Below, in pieces: positions 1 to 64,000 of a stretch of DNA of 64,000 nucleotides. Numbering within the stretch: the stretch's first letter is position 1; every line of letters starts with the position of its first letter. The DNA is taken from positions 162,466-226,465 of the forward strand of contig PS015082.1 in assembly GCA_048213135.1 (NCBI GenBank), written 5' to 3'. Source of the stretch: Reclinomonas americana ATCC 50394 (Eukaryota). The position numbers and the translations under genes are program-made. Below the pieces are notes generated by a model that ran no database searches, was not told the DNA's origin, and was given only the letters and a program-made list of their open reading frames with translations.

Positions 1-35
1 AATCATAACAGTTAGCAGGGCAAGTAATAACGCAC

Positions 36-189
36 AAACATGTCTTCCACAAACGAGCTCGCTCGTGCAGCCGACTCATCGCTGAACGGCACACTCGTTC
101 GGAACATCGACTCGTGCCGATTGTTGAACTTGATGACATTGAACATCACACCCTCGTCCAGGCTCGTCAGGAACAGTCGCAGCGCCCGC
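36..189 (-). other. Isolated exon of a vWA-domain (VWA5A-like) gene in reverse orientation next to a gap
   Basis: Translates RALRLFLTSLDEGVMFNVIKFNNRHESMFRTSVPFSDESAARASSFVEDMF followed by a GTGCGT donor; near-identical to the + strand exon at ~8988-9139. Confidence 0.7.
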
Positions 190-1031
190 NNNNNNNNNNN
201 NNNNNNNNNNNNNNNNNNNNNNNNNNNNNNNNNNNNNNNNNNNNNNNNNNNNNNNNNNNNNNNNNNNNNNNNNNNNNNNNNNNNNNNNNNNNNNNNNNNN
301 NNNNNNNNNNNNNNNNNNNNNNNNNNNNNNNNNNNNNNNNNNNNNNNNNNNNNNNNNNNNNNNNNNNNNNNNNNNNNNNNNNNNNNNNNNNNNNNNNNNN
401 NNNNNNNNNNNNNNNNNNNNNNNNNNNNNNNNNNNNNNNNNNNNNNNNNNNNNNNNNNNNNNNNNNNNNNNNNNNNNNNNNNNNNNNNNNNNNNNNNNNN
501 NNNNNNNNNNNNNNNNNNNNNNNNNNNNNNNNNNNNNNNNNNNNNNNNNNNNNNNNNNNNNNNNNNNNNNNNNNNNNNNNNNNNNNNNNNNNNNNNNNNN
601 NNNNNNNNNNNNNNNNNNNNNNNNNNNNNNNNNNNNNNNNNNNNNNNNNNNNNNNNNNNNNNNNNNNNNNNNNNNNNNNNNNNNNNNNNNNNNNNNNNNN
701 NNNNNNNNNNNNNNNNNNNNNNNNNNNNNNNNNNNNNNNNNNNNNNNNNNNNNNNNNNNNNNNNNNNNNNNNNNNNNNNNNNNNNNNNNNNNNNNNNNNN
801 NNNNNNNNNNNNNNNNNNNNNNNNNNNNNNNNNNNNNNNNNNNNNNNNNNNNNNNNNNNNNNNNNNNNNNNNNNNNNNNNNNNNNNNNNNNNNNNNNNNN
901 NNNNNNNNNNNNNNNNNNNNNNNNNNNNNNNNNNNNNNNNNNNNNNNNNNNNNNNNNNNNNNNNNNNNNNNNNNNNNNNNNNNNNNNNNNNNNNNNNNNN
1001 NNNNGGTCACTTACCTGATGTCTCGTTGTAG

Positions 1032-2435
1032 GCGGAGGGCGGCACGAATCTGCTGGGCCCGCTGGTCTTTGTGCTGTCGCAGCCAGTGGCGGCCGGACGC
1101 ACTCGGCAAGTGTGTGTGCTGACCGACGGTCAGGTCGGCAATCGCGAAACATGCATCGATCGTGTGGCTGCTGAGAAGCACTCGACCCGTGTGTTCACCA
1201 TTGGTCTCGGATCCGGTGTGGATCGGCTCTTGGTATCCGAGTTGGCGCGCGTGGGTCACGGCTCGTGCGCGTTGGTGGACCCTGGAACGAGTGAACTGGC
1301 GGCGATAGTTGTGGGACAGCTGAAGGAGATGCAAGTGCCGGCAATCACCAACTGCGAACTGCGCGGATTGCCAGCGCATGCACGACTGTGCGTGGACGCG
1401 ATTGCACCGAGCTTTGCCAACAAGAGCACATCGGTGTATGTGTTCTTTGAGGAGAGCGAGGAGAGCGGGTTTGATGTGGAGTTTGTGGCGAGTGTGGGTG
1501 ATGGTGAGTGGGGTGATAATCGAAGGAGTTGAATGGAGAAAGTGTGTTTGCTGACTGTTTGTGTTGCAGATGTGATTCGGCAGACTGTGCGGATTGAGGG
1601 AGGCGGAGGACGTGCACAGAGCGGAACGATGTTGCATGTGCTTGCAGCGAACCAGCGGATCAAGGAGCTTGAGGATCGAGCGAACAAGGGAGCAGCAGAG
1701 TTTCGTCGTCATCTGTTCGAAAGCATTGAGTTGATTGATCTCTGACTGTGGTGTTGTTGTTGTTGTGGAACGAGCAGAAAGGCGGAGATTGTTGAGCTGT
1801 CGACGACGTTCAATGTGGCATCGTCTGAGGCGTCGTTTGTGGCAGTGGACACGAGCAGTCGTGGAGCGCTGTCGAGTGCACCGGTTGTGCGCGACATGAA
1901 TGTGTTGCTGCAGGCTTTGATTCAGGCAGATGCGGCGCCGATGGTCCTTGGCTGCACTCTGCCGGGTTCGACTCAAAACAGTGGTATTAACCTCGCGTAC
2001 GCTCGTGGAGCGACGAAGAGCGCCGGCTGCTGTGGAGGCGGTGGTGGTGGCGGAAGCTACAGTCCGCCGCCATCGCCGAGGAGCGAGAGACCGCTCCGCA
2101 GTCGGCAGCCACCGAGGTTGGAACCACTGGATCAACTGCTTTTCTCGCAGGCAGCCTGTGGTGCATGGAGCGATGCCCACGTTGTCGCTGCCGCTCTCGG
2201 TGTCCGTGTGGATATGCTTTCGTGCGACATGCCATCTGGTGTCGATGAGAGCTTGTGGCTCACTGCGATCGTTGTCGCTTTGCTGGAAGGACGGTTCGCA
2301 GCCAAGCAGGCTGAGTGGATTCTCATTGTCACGAAAGCAAATCGGTATCTCGCCCGCCACAATGCCAGCGGACTTGTGCAGCTTGTACGCCAGTCGGCGC
2401 TGGCAGCGCACGTTTCCCACGGCGAGCGTGCTTGA
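1032..2435 (+). CDS. VWA5A/BCSC-1-like VIT+vWA protein, copy A (3' part; 5' part in gap)
   Basis: GGTNL, VLTDGQV and RVFTIGLGSGVD vWA motifs; C-terminal LFSQ..GAW...LWLT..VV..LE...EW.LI..KA module; spliced with GT-AG introns. Confidence 0.8.
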
Positions 2436-2657
2436 TGCCGTTTTTTTGTCAATCCAGCGTGTACAGTGCTCTTTAGATTGCAGTTGTTGATAAAGTTGAG
2501 GTTATCTGCACTCGTCCCCTTTGTGCAATGGGCAACATGCATAGGTCCCCTGGCGTTGGACTGTCGCGTTGGGACTGGACGCTGCATTCCTGTCACGACA
2601 AGAAATTCCGAACACACGCCGTTTTCATCTCTGGCTGGGAGCACACACACCTCGGTC

Positions 2658-5600
2658 ATGGCAGCCGTTCTTCCCGCGCATGACATGGATCCGCTTCAGC
2701 GACTGCGGCTGCGCTGCGTAGCTCGCAGCCGTAATGCACGGCACAATGTCGACGGTCATGGTGAAGCATCATCCGCCAGTGTCGCAAATAACATTGACTC
2801 ACGCCGTGGCGAGTTGGCCTCTGGCACGCACGACATGGTGCTGAAAGGTGAGCTTCTAGTCTCAGTCCCGCAGTGTAATCCAGAATCATGTATCGGGACT
2901 AAGTTGTCTTTGTGTGCAGCCACACGCATCACCTCTGCCATTCGCAACCACGCTGCCACCATCGAGGTGCTGCAGCGCTACGAGAACGACTCGGCCACCG
3001 ATGTTGTCGAGGCCGTCCTCAGTGTGCCCGTCGATGCGGGCACGGTGGTCGCCGACTTTGCCGTGGCGCGTGTGGACGGAAGAGTGATTCGTGGTTCGGT
3101 GAGACCGCGAGAGGAGGCCGCCGACACGTATGACGATGCACTGGCGTCGGGACAGGCGGCGTACATGGTGCAGCAGAAGAAGGACACACAGCGCAAGACG
3201 TTTGAGGTGCATCTGGGTCGGCTGGATCCTGGTGGTGAGTGAGTGATTGAGTGATTGAGTGATTGAGAGTGATCTGCTTGTGAGATCTCATTCGGTGAGC
3301 AGAGTCGGTGACGTGCATGGTGAAACTGGTGCGGGAGGGAGCACTGGAGCCAGTGGGCAACACGTTTGTGCACGTGATCGAGGCGGGACTGTTGCCTTCA
3401 TTCGAGGATGCTGGGTGAGTGCGATTCAATGTTGTGGTTTGGTGGTGGTGGTGGTGGAAGAGGAGAGACTGACTGCTCAAGTGCGTGTGCGTGTGATAGN
3501 NNNNNNNNNNNNNNNNNNNNNNNNNNNNNNNNNNNNNNNNNNNNNNNNNNNNNNNNNNNNNNNNNNNNNNNNNNNNNNNNNNNNNNNNNNNNNNNNNNNN
3601 NNNNNNNNNNNNNNNNNNNNNNNNNNNNNNNNNNNNNNNNNNNNNNNNNNNNNNNNNNNNNNNNNNNNNNNNNNNNNNNNNNNNNNNNNNNNNNNNNNNN
3701 NNNNNNNNNNNNNNNNNNNNNNNNNNNNNNNNNNNNNNNNNNNNNNNNNNNNNNNNNNNNNNNNNNNNNNNNNNNNNNNNNNNNNNNNNNNNNNNNNNNN
3801 NNNNNNNNNNNNNNNNNNNNNNNNNNNNNNNNNNNNNNNNNNNNNNNNNNNNNNNNNNNNNNNNNNNNNNNNNNNNNNNNNNNNNNNNNNNNNNNNNNNN
3901 NNNNNNNNNNNNNNNNNNNNNNNNNNNNNNNNNNNNNNNNNNNNNNNNNNNNNNNNNNNNNNNNNNNNNNNNNNNNNNNNNNNNNNNNNNNNNNNNNNNN
4001 NNNNNNNNNNNNNNNNNNNNNNNNNNNNNNNNNNNNNNNNNNNNNNNNNNNNNNNNNNNNNNNNNNNNNNNNNNNNNNNNNNNNNNNNNNNNNNNNACCT
4101 GGACTCGATGAGTATGAGACACCACTGGGCAGCTTGCCGGTCAGTGGCCTCTCGGTGGTGGTCCATGTCGAGTCCGACAAAGCGATTCGCGATGTGGAGG
4201 TGAAGAACTACCAGGTGGAGATTGTGCGATCGGAGGCCGATCCGTGCCAGGCGACAGTGCACCTGTTGGACGTGAGCCGGGAGGGGAGCCGCGCACGGCC
4301 GGCGGCGTTTGAGACGNNNNNNNNNNNNNNNNNNNNNNNNNNNNNNNNNNNNNNNNNNNNNNNNNNNNNNNNNNNNNNNNNNNNNNNNNNNNNNNNNNNN
4401 NNNNNNNNNNNNNNNNNNNNNNNNNNNNNNNNNNNNNNNNNNNNNNNNNNNNNNNNNNNNNNNNNNNNNNNNNNNNNNNNNNNNNNNNNNNNNNNNNNNN
4501 NNNNNNNNNNNNNNNNNNNNNNNNNNNNNNNNNNNNNNNNNNNNNNNNNNNNNNNNNNNNNNNNNNNNNNNNNNNNNNNNNNNNNNNNNNNNNNNNNNNN
4601 NNNNNNNNNNNNNNNNNNNNNNNNNNNNNNNNNNNNNNNNNNNNNNNNNNNNNNNNNNNNNNNNNNNNNNNNNNNNNNNNNNNNNNNNNNNNNNNNNNNN
4701 NNNNNNNNNNNNNNNNNNNNNNNNNNNNNNNNNNNNNNNNNNNNNNNNNNNNNNNNNNNNNNNNNNNNNNNNNNNNNNNNNNNNNNNNNNNNNNNNNNNN
4801 NNNNNNNNNNNNNNNNNNNNNNNNNNNNNNNNNNNNNNNNNNNNNNNNNNNNNNNNNNNNNNNNNNNNNNNNNNNNNNNNNNNNNNNNNNNNNNNNNNNN
4901 NNNNNNNNNNNNNNNNNNNNNNNNNNNNNNNNNNNNNNNNNNNNNNNNNNNNNNNNNNNNNNNNNNNNNNNNNNNNNNNNNNNNNNNNNNNNNNNNNNNN
5001 NNNNNNNNNNNNNNNNNNNNNNNNNNNNNNNNNNNNNNNNNNNNNNNNNNNNNNNNNGATCACTGACCTGATGTCTCGTTGTAGGCGGAGGGCGGCACGA
5101 ATCTGATGGGTCCGCTGGACTTCGTACTGTCGCTGCCAGTGGCGGTCGGACGCACTCGACAAGTTTGCGTGTTGACTGACGGTCAGGTCGGCAATCGCGA
5201 AACATGCATCGATCGTGTGGCTGCTGAGAAGCACTCGACCCGTGTGTTCACCATTGGTCTCGGATCCGGTGTGGATCGGCTCTTGGTATCCGAGTTGGCG
5301 CGCGTGGGTCACGGCTCGTGCGCGCTGGTGGACCCTGGAACGAGTGAGCTGGCGGCGATGGTTGTGGGACAGCTGAAGGAGATGCAAGTGCCGGCGATCA
5401 CGAATTGCGAGCTGCGTGGACTGCCAGCGCATGCACGACTGTGCGTGGACGCGATTGCACCGAGCTTTGCCAACAAGAGCACGTCGGTGTATGTGTTCTT
5501 TGAGGAGAGCGAGGAGAGTGGATTCGAGGTGGAGTTTGTGGCGAGTGTGGGTGATGGTGAGTGGGGTGATAATCGAAGGAGTTGAATGGAGAGATTGTAC

Positions 5601-6716
5601 GTGCTGACTGTTTGTGTTGCAGATGTGATTCGGCAGACTGTGCGGATTGAGGGAGGCGGAGGGCGTGCACAGAGCGGAACGATGTTGCATGTGCTTGCGG
5701 CGAACCAGCGGATCAAGGAGCTTGAGGATCGGGCGAACAAGGGAGCAGCAGAGTTTCGTTTCCCACAAGTTTGTTGTCATTGAGTTGATTGATCTCTAGA
5801 TCTGACTGTGGTGTTGTTGTTGTTGTGGAACGAGCAGAAAGGCGGAGATTGTTGAGCTGTCGACGACGTTCAATGTGGCATCGTCTGAGGCGTCGTTTGT
5901 GGCAGTGGACACGAGCAGTCGTGGAGCGCTGTCGAGTGCGCCGGTTGTGCGCGACATGAATGTGTTGCTGCAGGCGATGACCGTACCGAACGATCGCTCT
6001 GGGCTAGCTGGACTGCAGCCAGCTGCAGCGTACAAGCGCAAGTCGTTATTGTTCCATGGAGGTCGTGGCGGTGGTCGTGGTGCGGCGGCTCGTCAGGCTT
6101 CGCATCGTGACCGAGATCGCGACCGCTGCACAGCTGCAGTCGGATTCGGGAGAAGGGCACGACAAGTCGACGATTACGATGGTTCATCGTCTTCTATGAT
6201 GCTGCAGTCTATGCCGGCTGCTGCCCGATCGCGATCACGATCGCCAGAGAGCGCAGTGCGATCGCGAGGGGACGCTGAATTCTTTGGCTTCTCAACCGAA
6301 AGGTTCGCACGCTCAGGAATGTCTTTCGGTGCACGTGGAGACTCTACTGGGGCGTCGCCTGTCGAGTGCAGAGTCGATCGCGAGCGTGAGCGGGAGCGAC
6401 GTGTTGACCCCTTGTCCGCCTCTTCGGCCCAGCGATCGCCCATCGACACTGTCCTCTTCTCTCAAAATGCCAGTGGCGCGTGGGCAAATTCCGCCGTGGT
6501 GGCCGCTGCTGTTGGTGTGGACGTCGCCACGTTGCTGCAAGGCAAGCCAGCTGATGTGGAGGAGACGCTGTGGCTGACGGCCGTGGTGGTGGCCCTGTTG
6601 GAATTGCGGCATGCAGCCACCAGGAGCGAATGGGAGCTGATCGCCGCCAAGGCCTCTCGGTTCCTGGCGAAGCGTCAATCCAGCGCACTCATCGAGCTGG
6701 CAAAGAGTTGTCTGTC
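2658..6716 (+). CDS. VWA5A-like VIT+vWA protein, copy B (interrupted by gaps, stop codon not visible)
   Basis: VIT domain (QRYEN...EAVLSVPVD...A..TYDDALASG...F.VHLGRL.PG), vWA exons and C-terminal module. Confidence 0.8.
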
Positions 6717-7803
6717 NNNNNNNNNNNNNNNNNNNNNNNNNNNNNNNNNNNNNNNNNNNNNNNNNNNNNNNNNNNNNNNNNNNNNNNNNNNNNNNNNNNN
6801 NNNNNNNNNNNNNNNNNNNNNNNNNNNNNNNNNNNNNNNNNNNNNNNNNNNNNNNNNNNNNNNNNNNNNNNNNNNNNNNNNNNNNNNNNNNNNNNNNNNN
6901 NNNNNNNNNNNNNNNNNNNNNNNNNNNNNNNNNNNNNNNNNNNNNNNNNNNNNNNNNNNNNNNNNNNNNNNNNNNNNNNNNNNNNNNNNNNNNNNNNNNN
7001 NNNNNNNNNNNNNNNNNNNNNNNNNNNNNNNNNNNNNNNNNNNNNNNNNNNNNNNNNNNNNNNNNNNNNNNNNNNNNNNNNNNNNNNNNNNNNNNNNNNN
7101 NNNNNNNNNNNNNNNNNNNNNNNNNNNNNNNNNNNNNNNNNNNNNNNNNNNNNNNNNNNNNNNNNNNNNNNNNNNNNNNNNNNNNNNNNNNNNNNNNNNN
7201 NNNNNNNNNNNNNNNNNNNNNNNNNNNNNNNNNNNNNNNNNNNNNNNNNNNNNNNNNNNNNNNNNNNNNNNNNNNNNNNNNNNNNNNNNNNNNNNNNNNN
7301 NNNNNNNNNNNNNNNNNNNNNNNNNNNNNNNNNNNNNNNNNNNNNNNNNNNNNNNNNNNNNNNNNNNNNNNNNNNNNNNNNNNNNNNNNNNNNNNNNNNN
7401 NNNNNNNNNNNNNNNNNNNNNNNNNNNNNNNNNNNNNNNNNNNNNNNNNNNNNNNNNNNNNNNNNNNNNNNNNNNNNNNNNNNNNNNNNNNNNNNNNNNN
7501 NNNNNNNNNNNNGTGTAGTTCGATTGCATGAAATGCTTGTTTGTTCAGTTTTCTATTTTTGTTTTTCCGACCTCTGTTCTGGCATCTCCTTCGCTTGCGC
7601 GCTCTCCACTTAGTGGCACGCAAGTAGCCCAGTGAATGAAGTCAAAAGCCCACACAACTGCACCAGGGTGTTGAAAAACCTCGAATCCCGCTGTTTCTAT
7701 TTTTAGCTCACCCGCTTTGCATTTATCATGCCGAATCGCACTCGGCCACAACATTTTTTTCCATCGCTGAGAGCGAGAGATCATTGACACAACAACGAAG
7801 AGA

Positions 7804-10800
7804 ATGAGGCCATTTGTGATTACCTGCGGCGGTCGCTGCATCAACCGGAGGCCACCGATGCCGGTGCCGGTGCCGGCGATGCCGCAACCCGAGTTGCCCG
7901 CACGAGTAGAGTTGGTTCTGAAGGGTATGTCTGTGCATGTTTCTGTGCATGTGTGTGTCTGGAGGCTAAGAATTCACTCTTGCGCAGCCACGCGCATCAC
8001 CTCTGCCATTCGCAACCACGCTGCCACCATCGAGGTGCTGCAGCGCTACGAGAACGACTCGGCCACCGATGTTGTCGAGGCCGTCCTCAGTGTGCCCGTC
8101 GATGCGGGCACGGTGGTCGCCGACTTTGCCGTGGCGCGTGTGGACGGAAGAGTGATTCGTGGTTCGGTGAGACCGCGAGAGGAGGCCGCCGACACGTATG
8201 ACGATGCACTGGCGTCGGGACAGGCGGCGTACATGGTGCAGCAGAAGAAGGACACGCAGCGCAAGACGTTTGAGGTGCACCTGGGTCGGCTGGATCCTGG
8301 TGGTGAGTGAGTGAGTGAGTGATTGAGTGATCCGCTTGTGAGATCTCATTTGGTGAGCAGAGTCGGTGACGTGCATGGTGAAACTGGTGCGGGAGGGAGC
8401 ACTGGAGCCAGTGGGAAACACGTTTGTGCACGTGATCGAAGCGGGACTGTTGCCTTCATTCGGGGATGCTGGGTGAGTGCGATTCAATGTTGTTGTGGTG
8501 GTGGTGGTTGTTGAAGAGAAGCGACTGACTGCTCAAGTGCGTGTGTGTGCGTGTGATAGACCTGGACTCGATGAGTATGAGACACCACTGGGCAGCTTGC
8601 CGGTCAGTGGCCTCTCGGTGGTGGTCCATGTCGAGTCCGACAAGGCGATTCGCGATGTGGAGGTGAAGAACTACCAGGTGGAGATTGTGCGATCGGAGGC
8701 CGACCCGTGCAAGGCGACAGTGCACCTGTTGGACGTGAGTCGGGAGGGGAGCCGTGCGCGGCCGGCGGCGTTTGAGACGCGAGTGAGTGTGGATGGAGTG
8801 GAGTTCCCGTCGGTGTGCGTGGAGCGATACGCGGAGGCGGTAGATGGTGGACGACAGCTGTGTGCGAGTGTGTTGTTGGCGCCTGCACTGCATCCGACGG
8901 TGACGTCGCACGAGGCGAACACGGAGATTGTGTTTGTGGTGGATGTGAGCGGGAGTATGGATGGGCAGCCGCTGGAGGAGAGCAAGCGGGCGTTGCGGTT
9001 GTTCCTGACGAGCCTGGACGAGGGTGTGATGTTCAATGTCCTCAAGTTCAACAATCGACACGAGTCGCTGTTCCGAACGAGTGTGCCGTTCAGCGACGAG
9101 TCGGCTGCACGAGCGAGCTCGTTTGTGGAGCGAATGCAGGTGTGTTTCAGTGTTCCTTTTTTAATCTAAACGTCGACTTGCTGAGCTTATGCGAATCACG
9201 GCAGGCTGGGGGAGGTACGAATCTGCTGGGCCCGCTGGACTTCGTACTGTCGCAGCCGGTGGCGGCCGGACGCACTCGGCAAGTTTGCGTGTTGACCGAC
9301 GGTCAGGTCGGCAATCGCGAAACATGCATCGATCGTGTGGCTGCTGAGAAGCACTCGACTCGTGTGTTCACCATTGGTCTCGGATCCGGTGTAGACCGGC
9401 TCTTGGTATCCGAGTTGGCGCGCGTGGGTCACGGCTCGTGCGCGTTGGTGGACCCTGGAACGAGTGAGCTGGCGGCGATGGTTGTGGGGCAGCTGAAGGA
9501 GATGCAAGTGCCGGCGATCACCAACTGCGAGCTGCGTGGACTGCCGGCGCATGCACGACTGTGTGTGGACGCGATTGCACCGAGCTTTGCCAACAAGAGC
9601 ACGTCGGTGTATGTGTTCTTTGAGGAGAGCGAGGAGGGCGGATTCGATGTGGAGTTTGTAGCGAGTGTGGGCGATGGTGAGTATGGTGACAATCGAAGGA
9701 GTTGAATGGAGAAAGTGTGTTTGCTGACTGTTTGTGTTGCAGATGTGATTCGGCAGACTGTGCGGATTGAGGGAGGCGGAGGGCGTGCACAGAGCGGAAC
9801 GATGTTGCATGTGCTTGCGGCGAACCAGCGGATCAAGGAGCTTGAGGATCGAGCGAACAAGGGAGCAGCAGAGTTTCGTCGTCATCTATTCGAAAGCATT
9901 GAGTTTATTGATCTCTGACTGTGGTGTTGTTGTTGTTGTGGAACGAGCAGAAAGGCGGAGATTGTTGAGCTGTCGACGATGTTCAATGTGGCGTCGTCTG
10001 AGGCGTCGTTTGTGGCAGTGGACACGAGCAGTCGTGGAGCGCTGTCGAGTGCGCCAGTTGTGCGCGACATGAATGTGTTGCTGCAGGCCTTGGTGCCGCC
10101 GGCGTCGGCGAAGGCTCAGCCTCACCACGGCGGCATTCAACGCAAGCGCATGGCGTCCGCGGGTCGGAATCGCTCTGCACTGACTGCCAGTTCGGTGATG
10201 TCTTCGTCTTCGTCGTCAGGGTGCGCACCCATGTCGCGGCGACTCGCGGGTGCGAGCGCCGTCTGCGCGCCGGCTGCGGAGCTTCAGCGGCGTATGTGTG
10301 AGGATGAGGCGGATGCGGATTGTGTGCCGGAAGCAATGATGGAAATGAGAAAGAGCGCGGAGAAGAAGTCCAAGGCACGCCCGTCGTCGGCGTCGGTCAA
10401 CAGGCCGCAGCTTCAGATGGCGCCCAGTGCCAGTGCAGCGCCTATTCCGGTGGCGCTCTCTGCCCGGGCGTCGTCCATGGCCCCAGCTGCGGTTGGCGGT
10501 GGTGGCCGTGGCGGCGGCGGCGAGAGCAAGTCCCCGCTGGATAAGATGCTCTTCTCGCAGAGTGTCAGCGGCGCGTGGGCTAATGCCGCAGTTGTGGCCG
10601 CCGCTGCTGGTGTGGACGTCGTCACGTTGCTGCAAGGCAAGCCAGACGATGTGGAGGATTCGTTGTGGTTGACGGCCGTGGTGGTGGCCCTGTTGGAGTC
10701 ACAGCACGAGGCGACGCGTAGCGAGTGGGAGCTGATCGCCGCCAAGGCCTCTCGATTCCTGGCCAAGCGCAACGCAGGCGCGCTGGTGGATGCCGCCAAG

Positions 10801-10827
10801 GTGGCGCTTTTCAGCGTGCCGACGTGA
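7804..10827 (+). CDS. VWA5A-like VIT+vWA protein, copy C (complete, 6 introns)
   Basis: VIT domain, MIDAS motif EIVFVVDVSGSM, GGT, LTDG and C-terminal module; open frame after splicing, TGA at 10825-10827. Confidence 0.88.
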
Positions 10828-11132
10828 TGCGGTCCGTCAGAGCGCAGACCACTCGTCGGCGCGCGCGCGCGTTCGTCACGGCTCTGCGCGAAGCACACAA
10901 GTGCGCTGTCGATTGTTCGCTGACGCGCACATTTGTGCATGTGTGGCACACTCGTTTTTTTCTCTTCCTGTAGCGAGGCACACCAATGAATCACACGTTA
11001 AGTGGCTGACTTACGAGTGACTATGTACGAGAAATCCAGAGTTGTTTTGTAGCCGATATCTCCGCTCGTGTCTAGATTTTCCGACAGTCGCCAACCTCCT
11101 CTACCAGCGACGATCATCTCACCGACGCATGC

Positions 11133-13939
11133 ATGCAGGGCGAAGACATCCTCGCCTCGCTCAATCGCTGCCGTTGTCGGCTCGTTCGTCCTCCAGATCG
11201 GAGCTCGAGTCGTGGACGCAAGACTCGACACGATGAACCGGAAAAAGTTCTTCTGCTCAGAGGTTCGTCACACACAGCGTCTATACACCGTGCACTGCTG
11301 TCATGAGGCGAGCAGAGTGGCACACGGGGAAAGAAAGATCAGAGGTGTCATATTCGCTCATCAATCTGATCATGATATGCAGCCACACGCATCACCTCTG
11401 CCATTCGCAACCACGCTGCCACCATCGAGGTGCTGCAGCGCTACGAGAACGACTCGGCCACCGATGTTGTCGAGGCCGTCCTTAGTGTGCCCGTCGATGC
11501 GGGCACGGTGGTCGCCGACTTTGCCGTGGCGCGTGTGGACGGGAGAGTGATTCGTGGTTCGGTGAGACCGCGAGAGGAGGCCGCCGACACGTATGACGAT
11601 GCACTGGCGTCGGGACAGGCGGCGTACATGGTGCAGCAGAAGAAGGACACACAGCGCAAGACGTTTGAGGTGCATCTGGGTCGGTTGGATCCTGGTGGTG
11701 AGTGAGTGATTGAGTGATTGGGTGATTGAGAAGTGATCCGCTTGTGAGATCTCATTCGGTGAGCAGAGTCGGTGACGTGCATGGTGAAACTGGTGCGGGA
11801 GGGAGCACTGGAGCCAGTGGGAAACACGTTTGTGCATGTGATCGAAGCGGGACTGTTGCCTTCATTCGAGGATGCTGGGTGAGTGCGATTCAATGTTGTT
11901 GTTGTGGTGATGGTGAAAGAGGAGAGACTGACTGCTCAAGTGCGTGTGCGTGTGCGTGTGACAGNNNNNNNNNNNNNNNNNNNNNNNNNNNNNNNNNNNN
12001 NNNNNNNNNNNNNNNNNNNNNNNNNNNNNNNNNNNNNNNNNNNNNNNNNNNNNNNNNNNNNNNNNGCGGGCGTTGCGACTGTTCCTGACGAGCTTGGACG
12101 AAGGTGTGATGTTCAATGTCATCAAGTTCAACAGCTGGCACGAATCACTGTTTTCAGCCAGTGCTGAATTCAGTGATGAGTCGGCCGTACTGGCAAGTGC
12201 ATTCGTGGAGGGCATGCGGGTGAGTGGTTGCGAGAGTGCTTGTCTTCCTCGGATTTACTGTTTACACGCTTTGTGATTCCTCTGCAGGCGAACGGTGGCA
12301 CGGAGCTGCTTCGCCCACTGGACTTTGTGCTGTCGCAGCCAGTGGCGGCTGGACGCACTCGACAAGTTTGCGTGTTGACCGACGGACAAGTGGAACATCG
12401 ACATTTGTGTATTGAGCGTGTGGCTGCTGAGAAGCACTCGACTCGTGTGTTCACCATTGGTCTCGGATCCGGTGTGGATCGGCTCTTGGTATCCGAGTTG
12501 GCGCGCGTGGGTCACGGCTCGTGCGCGTTGGTGGACCCTGGAACGAGTGAGCTGGCGGCGATAGTTGTGGGACAGCTGAAGGAGATGCAAGTGCCAGCAA
12601 TCACGAATTGCGAGCTGCGTGGATTGCCGGCGCATGCACGACTGTGTGTGGACGCAATTGCACCGAGCTTTGCCAACAAGAGCACGTCGGTGTATGTGTT
12701 CTTTGAGGAGAGCGAGGAGAGTGGATTCGAGGTGGAGTTTGTGGCAAGTGTGGGCGATGGTGAGTGGGGTGACAATCGTTCGAGTTGAATTAATGGAGAA
12801 AGTGTGTTTGCTGACTGTTTGTGTTGCAGATGTGATTCGGCAGACTGTTCGGATTGAGGGAGGTGGAGGGCGTGCACGGAGCGGAACGATGTTGCATGTG
12901 CTTGCGGCGAACCAGCGGATCAAGGAGCTTGAGGATCGAGCGAACAAGGGAGCAGCAGAGTTTCGTTTCCCACAAGTTTGTTGTCATTGAGTTTATTGAT
13001 CTCTGACTGTGGTGTTTTTGTTGTTGTGGAACGAGCAGAAAGGCGGAGATTGTTGAGCTGTCGACGACGTTCAATGTGGCATCGTCTGAGGCGTCGTTTG
13101 TGGCAGTGGACACGAGCAGTCGTGGAGCGCTGTCGAGTGCGCCGGTTGTGCTCGACATGAATGTGTTGCTTGTCGCCTTGCATGCGGACAGCCGGTCAGT
13201 TCCTGCCAGTCGACCTGTAACAGCGAGTCGACGGCATCGAAAGTCGCGTCGAGCACCGGTGAGGCGCGCCAGGAAACATCGGGCGGCGCGCCGAGGTGCC
13301 TCTGCTGCCGTGCCTGTTGTCGAGCCAGAAGAGGCTGAGGATGTTGACGTTGGCGCCCCCAATCTATCGTCGTCAGCGGCGCCAGTTGCTGCGGCCATGT
13401 CAATGACTGGCGGGTTCAGCGAAGAGGATGAGTGCGACGATGACGACGAGGCGGAGGTGCTATCCACTGGCTACTCTCCACCGCAGCCGTCGCTGTTGCA
13501 ACCCACTGCCGCTGCCTCGGAGTCGTACCTCGTGGCTGCACCGCGTGCCCCCAGTGCTGCTCCAGTGGTCGCTCAGTCCGCAAGTCGTGCGGCTCCAGTT
13601 GTCTCAAGGTTATCGCCGCTGGGTAGCCGCCTGGACGCCCTGCTCTTCTCACAGAGCGCCAGTGGTGCATGGACTGAGGCCGACCTCCTGGCCACAGCCA
13701 TGAGCGTCACTCTCGCCACCCTGCTGCGCAGCAAGCCGATCGAGGTCGAACAGGCGCTGTGGCTGACGGCCGTGGTGGTGGCGCTGTTGGAATTGCGACA
13801 TGCAGCCACCAGGAGCGAGTGGGAGCTGATTGCCGCCAAGGCCTCTCGGTTCCTGGCGAAGCGCAACGTCAGTTCATTACTCGACACCGCCAGGGGGTTT
13901 GTCAGTGCACAGCCGAGCGAAGGTGCAAGAGACAAGTGA
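11133..13939 (+). CDS. VWA5A-like VIT+vWA protein, copy D (internal gap)
   Basis: Starts MQGEDILASL..., spliced into the shared ATRITSAIRNH VIT exon; vWA exons and C-terminal module. Confidence 0.8.
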
Positions 13940-14001
13940 ACTTCTCAGTCGTCGTCCTTTGCATGTCTGTCCCCACCCCCTCCACCTTTTGCGATCTACA
14001 C

Positions 14002-15718
14002 ATGCGAGTGCTGATCTCTGGTGCCGGCGTGGCGGGCCTCACGCTTGCCGCCTCGCTCCGTCGCCTGCGACCACAAAGCGCGCATTCAGTGACAGTGGTC
14101 GATGCTGCCAAGACGCCGACAATCGCCCGCGCGCATCTTGCAGCCTCGGGCTTGCTCTTGTGCCCGCCGGCTACCGAGGCTCTTCGTCGTGTGGGAGTGA
14201 GCTCTTCAGCAGGGCGACCAGGCAGCAACGTGATGTCGGCCCTCATGTCTCGTGGTGCGTGCGCGTGCATGTGTGATTCGGCATTGCAGGAGTGGCTAAT
14301 GCATGCCTCTCTCTCTCACACACACAGGCGTGCAGCTTGACAAGTTTGTCATGACCAGCGAGACAGGCGTTGAGTACGGCAGCGTGAATCTGCGAGAGTT
14401 GAGCGAGCGTGCAGGTGGAGCCCCGTTCATCGGCGTACATCATCATGCCTTGTTGGAGGTGTGTGCTTATTACTGGAGCTGTGGCCAGTCGCAGTGTGTT
14501 GACTGCGGTGTCTGGTGGCGCGTGCAGGAGCTAGAGAACGCAGTGACGAATCCAGCACTGGAGGGTCGCGTCCCACTGGTCAGCTACGCCACCTCGTTGC
14601 GCAAGATGCATCGCGGGACCAAGGGCGGCAAGCGGGAGATTGTATGCTCGTTTGGTGGTCTACGACAGGACTCTTCGTACGATCTGCTGGTCGGCGCCGA
14701 TGGTGTGGCCTCAAAAACGTGCGAGCTGGGGTTTGTGGACGGGCAGAACCATGCGAATCGTGTGCGTTTCCTCGGCATCGGCGCCTTCCAGATTGTGCTT
14801 CCGCGACCCGATGTGTGGAAGAATCGGCAGGAGATGGTGGAGATGTGGTACGCTAGCTGCTTCGCCTCCTCATGCGTGCGTCAATCAGCTGTTCATCGTC
14901 GATTCGCCATGCAGGGGCAACGGTGCACGCATGACCATGTATCCGATCAGCCAGACCGAGTTGTACTGCTGCGGCACGTTCCCCATTCCGCGCCCGATGA
15001 CCTTTGAGGCTCGCAACGAGCTCAGCCGTGCCGTGGATCAGTTTTTCACCAAATTCACCGATCACGGTGCTCCTCAAGTGCTGGCCGAACTGCGAAGAGT
15101 TTCGCATCTGCGTGCATGTGTTCTCGTTCTTGTGTGTCGTCTCATCCGTGCAATCCGTGTGTGCTACAGCCTGAGTCGCCTGCCGCCTACTCGTACACTG
15201 TTCCGGCCTCGGTGAACCCCGACACGCCGTGGTCAAAAGAGGGCGTCCTGCTGATTGGTGACGCGGCACACGCCGTCAGCCCACTACCGTGGCAAGCTCC
15301 GGTGCGTGCAACACCCGCTGCATTCGTCTTTGTTGCCTACTGAAAATGGCTTCTCGTGCAGGGAGCATCGCTGGCCATTGAGGATGCAGTGTTGCTGGCC
15401 GATCTGCTTCTGGCGCGAGTCGAAGGCAAGGCCGATCTCGCGGCAGCCGTCGATGCAGTTGTCGACGAATTCGAGGCGCGCCGCCGGGCACGCATCCAGT
15501 TGCTGAGCAACGAGGCCTACAAGTTGTCACTGTCGGCGCACACTGTGTTGCCCTCGGTGCGACACGCCATGCGGCGAGTGGTGAGTCGGTTGTCTCTTGC
15601 AAGCGGCAAGGTAGTGTGGTGAAGTGATTCTGACGCACGTACACAACCACAGACGGTCAAGTTTATGATGACGAGTGGCTCGATGAACGGCCGTTTCTCG
15701 CAGATTGCTGATCTATGA
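14002..15718 (+). CDS. FAD-dependent monooxygenase (UbiH/salicylate hydroxylase-like)
   Basis: MRVLISGAGVAGL Rossmann motif, DLLVGADG, LIGDAAHA, GASLAIEDA; 6 introns. Confidence 0.9.
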
Positions 15719-15819
15719 CAACGGTGTGCGCACGCTGGTCACGCAACCATCACCACCACCATTGCACACATAGACAACTGCCTGTGGGAGTAGAGTAGTA
15801 AAACAATTCAAAAATATAT

Positions 15820-16964
15820 CTACTCCGACTTGGTTTCCGCTGGCGTTTTGCGCGTGCGCGGCCGAATGATGCCAAGCTTGGTGAGCATGCCAACGGTGAT
15901 CTTGTAGAACCAGAACAAGGAGAGGCCGAATACGGGGAACGTGCACACCACCATGGGAATCCACGCAATTCCGTGGGTGCGTTCCTGCATGTCGCCAATG
16001 TCGTGCACGAAACCGCGAATGATGACCAGCGGGAAGGTGAGGATGCGGAAGACGAGGAACGTCAGCCACATGCCGATGCCGTTGAGGAGGACAATCGACG
16101 CGGACGACTGCGTGCGTCCGAGAGTCGTCAGGAACCAATGGTTGTTGGTGAAAAAGGTCGAGAGCTGCATGCACAGTCGGTGAGTTCAATGTCTTGCGGA
16201 GCGCCACGACCAACTGCATACCTCGGCAAGCTGACCGAGATGCCCATAGTAGAACAGCTCGCCATAGTACATGCCCGTGGCAAACGGCAGCAGCGCCACA
16301 ATGTGGTGCACAAAGGAACTCGGCTGCGTGCGGAACACGTCAAAGTTGCGTATCATGGTCCACAGGTCGTGCACAAAGTAGCAGCACGAGAAGAGCAGCA
16401 GGAGCTCCGAGCGCCGGCTCCAACCCGTCACTCGATCCTCTATGCGCGTGCGTGCACTCAGCTCACGCTACACAAGCATGTGCGCGCAAGTCGGAAGAAC
16501 GAGCAAACCTTGCAGCACGCTGTCTGTGAGCACAACATACAGCGCGCCGAACCCAGTGACCAGTGCATGCTGGCACGCACGTCAGCGACAACGCCATCAC
16601 ATGCGTAACTGTACAGCATACATACCACGGTTGACAAGATTCGTGTATCCCACTGCGAAGCGGAATCAGTCATCAATCACAGCAAAAGAGAGAGAGAGAG
16701 AGAGAGAAAGAGATGGCCGCAAGCAGACCTCCACTCGTTGCGCCAACGACAAGCTCTCAAATGCCGCTGCGCGTGCAAGTGCGTGTACAGTGTCAGTGTC
16801 AGTCAACCACGATCAGTCGCGCGCGCGTGTGCGTGTGTGTGCTTACATCGACCAGGCCACTGTCGCCGTGTGAAGAACTCGTGCGCCCACCAGTTGATCA
16901 GCACCAGCACTCCCACACCAATGCACCCGTCGACAACGACCTGCACAAGCCGCTCATGCGACAT
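15820..16964 (-). CDS. TLC (TRAM/LAG1/CLN8) domain membrane protein, TLCD/TMEM56-like
   Basis: RILSTV|HA, YFVHDL, FVHH, E|LST.F.N..W, F..FRI and L.LFWF.KI motifs; multiple hydrophobic helices. Confidence 0.8.
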
Positions 16965-17039
16965 CTTTTATTTGTCGGAAGAATAAGGTGTCCTCAAGGA
17001 CAAGTCTCTCTTCTCACTAGTCGCTCTTCGTGTGACACA

Positions 17040-18970
17040 ATGAAGCGCGTTGCTGATGTTCGCTCCAGTGGCCAAGCCCTGTTCTTTGACGAGGAGACAG
17101 GCTTGACACTCGACGTGTCGGGCTTTGCTGCGCCCTTTGATGACGTTCTGTCACAGACACTCACATGCACACACAACAGTCTCGTCATGTGCTCACACTC
17201 TCTTTCTATGCACACAGGTGCTGCCGCGCTTCCAGTACGCCTTTGATCGCGCAGTGGCCACCATTGAGGCCATTGAGGTGCGCACAATCTCTCTCTTTCT
17301 GTCAGTGCCGCACAGTTGTTGTTGTGTTTATGTCGAGCAACCCTCTCTCTGTTACAGTCGGGTGCTGTGGTGAATGCCACGGCCGTAGTCGGAGAGAGCG
17401 AGAACCGCCAAGTTGATCATTACAACCTGCGACTGCGTGAGGAGCGAGTGCCGGGCAAGAGCCTCGCGCACTCGTTGGCACTGTGGGATCGTGTGCGCAC
17501 TGATGTCGGTCAGATCCTTGCTGGCGAGTGAATACACGTTGTGTGAGGAGTGCGATGGAGGGGCGTGCAGGTGCTGATTCTCTTGCTGTGTGCACAGGCG
17601 AGGTGGTGAATGCGGCGGGCGGTCGATTCCGCGATGCGATTTTCAATGGCATCGGAGGCTCGTACTTGGGTCCGCTCATGCTGGTCGTCGGGCAGCTCGG
17701 CAATGACTTTAACATGAGTGGTGAGCTGCAGTTGTCTGTTTGTGTGTGCGTGCGTGCGGTCGTCTGAGACGTGCGCCAGACTCTGTGCCGGTCAAGATGC
17801 ACTTTGTGAGCAACACGGATCCGGAGGGCTTTGCCAATGTGCTGCGTCGTGTGGCGTCGCTGGAGACCACGCTGCTGGTGAACATGTCCAAGAGCGGCAG
17901 CACTGCCGAGACCAAGGTGCGCCGTGTGTGTTGTGTTGTCGGATGTGGACAGTTGTCGTGACTGCTGTCGGTCGGCATGCAGGGCAACATGGACACGTTC
18001 AACGAGCTGCTGGCCGCCGCCGCCCGTGCGTAGTGATGGCGTGCTAGATGGTGCTGTTGCGTGCGCTCACAGATTCTCTCTCGATTACAGCGTCGGCAAA
18101 TGTCGGCCTCCACAACATTGCGATCACCACCGAGGGCTCGCCGTTCGACAAGTACGCTCGCGAGAAGGGCTTCCGTGCAATCTACCACATGTTCAACGAG
18201 ACCGGCGGCCGCGTGAGTGTGTGCAGGTGTGTCCCCCACCATGATGATGTTGTTTGCTCCCGAAGAGTCTCATTGCCTCTTGCAGTGCCATTGGCATGGT
18301 GCCGGCTGCGTTTGCCGGCCTGGATTTCGGAAAGTTCCTGGAGGGCCAGTCGCACATGGACGAGCTCACCCGCCGCCCCGACGCCACACGCAACCCGGCG
18401 TTCATCGTGGCCTCGTACATTCAGCACCTGACAAACCGCGTTGGCCCGCGCAACATGATTGTTGCGTCGACCGCTGCAGCGTCACCTTTGTGCACGCAAG
18501 CGGCTGACTTACCTATTTTTTGCGACGTGCAGGTGCTCGGCTACAGCGACTACTTGCGCGAGTTTTCGCACTACCTGCAGCAGTTGTACATGGAGAGTCT
18601 CGGCAAGGAGTACACCAACAGCGGCATTCGCCGCCCGTACGGACAGACGCTGTTTGGTGGCGTCGGCACTGGCGAGCAGCACGCATTCATGCAGCAAGTG
18701 CAAAAGGGCCTGCGTGACTGCTTTGTGCGCTTTGCACATTTCCGCAAGCGCTCAGTGTTGCGTTGTGGCGGTGGCGAGCTTTCTCTGGCAGATCGTTGTG
18801 TGTGTGCTGATTTGCGTCTCCCTCTCCAGTGACTTTGTCAACGAGAAGGCCGGCTCACTCGGCCGCCAGCTGCTGGCCTTTGTGCGTGGCACGCAGAATG
18901 CGCTGGCGCAAAATGACGTGCCCTACATGGACCTCACACTGGAGCACAACGATATGTTCAACTGGGGGTG

Positions 18971-19002
<32 letters not shown>

Positions 19003-19463
19003 CCTGCTCGTATGTGTCGCACACGACTCACTGCTGCGGCGCAGCATGATGATTGCGCTGGAGGAGCGCATTGTCACTGTGCTGGCAGTGATGAACGACG
19101 TCAACGCCTACGATCAGCCCGGTGTGCAAGACGGCAAGTTGGCCGCCGACGCCGTCAACGCCCTTTCGAAGCGCGTGGTGTCGACCATGCCTGCTGCTTT
19201 TGCTGGTGAGGGAGAGGCGTCGCTCACGTGTGCCGGTCACAATATCTCATGACTCACTGTCCTTTCGCACTGCAGGCACGGCGGAGGACTACGCACATGC
19301 TGTGCTGCGTGACAGCGCCGTCAACGTTGTCGACCTCGACGGCATCCTGTCGGACCTGGAGGCCAACCACGGTGTGAAGGACGCGTACCCGACCATCCGC
19401 CTGTCGTCCGCCAAGCGCGAGTTCGTGAATGGCCGTTTCCACTACGAGTTTGCCAAGCTCTGA
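17040..19463 (+). CDS. GPI: Glucose-6-phosphate isomerase (bacterial/cyanobacterial-like signature)
   Basis: GIGGSYLG, SKSGSTAET, GGRVSVCS, QQLYMESLGK, GTGEQHAFMQ, YDQPGVQDGK; about 11 introns. Confidence 0.9.
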
Positions 19464-19602
19464 GAGGCCACATGTCCGCGCTCTGTCTCCCCCTCCCCTC
19501 CCTTCCTTCTGTTTCATACTCTGAGTGTGTGGCGCTGTCGGGGGAGGAGAGAGAGAGAGGAACAACATCATGCTTCCAGTAAAGATTCCGTGTTCACCGC
19601 AC

Positions 19603-21240
19603 TCATGCTTCGGTGTACAACTCTGCGTCGGACTCGCAGCACCGATTGCACTTGCCCGGTGGCAGCGGGAAGAATATGCTCGTGTCCCTGGAGTGCGTGT
19701 GAGGGTGAGATACGCAAACGGAGCGCAAACAGCAAGCTCCCTCCCTCCCTCCCTCCACCCACCGCTTGTAAATGTTGTATTCGGCGATGCTCCCGTACTT
19801 TTCTCGATTGCGTTTCTCCAGCACTGCGAGACAAAGCCACTGATAAGAACGCGTCGAATAACGGTAAATAGTGGCACGTGTGCTTCTTGATGAACCTGGG
19901 ATACCCGACACAAAGAGCAGCAGGCCGGTGATCCACATGGGACCGGTGATGCTTATCCACCACACACTATGCAGCGACGATGCTGCCTAGGAGATTAATA
20001 CCCAAGCAACACATAGATAGTTGAAACAAACATACTGACGTACCACAGACAAGAAAGATACCGATCCACACCTAAGGCGAGCGGGGGAAAAGGAGTGTGA
20101 GATGCGGTCGAGGCGGACAAGACATCACAACTCCTCGTTACACACCAACACCTCTCCAAAATAGTTGGGATGCCGACTGCACAACGCAAATGCACCGTTG
20201 AGGCAACGAGGTTACGCTGATCGAAGATGGGTGCAGCGACGAGAGACGACGCACCTGTACCGCCACAAGCCGGTGACGGGACCAAACTTGCTCGGATTCT
20301 CCAGCTTCCACTGGTACTTTTGGTAGCTGTCACAGCAGCGTGCGCGACGACGTCAGTGACAATCGCCCACAATTTGCGTGAGACGATGGCGCCGCAAACG
20401 CAACTCGGCGATCGACTCAATCACCAGGCCAAACACAAAGATCACAGTACCGACGTAATCCGACCAGATGAGATGGTACGGCGTGGCTCCGTCGTCCGAC
20501 TCGACGTACACGAACGGGATGGCCACCACAAACACAGTCACCATCTGGAAGAGCCAGAAGAAGCCGAACTTGATGGGATCGTCGCCTGCAAAGTCACAGG
20601 GTCAGACACCAATTGCACTCGGAAGAACAAGGCCAGCTCGGCAAGCGCAACGGACGCGGTCGAAGCGATCGTCTTTGCCAATCTTCGCGATGCGGATGTC
20701 TGTTGAGAGGATAGAGAGAGAGACCAGCAATGCAGTGTGTGAGAGATAGAGACAAAGGAACTGCAGAGCGATCATTGCGGCACGAAACACAGATAGGTGC
20801 CGAGTCGGAGTCCCCATGTCTGCGCAATGCACATCGTGAGATCAAGAGAGGTACAAGAGAGAGGGAGAAGGCAACGCACAGTGACCAAGATGGTCAGCAG
20901 CACTTGTCGCGCCTGCACAAGTGAGAGATGAGCACATGCATGCACGCATCATCTCCATCTCTCTCCGCATTCACGCACAGTGTATGTGTTGTTGATGAAG
21001 AGCGTGAGCAGGCTGAGAATGACAAAGTTGAGACTGTAGCTCATGTCAGTGAGCTGCGTACCACCAACACACACACGCGCGTGCAGAGTGAGTGAGATGA
21101 TGATGTGAGAGACGATGGAAGAGAGCATCGATCCCAACCTTGTCGGTCTTCAGTGTGCAAGCAAACAAGTAGAACCCCAGCTGCAAGCCACCGGTGATGC
21201 CGGCGGAGATGCCCAGCATCGTGCCCGCAGAGTGGCCCAT
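19603..21240 (-). CDS. DUF1295 / steroid 5-alpha-reductase-like membrane protein
   Basis: KDDRFD, ESIAD.QK, GLWRYSRHPNYFGE and SGIP.LEK motifs after splicing. Confidence 0.85.
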
Positions 21241-21376
21241 CTTGTCTCTCTTTCAACGAGCTTACTTGTATACGGATCAATGAACGGATGATGATGCGAC
21301 GATACATGTTCATTGATGTGTGGAGTTGTTGCACTTCTCCCCTCCCCCCTCTCTCCCTCTCCCTCTCCCTCTCTGC

Positions 21377-22971
21377 TTAAATGAGGAACTGCTTGGAGCT
21401 GAGATGCGAAAGGCCTTGCGATCCTTCGGCTGCATCGCCAACGATGACGAAGTTGATGTCGGCCGGATCGCGCGGTGCCGCCAGTGGCACATGCACGCTG
21501 CTTGACCTTGCGCCCCTCCCGCTGGAGCCCGGGGCGAGTGGTACTGGTGACGGTGCTGGTGACACGTGCACGTCGTGCGGGGCTGGATGCAGCGCCGGCG
21601 ACGACTCGACGGCTAGTGATTCGGCGGACGAGGATGGCACCGGTGGCACTCCGTGGACGCTGGCACCCGAGTCCAGAACGCTCGCCACAGGCGCCGCTGC
21701 CGAATCGACAGCCACAGCAGCTACGGCACTGCCAGTGGCCGCTGCCACCGATCCAGTTGCCTCTTCCGTGGCCTCAGTGGCCACACCAGCAGCAGCAGCG
21801 CCAGCAGCAGCACCGACAGTGTCCTCGTCGCCGTGTTGCGCATCGAGCTGCAGCAGGAATGCCGACGTGTCGGCGGCCTCCTCCGGTGTACACCGCGTGG
21901 ACGCGAAAAACATGGGATGCTCGACATCGGCAAACGACTCCAGCTGCTCAATGATCGGCTGCCCACGCAGGTCACGCAAGCCGCCGTCGGCAGAGCGCAC
22001 CTCCTCCAACAGATGCGTCACCAGTCGCTGCACGTAGCGGTAAAAGCCCAGTGCCGTGAGCGATGCCAGTATGCGACGGATACGCGCATGTTGTTGCACT
22101 GTGCAGCAGCAGCGAGCGACAGACAGGCGCGGCGTGTGTCAGCGCACGAGGGTGCGTGCGTGGAAAGAAGAGCAAAAGGTACGCGCGCAACAATTGGTCA
22201 ACAATGCCGCATAGTACCGCTTCTTGTAATCGCGACTCCGCCGCACCTCGCCCGTTCGCTCGTCCACCAACTGCATCCCAAAGAAGCCCAGCATCATGCG
22301 ATACGATCTGCGCGTGCATGCACGCGTTCAGCAAGCAAGCAAGCAATGACAACAACTGAAAGAAAGTAGCGCAAAACTTTACGAGATTGCCCGCGACCTC
22401 CAGATCCGCGCGCATGGCCCGCGCCTCCCTCACTGTGAGCGCATGCGCATGCGCGTTGGTGCGCGGCTCGTGATAGTTGGGGAACAACCATTGCAAGTAC
22501 GAGTGATTGCACTGTCAAAGAGAGAGAGAGAGAGAGTCAGGCAAATGCAACACGCGCCGCGCGCGCGTTGACTGAAATGAATGCGCATGCATGCATACAT
22601 CGAGCTGCTCATAGTCGCTGGCCCACTTGTGCATATCCGACACAGTGCCGCCCTCATACGCAGGCTCCGAGGTTCGTGAGTCGCGGTAAAACTAACACAC
22701 AAACGCACACACACACACACACAAACGCACAAAGAGAAATGCTGAGTGTGAGCGACACACACGCACTCTCTTGTTGCTCTCTTTGTGTGTGAGTGCGTAC
22801 TTGGTAGTTGGGCATTGTGTCGCGAATGTCGCCTGCGGCAGAGATAGAGTCGGCCTTTCGATGACCGCGACGCAGTCGTCGTCGACCTCCGTCGGCTGTG
22901 GGCACTGAGGGCGCATTAGCGTCCTCCTCGTCACTGTCGTCGCCGTTGCCGCGACCGCACTTGGCGCCCAT
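21377..22971 (-). CDS. Opioid growth factor receptor (OGFr_N) domain protein
   Basis: HSYLQWLFP..E, SYRMML.FFG and RIRRIL.SL..LG motifs; N-terminus MGAKC. Confidence 0.75.
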
Positions 22972-23308
22972 TTAGTGTGTGTGTGTGTGTGTGGTGAACA
23001 AATGACCACCCAATTCATTCACGGAATTGGCGGGTGCCGGTGGTGTGTGTTGGTGAGTGGTGGTGGAAGCGCACTGGTGTGCATGTACTCTTCACCTTTA
23101 CGTCTATATGCAAGGAAACGAATGCCCTCCACGCAAGCTGTTGGCAATGACTGCAGAGATGGATAATCATCTTCCCTTCCTTGTCCAGCAATCGCCTGGC
23201 GATCCGGGATAACCCGCAGTACAAAGCTGCTTCTACGTGCTGTGATGTAGCTACAACACAGCTTCATTTACCACGACCACCTTGATGCTGTTCACGTGCC
23301 GTCGTCTC

Positions 23309-26300
23309 TCATGTGGCCACAAAGAACGCGTGATCTGTGCGACGTGTGGGAAGTGAGTGGCCTCATCCGTCGCAGGTGTGCTTTTAACTACTTACCCAGC
23401 AGCTCCTCGACGGTGGGCCGTTCACTTGTCTCCCTGTGTGATGAGAAATGCATGCATGAATGAGCTCATGCAATGCGTGTTCGTCTCCGGTTTGTGGGAA
23501 GTGCGTAAACGCAACACAGTGAGGCAGGCGTCGATCAGGTCGCGCAGGTCGCCGGTGATGGCGTCGGGTATCTCGGGGCGTTGACCGCTCACCAGCGCGC
23601 CGATGATTTGCCACTGCGGGTGGATGGTGAGAACGATATCGACTGTGCAGAGAAGTTTCTCATTCGTACACACCTTGGTGGCATTGCCAAACGGTCGCAC
23701 ACCGGTGGACAGTTGCAGCGCCACGCAGCCAAAAGACCACACATCCGCCTGCACACGTGCCCACGTGTCACTCGACAGCGCCGAGGCAAAGTGTCCATGA
23801 GAAAAGGGCGTGACGGACGAACCTTGAAACCGTACCGCACCAACGCTTCCTCACTCGAATCGCCCTTTGACATCGAGGGACGACACACCTCGGGAGCGCA
23901 GTAGGCGGGCGCTGTGCACATGCGTCGTCAGTGGAGTGAGAGAGAGGGAGACAAAGGGGCGGAGGGGAGATGGGAAGCGCACGCAACTGCCCTTGTTCTC
24001 CGTCGCTGTTTGTGTTTCGGCGTCGAGAATCTTGCTGCAACCAAAGTCGGCCAGTCTGCGACAAAAGCCCGGCGGGTGAGCAGTCACCACAAACACAAAC
24101 ATACACGTATTGCCCTGTGCGCAACTTGATTACCGCTCCATGACTTCCACTGCACAAGAACACTTGGTAAATATCAACTTCAATATCAAGATCAAAGGCG
24201 TCGCCACTCACCTCGACAACAACAGGTTCTGCAGCGAGCGACAGAGAGTGTGAGTGTACGCACAAGAGAGCGAGAGCAGTGACAGAAACACGACGAAGGA
24301 ACCTGAGGTTTCAAGTCTCTGCAATGGCACCACGCATTAGTAAAACCCTCGCCTTTTACGAGGACAGGAGCAGCGGGCTCACCGATGCGCGACAAAGTTC
24401 GAATGCAGGAACGACAAGCCGCGCAAGATCTGCTGCAAATACCTGCCGTCGACACCGAAATGATTATCAGACCGCGCCCCGCCAGGCTCTCCTCATCGAA
24501 GGACACCACGCAACTCGTGCAGCACTTCAGTGCCGAGCGGGCCAAACGACGCGAGCTGGTCGGTGAGGGAGCCACCGCTGCAGTATTCCATGACTGCGCG
24601 AGGAGAATTGTGAGTTGACGCAACACCTGCACGCTCCACAGATGGCATAGACACGCACCAATGTGCACTGAGCGGTTCTTGTAGGCCGCGTGCAAGAGGT
24701 GCACCAGATTGCGATGTCTCAAGTTCCGAAGCAGTGAGATCTCGCTGACAATGTCGGCCACCTGGCGCGCCGACGACTCGTTCAGCATGATGCGGATCTT
24801 CTTCACCGCCACCTGCGTGCCTCGCTGCGGGCCGCTGGTGATCATGCCGAGATACACCTCGCCGAATGAACCACGACCCAGCTCGCGATCTGCTCACAGC
24901 ACACAGAATGAGCGCCGACAACATGGACTGTGCCCTGTCCTCCACAAGGCGCACGAACCGCTGACAGTGTAATCGAATGGCACCGAGTCCTCCACCGCAT
25001 TCGCAATGACCTCGGCCACTTGCCGCTCGAACTCGGCTTGCAGAGTTGCAGAGTCCACCGGAGACGCCACTGCGCGATCGATTTGCAGCGTCGACTGCAC
25101 AGCATCGTCGGAGCTGCTCGACAGCCCGGACACGGTGGCTGTCAAACGGCGGGTGAGTGACACTGCCGAGTGAAAGATGAATCGGCGCACACGCAACAGC
25201 TGCCCGACGATCCACTCGACACAGGCATCTCCAGCGCGAATCCGGGGAACGCCAGCAAGCCTGCCCGAGTGGAACAATTTAGAGACATGGACAGGACTCA
25301 ATGTCGCGGCATCTTCGTCTCACGCAACGATCAGCAGGGAAACTACTCTGCAAGACATTGCGCATGGAGCGCAGCGCCGGCGACGGCACACCGAGTTCCT
25401 TGGCCGCCGTCCAATTGTCCAACAGGTTCTCCACGGTGAACACAAACTGCGAGTCGACGTCAAGACCCTTGCGACACAACACACAGGAGCGAAAAAAAGA
25501 AAACACACGCAACATTGTCGGCCAGCTTGGTGGACAGTGCCTGCACCTGGGCCGGCGGCCACTTGTTGGCCTGAGCGACCAGCTCCAGCAAATCACCGAC
25601 AGTCGACATCATGGTCAGCGTTGTCGTCGTCGTCTGCGGTGGCCTCAGCAACTTGGAGGGAGCGGCCTGCTGCTGCGACGGCCCCTGCAACTTCGGAGAC
25701 AGCGGCATGCGCTTAGTGGGCTTCTTGATCCCGACCGAGTCTTGACTCCCGTCACTGACATCATCATCGTTGGCGACAAAATCGTCGTTGGCAAAGTCAT
25801 CGTTGGGCGTCGGGCTCGGAATGCTCCGTCGCTCATCGTCGTCGCCCTCCGAGTCACTGAAATTGTTCTCCGAGTCGGAACTCGCCCGGTTCTTGCTCAT
25901 CACCTTCTGCAGCTTCTTCTGCACTTTCTTCAGCGGCTTCTTCTTCGGCATCTTCTTCTTGTTCTGCGCCACCGCAGGCTCTTCCGTCTCCTCCGCCATC
26001 GGCGACTCGGTATACGACGCCATACGCGCACGCGTCGCTCGCGTCGGCGCCTTTCCCATCTCCGACATCAGCTCATCGGCCTGCTGCGACACCTTGCCAA
26101 TCTGCGCCCTGTTTTGCCATACAGAGTAAGCCGCAAACGAAACCACACGCACACAAGGAGCAGAAGCGCGACGGAACCGTGTCTGCGACACCTCCAGCGG
26201 AGTGGCGGCCGCAGCGAATCCTCCGGCCACCGACGACTGCACGCAGCAAACAACTCAGCACGTAGCGCCAGTGTACGTTGAGGATAACGCAAGGATAGTC

Positions 26301-26843
26301 GCACCATAACGTTAGAGGACTTGCCGGCGGGTTTCATGGACGGCGCCGGTGCAGAGGCGGCCTTGGTCTTGGTCACGGGCGAGAGATCCAGCGACCGAGG
26401 CGGAGAAGGCGCCGGCTGACGCTTCGACGCCACTGGCGGAGCTGGAGGCGGAGCGTATGCTCCAGGCGGAGAGTACGCTCGAGGCGGAGAGTACACTCGA
26501 GGTGGTGCCTGCTAAACACGCTCAGTTGCCACACAACGCAGCGACAAGAGATGGACAAGAGCGAACCGCCATCTGCGAATACTGTTCACATGAAGAGCCA
26601 CAATGAGCCGCGCTCTCTTACAGACACACGCGCGCGCGCGTGACAGCGACTCACCGCCAGTGAGTTCGACGTGTTGAACAGCGCATGATCGGCCTCTTGC
26701 TCACTCCATCCCGAGGGCGGAAGCCGAACTGGCGGCGCTGCTGACTTGCTCTCTGCGGCGGCAAAGGTTGACGAGGACAGCCGAGAGGAAGGCGCTGCCG
26801 ACTTTTTCGATGGAGCTGAGGAACGTGATTTGCTCTTCTCCAT
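23309..26843 (-). CDS. Ser/Thr protein kinase, STE11/MAP3K-like, with a SAM-like region and a long low-complexity N-terminus
   Basis: LGRGSFGEVY, VAVKK, HRDLKPQN, KLADFG, GTPAYCAPE, DVWSFGC and RPT..ELLDHAF after splicing. Confidence 0.88.
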
Positions 26844-26941
26844 GATGAAAGTACTAGTGGACTACCAAGAAGATGAAAATACACATCACGCGTTCTCTGC
26901 AACTGTGCGCATCGAGACGCACTGTTGTGGTGGGCTCTCTC

Positions 26942-34426
<7,485 letters not shown>

Positions 34427-34477
34427 TATCTTGTTTGATATGTTGGCAAAAATGAATGTTCCTGTTTCGCTTCTCGT

Positions 34478-38216
<3,739 letters not shown>

Positions 38217-38631
38217 GGATTGCGCGATGACGATGTGGGACAACAATGATCACACTCTCGAAGTGATATGCAGGCAGGAGAAGGAGGAACGAGAAGCCTC
38301 CTGCCGCGTGCCTCGCTGCAAAGTCCAACACTCCACGGCCAGCTGCTGGCGCGCGCCTGTGTTCGACGTTCGCAGCGAGGTCAAGCACGTGAAATGACGG
38401 TGGTCGCCGCGTGTGGTCATGAAGACACAGCTGCGAATGCATGCGCCAGCATTGATATATCTCCGTCGGTATGCACATATTACACCCAGAGAACAACACT
38501 GCTGCTGGCAAGCGCAGCACCGTCAAAGTGCGTCCGGGTTTGCCTCAAAACGTTTTCGCGCGCGAATTTAGTTTGGTTGTTCGTCGCGTGAGCGCGCGTG
38601 TGAGCCCGCCCATGGGCTGCTCGTGGTGTAG

Positions 38632-41450
38632 CCCCGAGATGCACACTGCCGGGGTCGCCACTGTGCAGCCGACTGTCGACGTACCACCGTCGCAGCAGGA
38701 GACCCCACACGATGACGAATATGACGACACCACACGCACGCCTCTTCCACCACCACCACCATCGATTCGAAGGCGACCGCGACGACGCACAGCAGAGTTT
38801 GCGTACTTGCACGGGGCAGCGACACCAGGCGAGCCTTTACCGCCTGCTGACAAGCAGGAGACAACATCAACAACAACGACAACAGCAACAGAGGAGAGTG
38901 TTGGTGTTGCGGGGGAGGATATGACAGTGCCGGAGCAGTTGCCTCCACCGCCGGCTGTGATGTTGTTGTTGCCAGCAGCGGGCATTGTGTGTGATGATGG
39001 TGAGTGTGTGTGACTGTGTGTGCCGAAACGGACTCTTGCTCAGCTTGTTGGCAGTGTGTCGTGGCGAGGTGTGTGTGCGAGCGGAGAGACCGTGTGCGCT
39101 GTTGTCGCTCACGTTGCATGTGAGATGCATTGGTGAGTGTTGTGTGTGTGTGTGCGGCTTGTGTGTGCGTTCAGTCGCTCATGGTTGGTGTGCAGAGGAG
39201 GTGCATGCGAGACTGGATGGAAGCGATGGTGCGTTGTTCCGCCCTCTCACAGTCGGTTCCTCCCCGCACCTTCTCATTGTACGCACACGCACCAGGGTTT
39301 ACTGACAAGCGCGAGGACTATGTCGTTGCTTCGTTCGATGTTCCGCTGCCACACACGGAAGGTTGGGCGGCGACAAAGACACCTTCATCAATTCTCTGAC
39401 TGACAGACGTGCGTCGATATCTTTCTCGCGCGTTCACAGACAATGCGACTCGGCTGCACGCTCGCGTCCACACCGACGCACAGTTGACGCTGCCGTTCGA
39501 GTTCCCTCTGCTCCACACTGTGCATTGCAGTTTGAGCAGCGTAAACCTGGATGTGCCCGAGACGCTGGCGGCGTCGGGTGTGCTGCCCATGTCGAGTGCC
39601 GCCATGGCCAACAACAGCATGGGCGTCGAGTACCGCATGTGGGCCGAGTGCGTCTACGGCGGTCCAATGACGGTGTGCAGTCTTTGTTGATAGCGCGCTC
39701 CTTCCTCATTCTGCGTGCGTCTCATCATCGCTCCACATAACTCGCAGGCCTCACCACGCGACACGGCCGTGTCGGACGAGGCGCAAATGTACGTGCTGCA
39801 CAAGTGGCCGTTCTCGCTGGCCGAATGCCTGGAACCACGCATTGTCAGCCACTCTGTGCTTCCTCTGCGGTGCGCCTGCCTCCCTCTCTCTCCCTCACTC
39901 CACGCACTTCCCTCATCGGTCTCACGCACGATCCGCAGTGCGACGCTGCCGCAGACTCTGTATTACCCTGGCGCCACCATCCCGGTGCATTTCGAGTGCA
40001 TGCCCGAGCGCGCTCCGAGCCCTCGTGGCCATCTCGGCGTGGCGGACAATGTGTATGGCGTGTACAGCTTGGTCGACGCGCTTGTGCCGGGCATGGAGGA
40101 GTCCATCAATTCCAAGAGGCACCATCGCCCCCGCAGTCGCAGCGCCAATTCCTCACGCGACGGCGACTTCCTGTCTCCCCACAGGTGTGTGGCGTGTTGC
40201 TGTCGTGGTGGGAAGTGCTCTTTTCTCACACTCGTTTCTGTGTGTTGCGCCAGGCACGCGAGTTGCGGGAGGACTGGCACGCTGTGAATGTGTGCCTCCG
40301 TTTATCGTGAACTAATCGCCTTGTGTCTGTGCAGTCGATCCGGTCGTGGTCGTGGCAGAGCTCGTACGCAGCGTGCGATTGTGCGTGGATCAACGCAAGG
40401 CGACAATCGACACTGTGCTGTGCCGATGCACGGCGCACAAGGACCAGTTTGCTGTGAGTCGCTGTCGTCACTCATGTGAGAGCGGCGATGCGAGTGCTCA
40501 CTCGTGCCGGAACAGAATTTGCGACTGGAGGTGCCAACAATCGTTGCTCCGTCGGGCTACAGCGACCTGGTGCAGTTGCAGTACCTGGTCCGCTTGACCG
40601 TGGCGATGGATCGCGAACGGTCAAACACCATTCAGATGAACATTCCGGTTCGTCGCGAGGACACCTGTTGCTTGCGTGCGACGATGCACCGACTGACTGG
40701 TGAGCGGGTGGAAAACAACAGATCATGGTCACTCATCCACGATGCGTGCCGGATCCGAGCGCGACCGGTCAGTTGCCATACGAGGCATACTTGAACAACG
40801 CACCGGGTACGTGCCTGTGCCATGCCTCCCGAAAATCCTCCACCCCATGTATGTCACTCACCGGGCGATCTTCTCGCACAGCGTACACCTCCAGCTCGCC
40901 CCCGACCGGACTTGGTGCGTCGGGAAATGCTCTCTTGGCGGCAGCAGTTAGCTCACTCTTTCCCGCAGACTTTGTGCGAAGGATGCCGCAAGTGGTGTCG
41001 AAAGTGCCGGAGATTCTGCTGACTCCGTCAGAACATCCGCCTGTCGCCTCTCGTGTACGTAGCGTGATGGATTTGTTTCGTTATTGGTGTATACATTTAT
41101 GAACTGCGTGTTGTACGTGCAGGATGGGCTCACGCTTGTGACCGCCGGCGACGTGACTCTGGAGTACAACCAGCGCACGTTGCGTCCATCTCCCTCAAAC
41201 GCGGCGAGCGCCTGTAGCTGATGCTTGATCGCTTCTCTCTTTGTGCTGCAGTGGAGAGACACGCCGTCTCCCGGGAGTGGTGGCTAGTGGAAGCGGCATC
41301 GGCCAGCCGGCGGTGCTCGCTGGTGGCAGTGGCACAACTGCCACTGCGTCGACCATCCCAGTGGCGACCAGACCGAAACACGAGGTGGTGAACGGGCGGA
41401 CGTACTCCTACGATCCCCCAGCGAAGACAGCCGCGGCACCGGCGCTGTGA
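38632..41450 (+). CDS. Alpha-arrestin-like protein
   Basis: LPFEF.L...P.T, GVEYR..AE, yyPG..IPV, L.VP...PSG.SDLVQLQY.VRL.V...I.M.IP arrestin-fold patterns; MGCSWC N-terminus; exon structure approximate. Confidence 0.65.
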
Positions 41451-41573
41451 GAGCGAACGGGTGTGCGTGTGTGGTGTCTGGTGACAATGCCCAAGTTGCA
41501 GTTGTTGTTGTTGTTGTTCTTTTTCTTTAATTTGAGTGCAATGAATGTGTGCTTTATCTGTGCGATACTACTA

Positions 41574-43450
41574 CTACAAGTCGTCGCCAAGGTCTATTTC
41601 CTCTGGATTCTTCTCCACGGCGGCCGACGCAGCGTGGGCGGCGCACTCTTCGTCGCCGTCAACGTCGTCAATGTCGATCTCTTCTGGGTTGCTTGCCGCT
41701 GTGTGTGTGGGGGGTCAGTCAGCAGTGAAAACAACTGCACCGTGCACCCAACAGCACACGAACCAGCAGTGGCGGCGGCAGCAACCTGCGCATAGTACTG
41801 CATGCTGGAGCTGCCGGCGCCGGCCGAGGCCTCGGCCGCCGTGCCAGCCACGTTCGGCAGGTGTACCAAGTTCTCAATGTCGATCAGTGCGACAAACTCG
41901 TCCGTCTGTGGATTGGAGAATGCATCCGGGCCCAGCATCTCCGGCTGCGAGTACCTGCCCGGTACGTACACTTGCTTGGTACGCGTAAAGTTCTCCGGCA
42001 CAGCCAGAGTGCCTCCACGCCGCTCGTGAACGCGCTGTCGCACCGCCTCCACCTCCTCGTCGCTCACCGGCCAGTCGGCACTGCAGCATCGCGAGGGTGA
42101 GTGGGTGGGTGGGTGAGGTGACGAGAGGCAAGGAGAGCACAAAAGCACGCACGGGGTGCCGTCGGGAGCGCGTGGAATGTAGAGGCGACGCCGACGCGTG
42201 TCGACCAGCGGGTTGCACTTGCGCAACACCGCCAGCCACTCTTCGTCGTAGCTGAATTCGGGCATGTCGGGCGTCCAGGTGGACGACGGTCGCACCTCAA
42301 TCACCTGCAGGAACTCGCGCATGGGCAGGCACTTGTCGAGGGCCAGGAACTTGGTCTCGGCTCCACTCGGGTGTCGCACCAACGCCGAGAACTTGCAGTG
42401 ATGATGTGCGGAGAACCAGTACCGAGGCTGCAGACGATGCAGCAGGTACTCGGAGGCCGGACTGCCAAACTGGTCGCGCTCAATCTGTTCGCTCAACCGC
42501 ACTGGGTCAATCGCACCGCCTTTTTTTTCTTGCTGGAGAGCACATGTACGACGAAACATCTTCCCGAAAGAACGGCTTCTTCTGCAACAGCCAGCTCTTG
42601 TTGCCGTACTCCCAGATGTTGCGTGGCCAGTCGTGCGAGAGGAACACATCCACCGGCCTTTTCACCTGTGCCATCTTGAAGATCTCGAGCTCCCGCGTGT
42701 GATACATGGTGATCACGTCCTTGGGCGAGAACGGCGGAAACTCGTGCAGACCTGTGTGCAGTGCGCACCGGTCATCGACGAGAAGGAGAGAAAGACAGAC
42801 ACAAGCTGCGCACCACTCTCAAACGTCCTCGAGTCGTAGATGCCCGAGAGACCGGCGATCCGCAACCCCCGAAAGTTGACCACGCCCGACGCCCCAATGT
42901 AGTAGATACGCGGTGCCGCCCAGCCTCCATAGTACCTGCCATGGCAAAAGCTCACCAGTCACCAATCTTTTGCTCGACCGCAGCGCACACATGAGCGACT
43001 CAACAGTTCCTTTTGGTGATTCGAGGCCTCGTGGTTGCCGCCAATGTACAGTGTGAGACACGGCGCCTCCAGCTCACCCGAGTAGTACTTGTAAAAGGTC
43101 TTCATGTCGCGGTACTTGGGCTTCAGATTGCAGCATAGCAAGTCGGTCTCGTTGCGAACGGCCTGCGTGCATGCATGTGAGAGAGAGACCGAGAGAGGAA
43201 GGAGACAAGATAGAGGAGGAGGCGCACTTGAAAGTCGCCACAGCAGATGAGCAGGTCGACATGCACACCGCGATGGTCGCGCATGTAGCGAATGGACTCG
43301 TAGATCTCATCAAGGTCGCCGTGTGCGCAGCCCTCAATGGCAATCTGTGTGGCAAGTGTGCGTGAGAGAAGGAGCAGTGAAGAGAGAGAAAGGCGGGAAG
43401 TGGCAGCACGCAACTCGCACAGTGCGCGGCTCACTCTCACTCTCACTCAT
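41574..43450 (-). CDS. DBR1: Lariat debranching enzyme
   Basis: [65 protein letters not shown]-terminal NPEEID repeats. Confidence 0.95.
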
Positions 43451-43507
43451 TGGATCACTCATTGTTCACAAAACGCAAAGTTGTCCTTGAGGACGACGAC
43501 AAACATA

Positions 43508-45053
43508 ATGCGCGTTGCAGTGTGCGCCCTCGCACTCCTCCTGCTGTGCACTGTGGCACTGTGTGCTGTTGCGTGCCCTTACTCTTACTCACTCACGCCT
43601 TCTCTCGCAGCTCACACTTTGCACACAGTCAGCATCCTCCTCTGATCACACCTCCAACTGGGCGGTTCTCGTCGGCACCTCTCGCTACTTTTTCAACTAC
43701 CGACACGGTGCCGATGCACTTGCATTGTACGCGTCTCTGCGACGCGCGGGCTTCCCAGACTCGCGCATCATTCTCATGTTGGCCGACGACTTTGCTTGCT
43801 CCACGCGCAATCCACACCCTGGAGTCATTCTGTCGGGCGCCGCACAGTACGCCACCTCTGCGTCGCTGAAACTCGCGGAGGGAGTCAGTCGGTGTGGGAA
43901 GGCACGCAGATCGCCGCTGTCGCAGGAGGAGAACACGGGTGAGGCGGATCTGCTAAGTGGTGGCTTGTACCCGGCGGATCTGGAGGTCGACTATCGCGGG
44001 TATGAGGTGTCGGTGGAGAACTTTCTGCGCTTGTTGACGGGTCGGTGGCCGGCGGAGACACCACTGTCGAAGCGACTGGGCAGTGACAGTCAGTCGAATG
44101 TGTTGGTGTACTTGGCGGGGCACGGTGGCGATCAGTTCCTCAAGTTTCAGGATGCGGAGGAGATCGACAGTCAGGAACTGGCCGATGCGTTGCAGCAGAT
44201 GCATCAGCGGCAGCGGTATGGGCGGCTGCTGCTGATTGTGGACACGTGCCAGGCCATGTCGCTGTTTGACAAGATCGACGCGCCGAATGTGGTGGCCGTC
44301 GGCAGCAGTTTGCTCGGGCAGAGTTCACTGGCCGTTGCGTGTTGTGAACGATGAGATAAGAGGGGAGAGGAGCAACAGGGACTCATTCGTCGCGTGTTTG
44401 CAGTCGTGGGTGAGCGAAGAGCTCGGCACACCGATGCTCGATCAGTACACCAACAAGCTGGCGGCCTTCTTCGACATGTATATGGAGAAGCAGGATGTCA
44501 CGCTGCAGGATATGGTGCGTGCTGGCAAAGTCGGTGAGCGGGTGGGTGAATGGTTTGGTATGCTCAAGGAATTCTTGTGTTTCTCGTCGCCTGGCAGGTG
44601 GATGTGACGAAGCGTGAGACGCTTACCTCCACGGTGGACGTGCGACACACGTTGCCGGTGGGAACCACCCTCTCCGATGTTGCGTTGAGACTGTGGAGAC
44701 AGCCGCGGGCCATCGTCACAGCGACTCACACTCTCGCACACGTGCAGCTCATGTTTGCCGACTTTTTCGCTCACCGCGTCCACGCCAACACCACCGACAC
44801 GGAACGCACGACGCTGTTGCCATCGACCCCGCCTCCACCAATGCCAGACGCGCCGGAAACAGAGTCGCCATCGCCGAGGACGACGACGACAACTACAACA
44901 ACTGCGTCGGAAACGACGACAACGGCAGAGACACGGGAGAGCCAGCAGCACCTGATGACGGTGATTGCCGTGGCGGCCTCAGCATTGGCGCTGCTCTTGT
45001 CGGTAATACCCACCGGCAAGCCAAAGTTCAGCAGGGAAAGGAGAGACGAGTAA
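43508..45053 (+). CDS. GPI8: GPI-anchor transamidase catalytic subunit (peptidase C13)
   Basis: Signal peptide, NWAVLV.TSRYFFNYRH, EVDYRGYEVSVENFLRLLTGR, GHGGDQFLKFQDAEE, DTCQA, C-terminal TM helix. Confidence 0.95.
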
Positions 45054-45111
45054 AAATCGAAGACAATTAGCGCGAGCTTGCCGCAAACCACTGCGAGGGT
45101 TTGTCATCGAA

Positions 45112-45986
45112 ATGCACGCACAGCTTGCGGTGAAGCGAGTGGCGCTTGAACTGGAGCAGCTGGCCACTGAGCCCCCACCAGGTGTCTCTGCGTACCCGAG
45201 CAGCGAGGAGAGTCTGTACAGACTGACAGCACGTTGTGTGATGATCATGCGAGTGGTCGTGCCTATCTCTCTCTCTTCTTACCTCTCTCTCACGCAGAGA
45301 TCGATGGACCGCAGGAGTCTCCCTACGAGGGCGGCGTGTTTCGCCTGGACGTGAGCATTCCTGATCGGTCTGTGCATGTGAGTGTGTGCATTGGTTATCA
45401 TCTCTCTCACTGTCGCACACACAGATATCCACTCGAGCCACCCAGTGTGCGCTTTGTGACCCCCATCTATCATCCCAACATTGACTCGGAGGGACGTATC
45501 TGCCTCGATCTGCTCAAGATGCCACCATCGGTTTGTCAATCGTCTCACTTCTCCTGCTTTTCGTGTCCTTCTTGCCTGAGTGTGTACGTGTGACAGGGTG
45601 CGTGGCGACCATCGATCAACCTGTCGACGCTACTGTCGTCGGTGCGGCTGCTCATGGCGGAGCCGAACCCCGACGATGGTCTCATGGGTGACATCACCGA
45701 CGAGTACAGGAACAACCGTGCGCTGTTTCTGCGCAAAGCACGCGATCGCACACGGCTGCACGCCAATGGTGGTGGCGATGATGGTGCCGGGGGTGCGCAG
45801 GCGGCAGCCGACGAGTCGCGCAAGAGACCACTGTCGGCCATCAGCAGCAGCGCGACTGTTTCGGCCACCGCCGTCACAGCAGCAGTGTCAACTGTGCCAA
45901 CGCCGTCGCCGCCGACAGCAGTTGTCGAAGAAGAGGAAGACGAAGACGAGGACGAGGACGCGCCACTCAAGAAGCGACGCAAGTGA
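45112..45986 (+). CDS. UBE2T: Ubiquitin-conjugating enzyme E2 T-like
   Basis: [53 protein letters not shown]; acidic/basic tail ending PLKKRRK (NLS-like). Confidence 0.85.
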
Positions 45987-46010
45987 AACAGGGAAGCAGA
46001 CGTGATACAC

Positions 46011-47193
46011 TCATGACGGCTCCAGCAAGTGAGCAGCCAGTCGCACTCGTCGGTCGCGCGTCACATCGACCACCGCCAGCCGCTTGAGCAGGAAGAGATG
46101 ATCGTCGTGAACGGGAAAGCTGCCGTCCAGCGCGATACCGTCGCCCTTGGCCTCCAACAGTTTGTCACACAGCTCGACCAGTCCCTGTGAAGACAAGTCA
46201 AGAGTCTGTGCTGCCAGTCCTTCTGTCTCACGCTGGACGCAACGGGCATGCCATCTGCTTGCACCTCCTCTGTCGCATCCACATGAGCCGCAATCTCCTT
46301 CAGCTGCTCACGCAACACCGTGCGCCGTGCAAGAATCGCCTGTCGCATCTGTTGCACCTCGTCGCCACGCGTCGTCGTCATCGCCGACGGATTCGCCACA
46401 CCCATGTCGGCCAGTTTGCGCTGCAGCTGCTGGCGGATCTGCTCGTGCTCCTCGCTGTACTGCTGCTCTCTGCACGCGCGCGCACACACACGCCGCAATC
46501 GGCATCAGACGCAGACGAGGCGCAACGAGCGCACAACCAACGCAACAGTTCGCAGTCTCGCTGAGTGGCCTCTCGTCGTGCTCTCGACGCCACCAGTGTG
46601 CTCTGCAGCTCTTCCACCGCACGTCGCATCATCAGCATCGTCTCTGCATCGTCGCCGCTTGTCGTGCGTGAGCTCTCTGCGCCCACACTGCGTCAACAAA
46701 CACTGCACACACACTGCGTCAACACATCACTAGCAGTCACACACCTGCCGCCAGTGGATCGAGGCACTCCAGACGTGCAATCTCACTGCGAATCGTGGCA
46801 ATCGCTTGACCAGTGCGCGATGAAGGCTGGCGAGCAGGAGCGCTCCTCGACTGCACAGACAACACCGCGGTGTCACACACACAACGAGAATGCACACGCG
46901 CGCGATTAAAAAACACGCGCGAACCAGTGATGACAACTGATCAATCTGCGTCTGCAGCTGCGCACACGACTCTCGCACACGTCTCGTCTCCGCGGCAATC
47001 GCTGCACCCTCCTCGGCATCCACCTGCGCAATGCACTGTGAGTGATCAAGTGAGTGCGCAGTGGTTTTTTCCGATCGCCAACCTCGTGGTGTCTCAGTTG
47101 CTGCAGAAGCGCAGTGTGCTTGGTGGAGCACACGCGCGACACACGCGCTGCGAGTGCTCGAGCGGCGAGAACACGCGCAGTGGGGTCGCCCAT
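46011..47193 (-). CDS. Hypothetical coiled-coil protein
   Basis: Spliced exons with heptad-rich E/Q/R sequence; boundaries approximate. Confidence 0.5.
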
Positions 47194-47254
47194 GCATGCA
47201 GTACAGAGAAAGGCTTTCGTCGATCGATCACGTGTCACTGTTCATCGCCTAGCC

Positions 47255-49291
47255 ATGGAGCACTCCAGCGGCGTACACCACGTGCGCCACTCACTCTCTC
47301 TCTCCCTCACGCGCGCTGATGTTGACAGCCGCGTTCACTGACTATTGCTCGTGTCACACACGCAGTGGCAGTGTGCGGCGGAGCGATTGGCGGCGGCCAG
47401 TGCCTCTGCGATGCCTCTGTGGCCGGGCATGACGGAGGAGAGCAGTGGTGGGCGACGATCACGCGCTGCATCGCTCACCGATGTGGTCATTGTCAGTGGA
47501 GAGGTTGCTCTCTCTCTCTCTCTGTCTGTCGTGCCCTGGATCGATCGCTCACTGTGGGGTGTGGGTGGTGAACAGGAGGGTACACGACTGCCGGCACATG
47601 CGGTGATTCTGGCCTCGCGCAACGCGTACTTTGAGGAGATGTTGTGTGGCAGTGGTTTGTTTGTTATTTTCGGCTGCCGCCCGCCCACCTGCATCGTCAA
47701 GGTCGCCCACTGTTGCGTGCAACAGACTGGGCTGAACGAGGCGCTGGTGAGGTCAATCGACGCAGTGTGCCGACGCCGGTCATGGTGCAAGTTCTACGCT
47801 TTCTGTACAGTGGTGCAGTGACGTTTGACAGTGAGACCCTGGTGCCACTGCTGGCGGCCTGCGATGAGATGCGCGTGGAGGAGCTGTTGGCGCACTTGCA
47901 CGAGTTTCTGACGCATAGTCTGACTGCCGACTCGGCCATCGCTATCATGGTTGCGTCCGTCGAAGCGCCTGGGTTCGCATAGCTGATCGTTGCTCACTGC
48001 GTGCAGGAATCCGCCGACACGATGGGCCCGCGCTTCGACGAGCTGCACAAGCGATGCGCCGAGGTCGTATGCAAGAACGCCAAAGCGGCGCTGACGAGCA
48101 GGGCGTTTCAACGCTGTCGCGCCGACACACTCGGTGTCATTCTGCAACGCGACGACCTGATGGCCTCCGAAGAGGAAGTGTGGGACAGCTTGGTGGCATG
48201 GGCCTGCGCACAGTGTCATGTGGCGTCGCACAAGGTCACCGAGTGGAACGACGAAGAGAAGCAGCGGTTACGTGAGATCCTGGAGGAGCCCGTGAAGCAC
48301 CTGCGCCTGCCGTACATGCCAAAGTCGAGGTGAAACAGACCCACTCTGGGAATTCGTCTCTCCTGACTGTGTGTCCTCACTTACGACAACAATGAGGCAG
48401 GGTGCGCGAAGTGTCCGTGAGCACACTGATCCCGGTGGAGCGTGTGCTGCAGTGGACAATATACCTGCTGGAACCGGAAGGAGCGGAGGCAGGGTCCATC
48501 CCTCGGCCTCGTGACGCGCATGTGGCCGCTCGAGTATCGTGCGTGTGGAGTCTGGATGCGACCGACAAGCACTCCTACTACGTGCCCAGTGCAGATGGGC
48601 GCACTGTTGTGTTCAATGCACCGTCGTCACAGTGGCGCGGCTTCATCTTGTCTCATCCCATTCAGTATCCGCGCGGAGGAGTGATTGAGATTACGTGCGT
48701 ACCATGAACGCAGCACGCACCTACACGATGTACACTGATTATTCGTGCGCAGGTGCAAGTTCTCGTTCACCAACACCAGCGGTCGATGCGCGTTTGTTGG
48801 CTTTGCTGCCGGTCATCCAGGAACAGCGGCTCTGATTAGAGACGATGTCTACGCTCACCCGAGCTTCAACCTTGTCAACTACAACAGCAGTCTGCAGTCG
48901 ACCACGAGTTTTCGCCATTTTCCGGTGCGCCGCCACTGCGTGCCTCCCCTTGGGTCACCCCGCAATGGAGTCATGGTCACTGACGCCGTCTGAACAGGGT
49001 GGTACTCCGCTTGACCTCGAGCCGGCTGAGCTGCTGACATTTGTGGTGGACGCGCTCGAGCCGTCGCTGAGCGTGCGTACAACAGGGAATGCAGTGGTTG
49101 GTGACCTCTCAAGCGCTCACTTTGCAGTTGCCGTCGTCCCACTCACCTTCCACTATTAATTACGGCAGAGATTTGACAGCATGTACCCCGCGTGGCGTTT
49201 TCCAGACGAACTCCGCCTTTGCTTCGTGGGATTCAATCCGGCCTCGACATGTACGATAGAATCGGTGCGGGTGCTTTCAATCGGGAGATGA
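47255..49291 (+). CDS. BTB/POZ-BACK domain protein
   Basis: DVVIV, LPAHAVILASRNAYFEEML, VLRFLYSG, L.RDDL..SEEEVWD.LV.W, HLRLPYM. Confidence 0.85.
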
Positions 49292-49345
49292 CAGAAAACA
49301 GTAAAAGATAAAGCACTGTTGATAAGCAAGGCCACCAGCCCGACG

Positions 49346-51596
49346 TCACGGCGCCGCTGCTCCTCGTCGTTGATCAGGCAGTTGTTGATACCCTCCCTGA
49401 TACTGGTCTGGTGCGCCGGCACCATTCGGGGCACCGTGAGCTGCCCCAGGAATCAACCTGACACGGTCATTCCGATTGTCGTTGACGTACGGGTTTTCCT
49501 CGTCGGGTATCTGAGGTGGACGCAGGCCTCGAATCCAGGTTGCGCGGTTGTCCCGTTGTCGGCGGTCGCAGCAACAGCACCGCCACATCCATCGAAGGCA
49601 ACGGAAGCACGCACGGCAGCAGTTGCGAAGGTGCCGGCCGATCACGTAGAACACGGAGAAGATGGCCATGAACGCAGAGGTTCCCAATAGGGCCACCGAA
49701 ACGATGAAGATGAACTGGTCGTGACTGTCGTAGAGCTTGACGAGCCAGATCAGGCCGGCGTTGGTGAACAGCAGCACAAGCATGCAGGCGTTGCACTTGT
49801 TCTCGACCTTGGCCTTGAAGTTATCCATCTGCTTCTGTGTGGTATTTTCGAACATTGATGACTCTGTGGTGGCGCGGCTTCCTGCATCATCGCAACAGCC
49901 GTCAGTAAGCCGCTGCGAAGCATTGCTGGAGATGAAACTCACCCCATGACAGATCGTGCAAACGCGCCACACCGTACGTCGTGAACCCCGGAACGAAGGT
50001 GGCCACAAACGAGTAATATGGCACCAGTGCCACAAGCATGCGCAAGAACGAGCTTGGCGAGTTCAACAGCGCAACAACGTAAGGAGCAGCTGCAAACCCA
50101 ACGGCAATGTAGAACAGCAGTCGGTCGTCGCTGCCAATGTTGTTGATGACGAAAGCCGTGATCGTGAACGCAGTTGTCAGCGTGTTGAAGATGAACAGTA
50201 AGCCAAACGTTCCCATATCCACCGCCGGCGACTTCATGAAGCGGTTGACGACAGCAAATACCAGCCACACTGCCACGTAGAGCCAGTAGAATAACTGCCG
50301 GAAGATGTCGTACATGATGTTGGTGTTGGCAGGGAACATGACGGGGAGACTGTAGGCCAGGGCGATGAGGACCATGGCCGGCGAGTGGTACGTGATGAAG
50401 CTGGTGATGAGCTGGCACAGTAGGAGGAAGTACGTGAAGGCCTTCTTGTACCACACCAACTTCGATTCGACAATCATGCTGGGCGACATGACCGTCAGGT
50501 ACATGAGGCAGCAGATGGCACCGTTGTTCCAGCGACGGCGCTGGTAGATGAACGACTCGATGCTGGTCTCGGCCTGGAAGTAGAAGACGGCGTCGGGTAC
50601 CCAGGCAGTAAACGCCTGCGCTGATGCGTGCTTCAGCACCAGAGCAAAGCTGAGGATGCGATCTGCGCAGTCAGGGGTGGTGGTGAGCCGCGTGGTCTTC
50701 TTCGCATAGAGAAAAACAGCAAAGTGTGCGAACCTTCGGCATTGCGGATGTTGGCCTGCATCAGACTCGTCTTGTGGATCTCCTCCTCAATCGTCTCAAA
50801 GTAAAATGGAAGGACGTCGTCTTGCACACTGCGATCCGAGTAGCGAATCATGCAAGCGGGTCCTGGTAAGACTGGTAGAAGTGAGCCAGTGGCAAACGCT
50901 GCCATCTGCAAGTTGCACGAGCTTTCCACATCGGCAACCTGCACCATGCGCAGGAACCAGCCGGCGGCACCATCGGTGGACCTCTCCGCCTTGGCGGTCA
51001 TCACACGTGGTCGGCCAGTGGCTCCCACGCAGTTGGGGTTGCGTACCATGTACTCGACAAGACTGACCAGACAGCGGTCGGAGAAGCCAGTACCACAGTC
51101 ACTGGAGAAGGCGAGATGTGGCTGGTACTCTCGGCAAGCTCCGTCGTAGAACCAGCGGTGCGAGTTGTGCTTGCGCCTGTTGCCTTGCTTGACCACCAGT
51201 GTCACGTATCGACCGAGCAGCATGCCGTGCGGCACGGGGGCCGACACGTAAGCGTCAGGTGCGTTGACTCCTGGAATATGCCGTACATACTCGATGACAC
51301 AGGTGCGCCGTGCCATCTCGGACCCTTCTTTGGCATCCGACATGAACTCTCGCCAGTCGTAAATACCGTGGAACAAGGAGCCAAGCACACGTTTCATGGA
51401 GGTCGACATGGCGCCCCAGCCGTCTTGCACAATGCAAAAGCGCTGTTCGACCTCGTCTGGCAAGCCGCGCTGATTGAGCACGAGCTGTTGCAGGGTGCGG
51501 ATCATCTCGTAGCCTTCCTCGTTGTAGGCACAAATGAGCGACAATAAGCGCAACGCCGCTGTCGCCCACTGCATGGGTGCAAAGTATTGCACACGC

Positions 51597-51684
<88 letters not shown>

Positions 51685-52103
51685 GGTGTTGTTGTTGGTG
51701 GTGTTGTTGTTGTTGTTGTTGTGGATTCTGGTTCCCGTTGCCACCCGCAGCAGGCGCACCGTTAGGCAGCTGGCGAAAGTTCACGACTTCGTCCACGCCC
51801 TCTTCGTTCTGTCGTCGGCGCGCCGGAACGTGCGGCTTGTAGGCGTCGTTGTAGCGTGTAATTGAGAGAAACACGCCGGCTTGGTCTGCCACCGGAATGA
51901 GCACGCGCGAACCGCCAGGTACATCATGCGGGAGCCCCGATGCGATCGGCCATCGGTCTGGAAGAGGGGCGTCCGCACCTGTTGCGTGAAACGTGACGAG
52001 AGTATGACAATGAGAACGACATGACGACGAATGTATTCAGCCGAAGCTTACCAGCAGGGGCGCCAGCAGCTGCTGCAGCCGCAGGTGGAGCTGCTGCAGC
52101 CAT
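49346..52103 (-). CDS. Chitin synthase (GT2), copy 1, with polyQ insert
   Basis: YNE, QDGW, NRRKHNSHRWF, DCGT, LPVLPGP, AE|DRILS, QRRRW and multiple TM helices. Confidence 0.9.
51598..51721. repeat. (CAA)n coding repeat giving polyglutamine in chitin synthase 1
   Basis: (GTT)n on the + strand, in frame on the - strand. Confidence 0.95.
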
Positions 52104-52299
52104 CCACTCTCCACAAAGGCAACGAAAGAGACAAACACGACAGACAACAACAACAACAACAACAACAACAAGCCGCTAGCCTTGTTTGTTACACAACGCG
52201 GCACATGTTAGAGAGCCGGGAGTCGATCATGTCAGCCGTGATCACAGTGTAACCCACACACACCGGCGGTGGCGGTGTGTTCGTTTCCCGGCAACAAGA

Positions 52300-52455
52300 C
52301 GACAGTGAGGACCTCACAGCGATGCATGCACATTACTGACACAATCATGCACCGATGAGGCGACCATCGCGATCGCCGCGATGCACCTCACACACCATCA
52401 TACGTCGTCATGGCTGCAGTGCGGTGGCACAGCGATCCCACGCATCGTCAACTCC
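52300..52455. promoter_or_regulatory. Conserved upstream element, copy 1 (upstream of chitin synthase 1)
   Basis: Core ATGAGGCGACCATCGC..GCCG.G.TGCAC..ACAC..CATGGCT.C.GTGCG..GGCAC is shared with ~55600-55746 and ~58770-58905. Confidence 0.5.
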
Positions 52456-52620
52456 GCGCGTACTTGATTCTTTTTTGTGTTTCCCGCCCGCGAGCGCGCG
52501 CTATCGTCATCAATCATGATAGCAAGAGAAACGCCCGAAGTATGCAGCGCAGTGGATCTAAAGACTGTATTAAATGATACGAAACACTGCTGAGATTAAA
52601 GCAAGGCCACCAGCCCTACG

Positions 52621-54953
52621 TCACGGCGCCGCTGCTCCTCGTCGTTGATCAGGCAGTTGTTGATACCCTCCCTGATACTGGTCTGGTGCGCCGGCACCAT
52701 TCGGGGCACCGTGAGCTGCCCCAGGAATCAACCTGACACGGTCATTCCGATTGTCGTTGACGTACGGGTTGTCCTCGTCGGGCATCTGAGGTGGACGCCA
52801 GCCTTGCGGGGGAATCCAGCTGACGCGGTTGTCCCGTTGTTTGCGGTCGCAGCAACAGCAGCGCCACATCCTACGAAGGCAACGGAAGCACGCACGGCAG
52901 CAGTTGTAAATGTGCCGGCCGATCACGTAGAACACGGAGAAGATGGCCATGAACGCAGAGGTTCCCAATAGGGCCACCGAAACGATGAAGATGAACTGGT
53001 CGTGACTGTCGTAGAGCTTGACGAGCCAGATCAGGCCGGCGTTGGTGAACAGCAGCACAAGCATGCAGGCGTTGCACTTGTTCTCGACCTTGGCCTTGAA
53101 GTCATCCATCTGCTTCTGTGTGGTATTTTCGAACATTGACGACTCTGTGGTGGCGCGGCTTCCTGCATCATCGCAACAGCCGTTAGTAAGCCGCTGCGAA
53201 GCAAGGCGCCACCAACTATGAGATGAAACTCACCCCATGACAAATCGTGCAAACGCGCCACACCGTACGTCGTGAACCCCGGAACGAAGGTGGCCACAAA
53301 CGAGTAATATGGCACCAGCGCAACCAGCATGCGCAGGAACGAGCTTGGCGAGTTCAACAGCGCGACAGCATACGGAGCAGCTGCAAACCCAACGGCAATG
53401 TAGAACAGCAGTCTGTCGTCGCTGCCAATGTTGTTGATGACGAAAGCCGTGATCGTGAATGCAGTTGTCAGCGTGTTGAAGATGAACAGTAAGCCGAACG
53501 TTCCCATATCCACCGCCGGCGACTTCATGAAGCGGTTGACGACAGCAAACACCAGCCACACAGCCACGTAGAGCCAGTAGAATAGCTGCCGGAAGATGTC
53601 GTACATGACGTTGGCTGTCTCGTCGGTGGGGAACATGACGGGGAGACTGTAGGCGAGGGCGATGAGGACCATGGCCGGCGAGTGGTACGTGATGAAGCTG
53701 GTGATGAGTTGGCACAGCAGGAGGAAGTACGTGAAGGCCTTCTTGTACCACACCAACTTCGATTCGACAATCATGCTGGGCGACATGACCGTCAGGTACA
53801 TGAGGCAGCAGATGGCACCGTTGTTCCAGCGGCGGCGCTGGTAGATGAACGACTCGATGCTGGTCTCGGCCTGAAAATAGAAGACGGCGTCGGGCACCCA
53901 GGCAGTGTACGCCTGCTCCGATGCGTGCTTCAGCACCAGGGCAAAGCTGAGGATGCGATCTGTGCAGTCAGGGGTGGTGGTGAGCCGCGTGGTCTTCTTC
54001 ACATAGAGAAAAACAGCAAAGTGTGCGAACCTTCGGCATTGCGGATGTTAGCCTGCATCAAACTCGTCTTGTGGATCTCCTCCTCAATCGTCTCAAAGTA
54101 GAACGGAAGGACGTCCTCTTGCACGCTGCGATCCGAGTAGCGAATCATGCAAGCGGGCCCGGGAAGGACGGGCAATAGTGAGCCAGTGGCAAACGCTGCC
54201 ATCTGCAAGTTGCACGAGCTCTCCACATCGGCAACCTGCACCATGCGCAGGAACCAGCCGGCAGCACCGTCAGTGGACTTCTCCGCCTTGGCTGTCATCA
54301 CACGTGGTCGGCCAGTGGCTCCCACACAGTTGGGGTTGCGTACCATGTACTCAACAAGACTGGCCAGACAGCGGTCGGAGAAGCCAGTACCGCAGTCACT
54401 GGAGAAGGCGAGATGTGGCTGGTACTCTCGGCAAGCTCCGTCGTAGAACCAGCGGTGCGAGTTGTGCTTGCGTCTGTTGCCTTGCTTGACCACCAGTGTC
54501 ACGTATCGACCATGCAGCATGCCGTGCGGCACGGGAGTTGACACATACGTGTCAGCCGCGTTGACTCCAGGTATGCGCTGCACATACTCGATGACACACG
54601 TGCGCCGTGCCATTGCGGATCCTTCCGGGGCGTGGTCCGACATGAACGGCCGCCAGTCGTGAACGCCGTGAAACAAGGAGCCAAGCACACGTTTCATGGA
54701 GGTCGACATGGCGCCCCAGCCGTCTTGCACAATGCAGACGCGCTGTTCGACCTCGTCTGGCAAGCCGCGCTGATTGAGCACGAGTTGTTGCAGGGTGCGG
54801 ATCATCTCGTAGCCATCCTCGTTGTAGGCACAAATGAGCGACAATACTCGCAACGCCGCTGTGGCCCACTGCACAGGCGCAAAGTACTGCACACGCTGTC
54901 GCGGCGCCGGCGCCGCGGGTGCCTGCACCTGCTGTCGCTGCTGCTGCTGCTGC

Positions 54954-54993
<40 letters not shown>

Positions 54994-55229
54994 GATTCTG
55001 GTTCCCCGCAGCGGGCCCACCCATCGGCATGGGGTTGAAGTCCACGATCTCTTCGACTTCGAGTTCATTCTGCTGCCGACGCGCCTGTACGTCTGGCTTG
55101 TAGGCGTCGTCGTAGCGTGTAATCGAGAGAAACACGTCGCGTTGGCCTGCCACCGGAATGAGCACGCGCGAACCGCCAGTCACCGGCTGTGTAAGTGGCG
55201 AGTTGAATGGCCATGGGTCTGGTGGAGGG

Positions 55230-55273
<44 letters not shown>

Positions 55274-55387
55274 ACCAGCTGCTGCATGAAAACGAGAATG
55301 CAATGAGTGTGACTGTGACACGACGACGAGAGAGCTCCAAGACGTACCAGCAGCTGCTGCAGCCGCAGGAGGAACTGCTGCAGCCAT
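52621..55387 (-). CDS. Chitin synthase (GT2), copy 2, with polyN and polyQ tracts
   Basis: Same motifs and intron positions as copy 1; highly similar nucleotide sequence. Confidence 0.9.
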
Positions 55388-55599
55388 CCACTCTCCACAA
55401 AAGCAACCAAAAAGACACGACATGACAGACAACAACAACAGGCCGCTAGCCTTTCGTTGCACAAACACGGCCGACGACATGGGCGGATTGATCACTCGTC
55501 ATCCTGTCAGCCGTGATCACACTGCAACCCACACACAACGGCGGTGGCGGTGTGTTCAATTGCTAGCGGTGTTTTCCGGCAACAAGACGACACCGAGGA

Positions 55600-55746
55600 T
55601 CACACCAGCGACGCATGCGCATTGCTAATACAATCATGCATCGATGAGGCGACCATCGCGATCGCCGAGGTGCACGCCACACACTGTCGTGCATCATCAC
55701 ATGGCTACAGTGCGGTGGCACAGCGATCCCACACATCGTCAACTCC
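55600..55746. promoter_or_regulatory. Conserved upstream element, copy 2 (upstream of chitin synthase 2)
   Basis: Aligns by eye with 52300-52455. Confidence 0.5.
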
Positions 55747-55945
55747 ACAGTGTGTTATTGTTGACGAGTCACTTCGGGACTTGCAGATGACTTGGGACGT
55801 CGATGGCAGGTGCAATGACCGATGGGCCGCGGAAAGTCGTCACAACCATGTATGTTACTGTCGGGAACCCTGCCAAGCAAAGTCTGATCTCAAGCCACCT
55901 TGTATCAATAGTCATCATTCATTCTCCCAGCATTCTTCTGCCATC

Positions 55946-58560
<2,615 letters not shown>

Positions 58561-58769
58561 GGTGGTGGTGGTGGTCGCGTGTGATGTGAATTCGAAGGCG
58601 GAGAAATGAAATTCGACTTGTTGTTGGCAACTTCGTTCGCTAAAGAACGGGGTCAAAATGCGGCCAACTTGCACGGACATTGGAGTCGAGTCGAGTCGGG
58701 TCGGCTGAGGCGACAAAAAAACACTTGGCGTGTGCGTGGATGAATGGGCTGATGCATGTGCAGAAATAA

Positions 58770-58905
58770 CACGCAGCGCGCCCTGCGCATGCAAATTGCC
58801 GACACATTCATGATGGATCAATGAGGCGACCATCGCAACTGCCGAGGTGCACCTTAAACACTGTCATACATCATCGTGTGCATGGCTGCTGTGCGTTGGC
58901 ACCGA
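58770..58905. promoter_or_regulatory. Conserved upstream element, copy 3 (between the DUF4139-Ub gene and SMYD gene 1)
   Basis: AATGAGGCGACCATCGCAACTGCCGAGGTGCACCTTAAACACTGTCATACATCATCGTGTGCATGGCTGCTGTGCGTTGGCAC matches the chitin-synthase upstream element. Confidence 0.5.
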
Positions 58906-58985
58906 CAACGTCGCGCGTATAATTTTTGATATGTTGTTTTTCCCGCCACAAACGCGAGTGCGCTGCGCCTCACCAGCTCGTAAAG

Positions 58986-60881
58986 ATGGACTTGGAAGCA
59001 GGCGATGCCGACGATCTCCATCGCGGCCTGCCCAACATGCGTGTGTTGCTTGGCAAGTACGGTCGGTGAGTTGCTCACACAGCGACCAACGCGTGTCCGC
59101 CGTCGCTCCTCGCTCACTCTCTCGCTTGCTCTCTCCAACAGCTTCTGCGTGGCCACTCGAGAGTTTCGTCATCGCCACTCTCTCCTTTTCGTTGGTTCAC
59201 TGCGATCTCATCATTCATCATTCATCGACACAGTATTGATGCTGGCGAGGTGATTATGGAGGAGCCGGCGTATGGAATGATGGTGGTGCATGGAGAGAGG
59301 CGACGAGTGTGCGATCATTGTCATGGTCGCTACATGCGGTGAGAGAGAGGCAGAGTGAGAGAGCAAGTGTGTGTGTAATCGCTCACTCGCACGCGCGTGC
59401 GCGCTCAGTCGAAAGGCACCGGGTCAGCCGCCTGAGTTTGCCAACTTGCCGTACGCCTGTGTGGGTGGCTGTGGTGTGGTGTTCTTCTGCTCGGTACAGT
59501 GTCGCCGTTCAGGTTCGTTCAGAGGCTCGTCGTTTGGTTGCTGCGTGTCGGTGTGTGACAAGTGTGTGTGCAGCGTCGGCCGATCATGCGCGCAGTGGCG
59601 AGTGTGGCATCTTTCGCGCGTTTCACATGTTGGAGACCGACATTCGTCGCACTGGCTACGATGGCGACATTACGTCGGCGTACTTGTCGCTGCGGATGCA
59701 GGCGCGACGCAATCTGGAGTTTATGAGTGCGATGGCGTCGTCGGTGGAGGACCGACAGACACATGGTCCAGAGGAGCCGCTGAGTGACGACCAGACAGCA
59801 CTGCTGCGGCGACACATATGGCGTCTGGAGCAGCAGCTGGCCGACCAGGGCACATTGATCAAGTCGCTTCGTGCGGAGGTGGCCAACAGAAATGCCACGA
59901 TTGAGGACCTGGAGAAGCGGATCGAGGGTGTGGTGGGCGCACTGTTGCGTGGCTTGTCACCACCGATTGCCCAACGTGCGGTGGAGGGCGCAGGATTGGT
60001 GGTGGCGGTCGGCGACGCAGGCAAGGCTGCGACGCCGAAGCGATCAACATCGGTTCCTGTTTCACCGTCGTCGTCGTCGTCGTCGGCACCACCGCCGGCG
60101 GCATTTTCGCCGCCCGGCTCGGTCGCAGTCTTGTCGCCATCGATGGAACGCTACGAACTGCAAACACGACGCTCGTCAAGTGCCGCAGTGCAGCCACCGA
60201 CGCCGCAACAACACACACAACAGCAACGACACAATGTCACACCGCCGCCTGCCGAGTACTCGCACTTTACGGCGTTGGCGACCAATTTCGGGCGCATCTC
60301 CAGCGGCGACATGGAGACGTACAGCATGCTGGCGGGTTTCATGCGCCGTGCGTTGGAGGAGGCCGAATCGCGGGTGGTGGCCTCGGAGAAGGAGCTGGTG
60401 GAGGGCTTTTGTCGGATTCAGTGCAACGGCTTCGATCCGGAGGAGGAGTTGTCGGAGGAACTCATGCGCGCCAAGCACGCACAAGACGCTCGCGACGCCG
60501 ACGGCGACACCGATGGGGACTCCAACAGCAACGATCCCTACGCCAGTGCCGTGTATCCGTACATTAGTCTGATGAACCACAGCTGCGATCCAAACGCAGT
60601 GGTGGAGATCGACGCCACGCATGTCGCCCGCTCGCGAGTGATGCGTCTCAGCACGTTGCGACCGATTGCACGCGGCGAGGAGATCAACATTTCCTACGTC
60701 GACACCGACTGGTCGCTGTCGAAGAGACGGGAACACCTGCTCACGTATCACCTGTTTGAGTGCCAAGTTGCGTGCTGCGGCGAGGTGGTGAAGTTGTCGT
60801 TGAGTTCCTCACCGGTACTGTTTGCGCTTGTCGCAGTGTCCACGGTGTCTGCGAGAGAGCGCACTTGCGAGCAGAATGTAA
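58986..60881 (+). CDS. SET and MYND (SMYD-like) lysine methyltransferase, copy 1
   Basis: GR|FCVATRD|IDAGEVI, CDHC...CVGGCG...CS..C, SLMNHSCDPN, GEEINISYVD, FECQ|CPRC. Confidence 0.88.
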
Positions 60882-61070
60882 TGCGCGCTATGTAGTGAAC
60901 TCCCCCCCCTCCCCCCNNNNNNNNNNNNNNNNNNNNGGAAGAGTACTACTACTAGAGGAACGGACGACGACGTACGTAGTAGTAGTATACTACTACGAGA
61001 GAGACGACGACGTACGTAGTACGTAGTGTGTCGTACGTCACGACGACGTACGTACGTACGTACGTACGTA

Positions 61071-61072
<2 letters not shown>

Positions 61073-61156
<84 letters not shown>
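61073..61156. repeat. (CA)n microsatellite
   Basis: Directly visible. Confidence 0.95.
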
Positions 61157-61158
<2 letters not shown>

Positions 61159-61198
61159 CTGGGCTGTCTGTCTTACATATGCACACTGTGAGGCGCAG

Positions 61199-63152
61199 AA
61201 AAATGTCGAGCAACAAGAAGGAGGCCATTGACCTCAAGTATCCGTGTGTCGGCGGCTGTGGTGTGGTGTATTACTGCTCCCTGGCGTGTCGGCAACGCGG
61301 TGCTCCGCGCCACCAGCGCAGTGGCGAGTGTGCAGCCTTCCATGCCTTCCGCATGCGCGAGGAGGAGGTCGGCAAGTACTACCTGGGCGATCTGACCTCG
61401 TGCTGCCTGTGTCTGCGCATGATGGCGCACCACAATCTGGAGGAGTTGGAGAAGTCGCTGGAGGGCTTGCGACAGCAACTGCGAGCGGAGTTGGCGGCGT
61501 TGGATGTCGACAGTGCGGTGGCGGTGGCGGCCACGGCCACCACACCAGGAATGCCGCACGAGGAGCCGACGGGTCATGCGGCTGCGTACATTACGGCGCA
61601 CATGGATCTGCCGCCGCTCTCCGGCCAGTGGATCTTGTACCAGCAGCGTGAGGTGTGTGACCTCTCCTTGTCTCTTGGGGGGCTATCGCTCAATGCATGT
61701 TGCTGCAGTTGCTGCGTTCGCGTGCACGACTGGCGGCGCTGGACAAGCGCTGTGGCGAGCAGACCGATCAGCTGTGGCGACAGCAGGAGACCATCAAGCG
61801 CCAACAGGCGCTGCTGGCGGCGCAGTTTGAGCAACTGCGTGCTGTCATGGCACTTGTGGAGGGCACAGTGACGCCGGGCGAGGTCGACCTGTCACCCGCC
61901 ACACTCCTGGCGGTCTGTCGTCTTTTCTCTCTCTCTCTCTCTTTCGCTGTGTGTTGACGTGACGTTGACACCCATAATGTTGTTGTTGGTGGGGGGGACG
62001 CAGGCGGCTGGTATCAGTGCGGATGAGATTGCGCCAAGCAGCCATGCCGATCCTTCTGCCTCGGCATCGTCGGCAAGCAGTGAGCCGACGGCTGTTGGCG
62101 ATGCTAATGCGGCACCGCGCGGTGAGGTGTCGATTGCGGCGGTGGAGGTGGCTGGTGGTCAGATGATGGACGTGCTGGCGCCACCACCACCGCAGTCGGA
62201 TCAGTCGCCACCGGCCGAGCAGGCGGTGGAGTTGGTGGTCACGGATCCGGATTCACGGCGACCGCTGCAGTACCCGCCGCGCCATCTGCGACCGCGTGCA
62301 CCCGCCGGTAAGTACGAGCATCTGATGGCGCTGACGCCCAACATGGACATGGTCAGCGACCACGATCGTCGCAACTACTCCATCTGTGCTCGCCAGTTGC
62401 ACTTGGCCATGGTGGAGGCCGAGTGGGCCACGATCCCCTCGGAGGAGGAGGTGGTGGAGAATCTGTGTCGCATTCAGTGCAACCATTTTGGTGCGTGTAT
62501 TGTAGAAGAGTGTGTGTGCATGTGTGTGCAAGCATCTTACTCTTATGTGTCAGATCTGGAGGACGACGATGAGGAGTCGTATGCCGAGGCGCTGTATACG
62601 TACATTAGTATGATGAATCACTCGTGCGAGCCGAATGGCGAGGTGGAGATCGAGGTGTGTGTGACCCTGCTTATCCACTGATATTGGAAGACGTTGTGCT
62701 GATCTCTCTCTTGTGCGTGTAGAATGGATACATTATTCGCCTGGTGGCCCTCAAGGACATTGAGGTCGGCGACGAGGTCAACATCTCCTACGTCGACACC
62801 TCGTGGACTCTCTTTTCGCGCCAGAAGCACTTGCGGCGATTCCACTTGTTCGACTGTATGGTAAGCAGTATGTGCGGGTGGGCATGCGCACGCTTGGGAG
62901 CATCTTGATTCTGACCGACCCCGTTCTCGTGCGCCGCTGCAGTGCTCGCGGTGCGTCCGCGAGACGGCGGAGGAGGAGTCGAATGCGCGCGCTCGCCGTG
63001 AGCGAGAAGAGTCGGGAGCTGCGGATCCGGCAGATCCGGCTGAGGACGACGACGAAGAGGAGGAGGAAGAGGAGGATGCCAACGAGGAGAACGAAGATGC
63101 CGAGGGAACCGATGGTGGCGAGGGCGACGACGAAGAAGCCGACGAGGAGTAG
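61199..63152 (+). CDS. SMYD-like SET methyltransferase, copy 2 (5' exons missing at the gap)
   Basis: CVGGCGVVYYCSLAC, CRIQCN, SMMNHSCEPN, GDEVNISYVD, FDCM|CSRC, acidic tail; starts at a phase-2 acceptor equivalent to intron 3 of copy 1. Confidence 0.85.
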
Positions 63153-63309
63153 ACACCCGCAGCGGCAGTGGGCTTCATGGCGGCCGAATGAGCGAGGAAT
63201 CCACCCGCCCACAATTACCGCACCACTCGTCTCTCGTTCTTCTCGTTCTTTTTACAGCCCTAGGTACAGAAGAGTGTATCGTGTGTTGCGGATAGTGCGT
63301 CTCATCTCA

Positions 63310-63952
63310 CTACTGGATGCCTGTTGGCGACGGAGCGTCGGCTGTATCCGTGGCCGGCATGGACGCCGACGCAGCCGCTGCCGACGACGATGCCTTTTCC
63401 GCGTACTGCAGCCCACGCGTGGAGTGACACGCCGTAAAGTCCAGCACGATCTCTCTGCACACACAAGTGACACTGAGCAGCGACACGAGACAACTCCCTC
63501 GCCAGATGCGCACAAACAAACACCGAACGCAACACTCGACGATGCTCGCCCGGCACAACACCCGCACTCTCCGCCAACGTCATCCGCGGATCCTTCAGTG
63601 GCACCGGCTGCTCCTGACTGCGCGCTGCCGCCGCCATCAACTCACGAATGCGCGCATCGCGCTGTGCCGCGGTCGACTCGGCAAACATTGGATCCTGCTC
63701 GACCATCGCCCGCAGCTCGTTCACCGCCGGAAGCGGAGTGCTCTTGCTCGGCATCACCACCATCTTCCACTTGCCAAGCGGAGTCTCCTCGTACTCGGCG
63801 ATCAGACGCTCCAGTTCCGCCGCGGTGATGCTCGGACTGTGAACAACAACGTCAAGCGCGTAACAAAGAGAGAATCGCATCTTGCTCTCGTCGCTCACCT
63901 CACGTCCAGTGGCACCTTGCGTGGTGTCAGCAGTGAGATCACCAGGTGGCAC
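63310..63952 (-). CDS. 3' part of an uncharacterised spliced gene running off the window
   Basis: Coding-like exons (PSITAAELERLIAEYEETPLGKWK..., EIVLDFTACH...) flanked by GT-AG introns; no family recognised. Confidence 0.45.
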
Positions 63953-64000
63953 ACGTCGCCACTTGCACTGTCGCTGCTCTCGCTCGATTGCATGTCTTGT

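What the first reader, a model, noticed from the sequence alone, without database searches (positions are those of the whole stretch)
1700..60773. Abundant second class of 5' splice sites, displaced by one nucleotide (GTTGCGT / GTTTCGT type)
Seen: most introns start with GTGCGT/GTGAGT/GTACGT/GTTCGT/GTGTGT (G at +5), but about 30 start with the same motif plus one extra base after GT, so G-Y sits at +6/+7. Plus strand: GTTTCGT 1700, 5753, 9873, 12960, 29901, 59163; GTTTCGC 15099; GTAGTGT 15611; GTTCTGT 17145; GTTGCGT 18461, 18757, 30097, 32093, 33731, 43568, 44334, 47950, 60767; GTGGCGT 18968; GTTGCGC 31929; GTTGTGT 45233. Minus strand (first base): 20404, 20651, 22191, 23515, 23987, 24125, 24514, 25197, 25328, 25513, 36295 (GTCAAGT), 37069, 37989, 42557, 43414. 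They occur in at least 14 unrelated gene families, mixed with ordinary donors, and make up roughly one in five introns (rough manual tally). Known: shifted or bulged U1 pairing at atypical 5' splice sites (e.g. GUUAAGU) was described in human by Roca and Krainer, where the shifted class is very rare. Inference: this lineage uses the shifted register as a routine donor class, implying a relaxed or variant U1/U6 (ACAGA box)/Prp8 recognition system.
Basis: partly seen in the sequence, partly recalled or inferred. Interest (0 to 1): 0.9.

Follow-up and report, generated by a model that had tools for sequence, protein, structure and literature searches.

The report
Abundant one-base-displaced intron start sites
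In this intron-rich eukaryotic DNA about a quarter of introns start with GTTGCGT-like sequences, which are the normal start signal pushed one base downstream by an extra T, an arrangement that is very rare in humans.

Summary
Observation confirmed. All 36 listed heptamers are present. GTTGCGT occurs 37 times against 16.5±3.9 in shuffles. It is the heptamer most tightly followed by a branch/CAG module (20/37 vs 20% background). Of the listed sites, 17 of 17 testable keep the reading frame. Spliced protein alignments that require only GT..AG select 18461, 18757, 18968, 42557, 44334 and the unlisted 43004 in 7/8 to 12/12 homologues.

The class makes up 21% (22/106) to 31% (16/52) of predicted introns. 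The extra base is almost always T. Variants with another base at +3, a purine at +7, two extra bases or one fewer sit at chance. Exon position -1 is G in 2/34, against 20/32 ordinary donors.

Best reading: genuine GT-AG introns recognised one position out of register (a +1 shift, or slipped U). With a human-type U1 5' end these sites pair worse than random GT sites, so a lineage-specific snRNA change stays open. No genome was held, no RNA run was listed, and the window holds no snRNA gene, so the mechanism is inferred. This is a new variant of a known kind, at an unprecedented frequency. The organism was not identified.

The parts
18461..18532 (+). PGI intron, donor GTTGCGT, 72 nt, phase 0, in frame and stop-free
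   Evidence: Chosen by 8/8 homologues in the GT..AG-only spliced alignment. Frame-compatible. Coordinates.
18757..18829 (+). PGI intron, donor GTTGCGT, 73 nt, phase 2
   Evidence: 7/8 homologues; one chose 18755 with a 37-nt intron. Frame-compatible.
18968..19044 (+). PGI intron, donor GTGGCGT (G, not T, at +3; -1 is G), 77 nt
   Evidence: 8/8 homologues. It is the only verified displaced donor without T at +3.
42485..42557 (-). DBR1 intron, donor GTTTCGT, 73 nt, phase 0
   Evidence: 10/11 homologues; one chose 42552.
42936..43004 (-).
   Evidence: 11/11 homologues.
44334..44403 (+). GPI8 (Peptidase_C13) intron, donor GTTGCGT, 70 nt
   Evidence: 12/12 homologues. Frame-compatible.
24443..24514 (-). 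Kinase intron, donor GTTGCGT, 72 nt
   Evidence: Read from the sequence. The Pkinase profile match starts at the predicted acceptor (ORF residues 17-37, predicted first residue 18). Frame-compatible.
24056..24125 (-). Kinase intron, donor GTTGCGC, 70 nt, splits the K of ..IK|LADFG
   Evidence: Sequence reading. The DFG motif is recalled, not taken from a call.
23912..23987 (-). Kinase intron, donor GTTGCGT, 76 nt, splits the T of G[T]PAYCAPE
   Evidence: GT-AG boundaries give T; boundaries moved by one base would give R.
23434..23515 (-). Kinase intron, donor GTTGCGT, 82 nt
   Evidence: The Pkinase match ends at ORF residue 112; the predicted last exon residue is 111.
20327..20404 (-). DUF1295-family gene intron, donor GTTGCGT, 78 nt
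   Evidence: Frame-compatible. The flanking exon matches PF06966.
20586..20651 (-). DUF1295-family gene intron, donor GTTGCGC, 66 nt
22099..22191 (-). Intron, donor GTTGCGC, 93 nt
   Evidence: Picked even by the donor-neutral gene finder. Frame-compatible.
25139..25197 (-). Kinase N-terminal region intron, donor GTTGCGT, 59 nt
   Evidence: Frame-compatible.
25447..25513 (-). Intron, donor GTTGCGT, 67 nt
   Evidence: Frame-compatible. Strong coding score on both flanks.
29901..29968 (+). DENN-domain gene intron, donor GTTTCGT, 68 nt
   Evidence: Sequence reading. The upstream ORF matches DENN 147-173/186 just before the donor.
30097..30182 (+). DENN-domain gene intron, donor GTTGCGT, 86 nt
   Evidence: Frame-compatible. 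Picked by the donor-neutral gene finder.
31929..31995 (+). Intron, donor GTTGCGC, 67 nt
   Evidence: Frame-compatible.
32093..32168 (+). Intron, donor GTTGCGT, 76 nt
   Evidence: Frame-compatible.
47950..48006 (+). Intron, donor GTTGCGT, 57 nt (one of two GTT-type donors with -1 G)
   Evidence: Frame-compatible.
17145..17217 (+). PGI N-terminal intron, donor GTTCTGT, 73 nt
   Evidence: Frame-compatible. Only 3/8 homologues chose this donor, because the region is poorly conserved.
9873..9950 (+). Intron, donor GTTTCGT, in one of four tandem paralogues (also 1700-1777, 5753-5837, 12960-13038)
   Evidence: GTTTCGT is invariant in 4/4 copies while +8 to about +25 has diverged.
43345..43414 (-). 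DBR1 first intron, donor GTTGCGT, 70 nt
   Evidence: The Metallophos_2 match begins at the predicted acceptor (residue 35). The upstream exon is not verifiable.
45233..45297 (+). UBC-domain gene intron, donor GTTGTGT, 65 nt
   Evidence: UQ_con in the downstream ORF. Not frame-testable.
59163..59233 (+). SET-domain gene intron, donor GTTTCGT, 71 nt
41179..41251 (+). Intron, donor GTTGCGT, 73 nt (not listed)
46470..46546 (-). Intron, donor GTTGCGT, 77 nt (not listed)

Best explanation
These are genuine major-type (GT-AG, CAG-ending, branch-site-bearing) introns. Their donor is the lineage's ordinary core, (G/U)CG(U/C), moved one base further from the cleavage site by a U: GU-U-GCGU instead of GU-GCGU. 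Cleavage is still at the only GU.

The most likely recognition is a one-position register slip in the 5' splice site/snRNA helix. G+1 takes the slot normally filled by exon -1G (opposite U1 C9). U+3 takes the slot of U+2 (opposite A7). G+6 and U+7 take the slots of G+5 and U+6 (opposite C4 and A3). When U6 takes over, one of the two U's has to be looped out, because the first two intron bases must be GU.

Shown: the sites are real donors, the class is abundant, and its sequence rules hold (T at +3, G at +6, Y at +7, C at +5, no G at -1).

Inferred: the register, and the roles of U1 and U6.
For: Real donors:
- Donor-agnostic spliced alignments gave 18461 8/8, 18757 7/8, 18968 8/8, 43004 11/11, 42557 10/11 and 44334 12/12.
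- 17/17 testable listed sites are frame-compatible, p=7.7e-9.
- 36/36 tabulated introns run GT..CAG, and 30/36 have a CT[CGA]A[CT] 10-59 nt from the 3' end.
- A 3-component mixture fitted to 86 donor-neutral predictions found a GTTGCGT component by itself, with weight 0.28.
- Allowing the class raises the gene-model score from 2611 to 2722 bits.

Register:
- Only T at +3 together with G+6/Y+7 shows the frame excess. GTT.[ACT]G[TC] gave 25/39. Purine at +7 gave 2/14. Non-T at +3 gave 34/92. Two extra bases gave 31/94. One base fewer gave 36/108. The last four are all at chance.
- -1G occurs in 2/34 against 10.3 expected and against 20/32 in ordinary donors, Fisher 8.9e-7. This fits G+1 occupying the -1G slot and argues against a plain bulge that keeps the normal exon-side pairing.
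- The +7 T:C ratio of 12:4 mirrors the ordinary +6 ratio of 20:9.

Precedent: shifted and +2/+3-bulge registers are experimentally validated in human cells (passages of PMC4856993).
Against: - No RNA-level evidence and no snRNA sequence of this organism is available.
- With a human-type U1 5' end, nearest-neighbour energies are poor in every register: a mean of -0.98 kcal/mol against -2.84 for 1000 random GT sites. The shifted register was the optimum for only 2 of 16 donors.
- A shift predicts indifference to -1G, not the avoidance that is observed.
- +5 is C in 16/16, although A would pair better with U1. The matching ordinary position (+4) is C in only 14/32. So the class is not simply 'ordinary donor plus one U'.
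- Intron tallies rest on a home-made gene finder.
Confidence: 0.5

Rival explanations
1. A lineage-specific snRNA reads this class directly. This could be a second U1 paralogue or an altered U1 5' end (or U6 box) that is complementary to GUUGCGU, so that no slip or bulge is needed. The genome would then effectively have two donor dialects with two readers.
For: - GTT-type donors pair worse with a standard U1 5' end than random GT sites do (-0.98 vs -2.84 kcal/mol), while ordinary donors pair well (-5.63).
- The heptamer is nearly invariant: 22/34 are GTTGCGT and +5 is C in 16/16. That is more constrained than the ordinary class.
- -1G is avoided rather than merely ignored.
Against: - No snRNA could be examined.
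- From general knowledge, not from a call, the U1 5' end is among the most conserved RNA sequences in eukaryotes.
- No single substitution or insertion in the assumed 11-mer made GTT-type donors clearly better than random sites in the energy model. The best selective case, C8A, gave -3.17 against -2.21.
Confidence: 0.2
2. A plain one-nucleotide bulge. G+1 and U+2 pair with U1 C8 and A7 in the normal register, U+3 is looped out, and G+6/U+7 pair with C4/A3. This is the human 'bulge +2/+3' register.
For: - It has the same sequence signature downstream of the GU as the shift.
- It is validated in human cells (PMC4856993 passages).
- The one verified donor with a non-U extra base (18968, GTGGCGT) has -1G, as a bulge anchored on the exon side would need.
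Against: - This register gains from -1G pairing with C9, yet -1G is present in only 2/34.
- It does not require the extra base to be U, yet non-T variants are at chance in the frame test, 34/92.
Confidence: 0.15
3. There is no special class. The spliceosome here needs little beyond GU, and GTTGCGT-like strings are merely a common composition next to weak donors.
For: - At least one motif-supported donor has G at neither +5 nor +6 (GTTCCTT at 24302).
- 3 of 106 predicted donors are of that kind.
Against: - Only the T+3/G+6/Y+7 combination is enriched. All neighbouring patterns sit at the 1/3 null.
- GTTGCGT is the top heptamer of 914 for association with the 3' module.
- The heptamer is kept in 4/4 paralogues while the next 17 bases diverged.
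Confidence: 0.07
4. The introns are copies of a mobile intron family (introner-like) that carries its own unusual donor.
For: The length range is narrow (59-93 nt) and the 5' end is uniform.
Against: Intron bodies share no similarity. The mean best local score within the class is 7.8, against 8.6 among ordinary introns and 8.3 between the classes.
Confidence: 0.02
5. The boundaries are mis-placed. Either the real donor is the GT at +6/+7, or both boundaries lie one base downstream (intron TT...AGN), or the sites are not spliced at all.
For: For many sites, moving both boundaries by one base gives the same protein. Examples are 18461, 18757, 18968, 43004, 24514 and 24125 (sequence reading).
Against: - A donor 5 nt downstream would break the frame, yet 17/17 are compatible at the listed GT.
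- At 23987 the GT-AG boundaries give the kinase G-T-P (a recalled motif), while the shifted boundaries give G-R-P.
- The base after the AG is variable, so there is no consistent alternative 3' end.
- Homologues show no indel at six junctions.
Confidence: 0.03

Closest known systems
Shifted (+1) register 5' splice sites, Roca & Krainer 2009. That paper was not read; it is cited as reference 10 and tabulated as 'Shifted +1' in PMC4856993, whose passages were read.
   Same: The GU is cleaved while the consensus-like bases sit one position downstream. G+1 lies opposite U1 C9, with G at +6 and U at +7. There is no G+5 and the canonical fit is poor.
   Different: In humans this is a handful of sites. 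Here it is 21-31% of predicted introns, with a nearly fixed heptamer (GTTGCGT in 22/34), U required at +3, and C at +5. The register itself was not tested here.
Single-nucleotide bulge registers at +2/+3 and +3 (Roca et al. 2012, not read; Tan et al. 2016, PMC4856993, passages read)
   Same: UU follows the G, and G+6 is accommodated by looping out one base. The paper states that U6 pairing need not follow the U1 register.
   Different: The human numbers in that paper's Table 3 are 68 (+2/+3) and 51 (+3) predicted among 201,541 sites, and all validated noncanonical registers together make 1.5%. Here non-U extra bases are essentially absent and -1G is avoided rather than used.
C. elegans 5' splice site positioning mutants (snrp-27 M141T; unc-73(e936) cryptic sites), PMC6140464, passages read
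   Same: These concern one-base 'slipperiness' of donor choice during the U1-to-U6/PRP8 hand-off. 14 of the 26 mutant-promoted donors have G at +6.
   Different: Those are mutant-induced or alternative sites in a few genes. Here the displaced donors are the constitutive sites of conserved housekeeping genes. That the e936 -1 cryptic site is itself GUU-type is recalled, not seen in the passages.
Constrained GTGCG(T/C) donors of Ostreococcus (Irimia & Roy 2008, PMC2483917; search listing only)
   Same: The ordinary class here has the same GC-rich core (GTGCGT, GTGCGC).
   Different: The search listing seen here mentions no displaced class; the paper itself was not read.

Membership tests
Major (U2-type) GT-AG spliceosomal introns | GT at the 5' end and AG at the 3' end | tested here: met
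   36 of 36 tabulated introns run GT...CAG.
Major (U2-type) GT-AG spliceosomal introns | Branch-site-like YTNAY a short distance upstream of the 3' splice site | tested here: met
   30 of 36 have CT[CGA]A[CT] 10-59 nt from the 3' end. A strict motif is present in 15/16 high-confidence members.
Major (U2-type) GT-AG spliceosomal introns | Removal restores the reading frame and colinearity with homologues | tested here: met
   Frame test 17/17. Six junctions are supported by 7/8 to 12/12 homologues.
Major (U2-type) GT-AG spliceosomal introns | Spliced junction seen in RNA | not testable with these tools
   No RNA run was listed.
Shifted (+1) register 5' splice sites | Consensus bases displaced by one (U+3, G+6, U/C+7), with no G+5 | tested here: met
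   Logo of 16 high-confidence members and heptamer spectrum of 34.
Shifted (+1) register 5' splice sites | Poor canonical fit on the exon side (G+1 replaces -1G) | tested here: met
   -1G in 2/34, against 20/32 in ordinary donors.
Shifted (+1) register 5' splice sites | The shifted register is more stable than the canonical one with the organism's U1 | tested here: inconclusive
   With an assumed human-type U1 5' end, all registers are weak. The shift was the optimum in 2 of 16. The organism's own U1 is unknown.
Shifted (+1) register 5' splice sites | Rescue by suppressor U1 in the shifted register only | not testable with these tools
   This needs an experiment.
Bulge +2/+3 register 5' splice sites | UU at +2/+3 with the downstream consensus displaced by one | tested here: met
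Bulge +2/+3 register 5' splice sites | Normal exon-side register retained (-1G pairing useful) | tested here: not met
   -1G in 2/34, against 10.3 expected.
Minor (U12-type) introns | Donor [AG]TATCCTT (consensus recalled, not from a call) | tested here: not met
   None of the 34 heptamers resembles it.
Introner-like mobile intron families | Sequence similarity between members beyond the splice signals | tested here: not met
   The mean local alignment score within the class is 7.8, against 8.6 among ordinary introns.

The most novel reading that the evidence does not exclude
This lineage has evolved a second, dedicated reader for a second donor dialect, for example a U1 paralogue or an altered U1/U6 recognition sequence that pairs directly with GUUGCGU. 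Its major spliceosome would then work with two co-existing 5' splice site codes that differ by one base of spacing, each serving a large share of constitutive introns.
Probability: 0.2. Interest if true: 0.9.

Novelty: new variant of a known kind. Interest (0 to 1): 0.7.

Why it matters
How the spliceosome fixes the exact phosphate to cut while the 5' splice site passes from U1 to U6 and Prp8 is still studied mostly with rare human sites and worm mutants. A genome in which a fifth to a third of constitutive introns, including those of conserved housekeeping genes, carry the recognition core one base out of register would be a natural large-scale experiment on that question.

It predicts co-adapted snRNAs or proteins (U1 5' end, U1C/Luc7, U6 box, Prp8, SNRNP27) that can be looked for directly.

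In practice, gene finders that use one donor weight matrix will mis-place many exon ends in this genome. My own donor-neutral and single-class runs did so.

Tried and rejected
- Whole genome and snRNA search: no genome is held. Rfam found nothing in the window at gathering thresholds. At E<=1 there were three chance matches and no snRNA.
- RNA evidence: no RNA holder was listed.
Pfam on short exons was low-yield. Searches gave only family names and three boundary coincidences. In one search the DUF1295 match ran 8 residues past the 20404 donor into read-through sequence, which is uninformative.
- The self-trained gene finder was contaminated by wrong-frame ORFs. It was retrained on Pfam- and homology-verified ORFs and is still imperfect: it fragments PGI and reads through the 18461 intron.
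- The coarse class test and the hexamer test showed no enrichment for ordinary donors (GTGCGT 20/99, GTGAGT 18/72 with the 3' module), because most copies of these hexamers are not donors. This test therefore has power only for rare motifs.
- The kinase exon search found no homologue.
- Metagenome scans found no relative of the DENN-gene exon. They found 25 PGI loci, but of the 7 aligned none was a close relative with comparable introns.
- Earlier-findings look-ups gave nothing relevant.
- Literature searches found no paper describing this donor: GTTGCGT/GUUGCGU/GTTNNGT/GUUNNGU, register terms, GTGCGT+intron, donor hexamers, GTTGCG+intron+donor. Only open-access PMC and bioRxiv were searched. 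Supplements were not seen and could hold donor tables for this organism.
- Readings rejected: a donor at the internal GT of GCGT, boundaries shifted by one (TT..AGN), U12-type introns, an introner family, and two-extra or one-fewer base classes.
Full report
WHAT THE WINDOW IS

The window is nuclear DNA of an unidentified eukaryote. GC is 57-62% away from seven N runs totalling 3,937 N. It is densely packed with genes broken by very many short introns.

Genes recognised:
- glucose-6-phosphate isomerase (PGI)
- two chitin synthase paralogues, a ubiquitin-domain protein and a SET-domain protein
- DBR1, a DENN-domain protein, a VWA_3 gene family and GPI8/Peptidase_C13
- a protein kinase
- a UBC-domain gene, a DUF1295-family gene and a FAD_binding_3 gene

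No whole genome is held. No RNA run was listed. The window contains no snRNA gene. Everything below therefore rests on the window itself and on protein homologues.

THE OBSERVATION

All 36 listed positions carry the stated heptamers.

GTTGCGT occurs 37 times on both strands. In 100 dinucleotide-preserving shuffles the mean was 16.45 (sd 3.91, maximum 28).

Downstream of the 50 GTT[GT]CGT copies there are 21 branch-like CT[CG]A[CT] motifs in the 40-49 nt bin. Seven scrambled control heptamers show no such peak.

I then scored every GT heptamer for being followed at 45-140 nt by a branch motif plus first-YAG module. GTTGCGT ranked first of 914, with 20 of 37 copies against a background rate of 0.201 (p=5.1e-6). 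The ordinary hexamers were not enriched in this test (GTGCGT 20/99, GTGAGT 18/72). Most of their copies lie in GT/GC-rich repeats and exons, so the test has power only for rare motifs.

READING-FRAME TEST

I trained a 3-periodic Markov coding model on ORFs verified by Pfam or homology. On held-out PGI exons it gave the true frame +6 to +30 bits and the wrong frames negative scores.

For each candidate donor I took the best acceptor by a donor-independent score, then the best coding frame on each flank. I asked whether the GT..AG distance joins the two frames. The chance rate is 1/3.

| Pattern | Testable and compatible |
|---|---|
| Listed sites, strict thresholds | 13/13 |
| Listed sites, relaxed thresholds (19 of 36 not testable) | 17/17, p=7.7e-9 |
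| GTT[GT]CG[TC], 83 copies | 21/26 |
| GTT.[ACT]G[TC] | 25/39 |
| Same with a purine at +7 | 2/14 |
| Non-T at +3 | 34/92 |
| Two extra bases | 31/94 |
| One base fewer | 36/108 |
| G at none of +5 to +7 | 96/283 |
| Controls | 27-38% |

So among GT sites lacking G+5, only T+3/G+6/Y+7 behaves like a donor.

HOMOLOGY

I wrote a protein-to-genome aligner that knows only GT..AG and BLOSUM62.

- PGI, with 8 of the 95 homologues returned: 18461 was chosen by 8/8, 18757 by 7/8 (one chose 18755 with a 37-nt intron) and 18968 by 8/8. They sit beside ordinary donors 17278 (6/8), 17509 (8/8), 17917 (7/8), 18026 (7/8) and 18227 (8/8). 17145 received only 3/8 because the N-terminus is poorly conserved.
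- DBR1, with 11 full-length homologues picked from the 150 listed (12 fetched; P0114 was dropped because its N-terminal half is unrelated): 43227 GTGCGC 11/11, 43004 GTTGAGT 11/11, 42813 GTGCGC 11/11 and 42557 GTTTCGT 10/11.
- GPI8, with 12 of the 120 listed: 44334 12/12.
- Kinase, by direct reading: splicing at 24514, 24125 and 23987 yields ..LHE|YLQQIL....AVIK|LADFG.. and ..ENKG[T]PAYCAPE... These are the expected catalytic-domain motifs, which I recall rather than take from a call. Pfam matches begin or end at the predicted boundaries for 24514, 23515 and 43414.

HOW COMMON

A donor-neutral gene finder followed by a 3-component mixture found a GTTGCGT component by itself, with weight 0.28 among 86 predicted introns.

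With both classes allowed, 106 introns were predicted: 75 with G+5, 22 GTT-type, 6 with another base at +3 and 3 with neither. Disallowing the class lowered the total score from 2722.1 to 2611.2 bits.

A stricter set was built in steps:
- 49 of the 106 had acceptor score >=3 and positive coding score on both flanks.
- 11 homology- or motif-supported introns were specified for addition, those not already in the set were added, and conflicting predictions were removed, giving 58.
- Paralogue copies were dropped, giving 52.

That set holds 32 ordinary, 16 GTT-type, 3 other-+3 and 1 neither. The class is thus 21-31% of introns. These numbers come from a home-made predictor and are approximate.

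ANATOMY OF THE CLASS

The heptamer spectrum of 34 members, one per paralogue group, is GTTGCGT 22, GTTTCGT 4, GTTGCGC 4, and one each of GTTTCGC, GTTCTGT, GTTGTGT and GTTGAGT.

In the 16 high-confidence members:
- +3 is T by definition.
- +4 is G in 13 and T in 3.
- +5 is C in 16 of 16.
- +7 is T in 12 and C in 4.

Ordinary donors have +3 G21/C6/T4/A1, +4 C14/A7/T7/G4 and +6 T20/C9.

All class members end in CAG (16/16 and 18/18; 36/36). Lengths are 59-93 nt. A strict branch motif is present in 15/16, against 22/32 ordinary introns; the difference is not significant (p=0.07).

Exon position -1 is G in 20/32 ordinary donors. In the GTT class it is G in 0/16 of the high-confidence members and 2/34 of all members. 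The expectation from the observed phases and codon-position composition is 10.3 (P=5.6e-4; Fisher against ordinary donors 8.9e-7). T (14 against 7.2 expected) and A (11 against 6.5) are raised.

Intron bodies share no similarity: the mean local score is 7.8 within the class, 8.6 among ordinary introns and 8.3 between them. This is therefore not a mobile intron family.

In four tandem paralogues the GTTTCGT is invariant while the next ~17 bases have been replaced.

MECHANISM

Written against the U1 5' end as printed in PMC4856993 (A1 U2 A3 C4 psi5 psi6 A7 C8 C9 U10 G11), an ordinary donor with -1G (G|GUGCGU) and a GTT-type donor (|GUUGCGU) differ at one letter only, the one opposite C8. In the GTT type:
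- G+1 sits where -1G normally sits.
- U+3 sits where U+2 normally sits.
- G+6/U+7 sit where G+5/U+6 normally sit.

This explains three observations:
- The extra base must be U.
- G+6/Y+7 is required.
- -1G, the commonest exon-end base of ordinary donors, is not used.

It is the Roca-Krainer +1 shift, or equivalently a slip between the two U's. Because the intron must begin with GU for catalysis, one U has to be accommodated outside the U6 helix later on. This step is inferred from general knowledge of the spliceosome.

A plain bulge that keeps the normal exon-side register predicts -1G enrichment and tolerance of any extra base. Neither is seen. The one verified non-U case (18968) does have -1G and may work that way.

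WHAT DOES NOT FIT

With the human-type U1 5' end, nearest-neighbour duplex energies average -5.63 kcal/mol for ordinary donors, -0.98 for GTT-type donors and -2.84 for 1000 random GT sites. The shifted register was the optimum in only 2 of 16.

The invariant C at +5 and the active avoidance of -1G, rather than indifference to it, are also unexplained.

These points keep a lineage-specific reader open at about 0.2. That could be a variant U1 or U6, or protein-assisted recognition.

OTHER READINGS EXCLUDED

- A donor at the internal GT of GCGT would break the frame.
- Moving both boundaries by one base (TT..AGN) gives the same protein at many sites. However, it gives G-R-P instead of G-T-P at 23987, and it has no consistent 3' terminal base.

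COMPARISON WITH WHAT IS KNOWN

In humans all validated noncanonical registers together account for 1.5% of 201,541 donors. The +2/+3 bulge has 68 predicted sites and the +3 bulge 51 (PMC4856993, Table 3 and Discussion passages).

In C. elegans, mutations in SNRP-27 shift donor choice by a few bases, and 14 of 26 promoted sites have G at +6 (PMC6140464 passages).

I found no paper describing GTTGCGT-type donors as a class (searches; open-access PMC and bioRxiv only, supplements not seen). The organism could not be named:
- The nearest named PGI relatives are Barthelona, Acrasis and Percolomonas, at 77-78% over one exon.
- The nearest GPI8 relatives are animals and fungi, at 52-55%.

A genome paper for this organism may therefore exist that I could not target.

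VERDICT

This is a new variant of a known kind, notable for its frequency and its strict rules.

Noticed in passing
window 24126-24318, minus strand: The kinase gene has three consecutive micro-exons of 16 nt (24303-24318), 17 nt (24212-24228) and 24 nt (24126-24149). Together they encode the catalytic-loop to DFG stretch. The donor of the 16-nt exon (24302, GTTCCTT) has G at neither +5 nor +6.
   Followed up: partly
window 18461-18532 and 18214-18227, plus strand: The PGI intron 18461-18532 is 72 nt, in frame and stop-free, so tblastn and my gene finder read straight through it. A perfect-looking GTGAGT at 18214 is coding; the real donor is GTGTGT at 18227 (8/8 homologues).
   Followed up: yes
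window 16.6-19.7 kb: The PGI is of the bacterial-like type whose best named relatives are Barthelona, Acrasis, Percolomonas, Naegleria and Carpediemonas. GPI8 in the same window is closest to animal and fungal sequences. The organism was not identified.
   Followed up: partly
window 1-14000, plus strand: Four tandem paralogous gene units (VWA_3 domain in one ORF) are interrupted by assembly gaps of 101-815 N. Their introns are about 90% identical apart from a replaced block just after the donor.
   Followed up: partly
window 49300-55500, minus strand: Two tandem chitin synthase paralogues (Chitin_synth_1) share intron positions and ordinary donors (GTTCGC, GTGAGT).
   Followed up: no
window 41574-43450, minus strand: DBR1, the lariat debranching enzyme, is itself split by two ordinary and at least two GTT-type introns. 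Its sequence looks ordinary next to 11 homologues.
   Followed up: partly
window 43847-43957, plus strand: In GPI8, 9 of 12 homologue alignments modelled a 111-nt 'intron' (GTACGCC...CTAAG). It is more likely an in-frame 37-residue insertion in this protein than an intron.
   Followed up: no
window 61047-61112: A sub-threshold Rfam match to mir-297 (39 bits against a gathering score of 90) lies on a CA/GT dinucleotide repeat and is probably an artefact.
   Followed up: no

What the first reader, a model, noticed from the sequence alone, without database searches (positions are those of the whole stretch)
20398..60773. Conserved protein motifs fix cleavage at the GT of the shifted donors, not one base downstream
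The alternative reading (exon-G | TTGCGT...CAGN) changes one codon per junction, so conserved motifs test it. GT-AG cleavage gives kinase G-T-P-A-Y-C-A-P-E (GGC A|CG, donor 23987; alternative GRP), post-SET F-E-C-Q-C-P-R-C (CAA|TGT, 60767; alternative loses a Zn-ligand Cys), SET A-T-R-D-I (GA|T, 59163) and DUF1295 I-A-D-Y-Q-K (GA|C, 20404). The donor at 23515 is also needed to keep the RPT..ELL frame. So the cleavage site and the consensus block appear uncoupled by one nucleotide.
Basis: partly seen in the sequence, partly recalled or inferred. Interest (0 to 1): 0.7.

Follow-up and report, generated by a model that had tools for sequence, protein, structure and literature searches.

The report
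Splice donors read one base out of register
About a quarter of the short introns in this GC-rich eukaryotic window start with GTTGCGT-type donors that are still cut at the GT, but carry the usual recognition motif one base further in, which suggests that finding the site and choosing the cut point are separate steps.

Summary
All five named donors are at the stated coordinates, and splicing them as GT-AG restores a kinase, a SMYD-type SET protein and a DUF1295 protein.

Homologues support cutting at the GT:
- Kinase junction: T in 21 of 28 bacterial kinases, R in 0.
- Post-SET junction: GT-AG gives the C-x-C-x-x-C motif of SMYD3.
- DUF1295 junction: D in 11 of 12 homologues, E in 0.
- A further DUF1295 junction (20788): F, L or Q in 9 homologues, C in 0.
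- SET N-terminal junction: weak, D in 5 of 14, E in 0.

The "uncoupling" reading is also supported. A self-trained parse predicts about 120 introns, and 34 of them start GTT[G/T]CG[T/C]. Only 2 of these 34 have G at exon position -1, against 70 of the other 85 (p = 3e-15).

Aligned on T-K-C-G-Y, the shifted and ordinary donors form one 7-mer, G-[G/T]-T-K-C-G-Y. They share the same G:T ratio at K and the same upstream base composition.

This most likely matches the +1 "shifted register" of U1 pairing, known from rare human sites but apparently a major class here. No RNA data, whole genome or U1 gene could be examined, so the mechanism is inferred.

The parts
20327..20404 (-). 78-nt intron in the DUF1295 gene. 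Donor GTTGCGT at 20404-20398, split codon GA|C = Asp.
   Evidence: The homologue column is D in 11 of 12.
20586..20651 (-). 66-nt intron in the DUF1295 gene, donor GTTGCGC, -1 = C. A G follows the AG, so the junction is uninformative.
   Evidence: Joining it gives RFDRVRDDPIKF, continuous with the homologues.
20700..20788 (-). 89-nt intron in the DUF1295 gene, donor GTTTCGT. Split codon T|AC = Tyr; the alternative is Cys.
   Evidence: The homologue column is F 6, L 2, Q 1, C 0.
20177..20254 (-). Ordinary comparator intron in the same gene: AG|GTGCGT, with -1 = G.
   Evidence: Joining it gives WRYSRHPNYFGE, as in the homologues.
23912..23987 (-). 76-nt intron in the kinase gene, donor GTTGCGT. 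Split codon A|CG = Thr of G-T-P-A-Y-C-A-P-E.
   Evidence: The kinase column is T in 21 of 28 and R in 0.
23434..23515 (-). 82-nt intron in the kinase gene, donor GTTGCGT. It is needed for the ERPTVEELL frame, but the junction cannot separate the two readings.
24443..24514 (-). 72-nt intron in the kinase gene, donor GTTGCGT (GA|G). The junction is ambiguous.
24056..24125 (-). 70-nt intron in the kinase gene, donor GTTGCGC (AA|A). The two readings are synonymous.
24594..24658 (-). Ordinary comparator intron in the kinase gene: G|GTGCGT.
23389..24887 (-). Kinase-domain part of a gene that runs upstream to about 26242. Ten hand-curated introns, with micro-exons of 16, 17 and 24 nt.
   Evidence: One search gives a complete kinase domain. 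Pfam Pkinase matches exons. A bacterial-kinase HMM scores it 181 bits.
59163..59233 (+). 71-nt intron in the SMYD-like gene, donor GTTTCGT. Split codon GA|T = Asp of A-T-R-D-I.
   Evidence: Conservation is weak: D in 5 of 14, E in 0.
60767..60836 (+). 70-nt intron in the SMYD-like gene, donor GTTGCGT. CAA|TGT gives the post-SET motif C-x-C-x-x-C.
   Evidence: PDB alignment to SMYD3 FECDCFRC, E = 2.9e-9.
58983..60895 (+). SMYD-like gene: SET N-terminal part, MYND-type Cys/His finger, a long insert, SET C-terminal part and post-SET.
   Evidence: Pfam SET, PDB SMYD1/2/3 hits, parse.

Best explanation
These are ordinary U2-type GT-AG introns of an intron-dense, GC-rich eukaryote. Their 5' splice signal is a 7-nt motif, G-[G/T]-T-[G/T]-C-G-[T/C].

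When the second base is G, the intron is cut between the two Gs (G|GTKCGY). This is the usual arrangement, with G at exon position -1.

When the second base is T, the only GT lies one base upstream and the cut moves there (|GTTKCGY). The first G, normally the last exon base, becomes the first intron base.

Most likely the same reader, the 5' end of U1 snRNA, pairs with the block in one fixed register. In shifted donors +1G would then pair where -1G normally does. The later catalytic spliceosome (U6, U5 and Prp8, from established knowledge) places the cut at the GU.

Shown here: the motif, its two forms, the loss of -1G, and cleavage at GT as judged by protein conservation.
For: Cleavage at GT:
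- Kinase column T 21, S 2, A 3, D 2, R 0 in 28 kinases, with HMM scores 181.2 against 177.8 bits. Six further kinases give T 3, S 2, I 1.
- SMYD3 reads FECDCFRC against the window's FECQ|.
- DUF1295 column D in 11 of 12, and F/L/Q in 9 of 9 with C 0.
- 10 of 10 homologues tested are PF06966.
- Homologue continuity across both sides of the introns excludes any reading that changes the mRNA length.

One motif in two registers:
- G at -1 is 2 of 34 for GTTKCGY, 24 of 31 for GTKCGY and 46 of 54 for other donors. Fisher p = 2.9e-15.
- The exon flank fits the shifted register better by 72.9 bits.
- The result survives a donor model that sees no exon bases (2/34, 24/32, 44/56; p = 1.7e-13). It also survives no donor model at all (2/28, 18/24, 43/88; p = 3e-6).
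- K is G:T 24:7 in ordinary donors and 25:8 in shifted donors. The base before the G is A/C/G/T 32/32/6/29% against 39/15/6/39%.
- GTKCGY without a preceding G is a predicted donor at only 8 of 203 sites. GGTKCGY is one at 24 of 70, and GTTKCGY at 34 of 83.

Precedent: the shifted register is established for human 5' splice sites (passages of PMC4856993; review PMC9311317).
Against: - No RNA evidence: no RNA run was listed.
- No whole genome is held, so the U1 gene and its 5' end are unknown.
- All but about 20 of the introns are predictions of my own self-trained parser on a single 64-kb window. Gene strand calls partly depend on the intron model.
- T is as common as A at -1 of shifted donors (14 each), and T cannot pair with U1 U10.
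- Nearest-neighbour modelling does not separate the registers. With a standard U1 5' end the shifted donors pair weakly (mean -1.4 kcal/mol, against -4.6 for GTKCGY). With an ACGUAC-type U1, +1G pairs with C9 at 11 sites, with C8 at 10, with C4 at 1, and is unpaired at 12 of 34.
- The kinase and SET comparison sets are bacterial, not eukaryotic.
Confidence: 0.6

Rival explanations
1. Bulged-U register. U1 pairs with +1G and +2U in the normal register, and one of the two Us at +2/+3 bulges out, so that GCGU pairs as usual.
For: One-nucleotide bulges at +2/+3 are a validated human register (PMC4856993 passages). In my duplex modelling with an ACGUAC-type U1, 10 of 34 shifted donors prefer +1G:C8.
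Against: This register keeps -1 opposite U1 C9, so G at -1 should be kept or even enriched. It is 2 of 34, against 24 of 31 for donors with the same block. The -1 composition instead mirrors the ordinary -2 composition.
Confidence: 0.15
2. A second reader. The genome encodes a variant U1, or another factor, whose recognition sequence is complementary to GUUKCGY. The two donor classes would then be two separate systems.
For: Co-evolved U1 5' ends exist. Entamoeba pairs ACAAAC with GUUUGU, and Mastigamoeba pairs ACGUAC with GUGCGC (bioRxiv 10.1101/2022.06.08.495308, sections 14-16 and 22 read). With a standard U1 the shifted donors pair poorly.
Against: Nothing here tests it directly. Two independent readers would not be expected to share the same K ratio (24:7 against 25:8) and the same upstream base composition. 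No snRNA lies in the window.
Confidence: 0.13
3. The cut follows the block (exon-G|TTKCGY...CAGN). This is the alternative the first reader set out to test.
For: It would keep the cut at a constant distance from the block. mRNA length and frame are unchanged, so the frame alone cannot exclude it.
Against: It puts R, G, E and C where homologues have T (21 of 28, R 0), Cys (SMYD3), D (11 of 12, E 0) and F/L/Q (C 0 of 9). It needs TT...GN intron ends. I know of no spliceosome that uses them (recalled, not tested).
Confidence: 0.02
4. No special signal. The GTT-type donors are chance or compositional, or are artefacts of my gene models.
For: Most introns are unverified predictions. GTTKCGY is only 1.45-fold above the shuffle expectation.
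Against: - 0 of 100 shuffles reach the observed counts.
- Sense against antisense is 49:14.
- Seven such donors lie in the kinase gene and three in the DUF1295 gene. For four of the kinase donors and all three DUF1295 donors, the joins reproduce conserved domains without indels.
- The -1G contrast persists with no donor model.
Confidence: 0.05

Closest known systems
Shifted (+1) base-pairing register between U1 snRNA and atypical human 5' splice sites (Roca & Krainer 2009). Seen only as cited and described in PMC4856993 and PMC9311317; the paper itself is not held.
   Same: The intronic consensus sits one base further from the GU than usual. +1G takes the place of -1G opposite U1. The cut stays at the GU.
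   Different: In humans this is described for atypical sites. Here it would cover about 28% of predicted introns (34 of 122), with its own block T-K-C-G-Y. U1 pairing is not shown here.
Bulge and asymmetric-loop registers of 5'ss/U1 helices (Roca 2012; Tan 2016, PMC4856993, passages read).
   Same: An extra U after the GU lets a displaced consensus pair with U1. A bulge at +2/+3 is predicted for 68 human sites, 54 after curation.
   Different: The bulge model predicts that -1G is retained. Here -1G is nearly absent.
Lineage-specific donor consensus with or without a co-evolved U1: Entamoeba GUUUGU with U1 ACAAAC, Mastigamoeba GUGCGC with U1 ACGUAC, and +4C donors of Thecamonas and Mamiellales with a standard U1 (bioRxiv 10.1101/2022.06.08.495308, sections 14-16 and 22 read).
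   Same: A GC-rich protist-type genome with C at +4 (GTKCGY) as the commonest ordinary donor. T at +3 also occurs in Entamoeba.
   Different: The sections I read do not describe a second donor class displaced by one base. The figures (sequence logos) are not held, so I could not see them.

Membership tests
U2-type GT-AG spliceosomal introns | GT at the 5' end and AG at the 3' end | tested here: met
   Met by all 10 hand-curated kinase introns and all five named introns.
U2-type GT-AG spliceosomal introns | A branch-site-like motif upstream of the AG | tested here: met
   A CTNAY-like motif lies 14-36 nt before the AG in 10 of 10 kinase introns.
U2-type GT-AG spliceosomal introns | Removal restores a conserved protein without indels | tested here: met
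   Kinase, DUF1295, SMYD post-SET.
U2-type GT-AG spliceosomal introns | Spliced junctions seen in RNA | not testable with these tools
   No RNA run was listed, so read laying could not be used.
Shifted-register 5' splice sites | Intronic consensus displaced by +1 relative to the GU | tested here: met
   The block T-K-C-G-Y lies at +3..+7 in 34 donors, against +2..+6 in 31-32 donors.
Shifted-register 5' splice sites | +1G takes the -1G slot, so exon preferences move by one base | tested here: met
   -1G is 2 of 34 against 70 of 85. The shifted register is favoured by 72.9 bits. -1 of shifted donors resembles -2 of ordinary donors.
Shifted-register 5' splice sites | Cleavage remains at the GU | tested here: met
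   Four informative junctions by homologue conservation, plus one weak one. This is protein-level inference, not RNA.
Shifted-register 5' splice sites | U1 pairing in the shifted register shown by compensatory U1 mutations | not testable with these tools
   No U1 gene is available. Duplex modelling is inconclusive.
Bulge +2/+3 register | -1 stays opposite U1 C9, so the G preference is kept | tested here: not met
   G at -1 in 2 of 34.
Introner-like mobile introns | Introns share sequence beyond the splice signals | tested here: not met
   All-against-all blastn of 122 intron interiors found only paralogue copies and simple repeats: 29 pairs, none joining unrelated GTTKCGY introns.
U12-type introns | An RTATCCTT-type donor (motif recalled) | tested here: not met
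   No predicted donor has this form.

The most novel reading that the evidence does not exclude
In this organism roughly one intron in four is recognised one nucleotide out of register with its cut site. The genome would then be a natural, genome-scale separation of 5' splice-site recognition from cleavage-site choice.
Probability: 0.5. Interest if true: 0.7.

Novelty: new variant of a known kind. Interest (0 to 1): 0.58.

Why it matters
Shifted U1 pairing is described in humans for atypical splice sites. A genome in which a large, sharply defined donor class (GTTKCGY) uses it would give dozens to thousands of natural test cases. They bear on how the spliceosome fixes the cut at GU independently of where U1 binds, and on how donor consensus and U1 co-evolve.

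There is also a practical side. Gene finders with a single donor matrix would score these donors poorly, because they lack -1G and +5G in the usual register. They would then mis-model genes in this organism.

Tried and rejected
- RNA evidence: none was listed by the look-up of sequencing runs.
- Whole genome: none is held.
- Earlier findings: none for this genome, and none mention GTTGCGT.
- The search for homologous proteins: 3 of 3 searches were empty (SET exon, DUF1295 exon, kinase exon). No annotated self-protein or close relative was available.
- PDB phmmer with short exons: 0 hits.
- Pfam on short exons: 1 of 6 gave a relevant hit.
- tblastn against plasmids: no match.
- Gene finding by codon usage alone failed. 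Order-3 k-mer enrichment was uninformative.
- Rfam: no snRNA at the gathering threshold or at E <= 1.
- ESM Atlas confirmed chitin synthase only, with no usable taxon. The organism stays unidentified. Mastigamoeba was considered but not shown: its reported preference is GUGCGC and its mean intron length is 137 nt.
- Literature: searches for GTTGCGT plus intron, for GUUGCGU, and for the shifted register listed no paper that, by title or abstract, describes this donor class.
- Introner origin was rejected.
- Duplex-energy modelling could not separate the shifted and bulge registers.
Full report
**What the window is.** It is 64 kb at 58.6% G+C with seven N gaps. It holds densely packed eukaryotic genes with many short introns. 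Pfam on single exons finds:
- a protein kinase, a SET protein, a DUF1295 protein, two chitin synthases, the lariat-debranching enzyme DBR1 and ubiquitin;
- VIT/VWA, PGI, peptidase C13, BACK and DENN.

No whole genome is held, no RNA run was listed, and no earlier notes exist. Three word-based protein searches found no self-protein or close relative. The organism is not identified.

**Checking the observation.** I built the kinase model by hand. Ten GT-AG introns of 60-82 nt give an uninterrupted kinase domain, from GRGSFGEVY through HRDLKPQN and DFG to ERPTVEELL.

| Donor | GT-AG reading | Alternative reading |
|---|---|---|
| 23987 | T | R |
| 60767 | C | G |
| 20404 | D | E |
| 59163 | D | E |

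At 23515 and 24514 a G follows the AG, so those junctions cannot decide. At 24125 the change is synonymous. The donor at 59163 is GTTTCGT, not GTTGCGT.

GTTGCGT occurs 37 times against 16.45 +/- 3.9 in shuffles. GTTKCGY occurs 83 times against 57.1 +/- 7.1.

**Where the cut falls.**
- *DUF1295.* An exhaustive phmmer search with the 62-residue exon gave 19 hits. I dropped five long, multi-stretch repetitive proteins and aligned the other 14.
  - 12 cover the 20404 column: D in 11, S in 1, E in 0.
  - 9 cover the 20788 column: F 6, L 2, Q 1, C 0.
  - Ten of the 14 were checked and all ten are PF06966.
  - The joins at 20651 and 20254 reproduce RFD..RDDP.KF and W..SRHPNYFGE without gaps.
- *Kinase.* From 30 Pkinase loci in five bacterial genomes I extracted 28 domains. 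The junction column is T 21, S 2, A 3, D 2, R 0. An HMM built from them scores the GT-AG reading 181.2 bits against 177.8 bits. Six alignable kinases from eight earlier loci gave T 3, S 2, I 1.
- *Post-SET.* A read-through reference aligns to SMYD3 at E = 2.9e-9, with FECQ|vacc opposite FECDCFRC. All five alignments shown are SMYD3. Only the GT-AG join (C-P-R-C) restores C-x-C-x-x-C.
- *SET N-terminus.* Only 14 of 30 bacterial SET loci could be extracted, and the column is variable: D 5, E 0, other residues 9. This test is weak.

Readings that change the mRNA length are excluded by homologue continuity on both sides of the introns.

**Is the block really displaced?** Codon usage alone could not find genes. 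I therefore wrote a dynamic-programming parser with a branch/acceptor/length model and self-training. It recovers all ten hand-curated kinase introns and the SET and DUF1295 introns, and predicts 119 introns.

Donor classes among the 119:

| Class | Number | G at exon -1 |
|---|---|---|
| GTTKCGY | 34 | 2 of 34 |
| GTKCGY | 31 | 24 of 31 |
| other (mostly GTGAGT, GTGTGT) | 54 | 46 of 54 |

Four of the 34 GTTKCGY donors are copies in a tandem gene array. The contrast between GTTKCGY and all other donors has Fisher p = 2.9e-15.

Because my donor model saw exon bases, I repeated the training in two ways:

| Donor model | Introns | G at -1: GTTKCGY | GTKCGY | other | p |
|---|---|---|---|---|---|
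| intron-only | 122 | 2/34 | 24/32 | 44/56 | 1.7e-13 |
| none | 140 | 2/28 | 18/24 | 43/88 | 3e-6 |

Aligned on T-K-C-G-Y, the two classes match:
- K is G:T 24:7 against 25:8.
- The base before the invariant G is A/C/G/T 32/32/6/29% against 39/15/6/39%.

At motif level, GTKCGY without a preceding G is a predicted donor at 8 of 203 sites. GGTKCGY is one at 24 of 70, and GTTKCGY at 34 of 83. GTTKCGY is 49 sense against 14 antisense inside predicted genes.

So the functional unit is G-[G/T]-T-K-C-G-Y, and the cut lies 5' of whichever GT it contains.

**Mechanism.** This anatomy matches the shifted register described for human 5' splice sites. In that register all 5'ss/U1 base pairs move by one position (PMC4856993 passages; review PMC9311317). 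The original 2009 paper is not held.

The bulge +2/+3 register would keep -1 opposite U1 C9, so it predicts that -1G is retained. That is not seen.

Duplex modelling is only suggestive.
- For the A|GUUGCGU consensus the best duplex is the shifted one, at -2.5 kcal/mol with a standard U1 5' end. With the ACGUAC-type end reported for Mastigamoeba it is -8.4 kcal/mol.
- Over the real sites the registers are mixed.
- Shifted donors pair poorly with a standard U1 (mean -1.4 kcal/mol). This leaves room for a co-evolved or second U1.

No snRNA lies in the window. The introns are not a mobile family.

**Comparison with the literature.** Atypical donor consensus sequences with or without a co-evolved U1 are described for Entamoeba, Mastigamoeba, Thecamonas and Mamiellales (bioRxiv 10.1101/2022.06.08.495308, sections 14-16 and 22 read). 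Those sections do not mention a one-base-displaced class, and I could not see their figures.

Searches for GTTGCGT with intron, for GUUGCGU, and for the shifted register listed no paper whose title or abstract describes it. Supplements are closed and may hold splice-site tables.

**Verdict.**
- Cleavage at GT is what any spliceosome biologist would expect.
- The interesting part is that a displaced-block class makes up about 28% of predicted introns and behaves as the same motif read one base out of register.
- All of this rests on one window, on predicted introns and on protein conservation. RNA data and the U1 sequence are needed.

Noticed in passing
window 1032-13189 (+): A tandem array of at least three or four near-identical VIT + VWA gene copies, broken by N gaps. 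The copies share intron positions, including a GTTTCGT donor at 1700, 5753, 9873 and 12960, and their introns are 89-100% identical.
   Followed up: partly
window 49637-51529 and 52903-54955 (-): Two tandem chitin synthase (Chitin_synth_1) paralogues. Their introns lie at the same places, and one intron pair is 98% identical.
   Followed up: partly
window 41577-43462 (-): The lariat-debranching enzyme gene DBR1 itself carries two displaced-block donors (43414 GTTGCGT and 42557 GTTTCGT). At both, the two readings give I or V, so they cannot decide where the cut falls.
   Followed up: partly
window 24126-24149, 24212-24228, 24303-24318 (-): Three consecutive micro-exons of 24, 17 and 16 nt inside the kinase catalytic loop region. 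They are needed to read HRDLKPQNLLL...IKLADFG.
   Followed up: yes
window 55949-58578 (-): A long, almost intron-free open frame with ubiquitin-family matches, set among intron-dense neighbours. It was not examined further.
   Followed up: no
window 60897-61000: An odd low-complexity stretch (a C run, then TAC/GTA-type repeats) flanks the 20-base N gap at 60917-60936, just after the SMYD-like gene's stop codon. It may be an assembly joint.
   Followed up: no
whole window: C at +4 is the commonest choice in ordinary donors (GTKCGY 31-32, against GTGAGT 12). The paper read reports the same for Thecamonas, Mamiellales and Mastigamoeba. The organism could not be identified.
   Followed up: partly
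window 43004 (-): One predicted donor, T|GTTGAGT, looks like the displaced form of G|GTGAGT. The one-base shift may therefore not be limited to the KCGY block.
   Followed up: no
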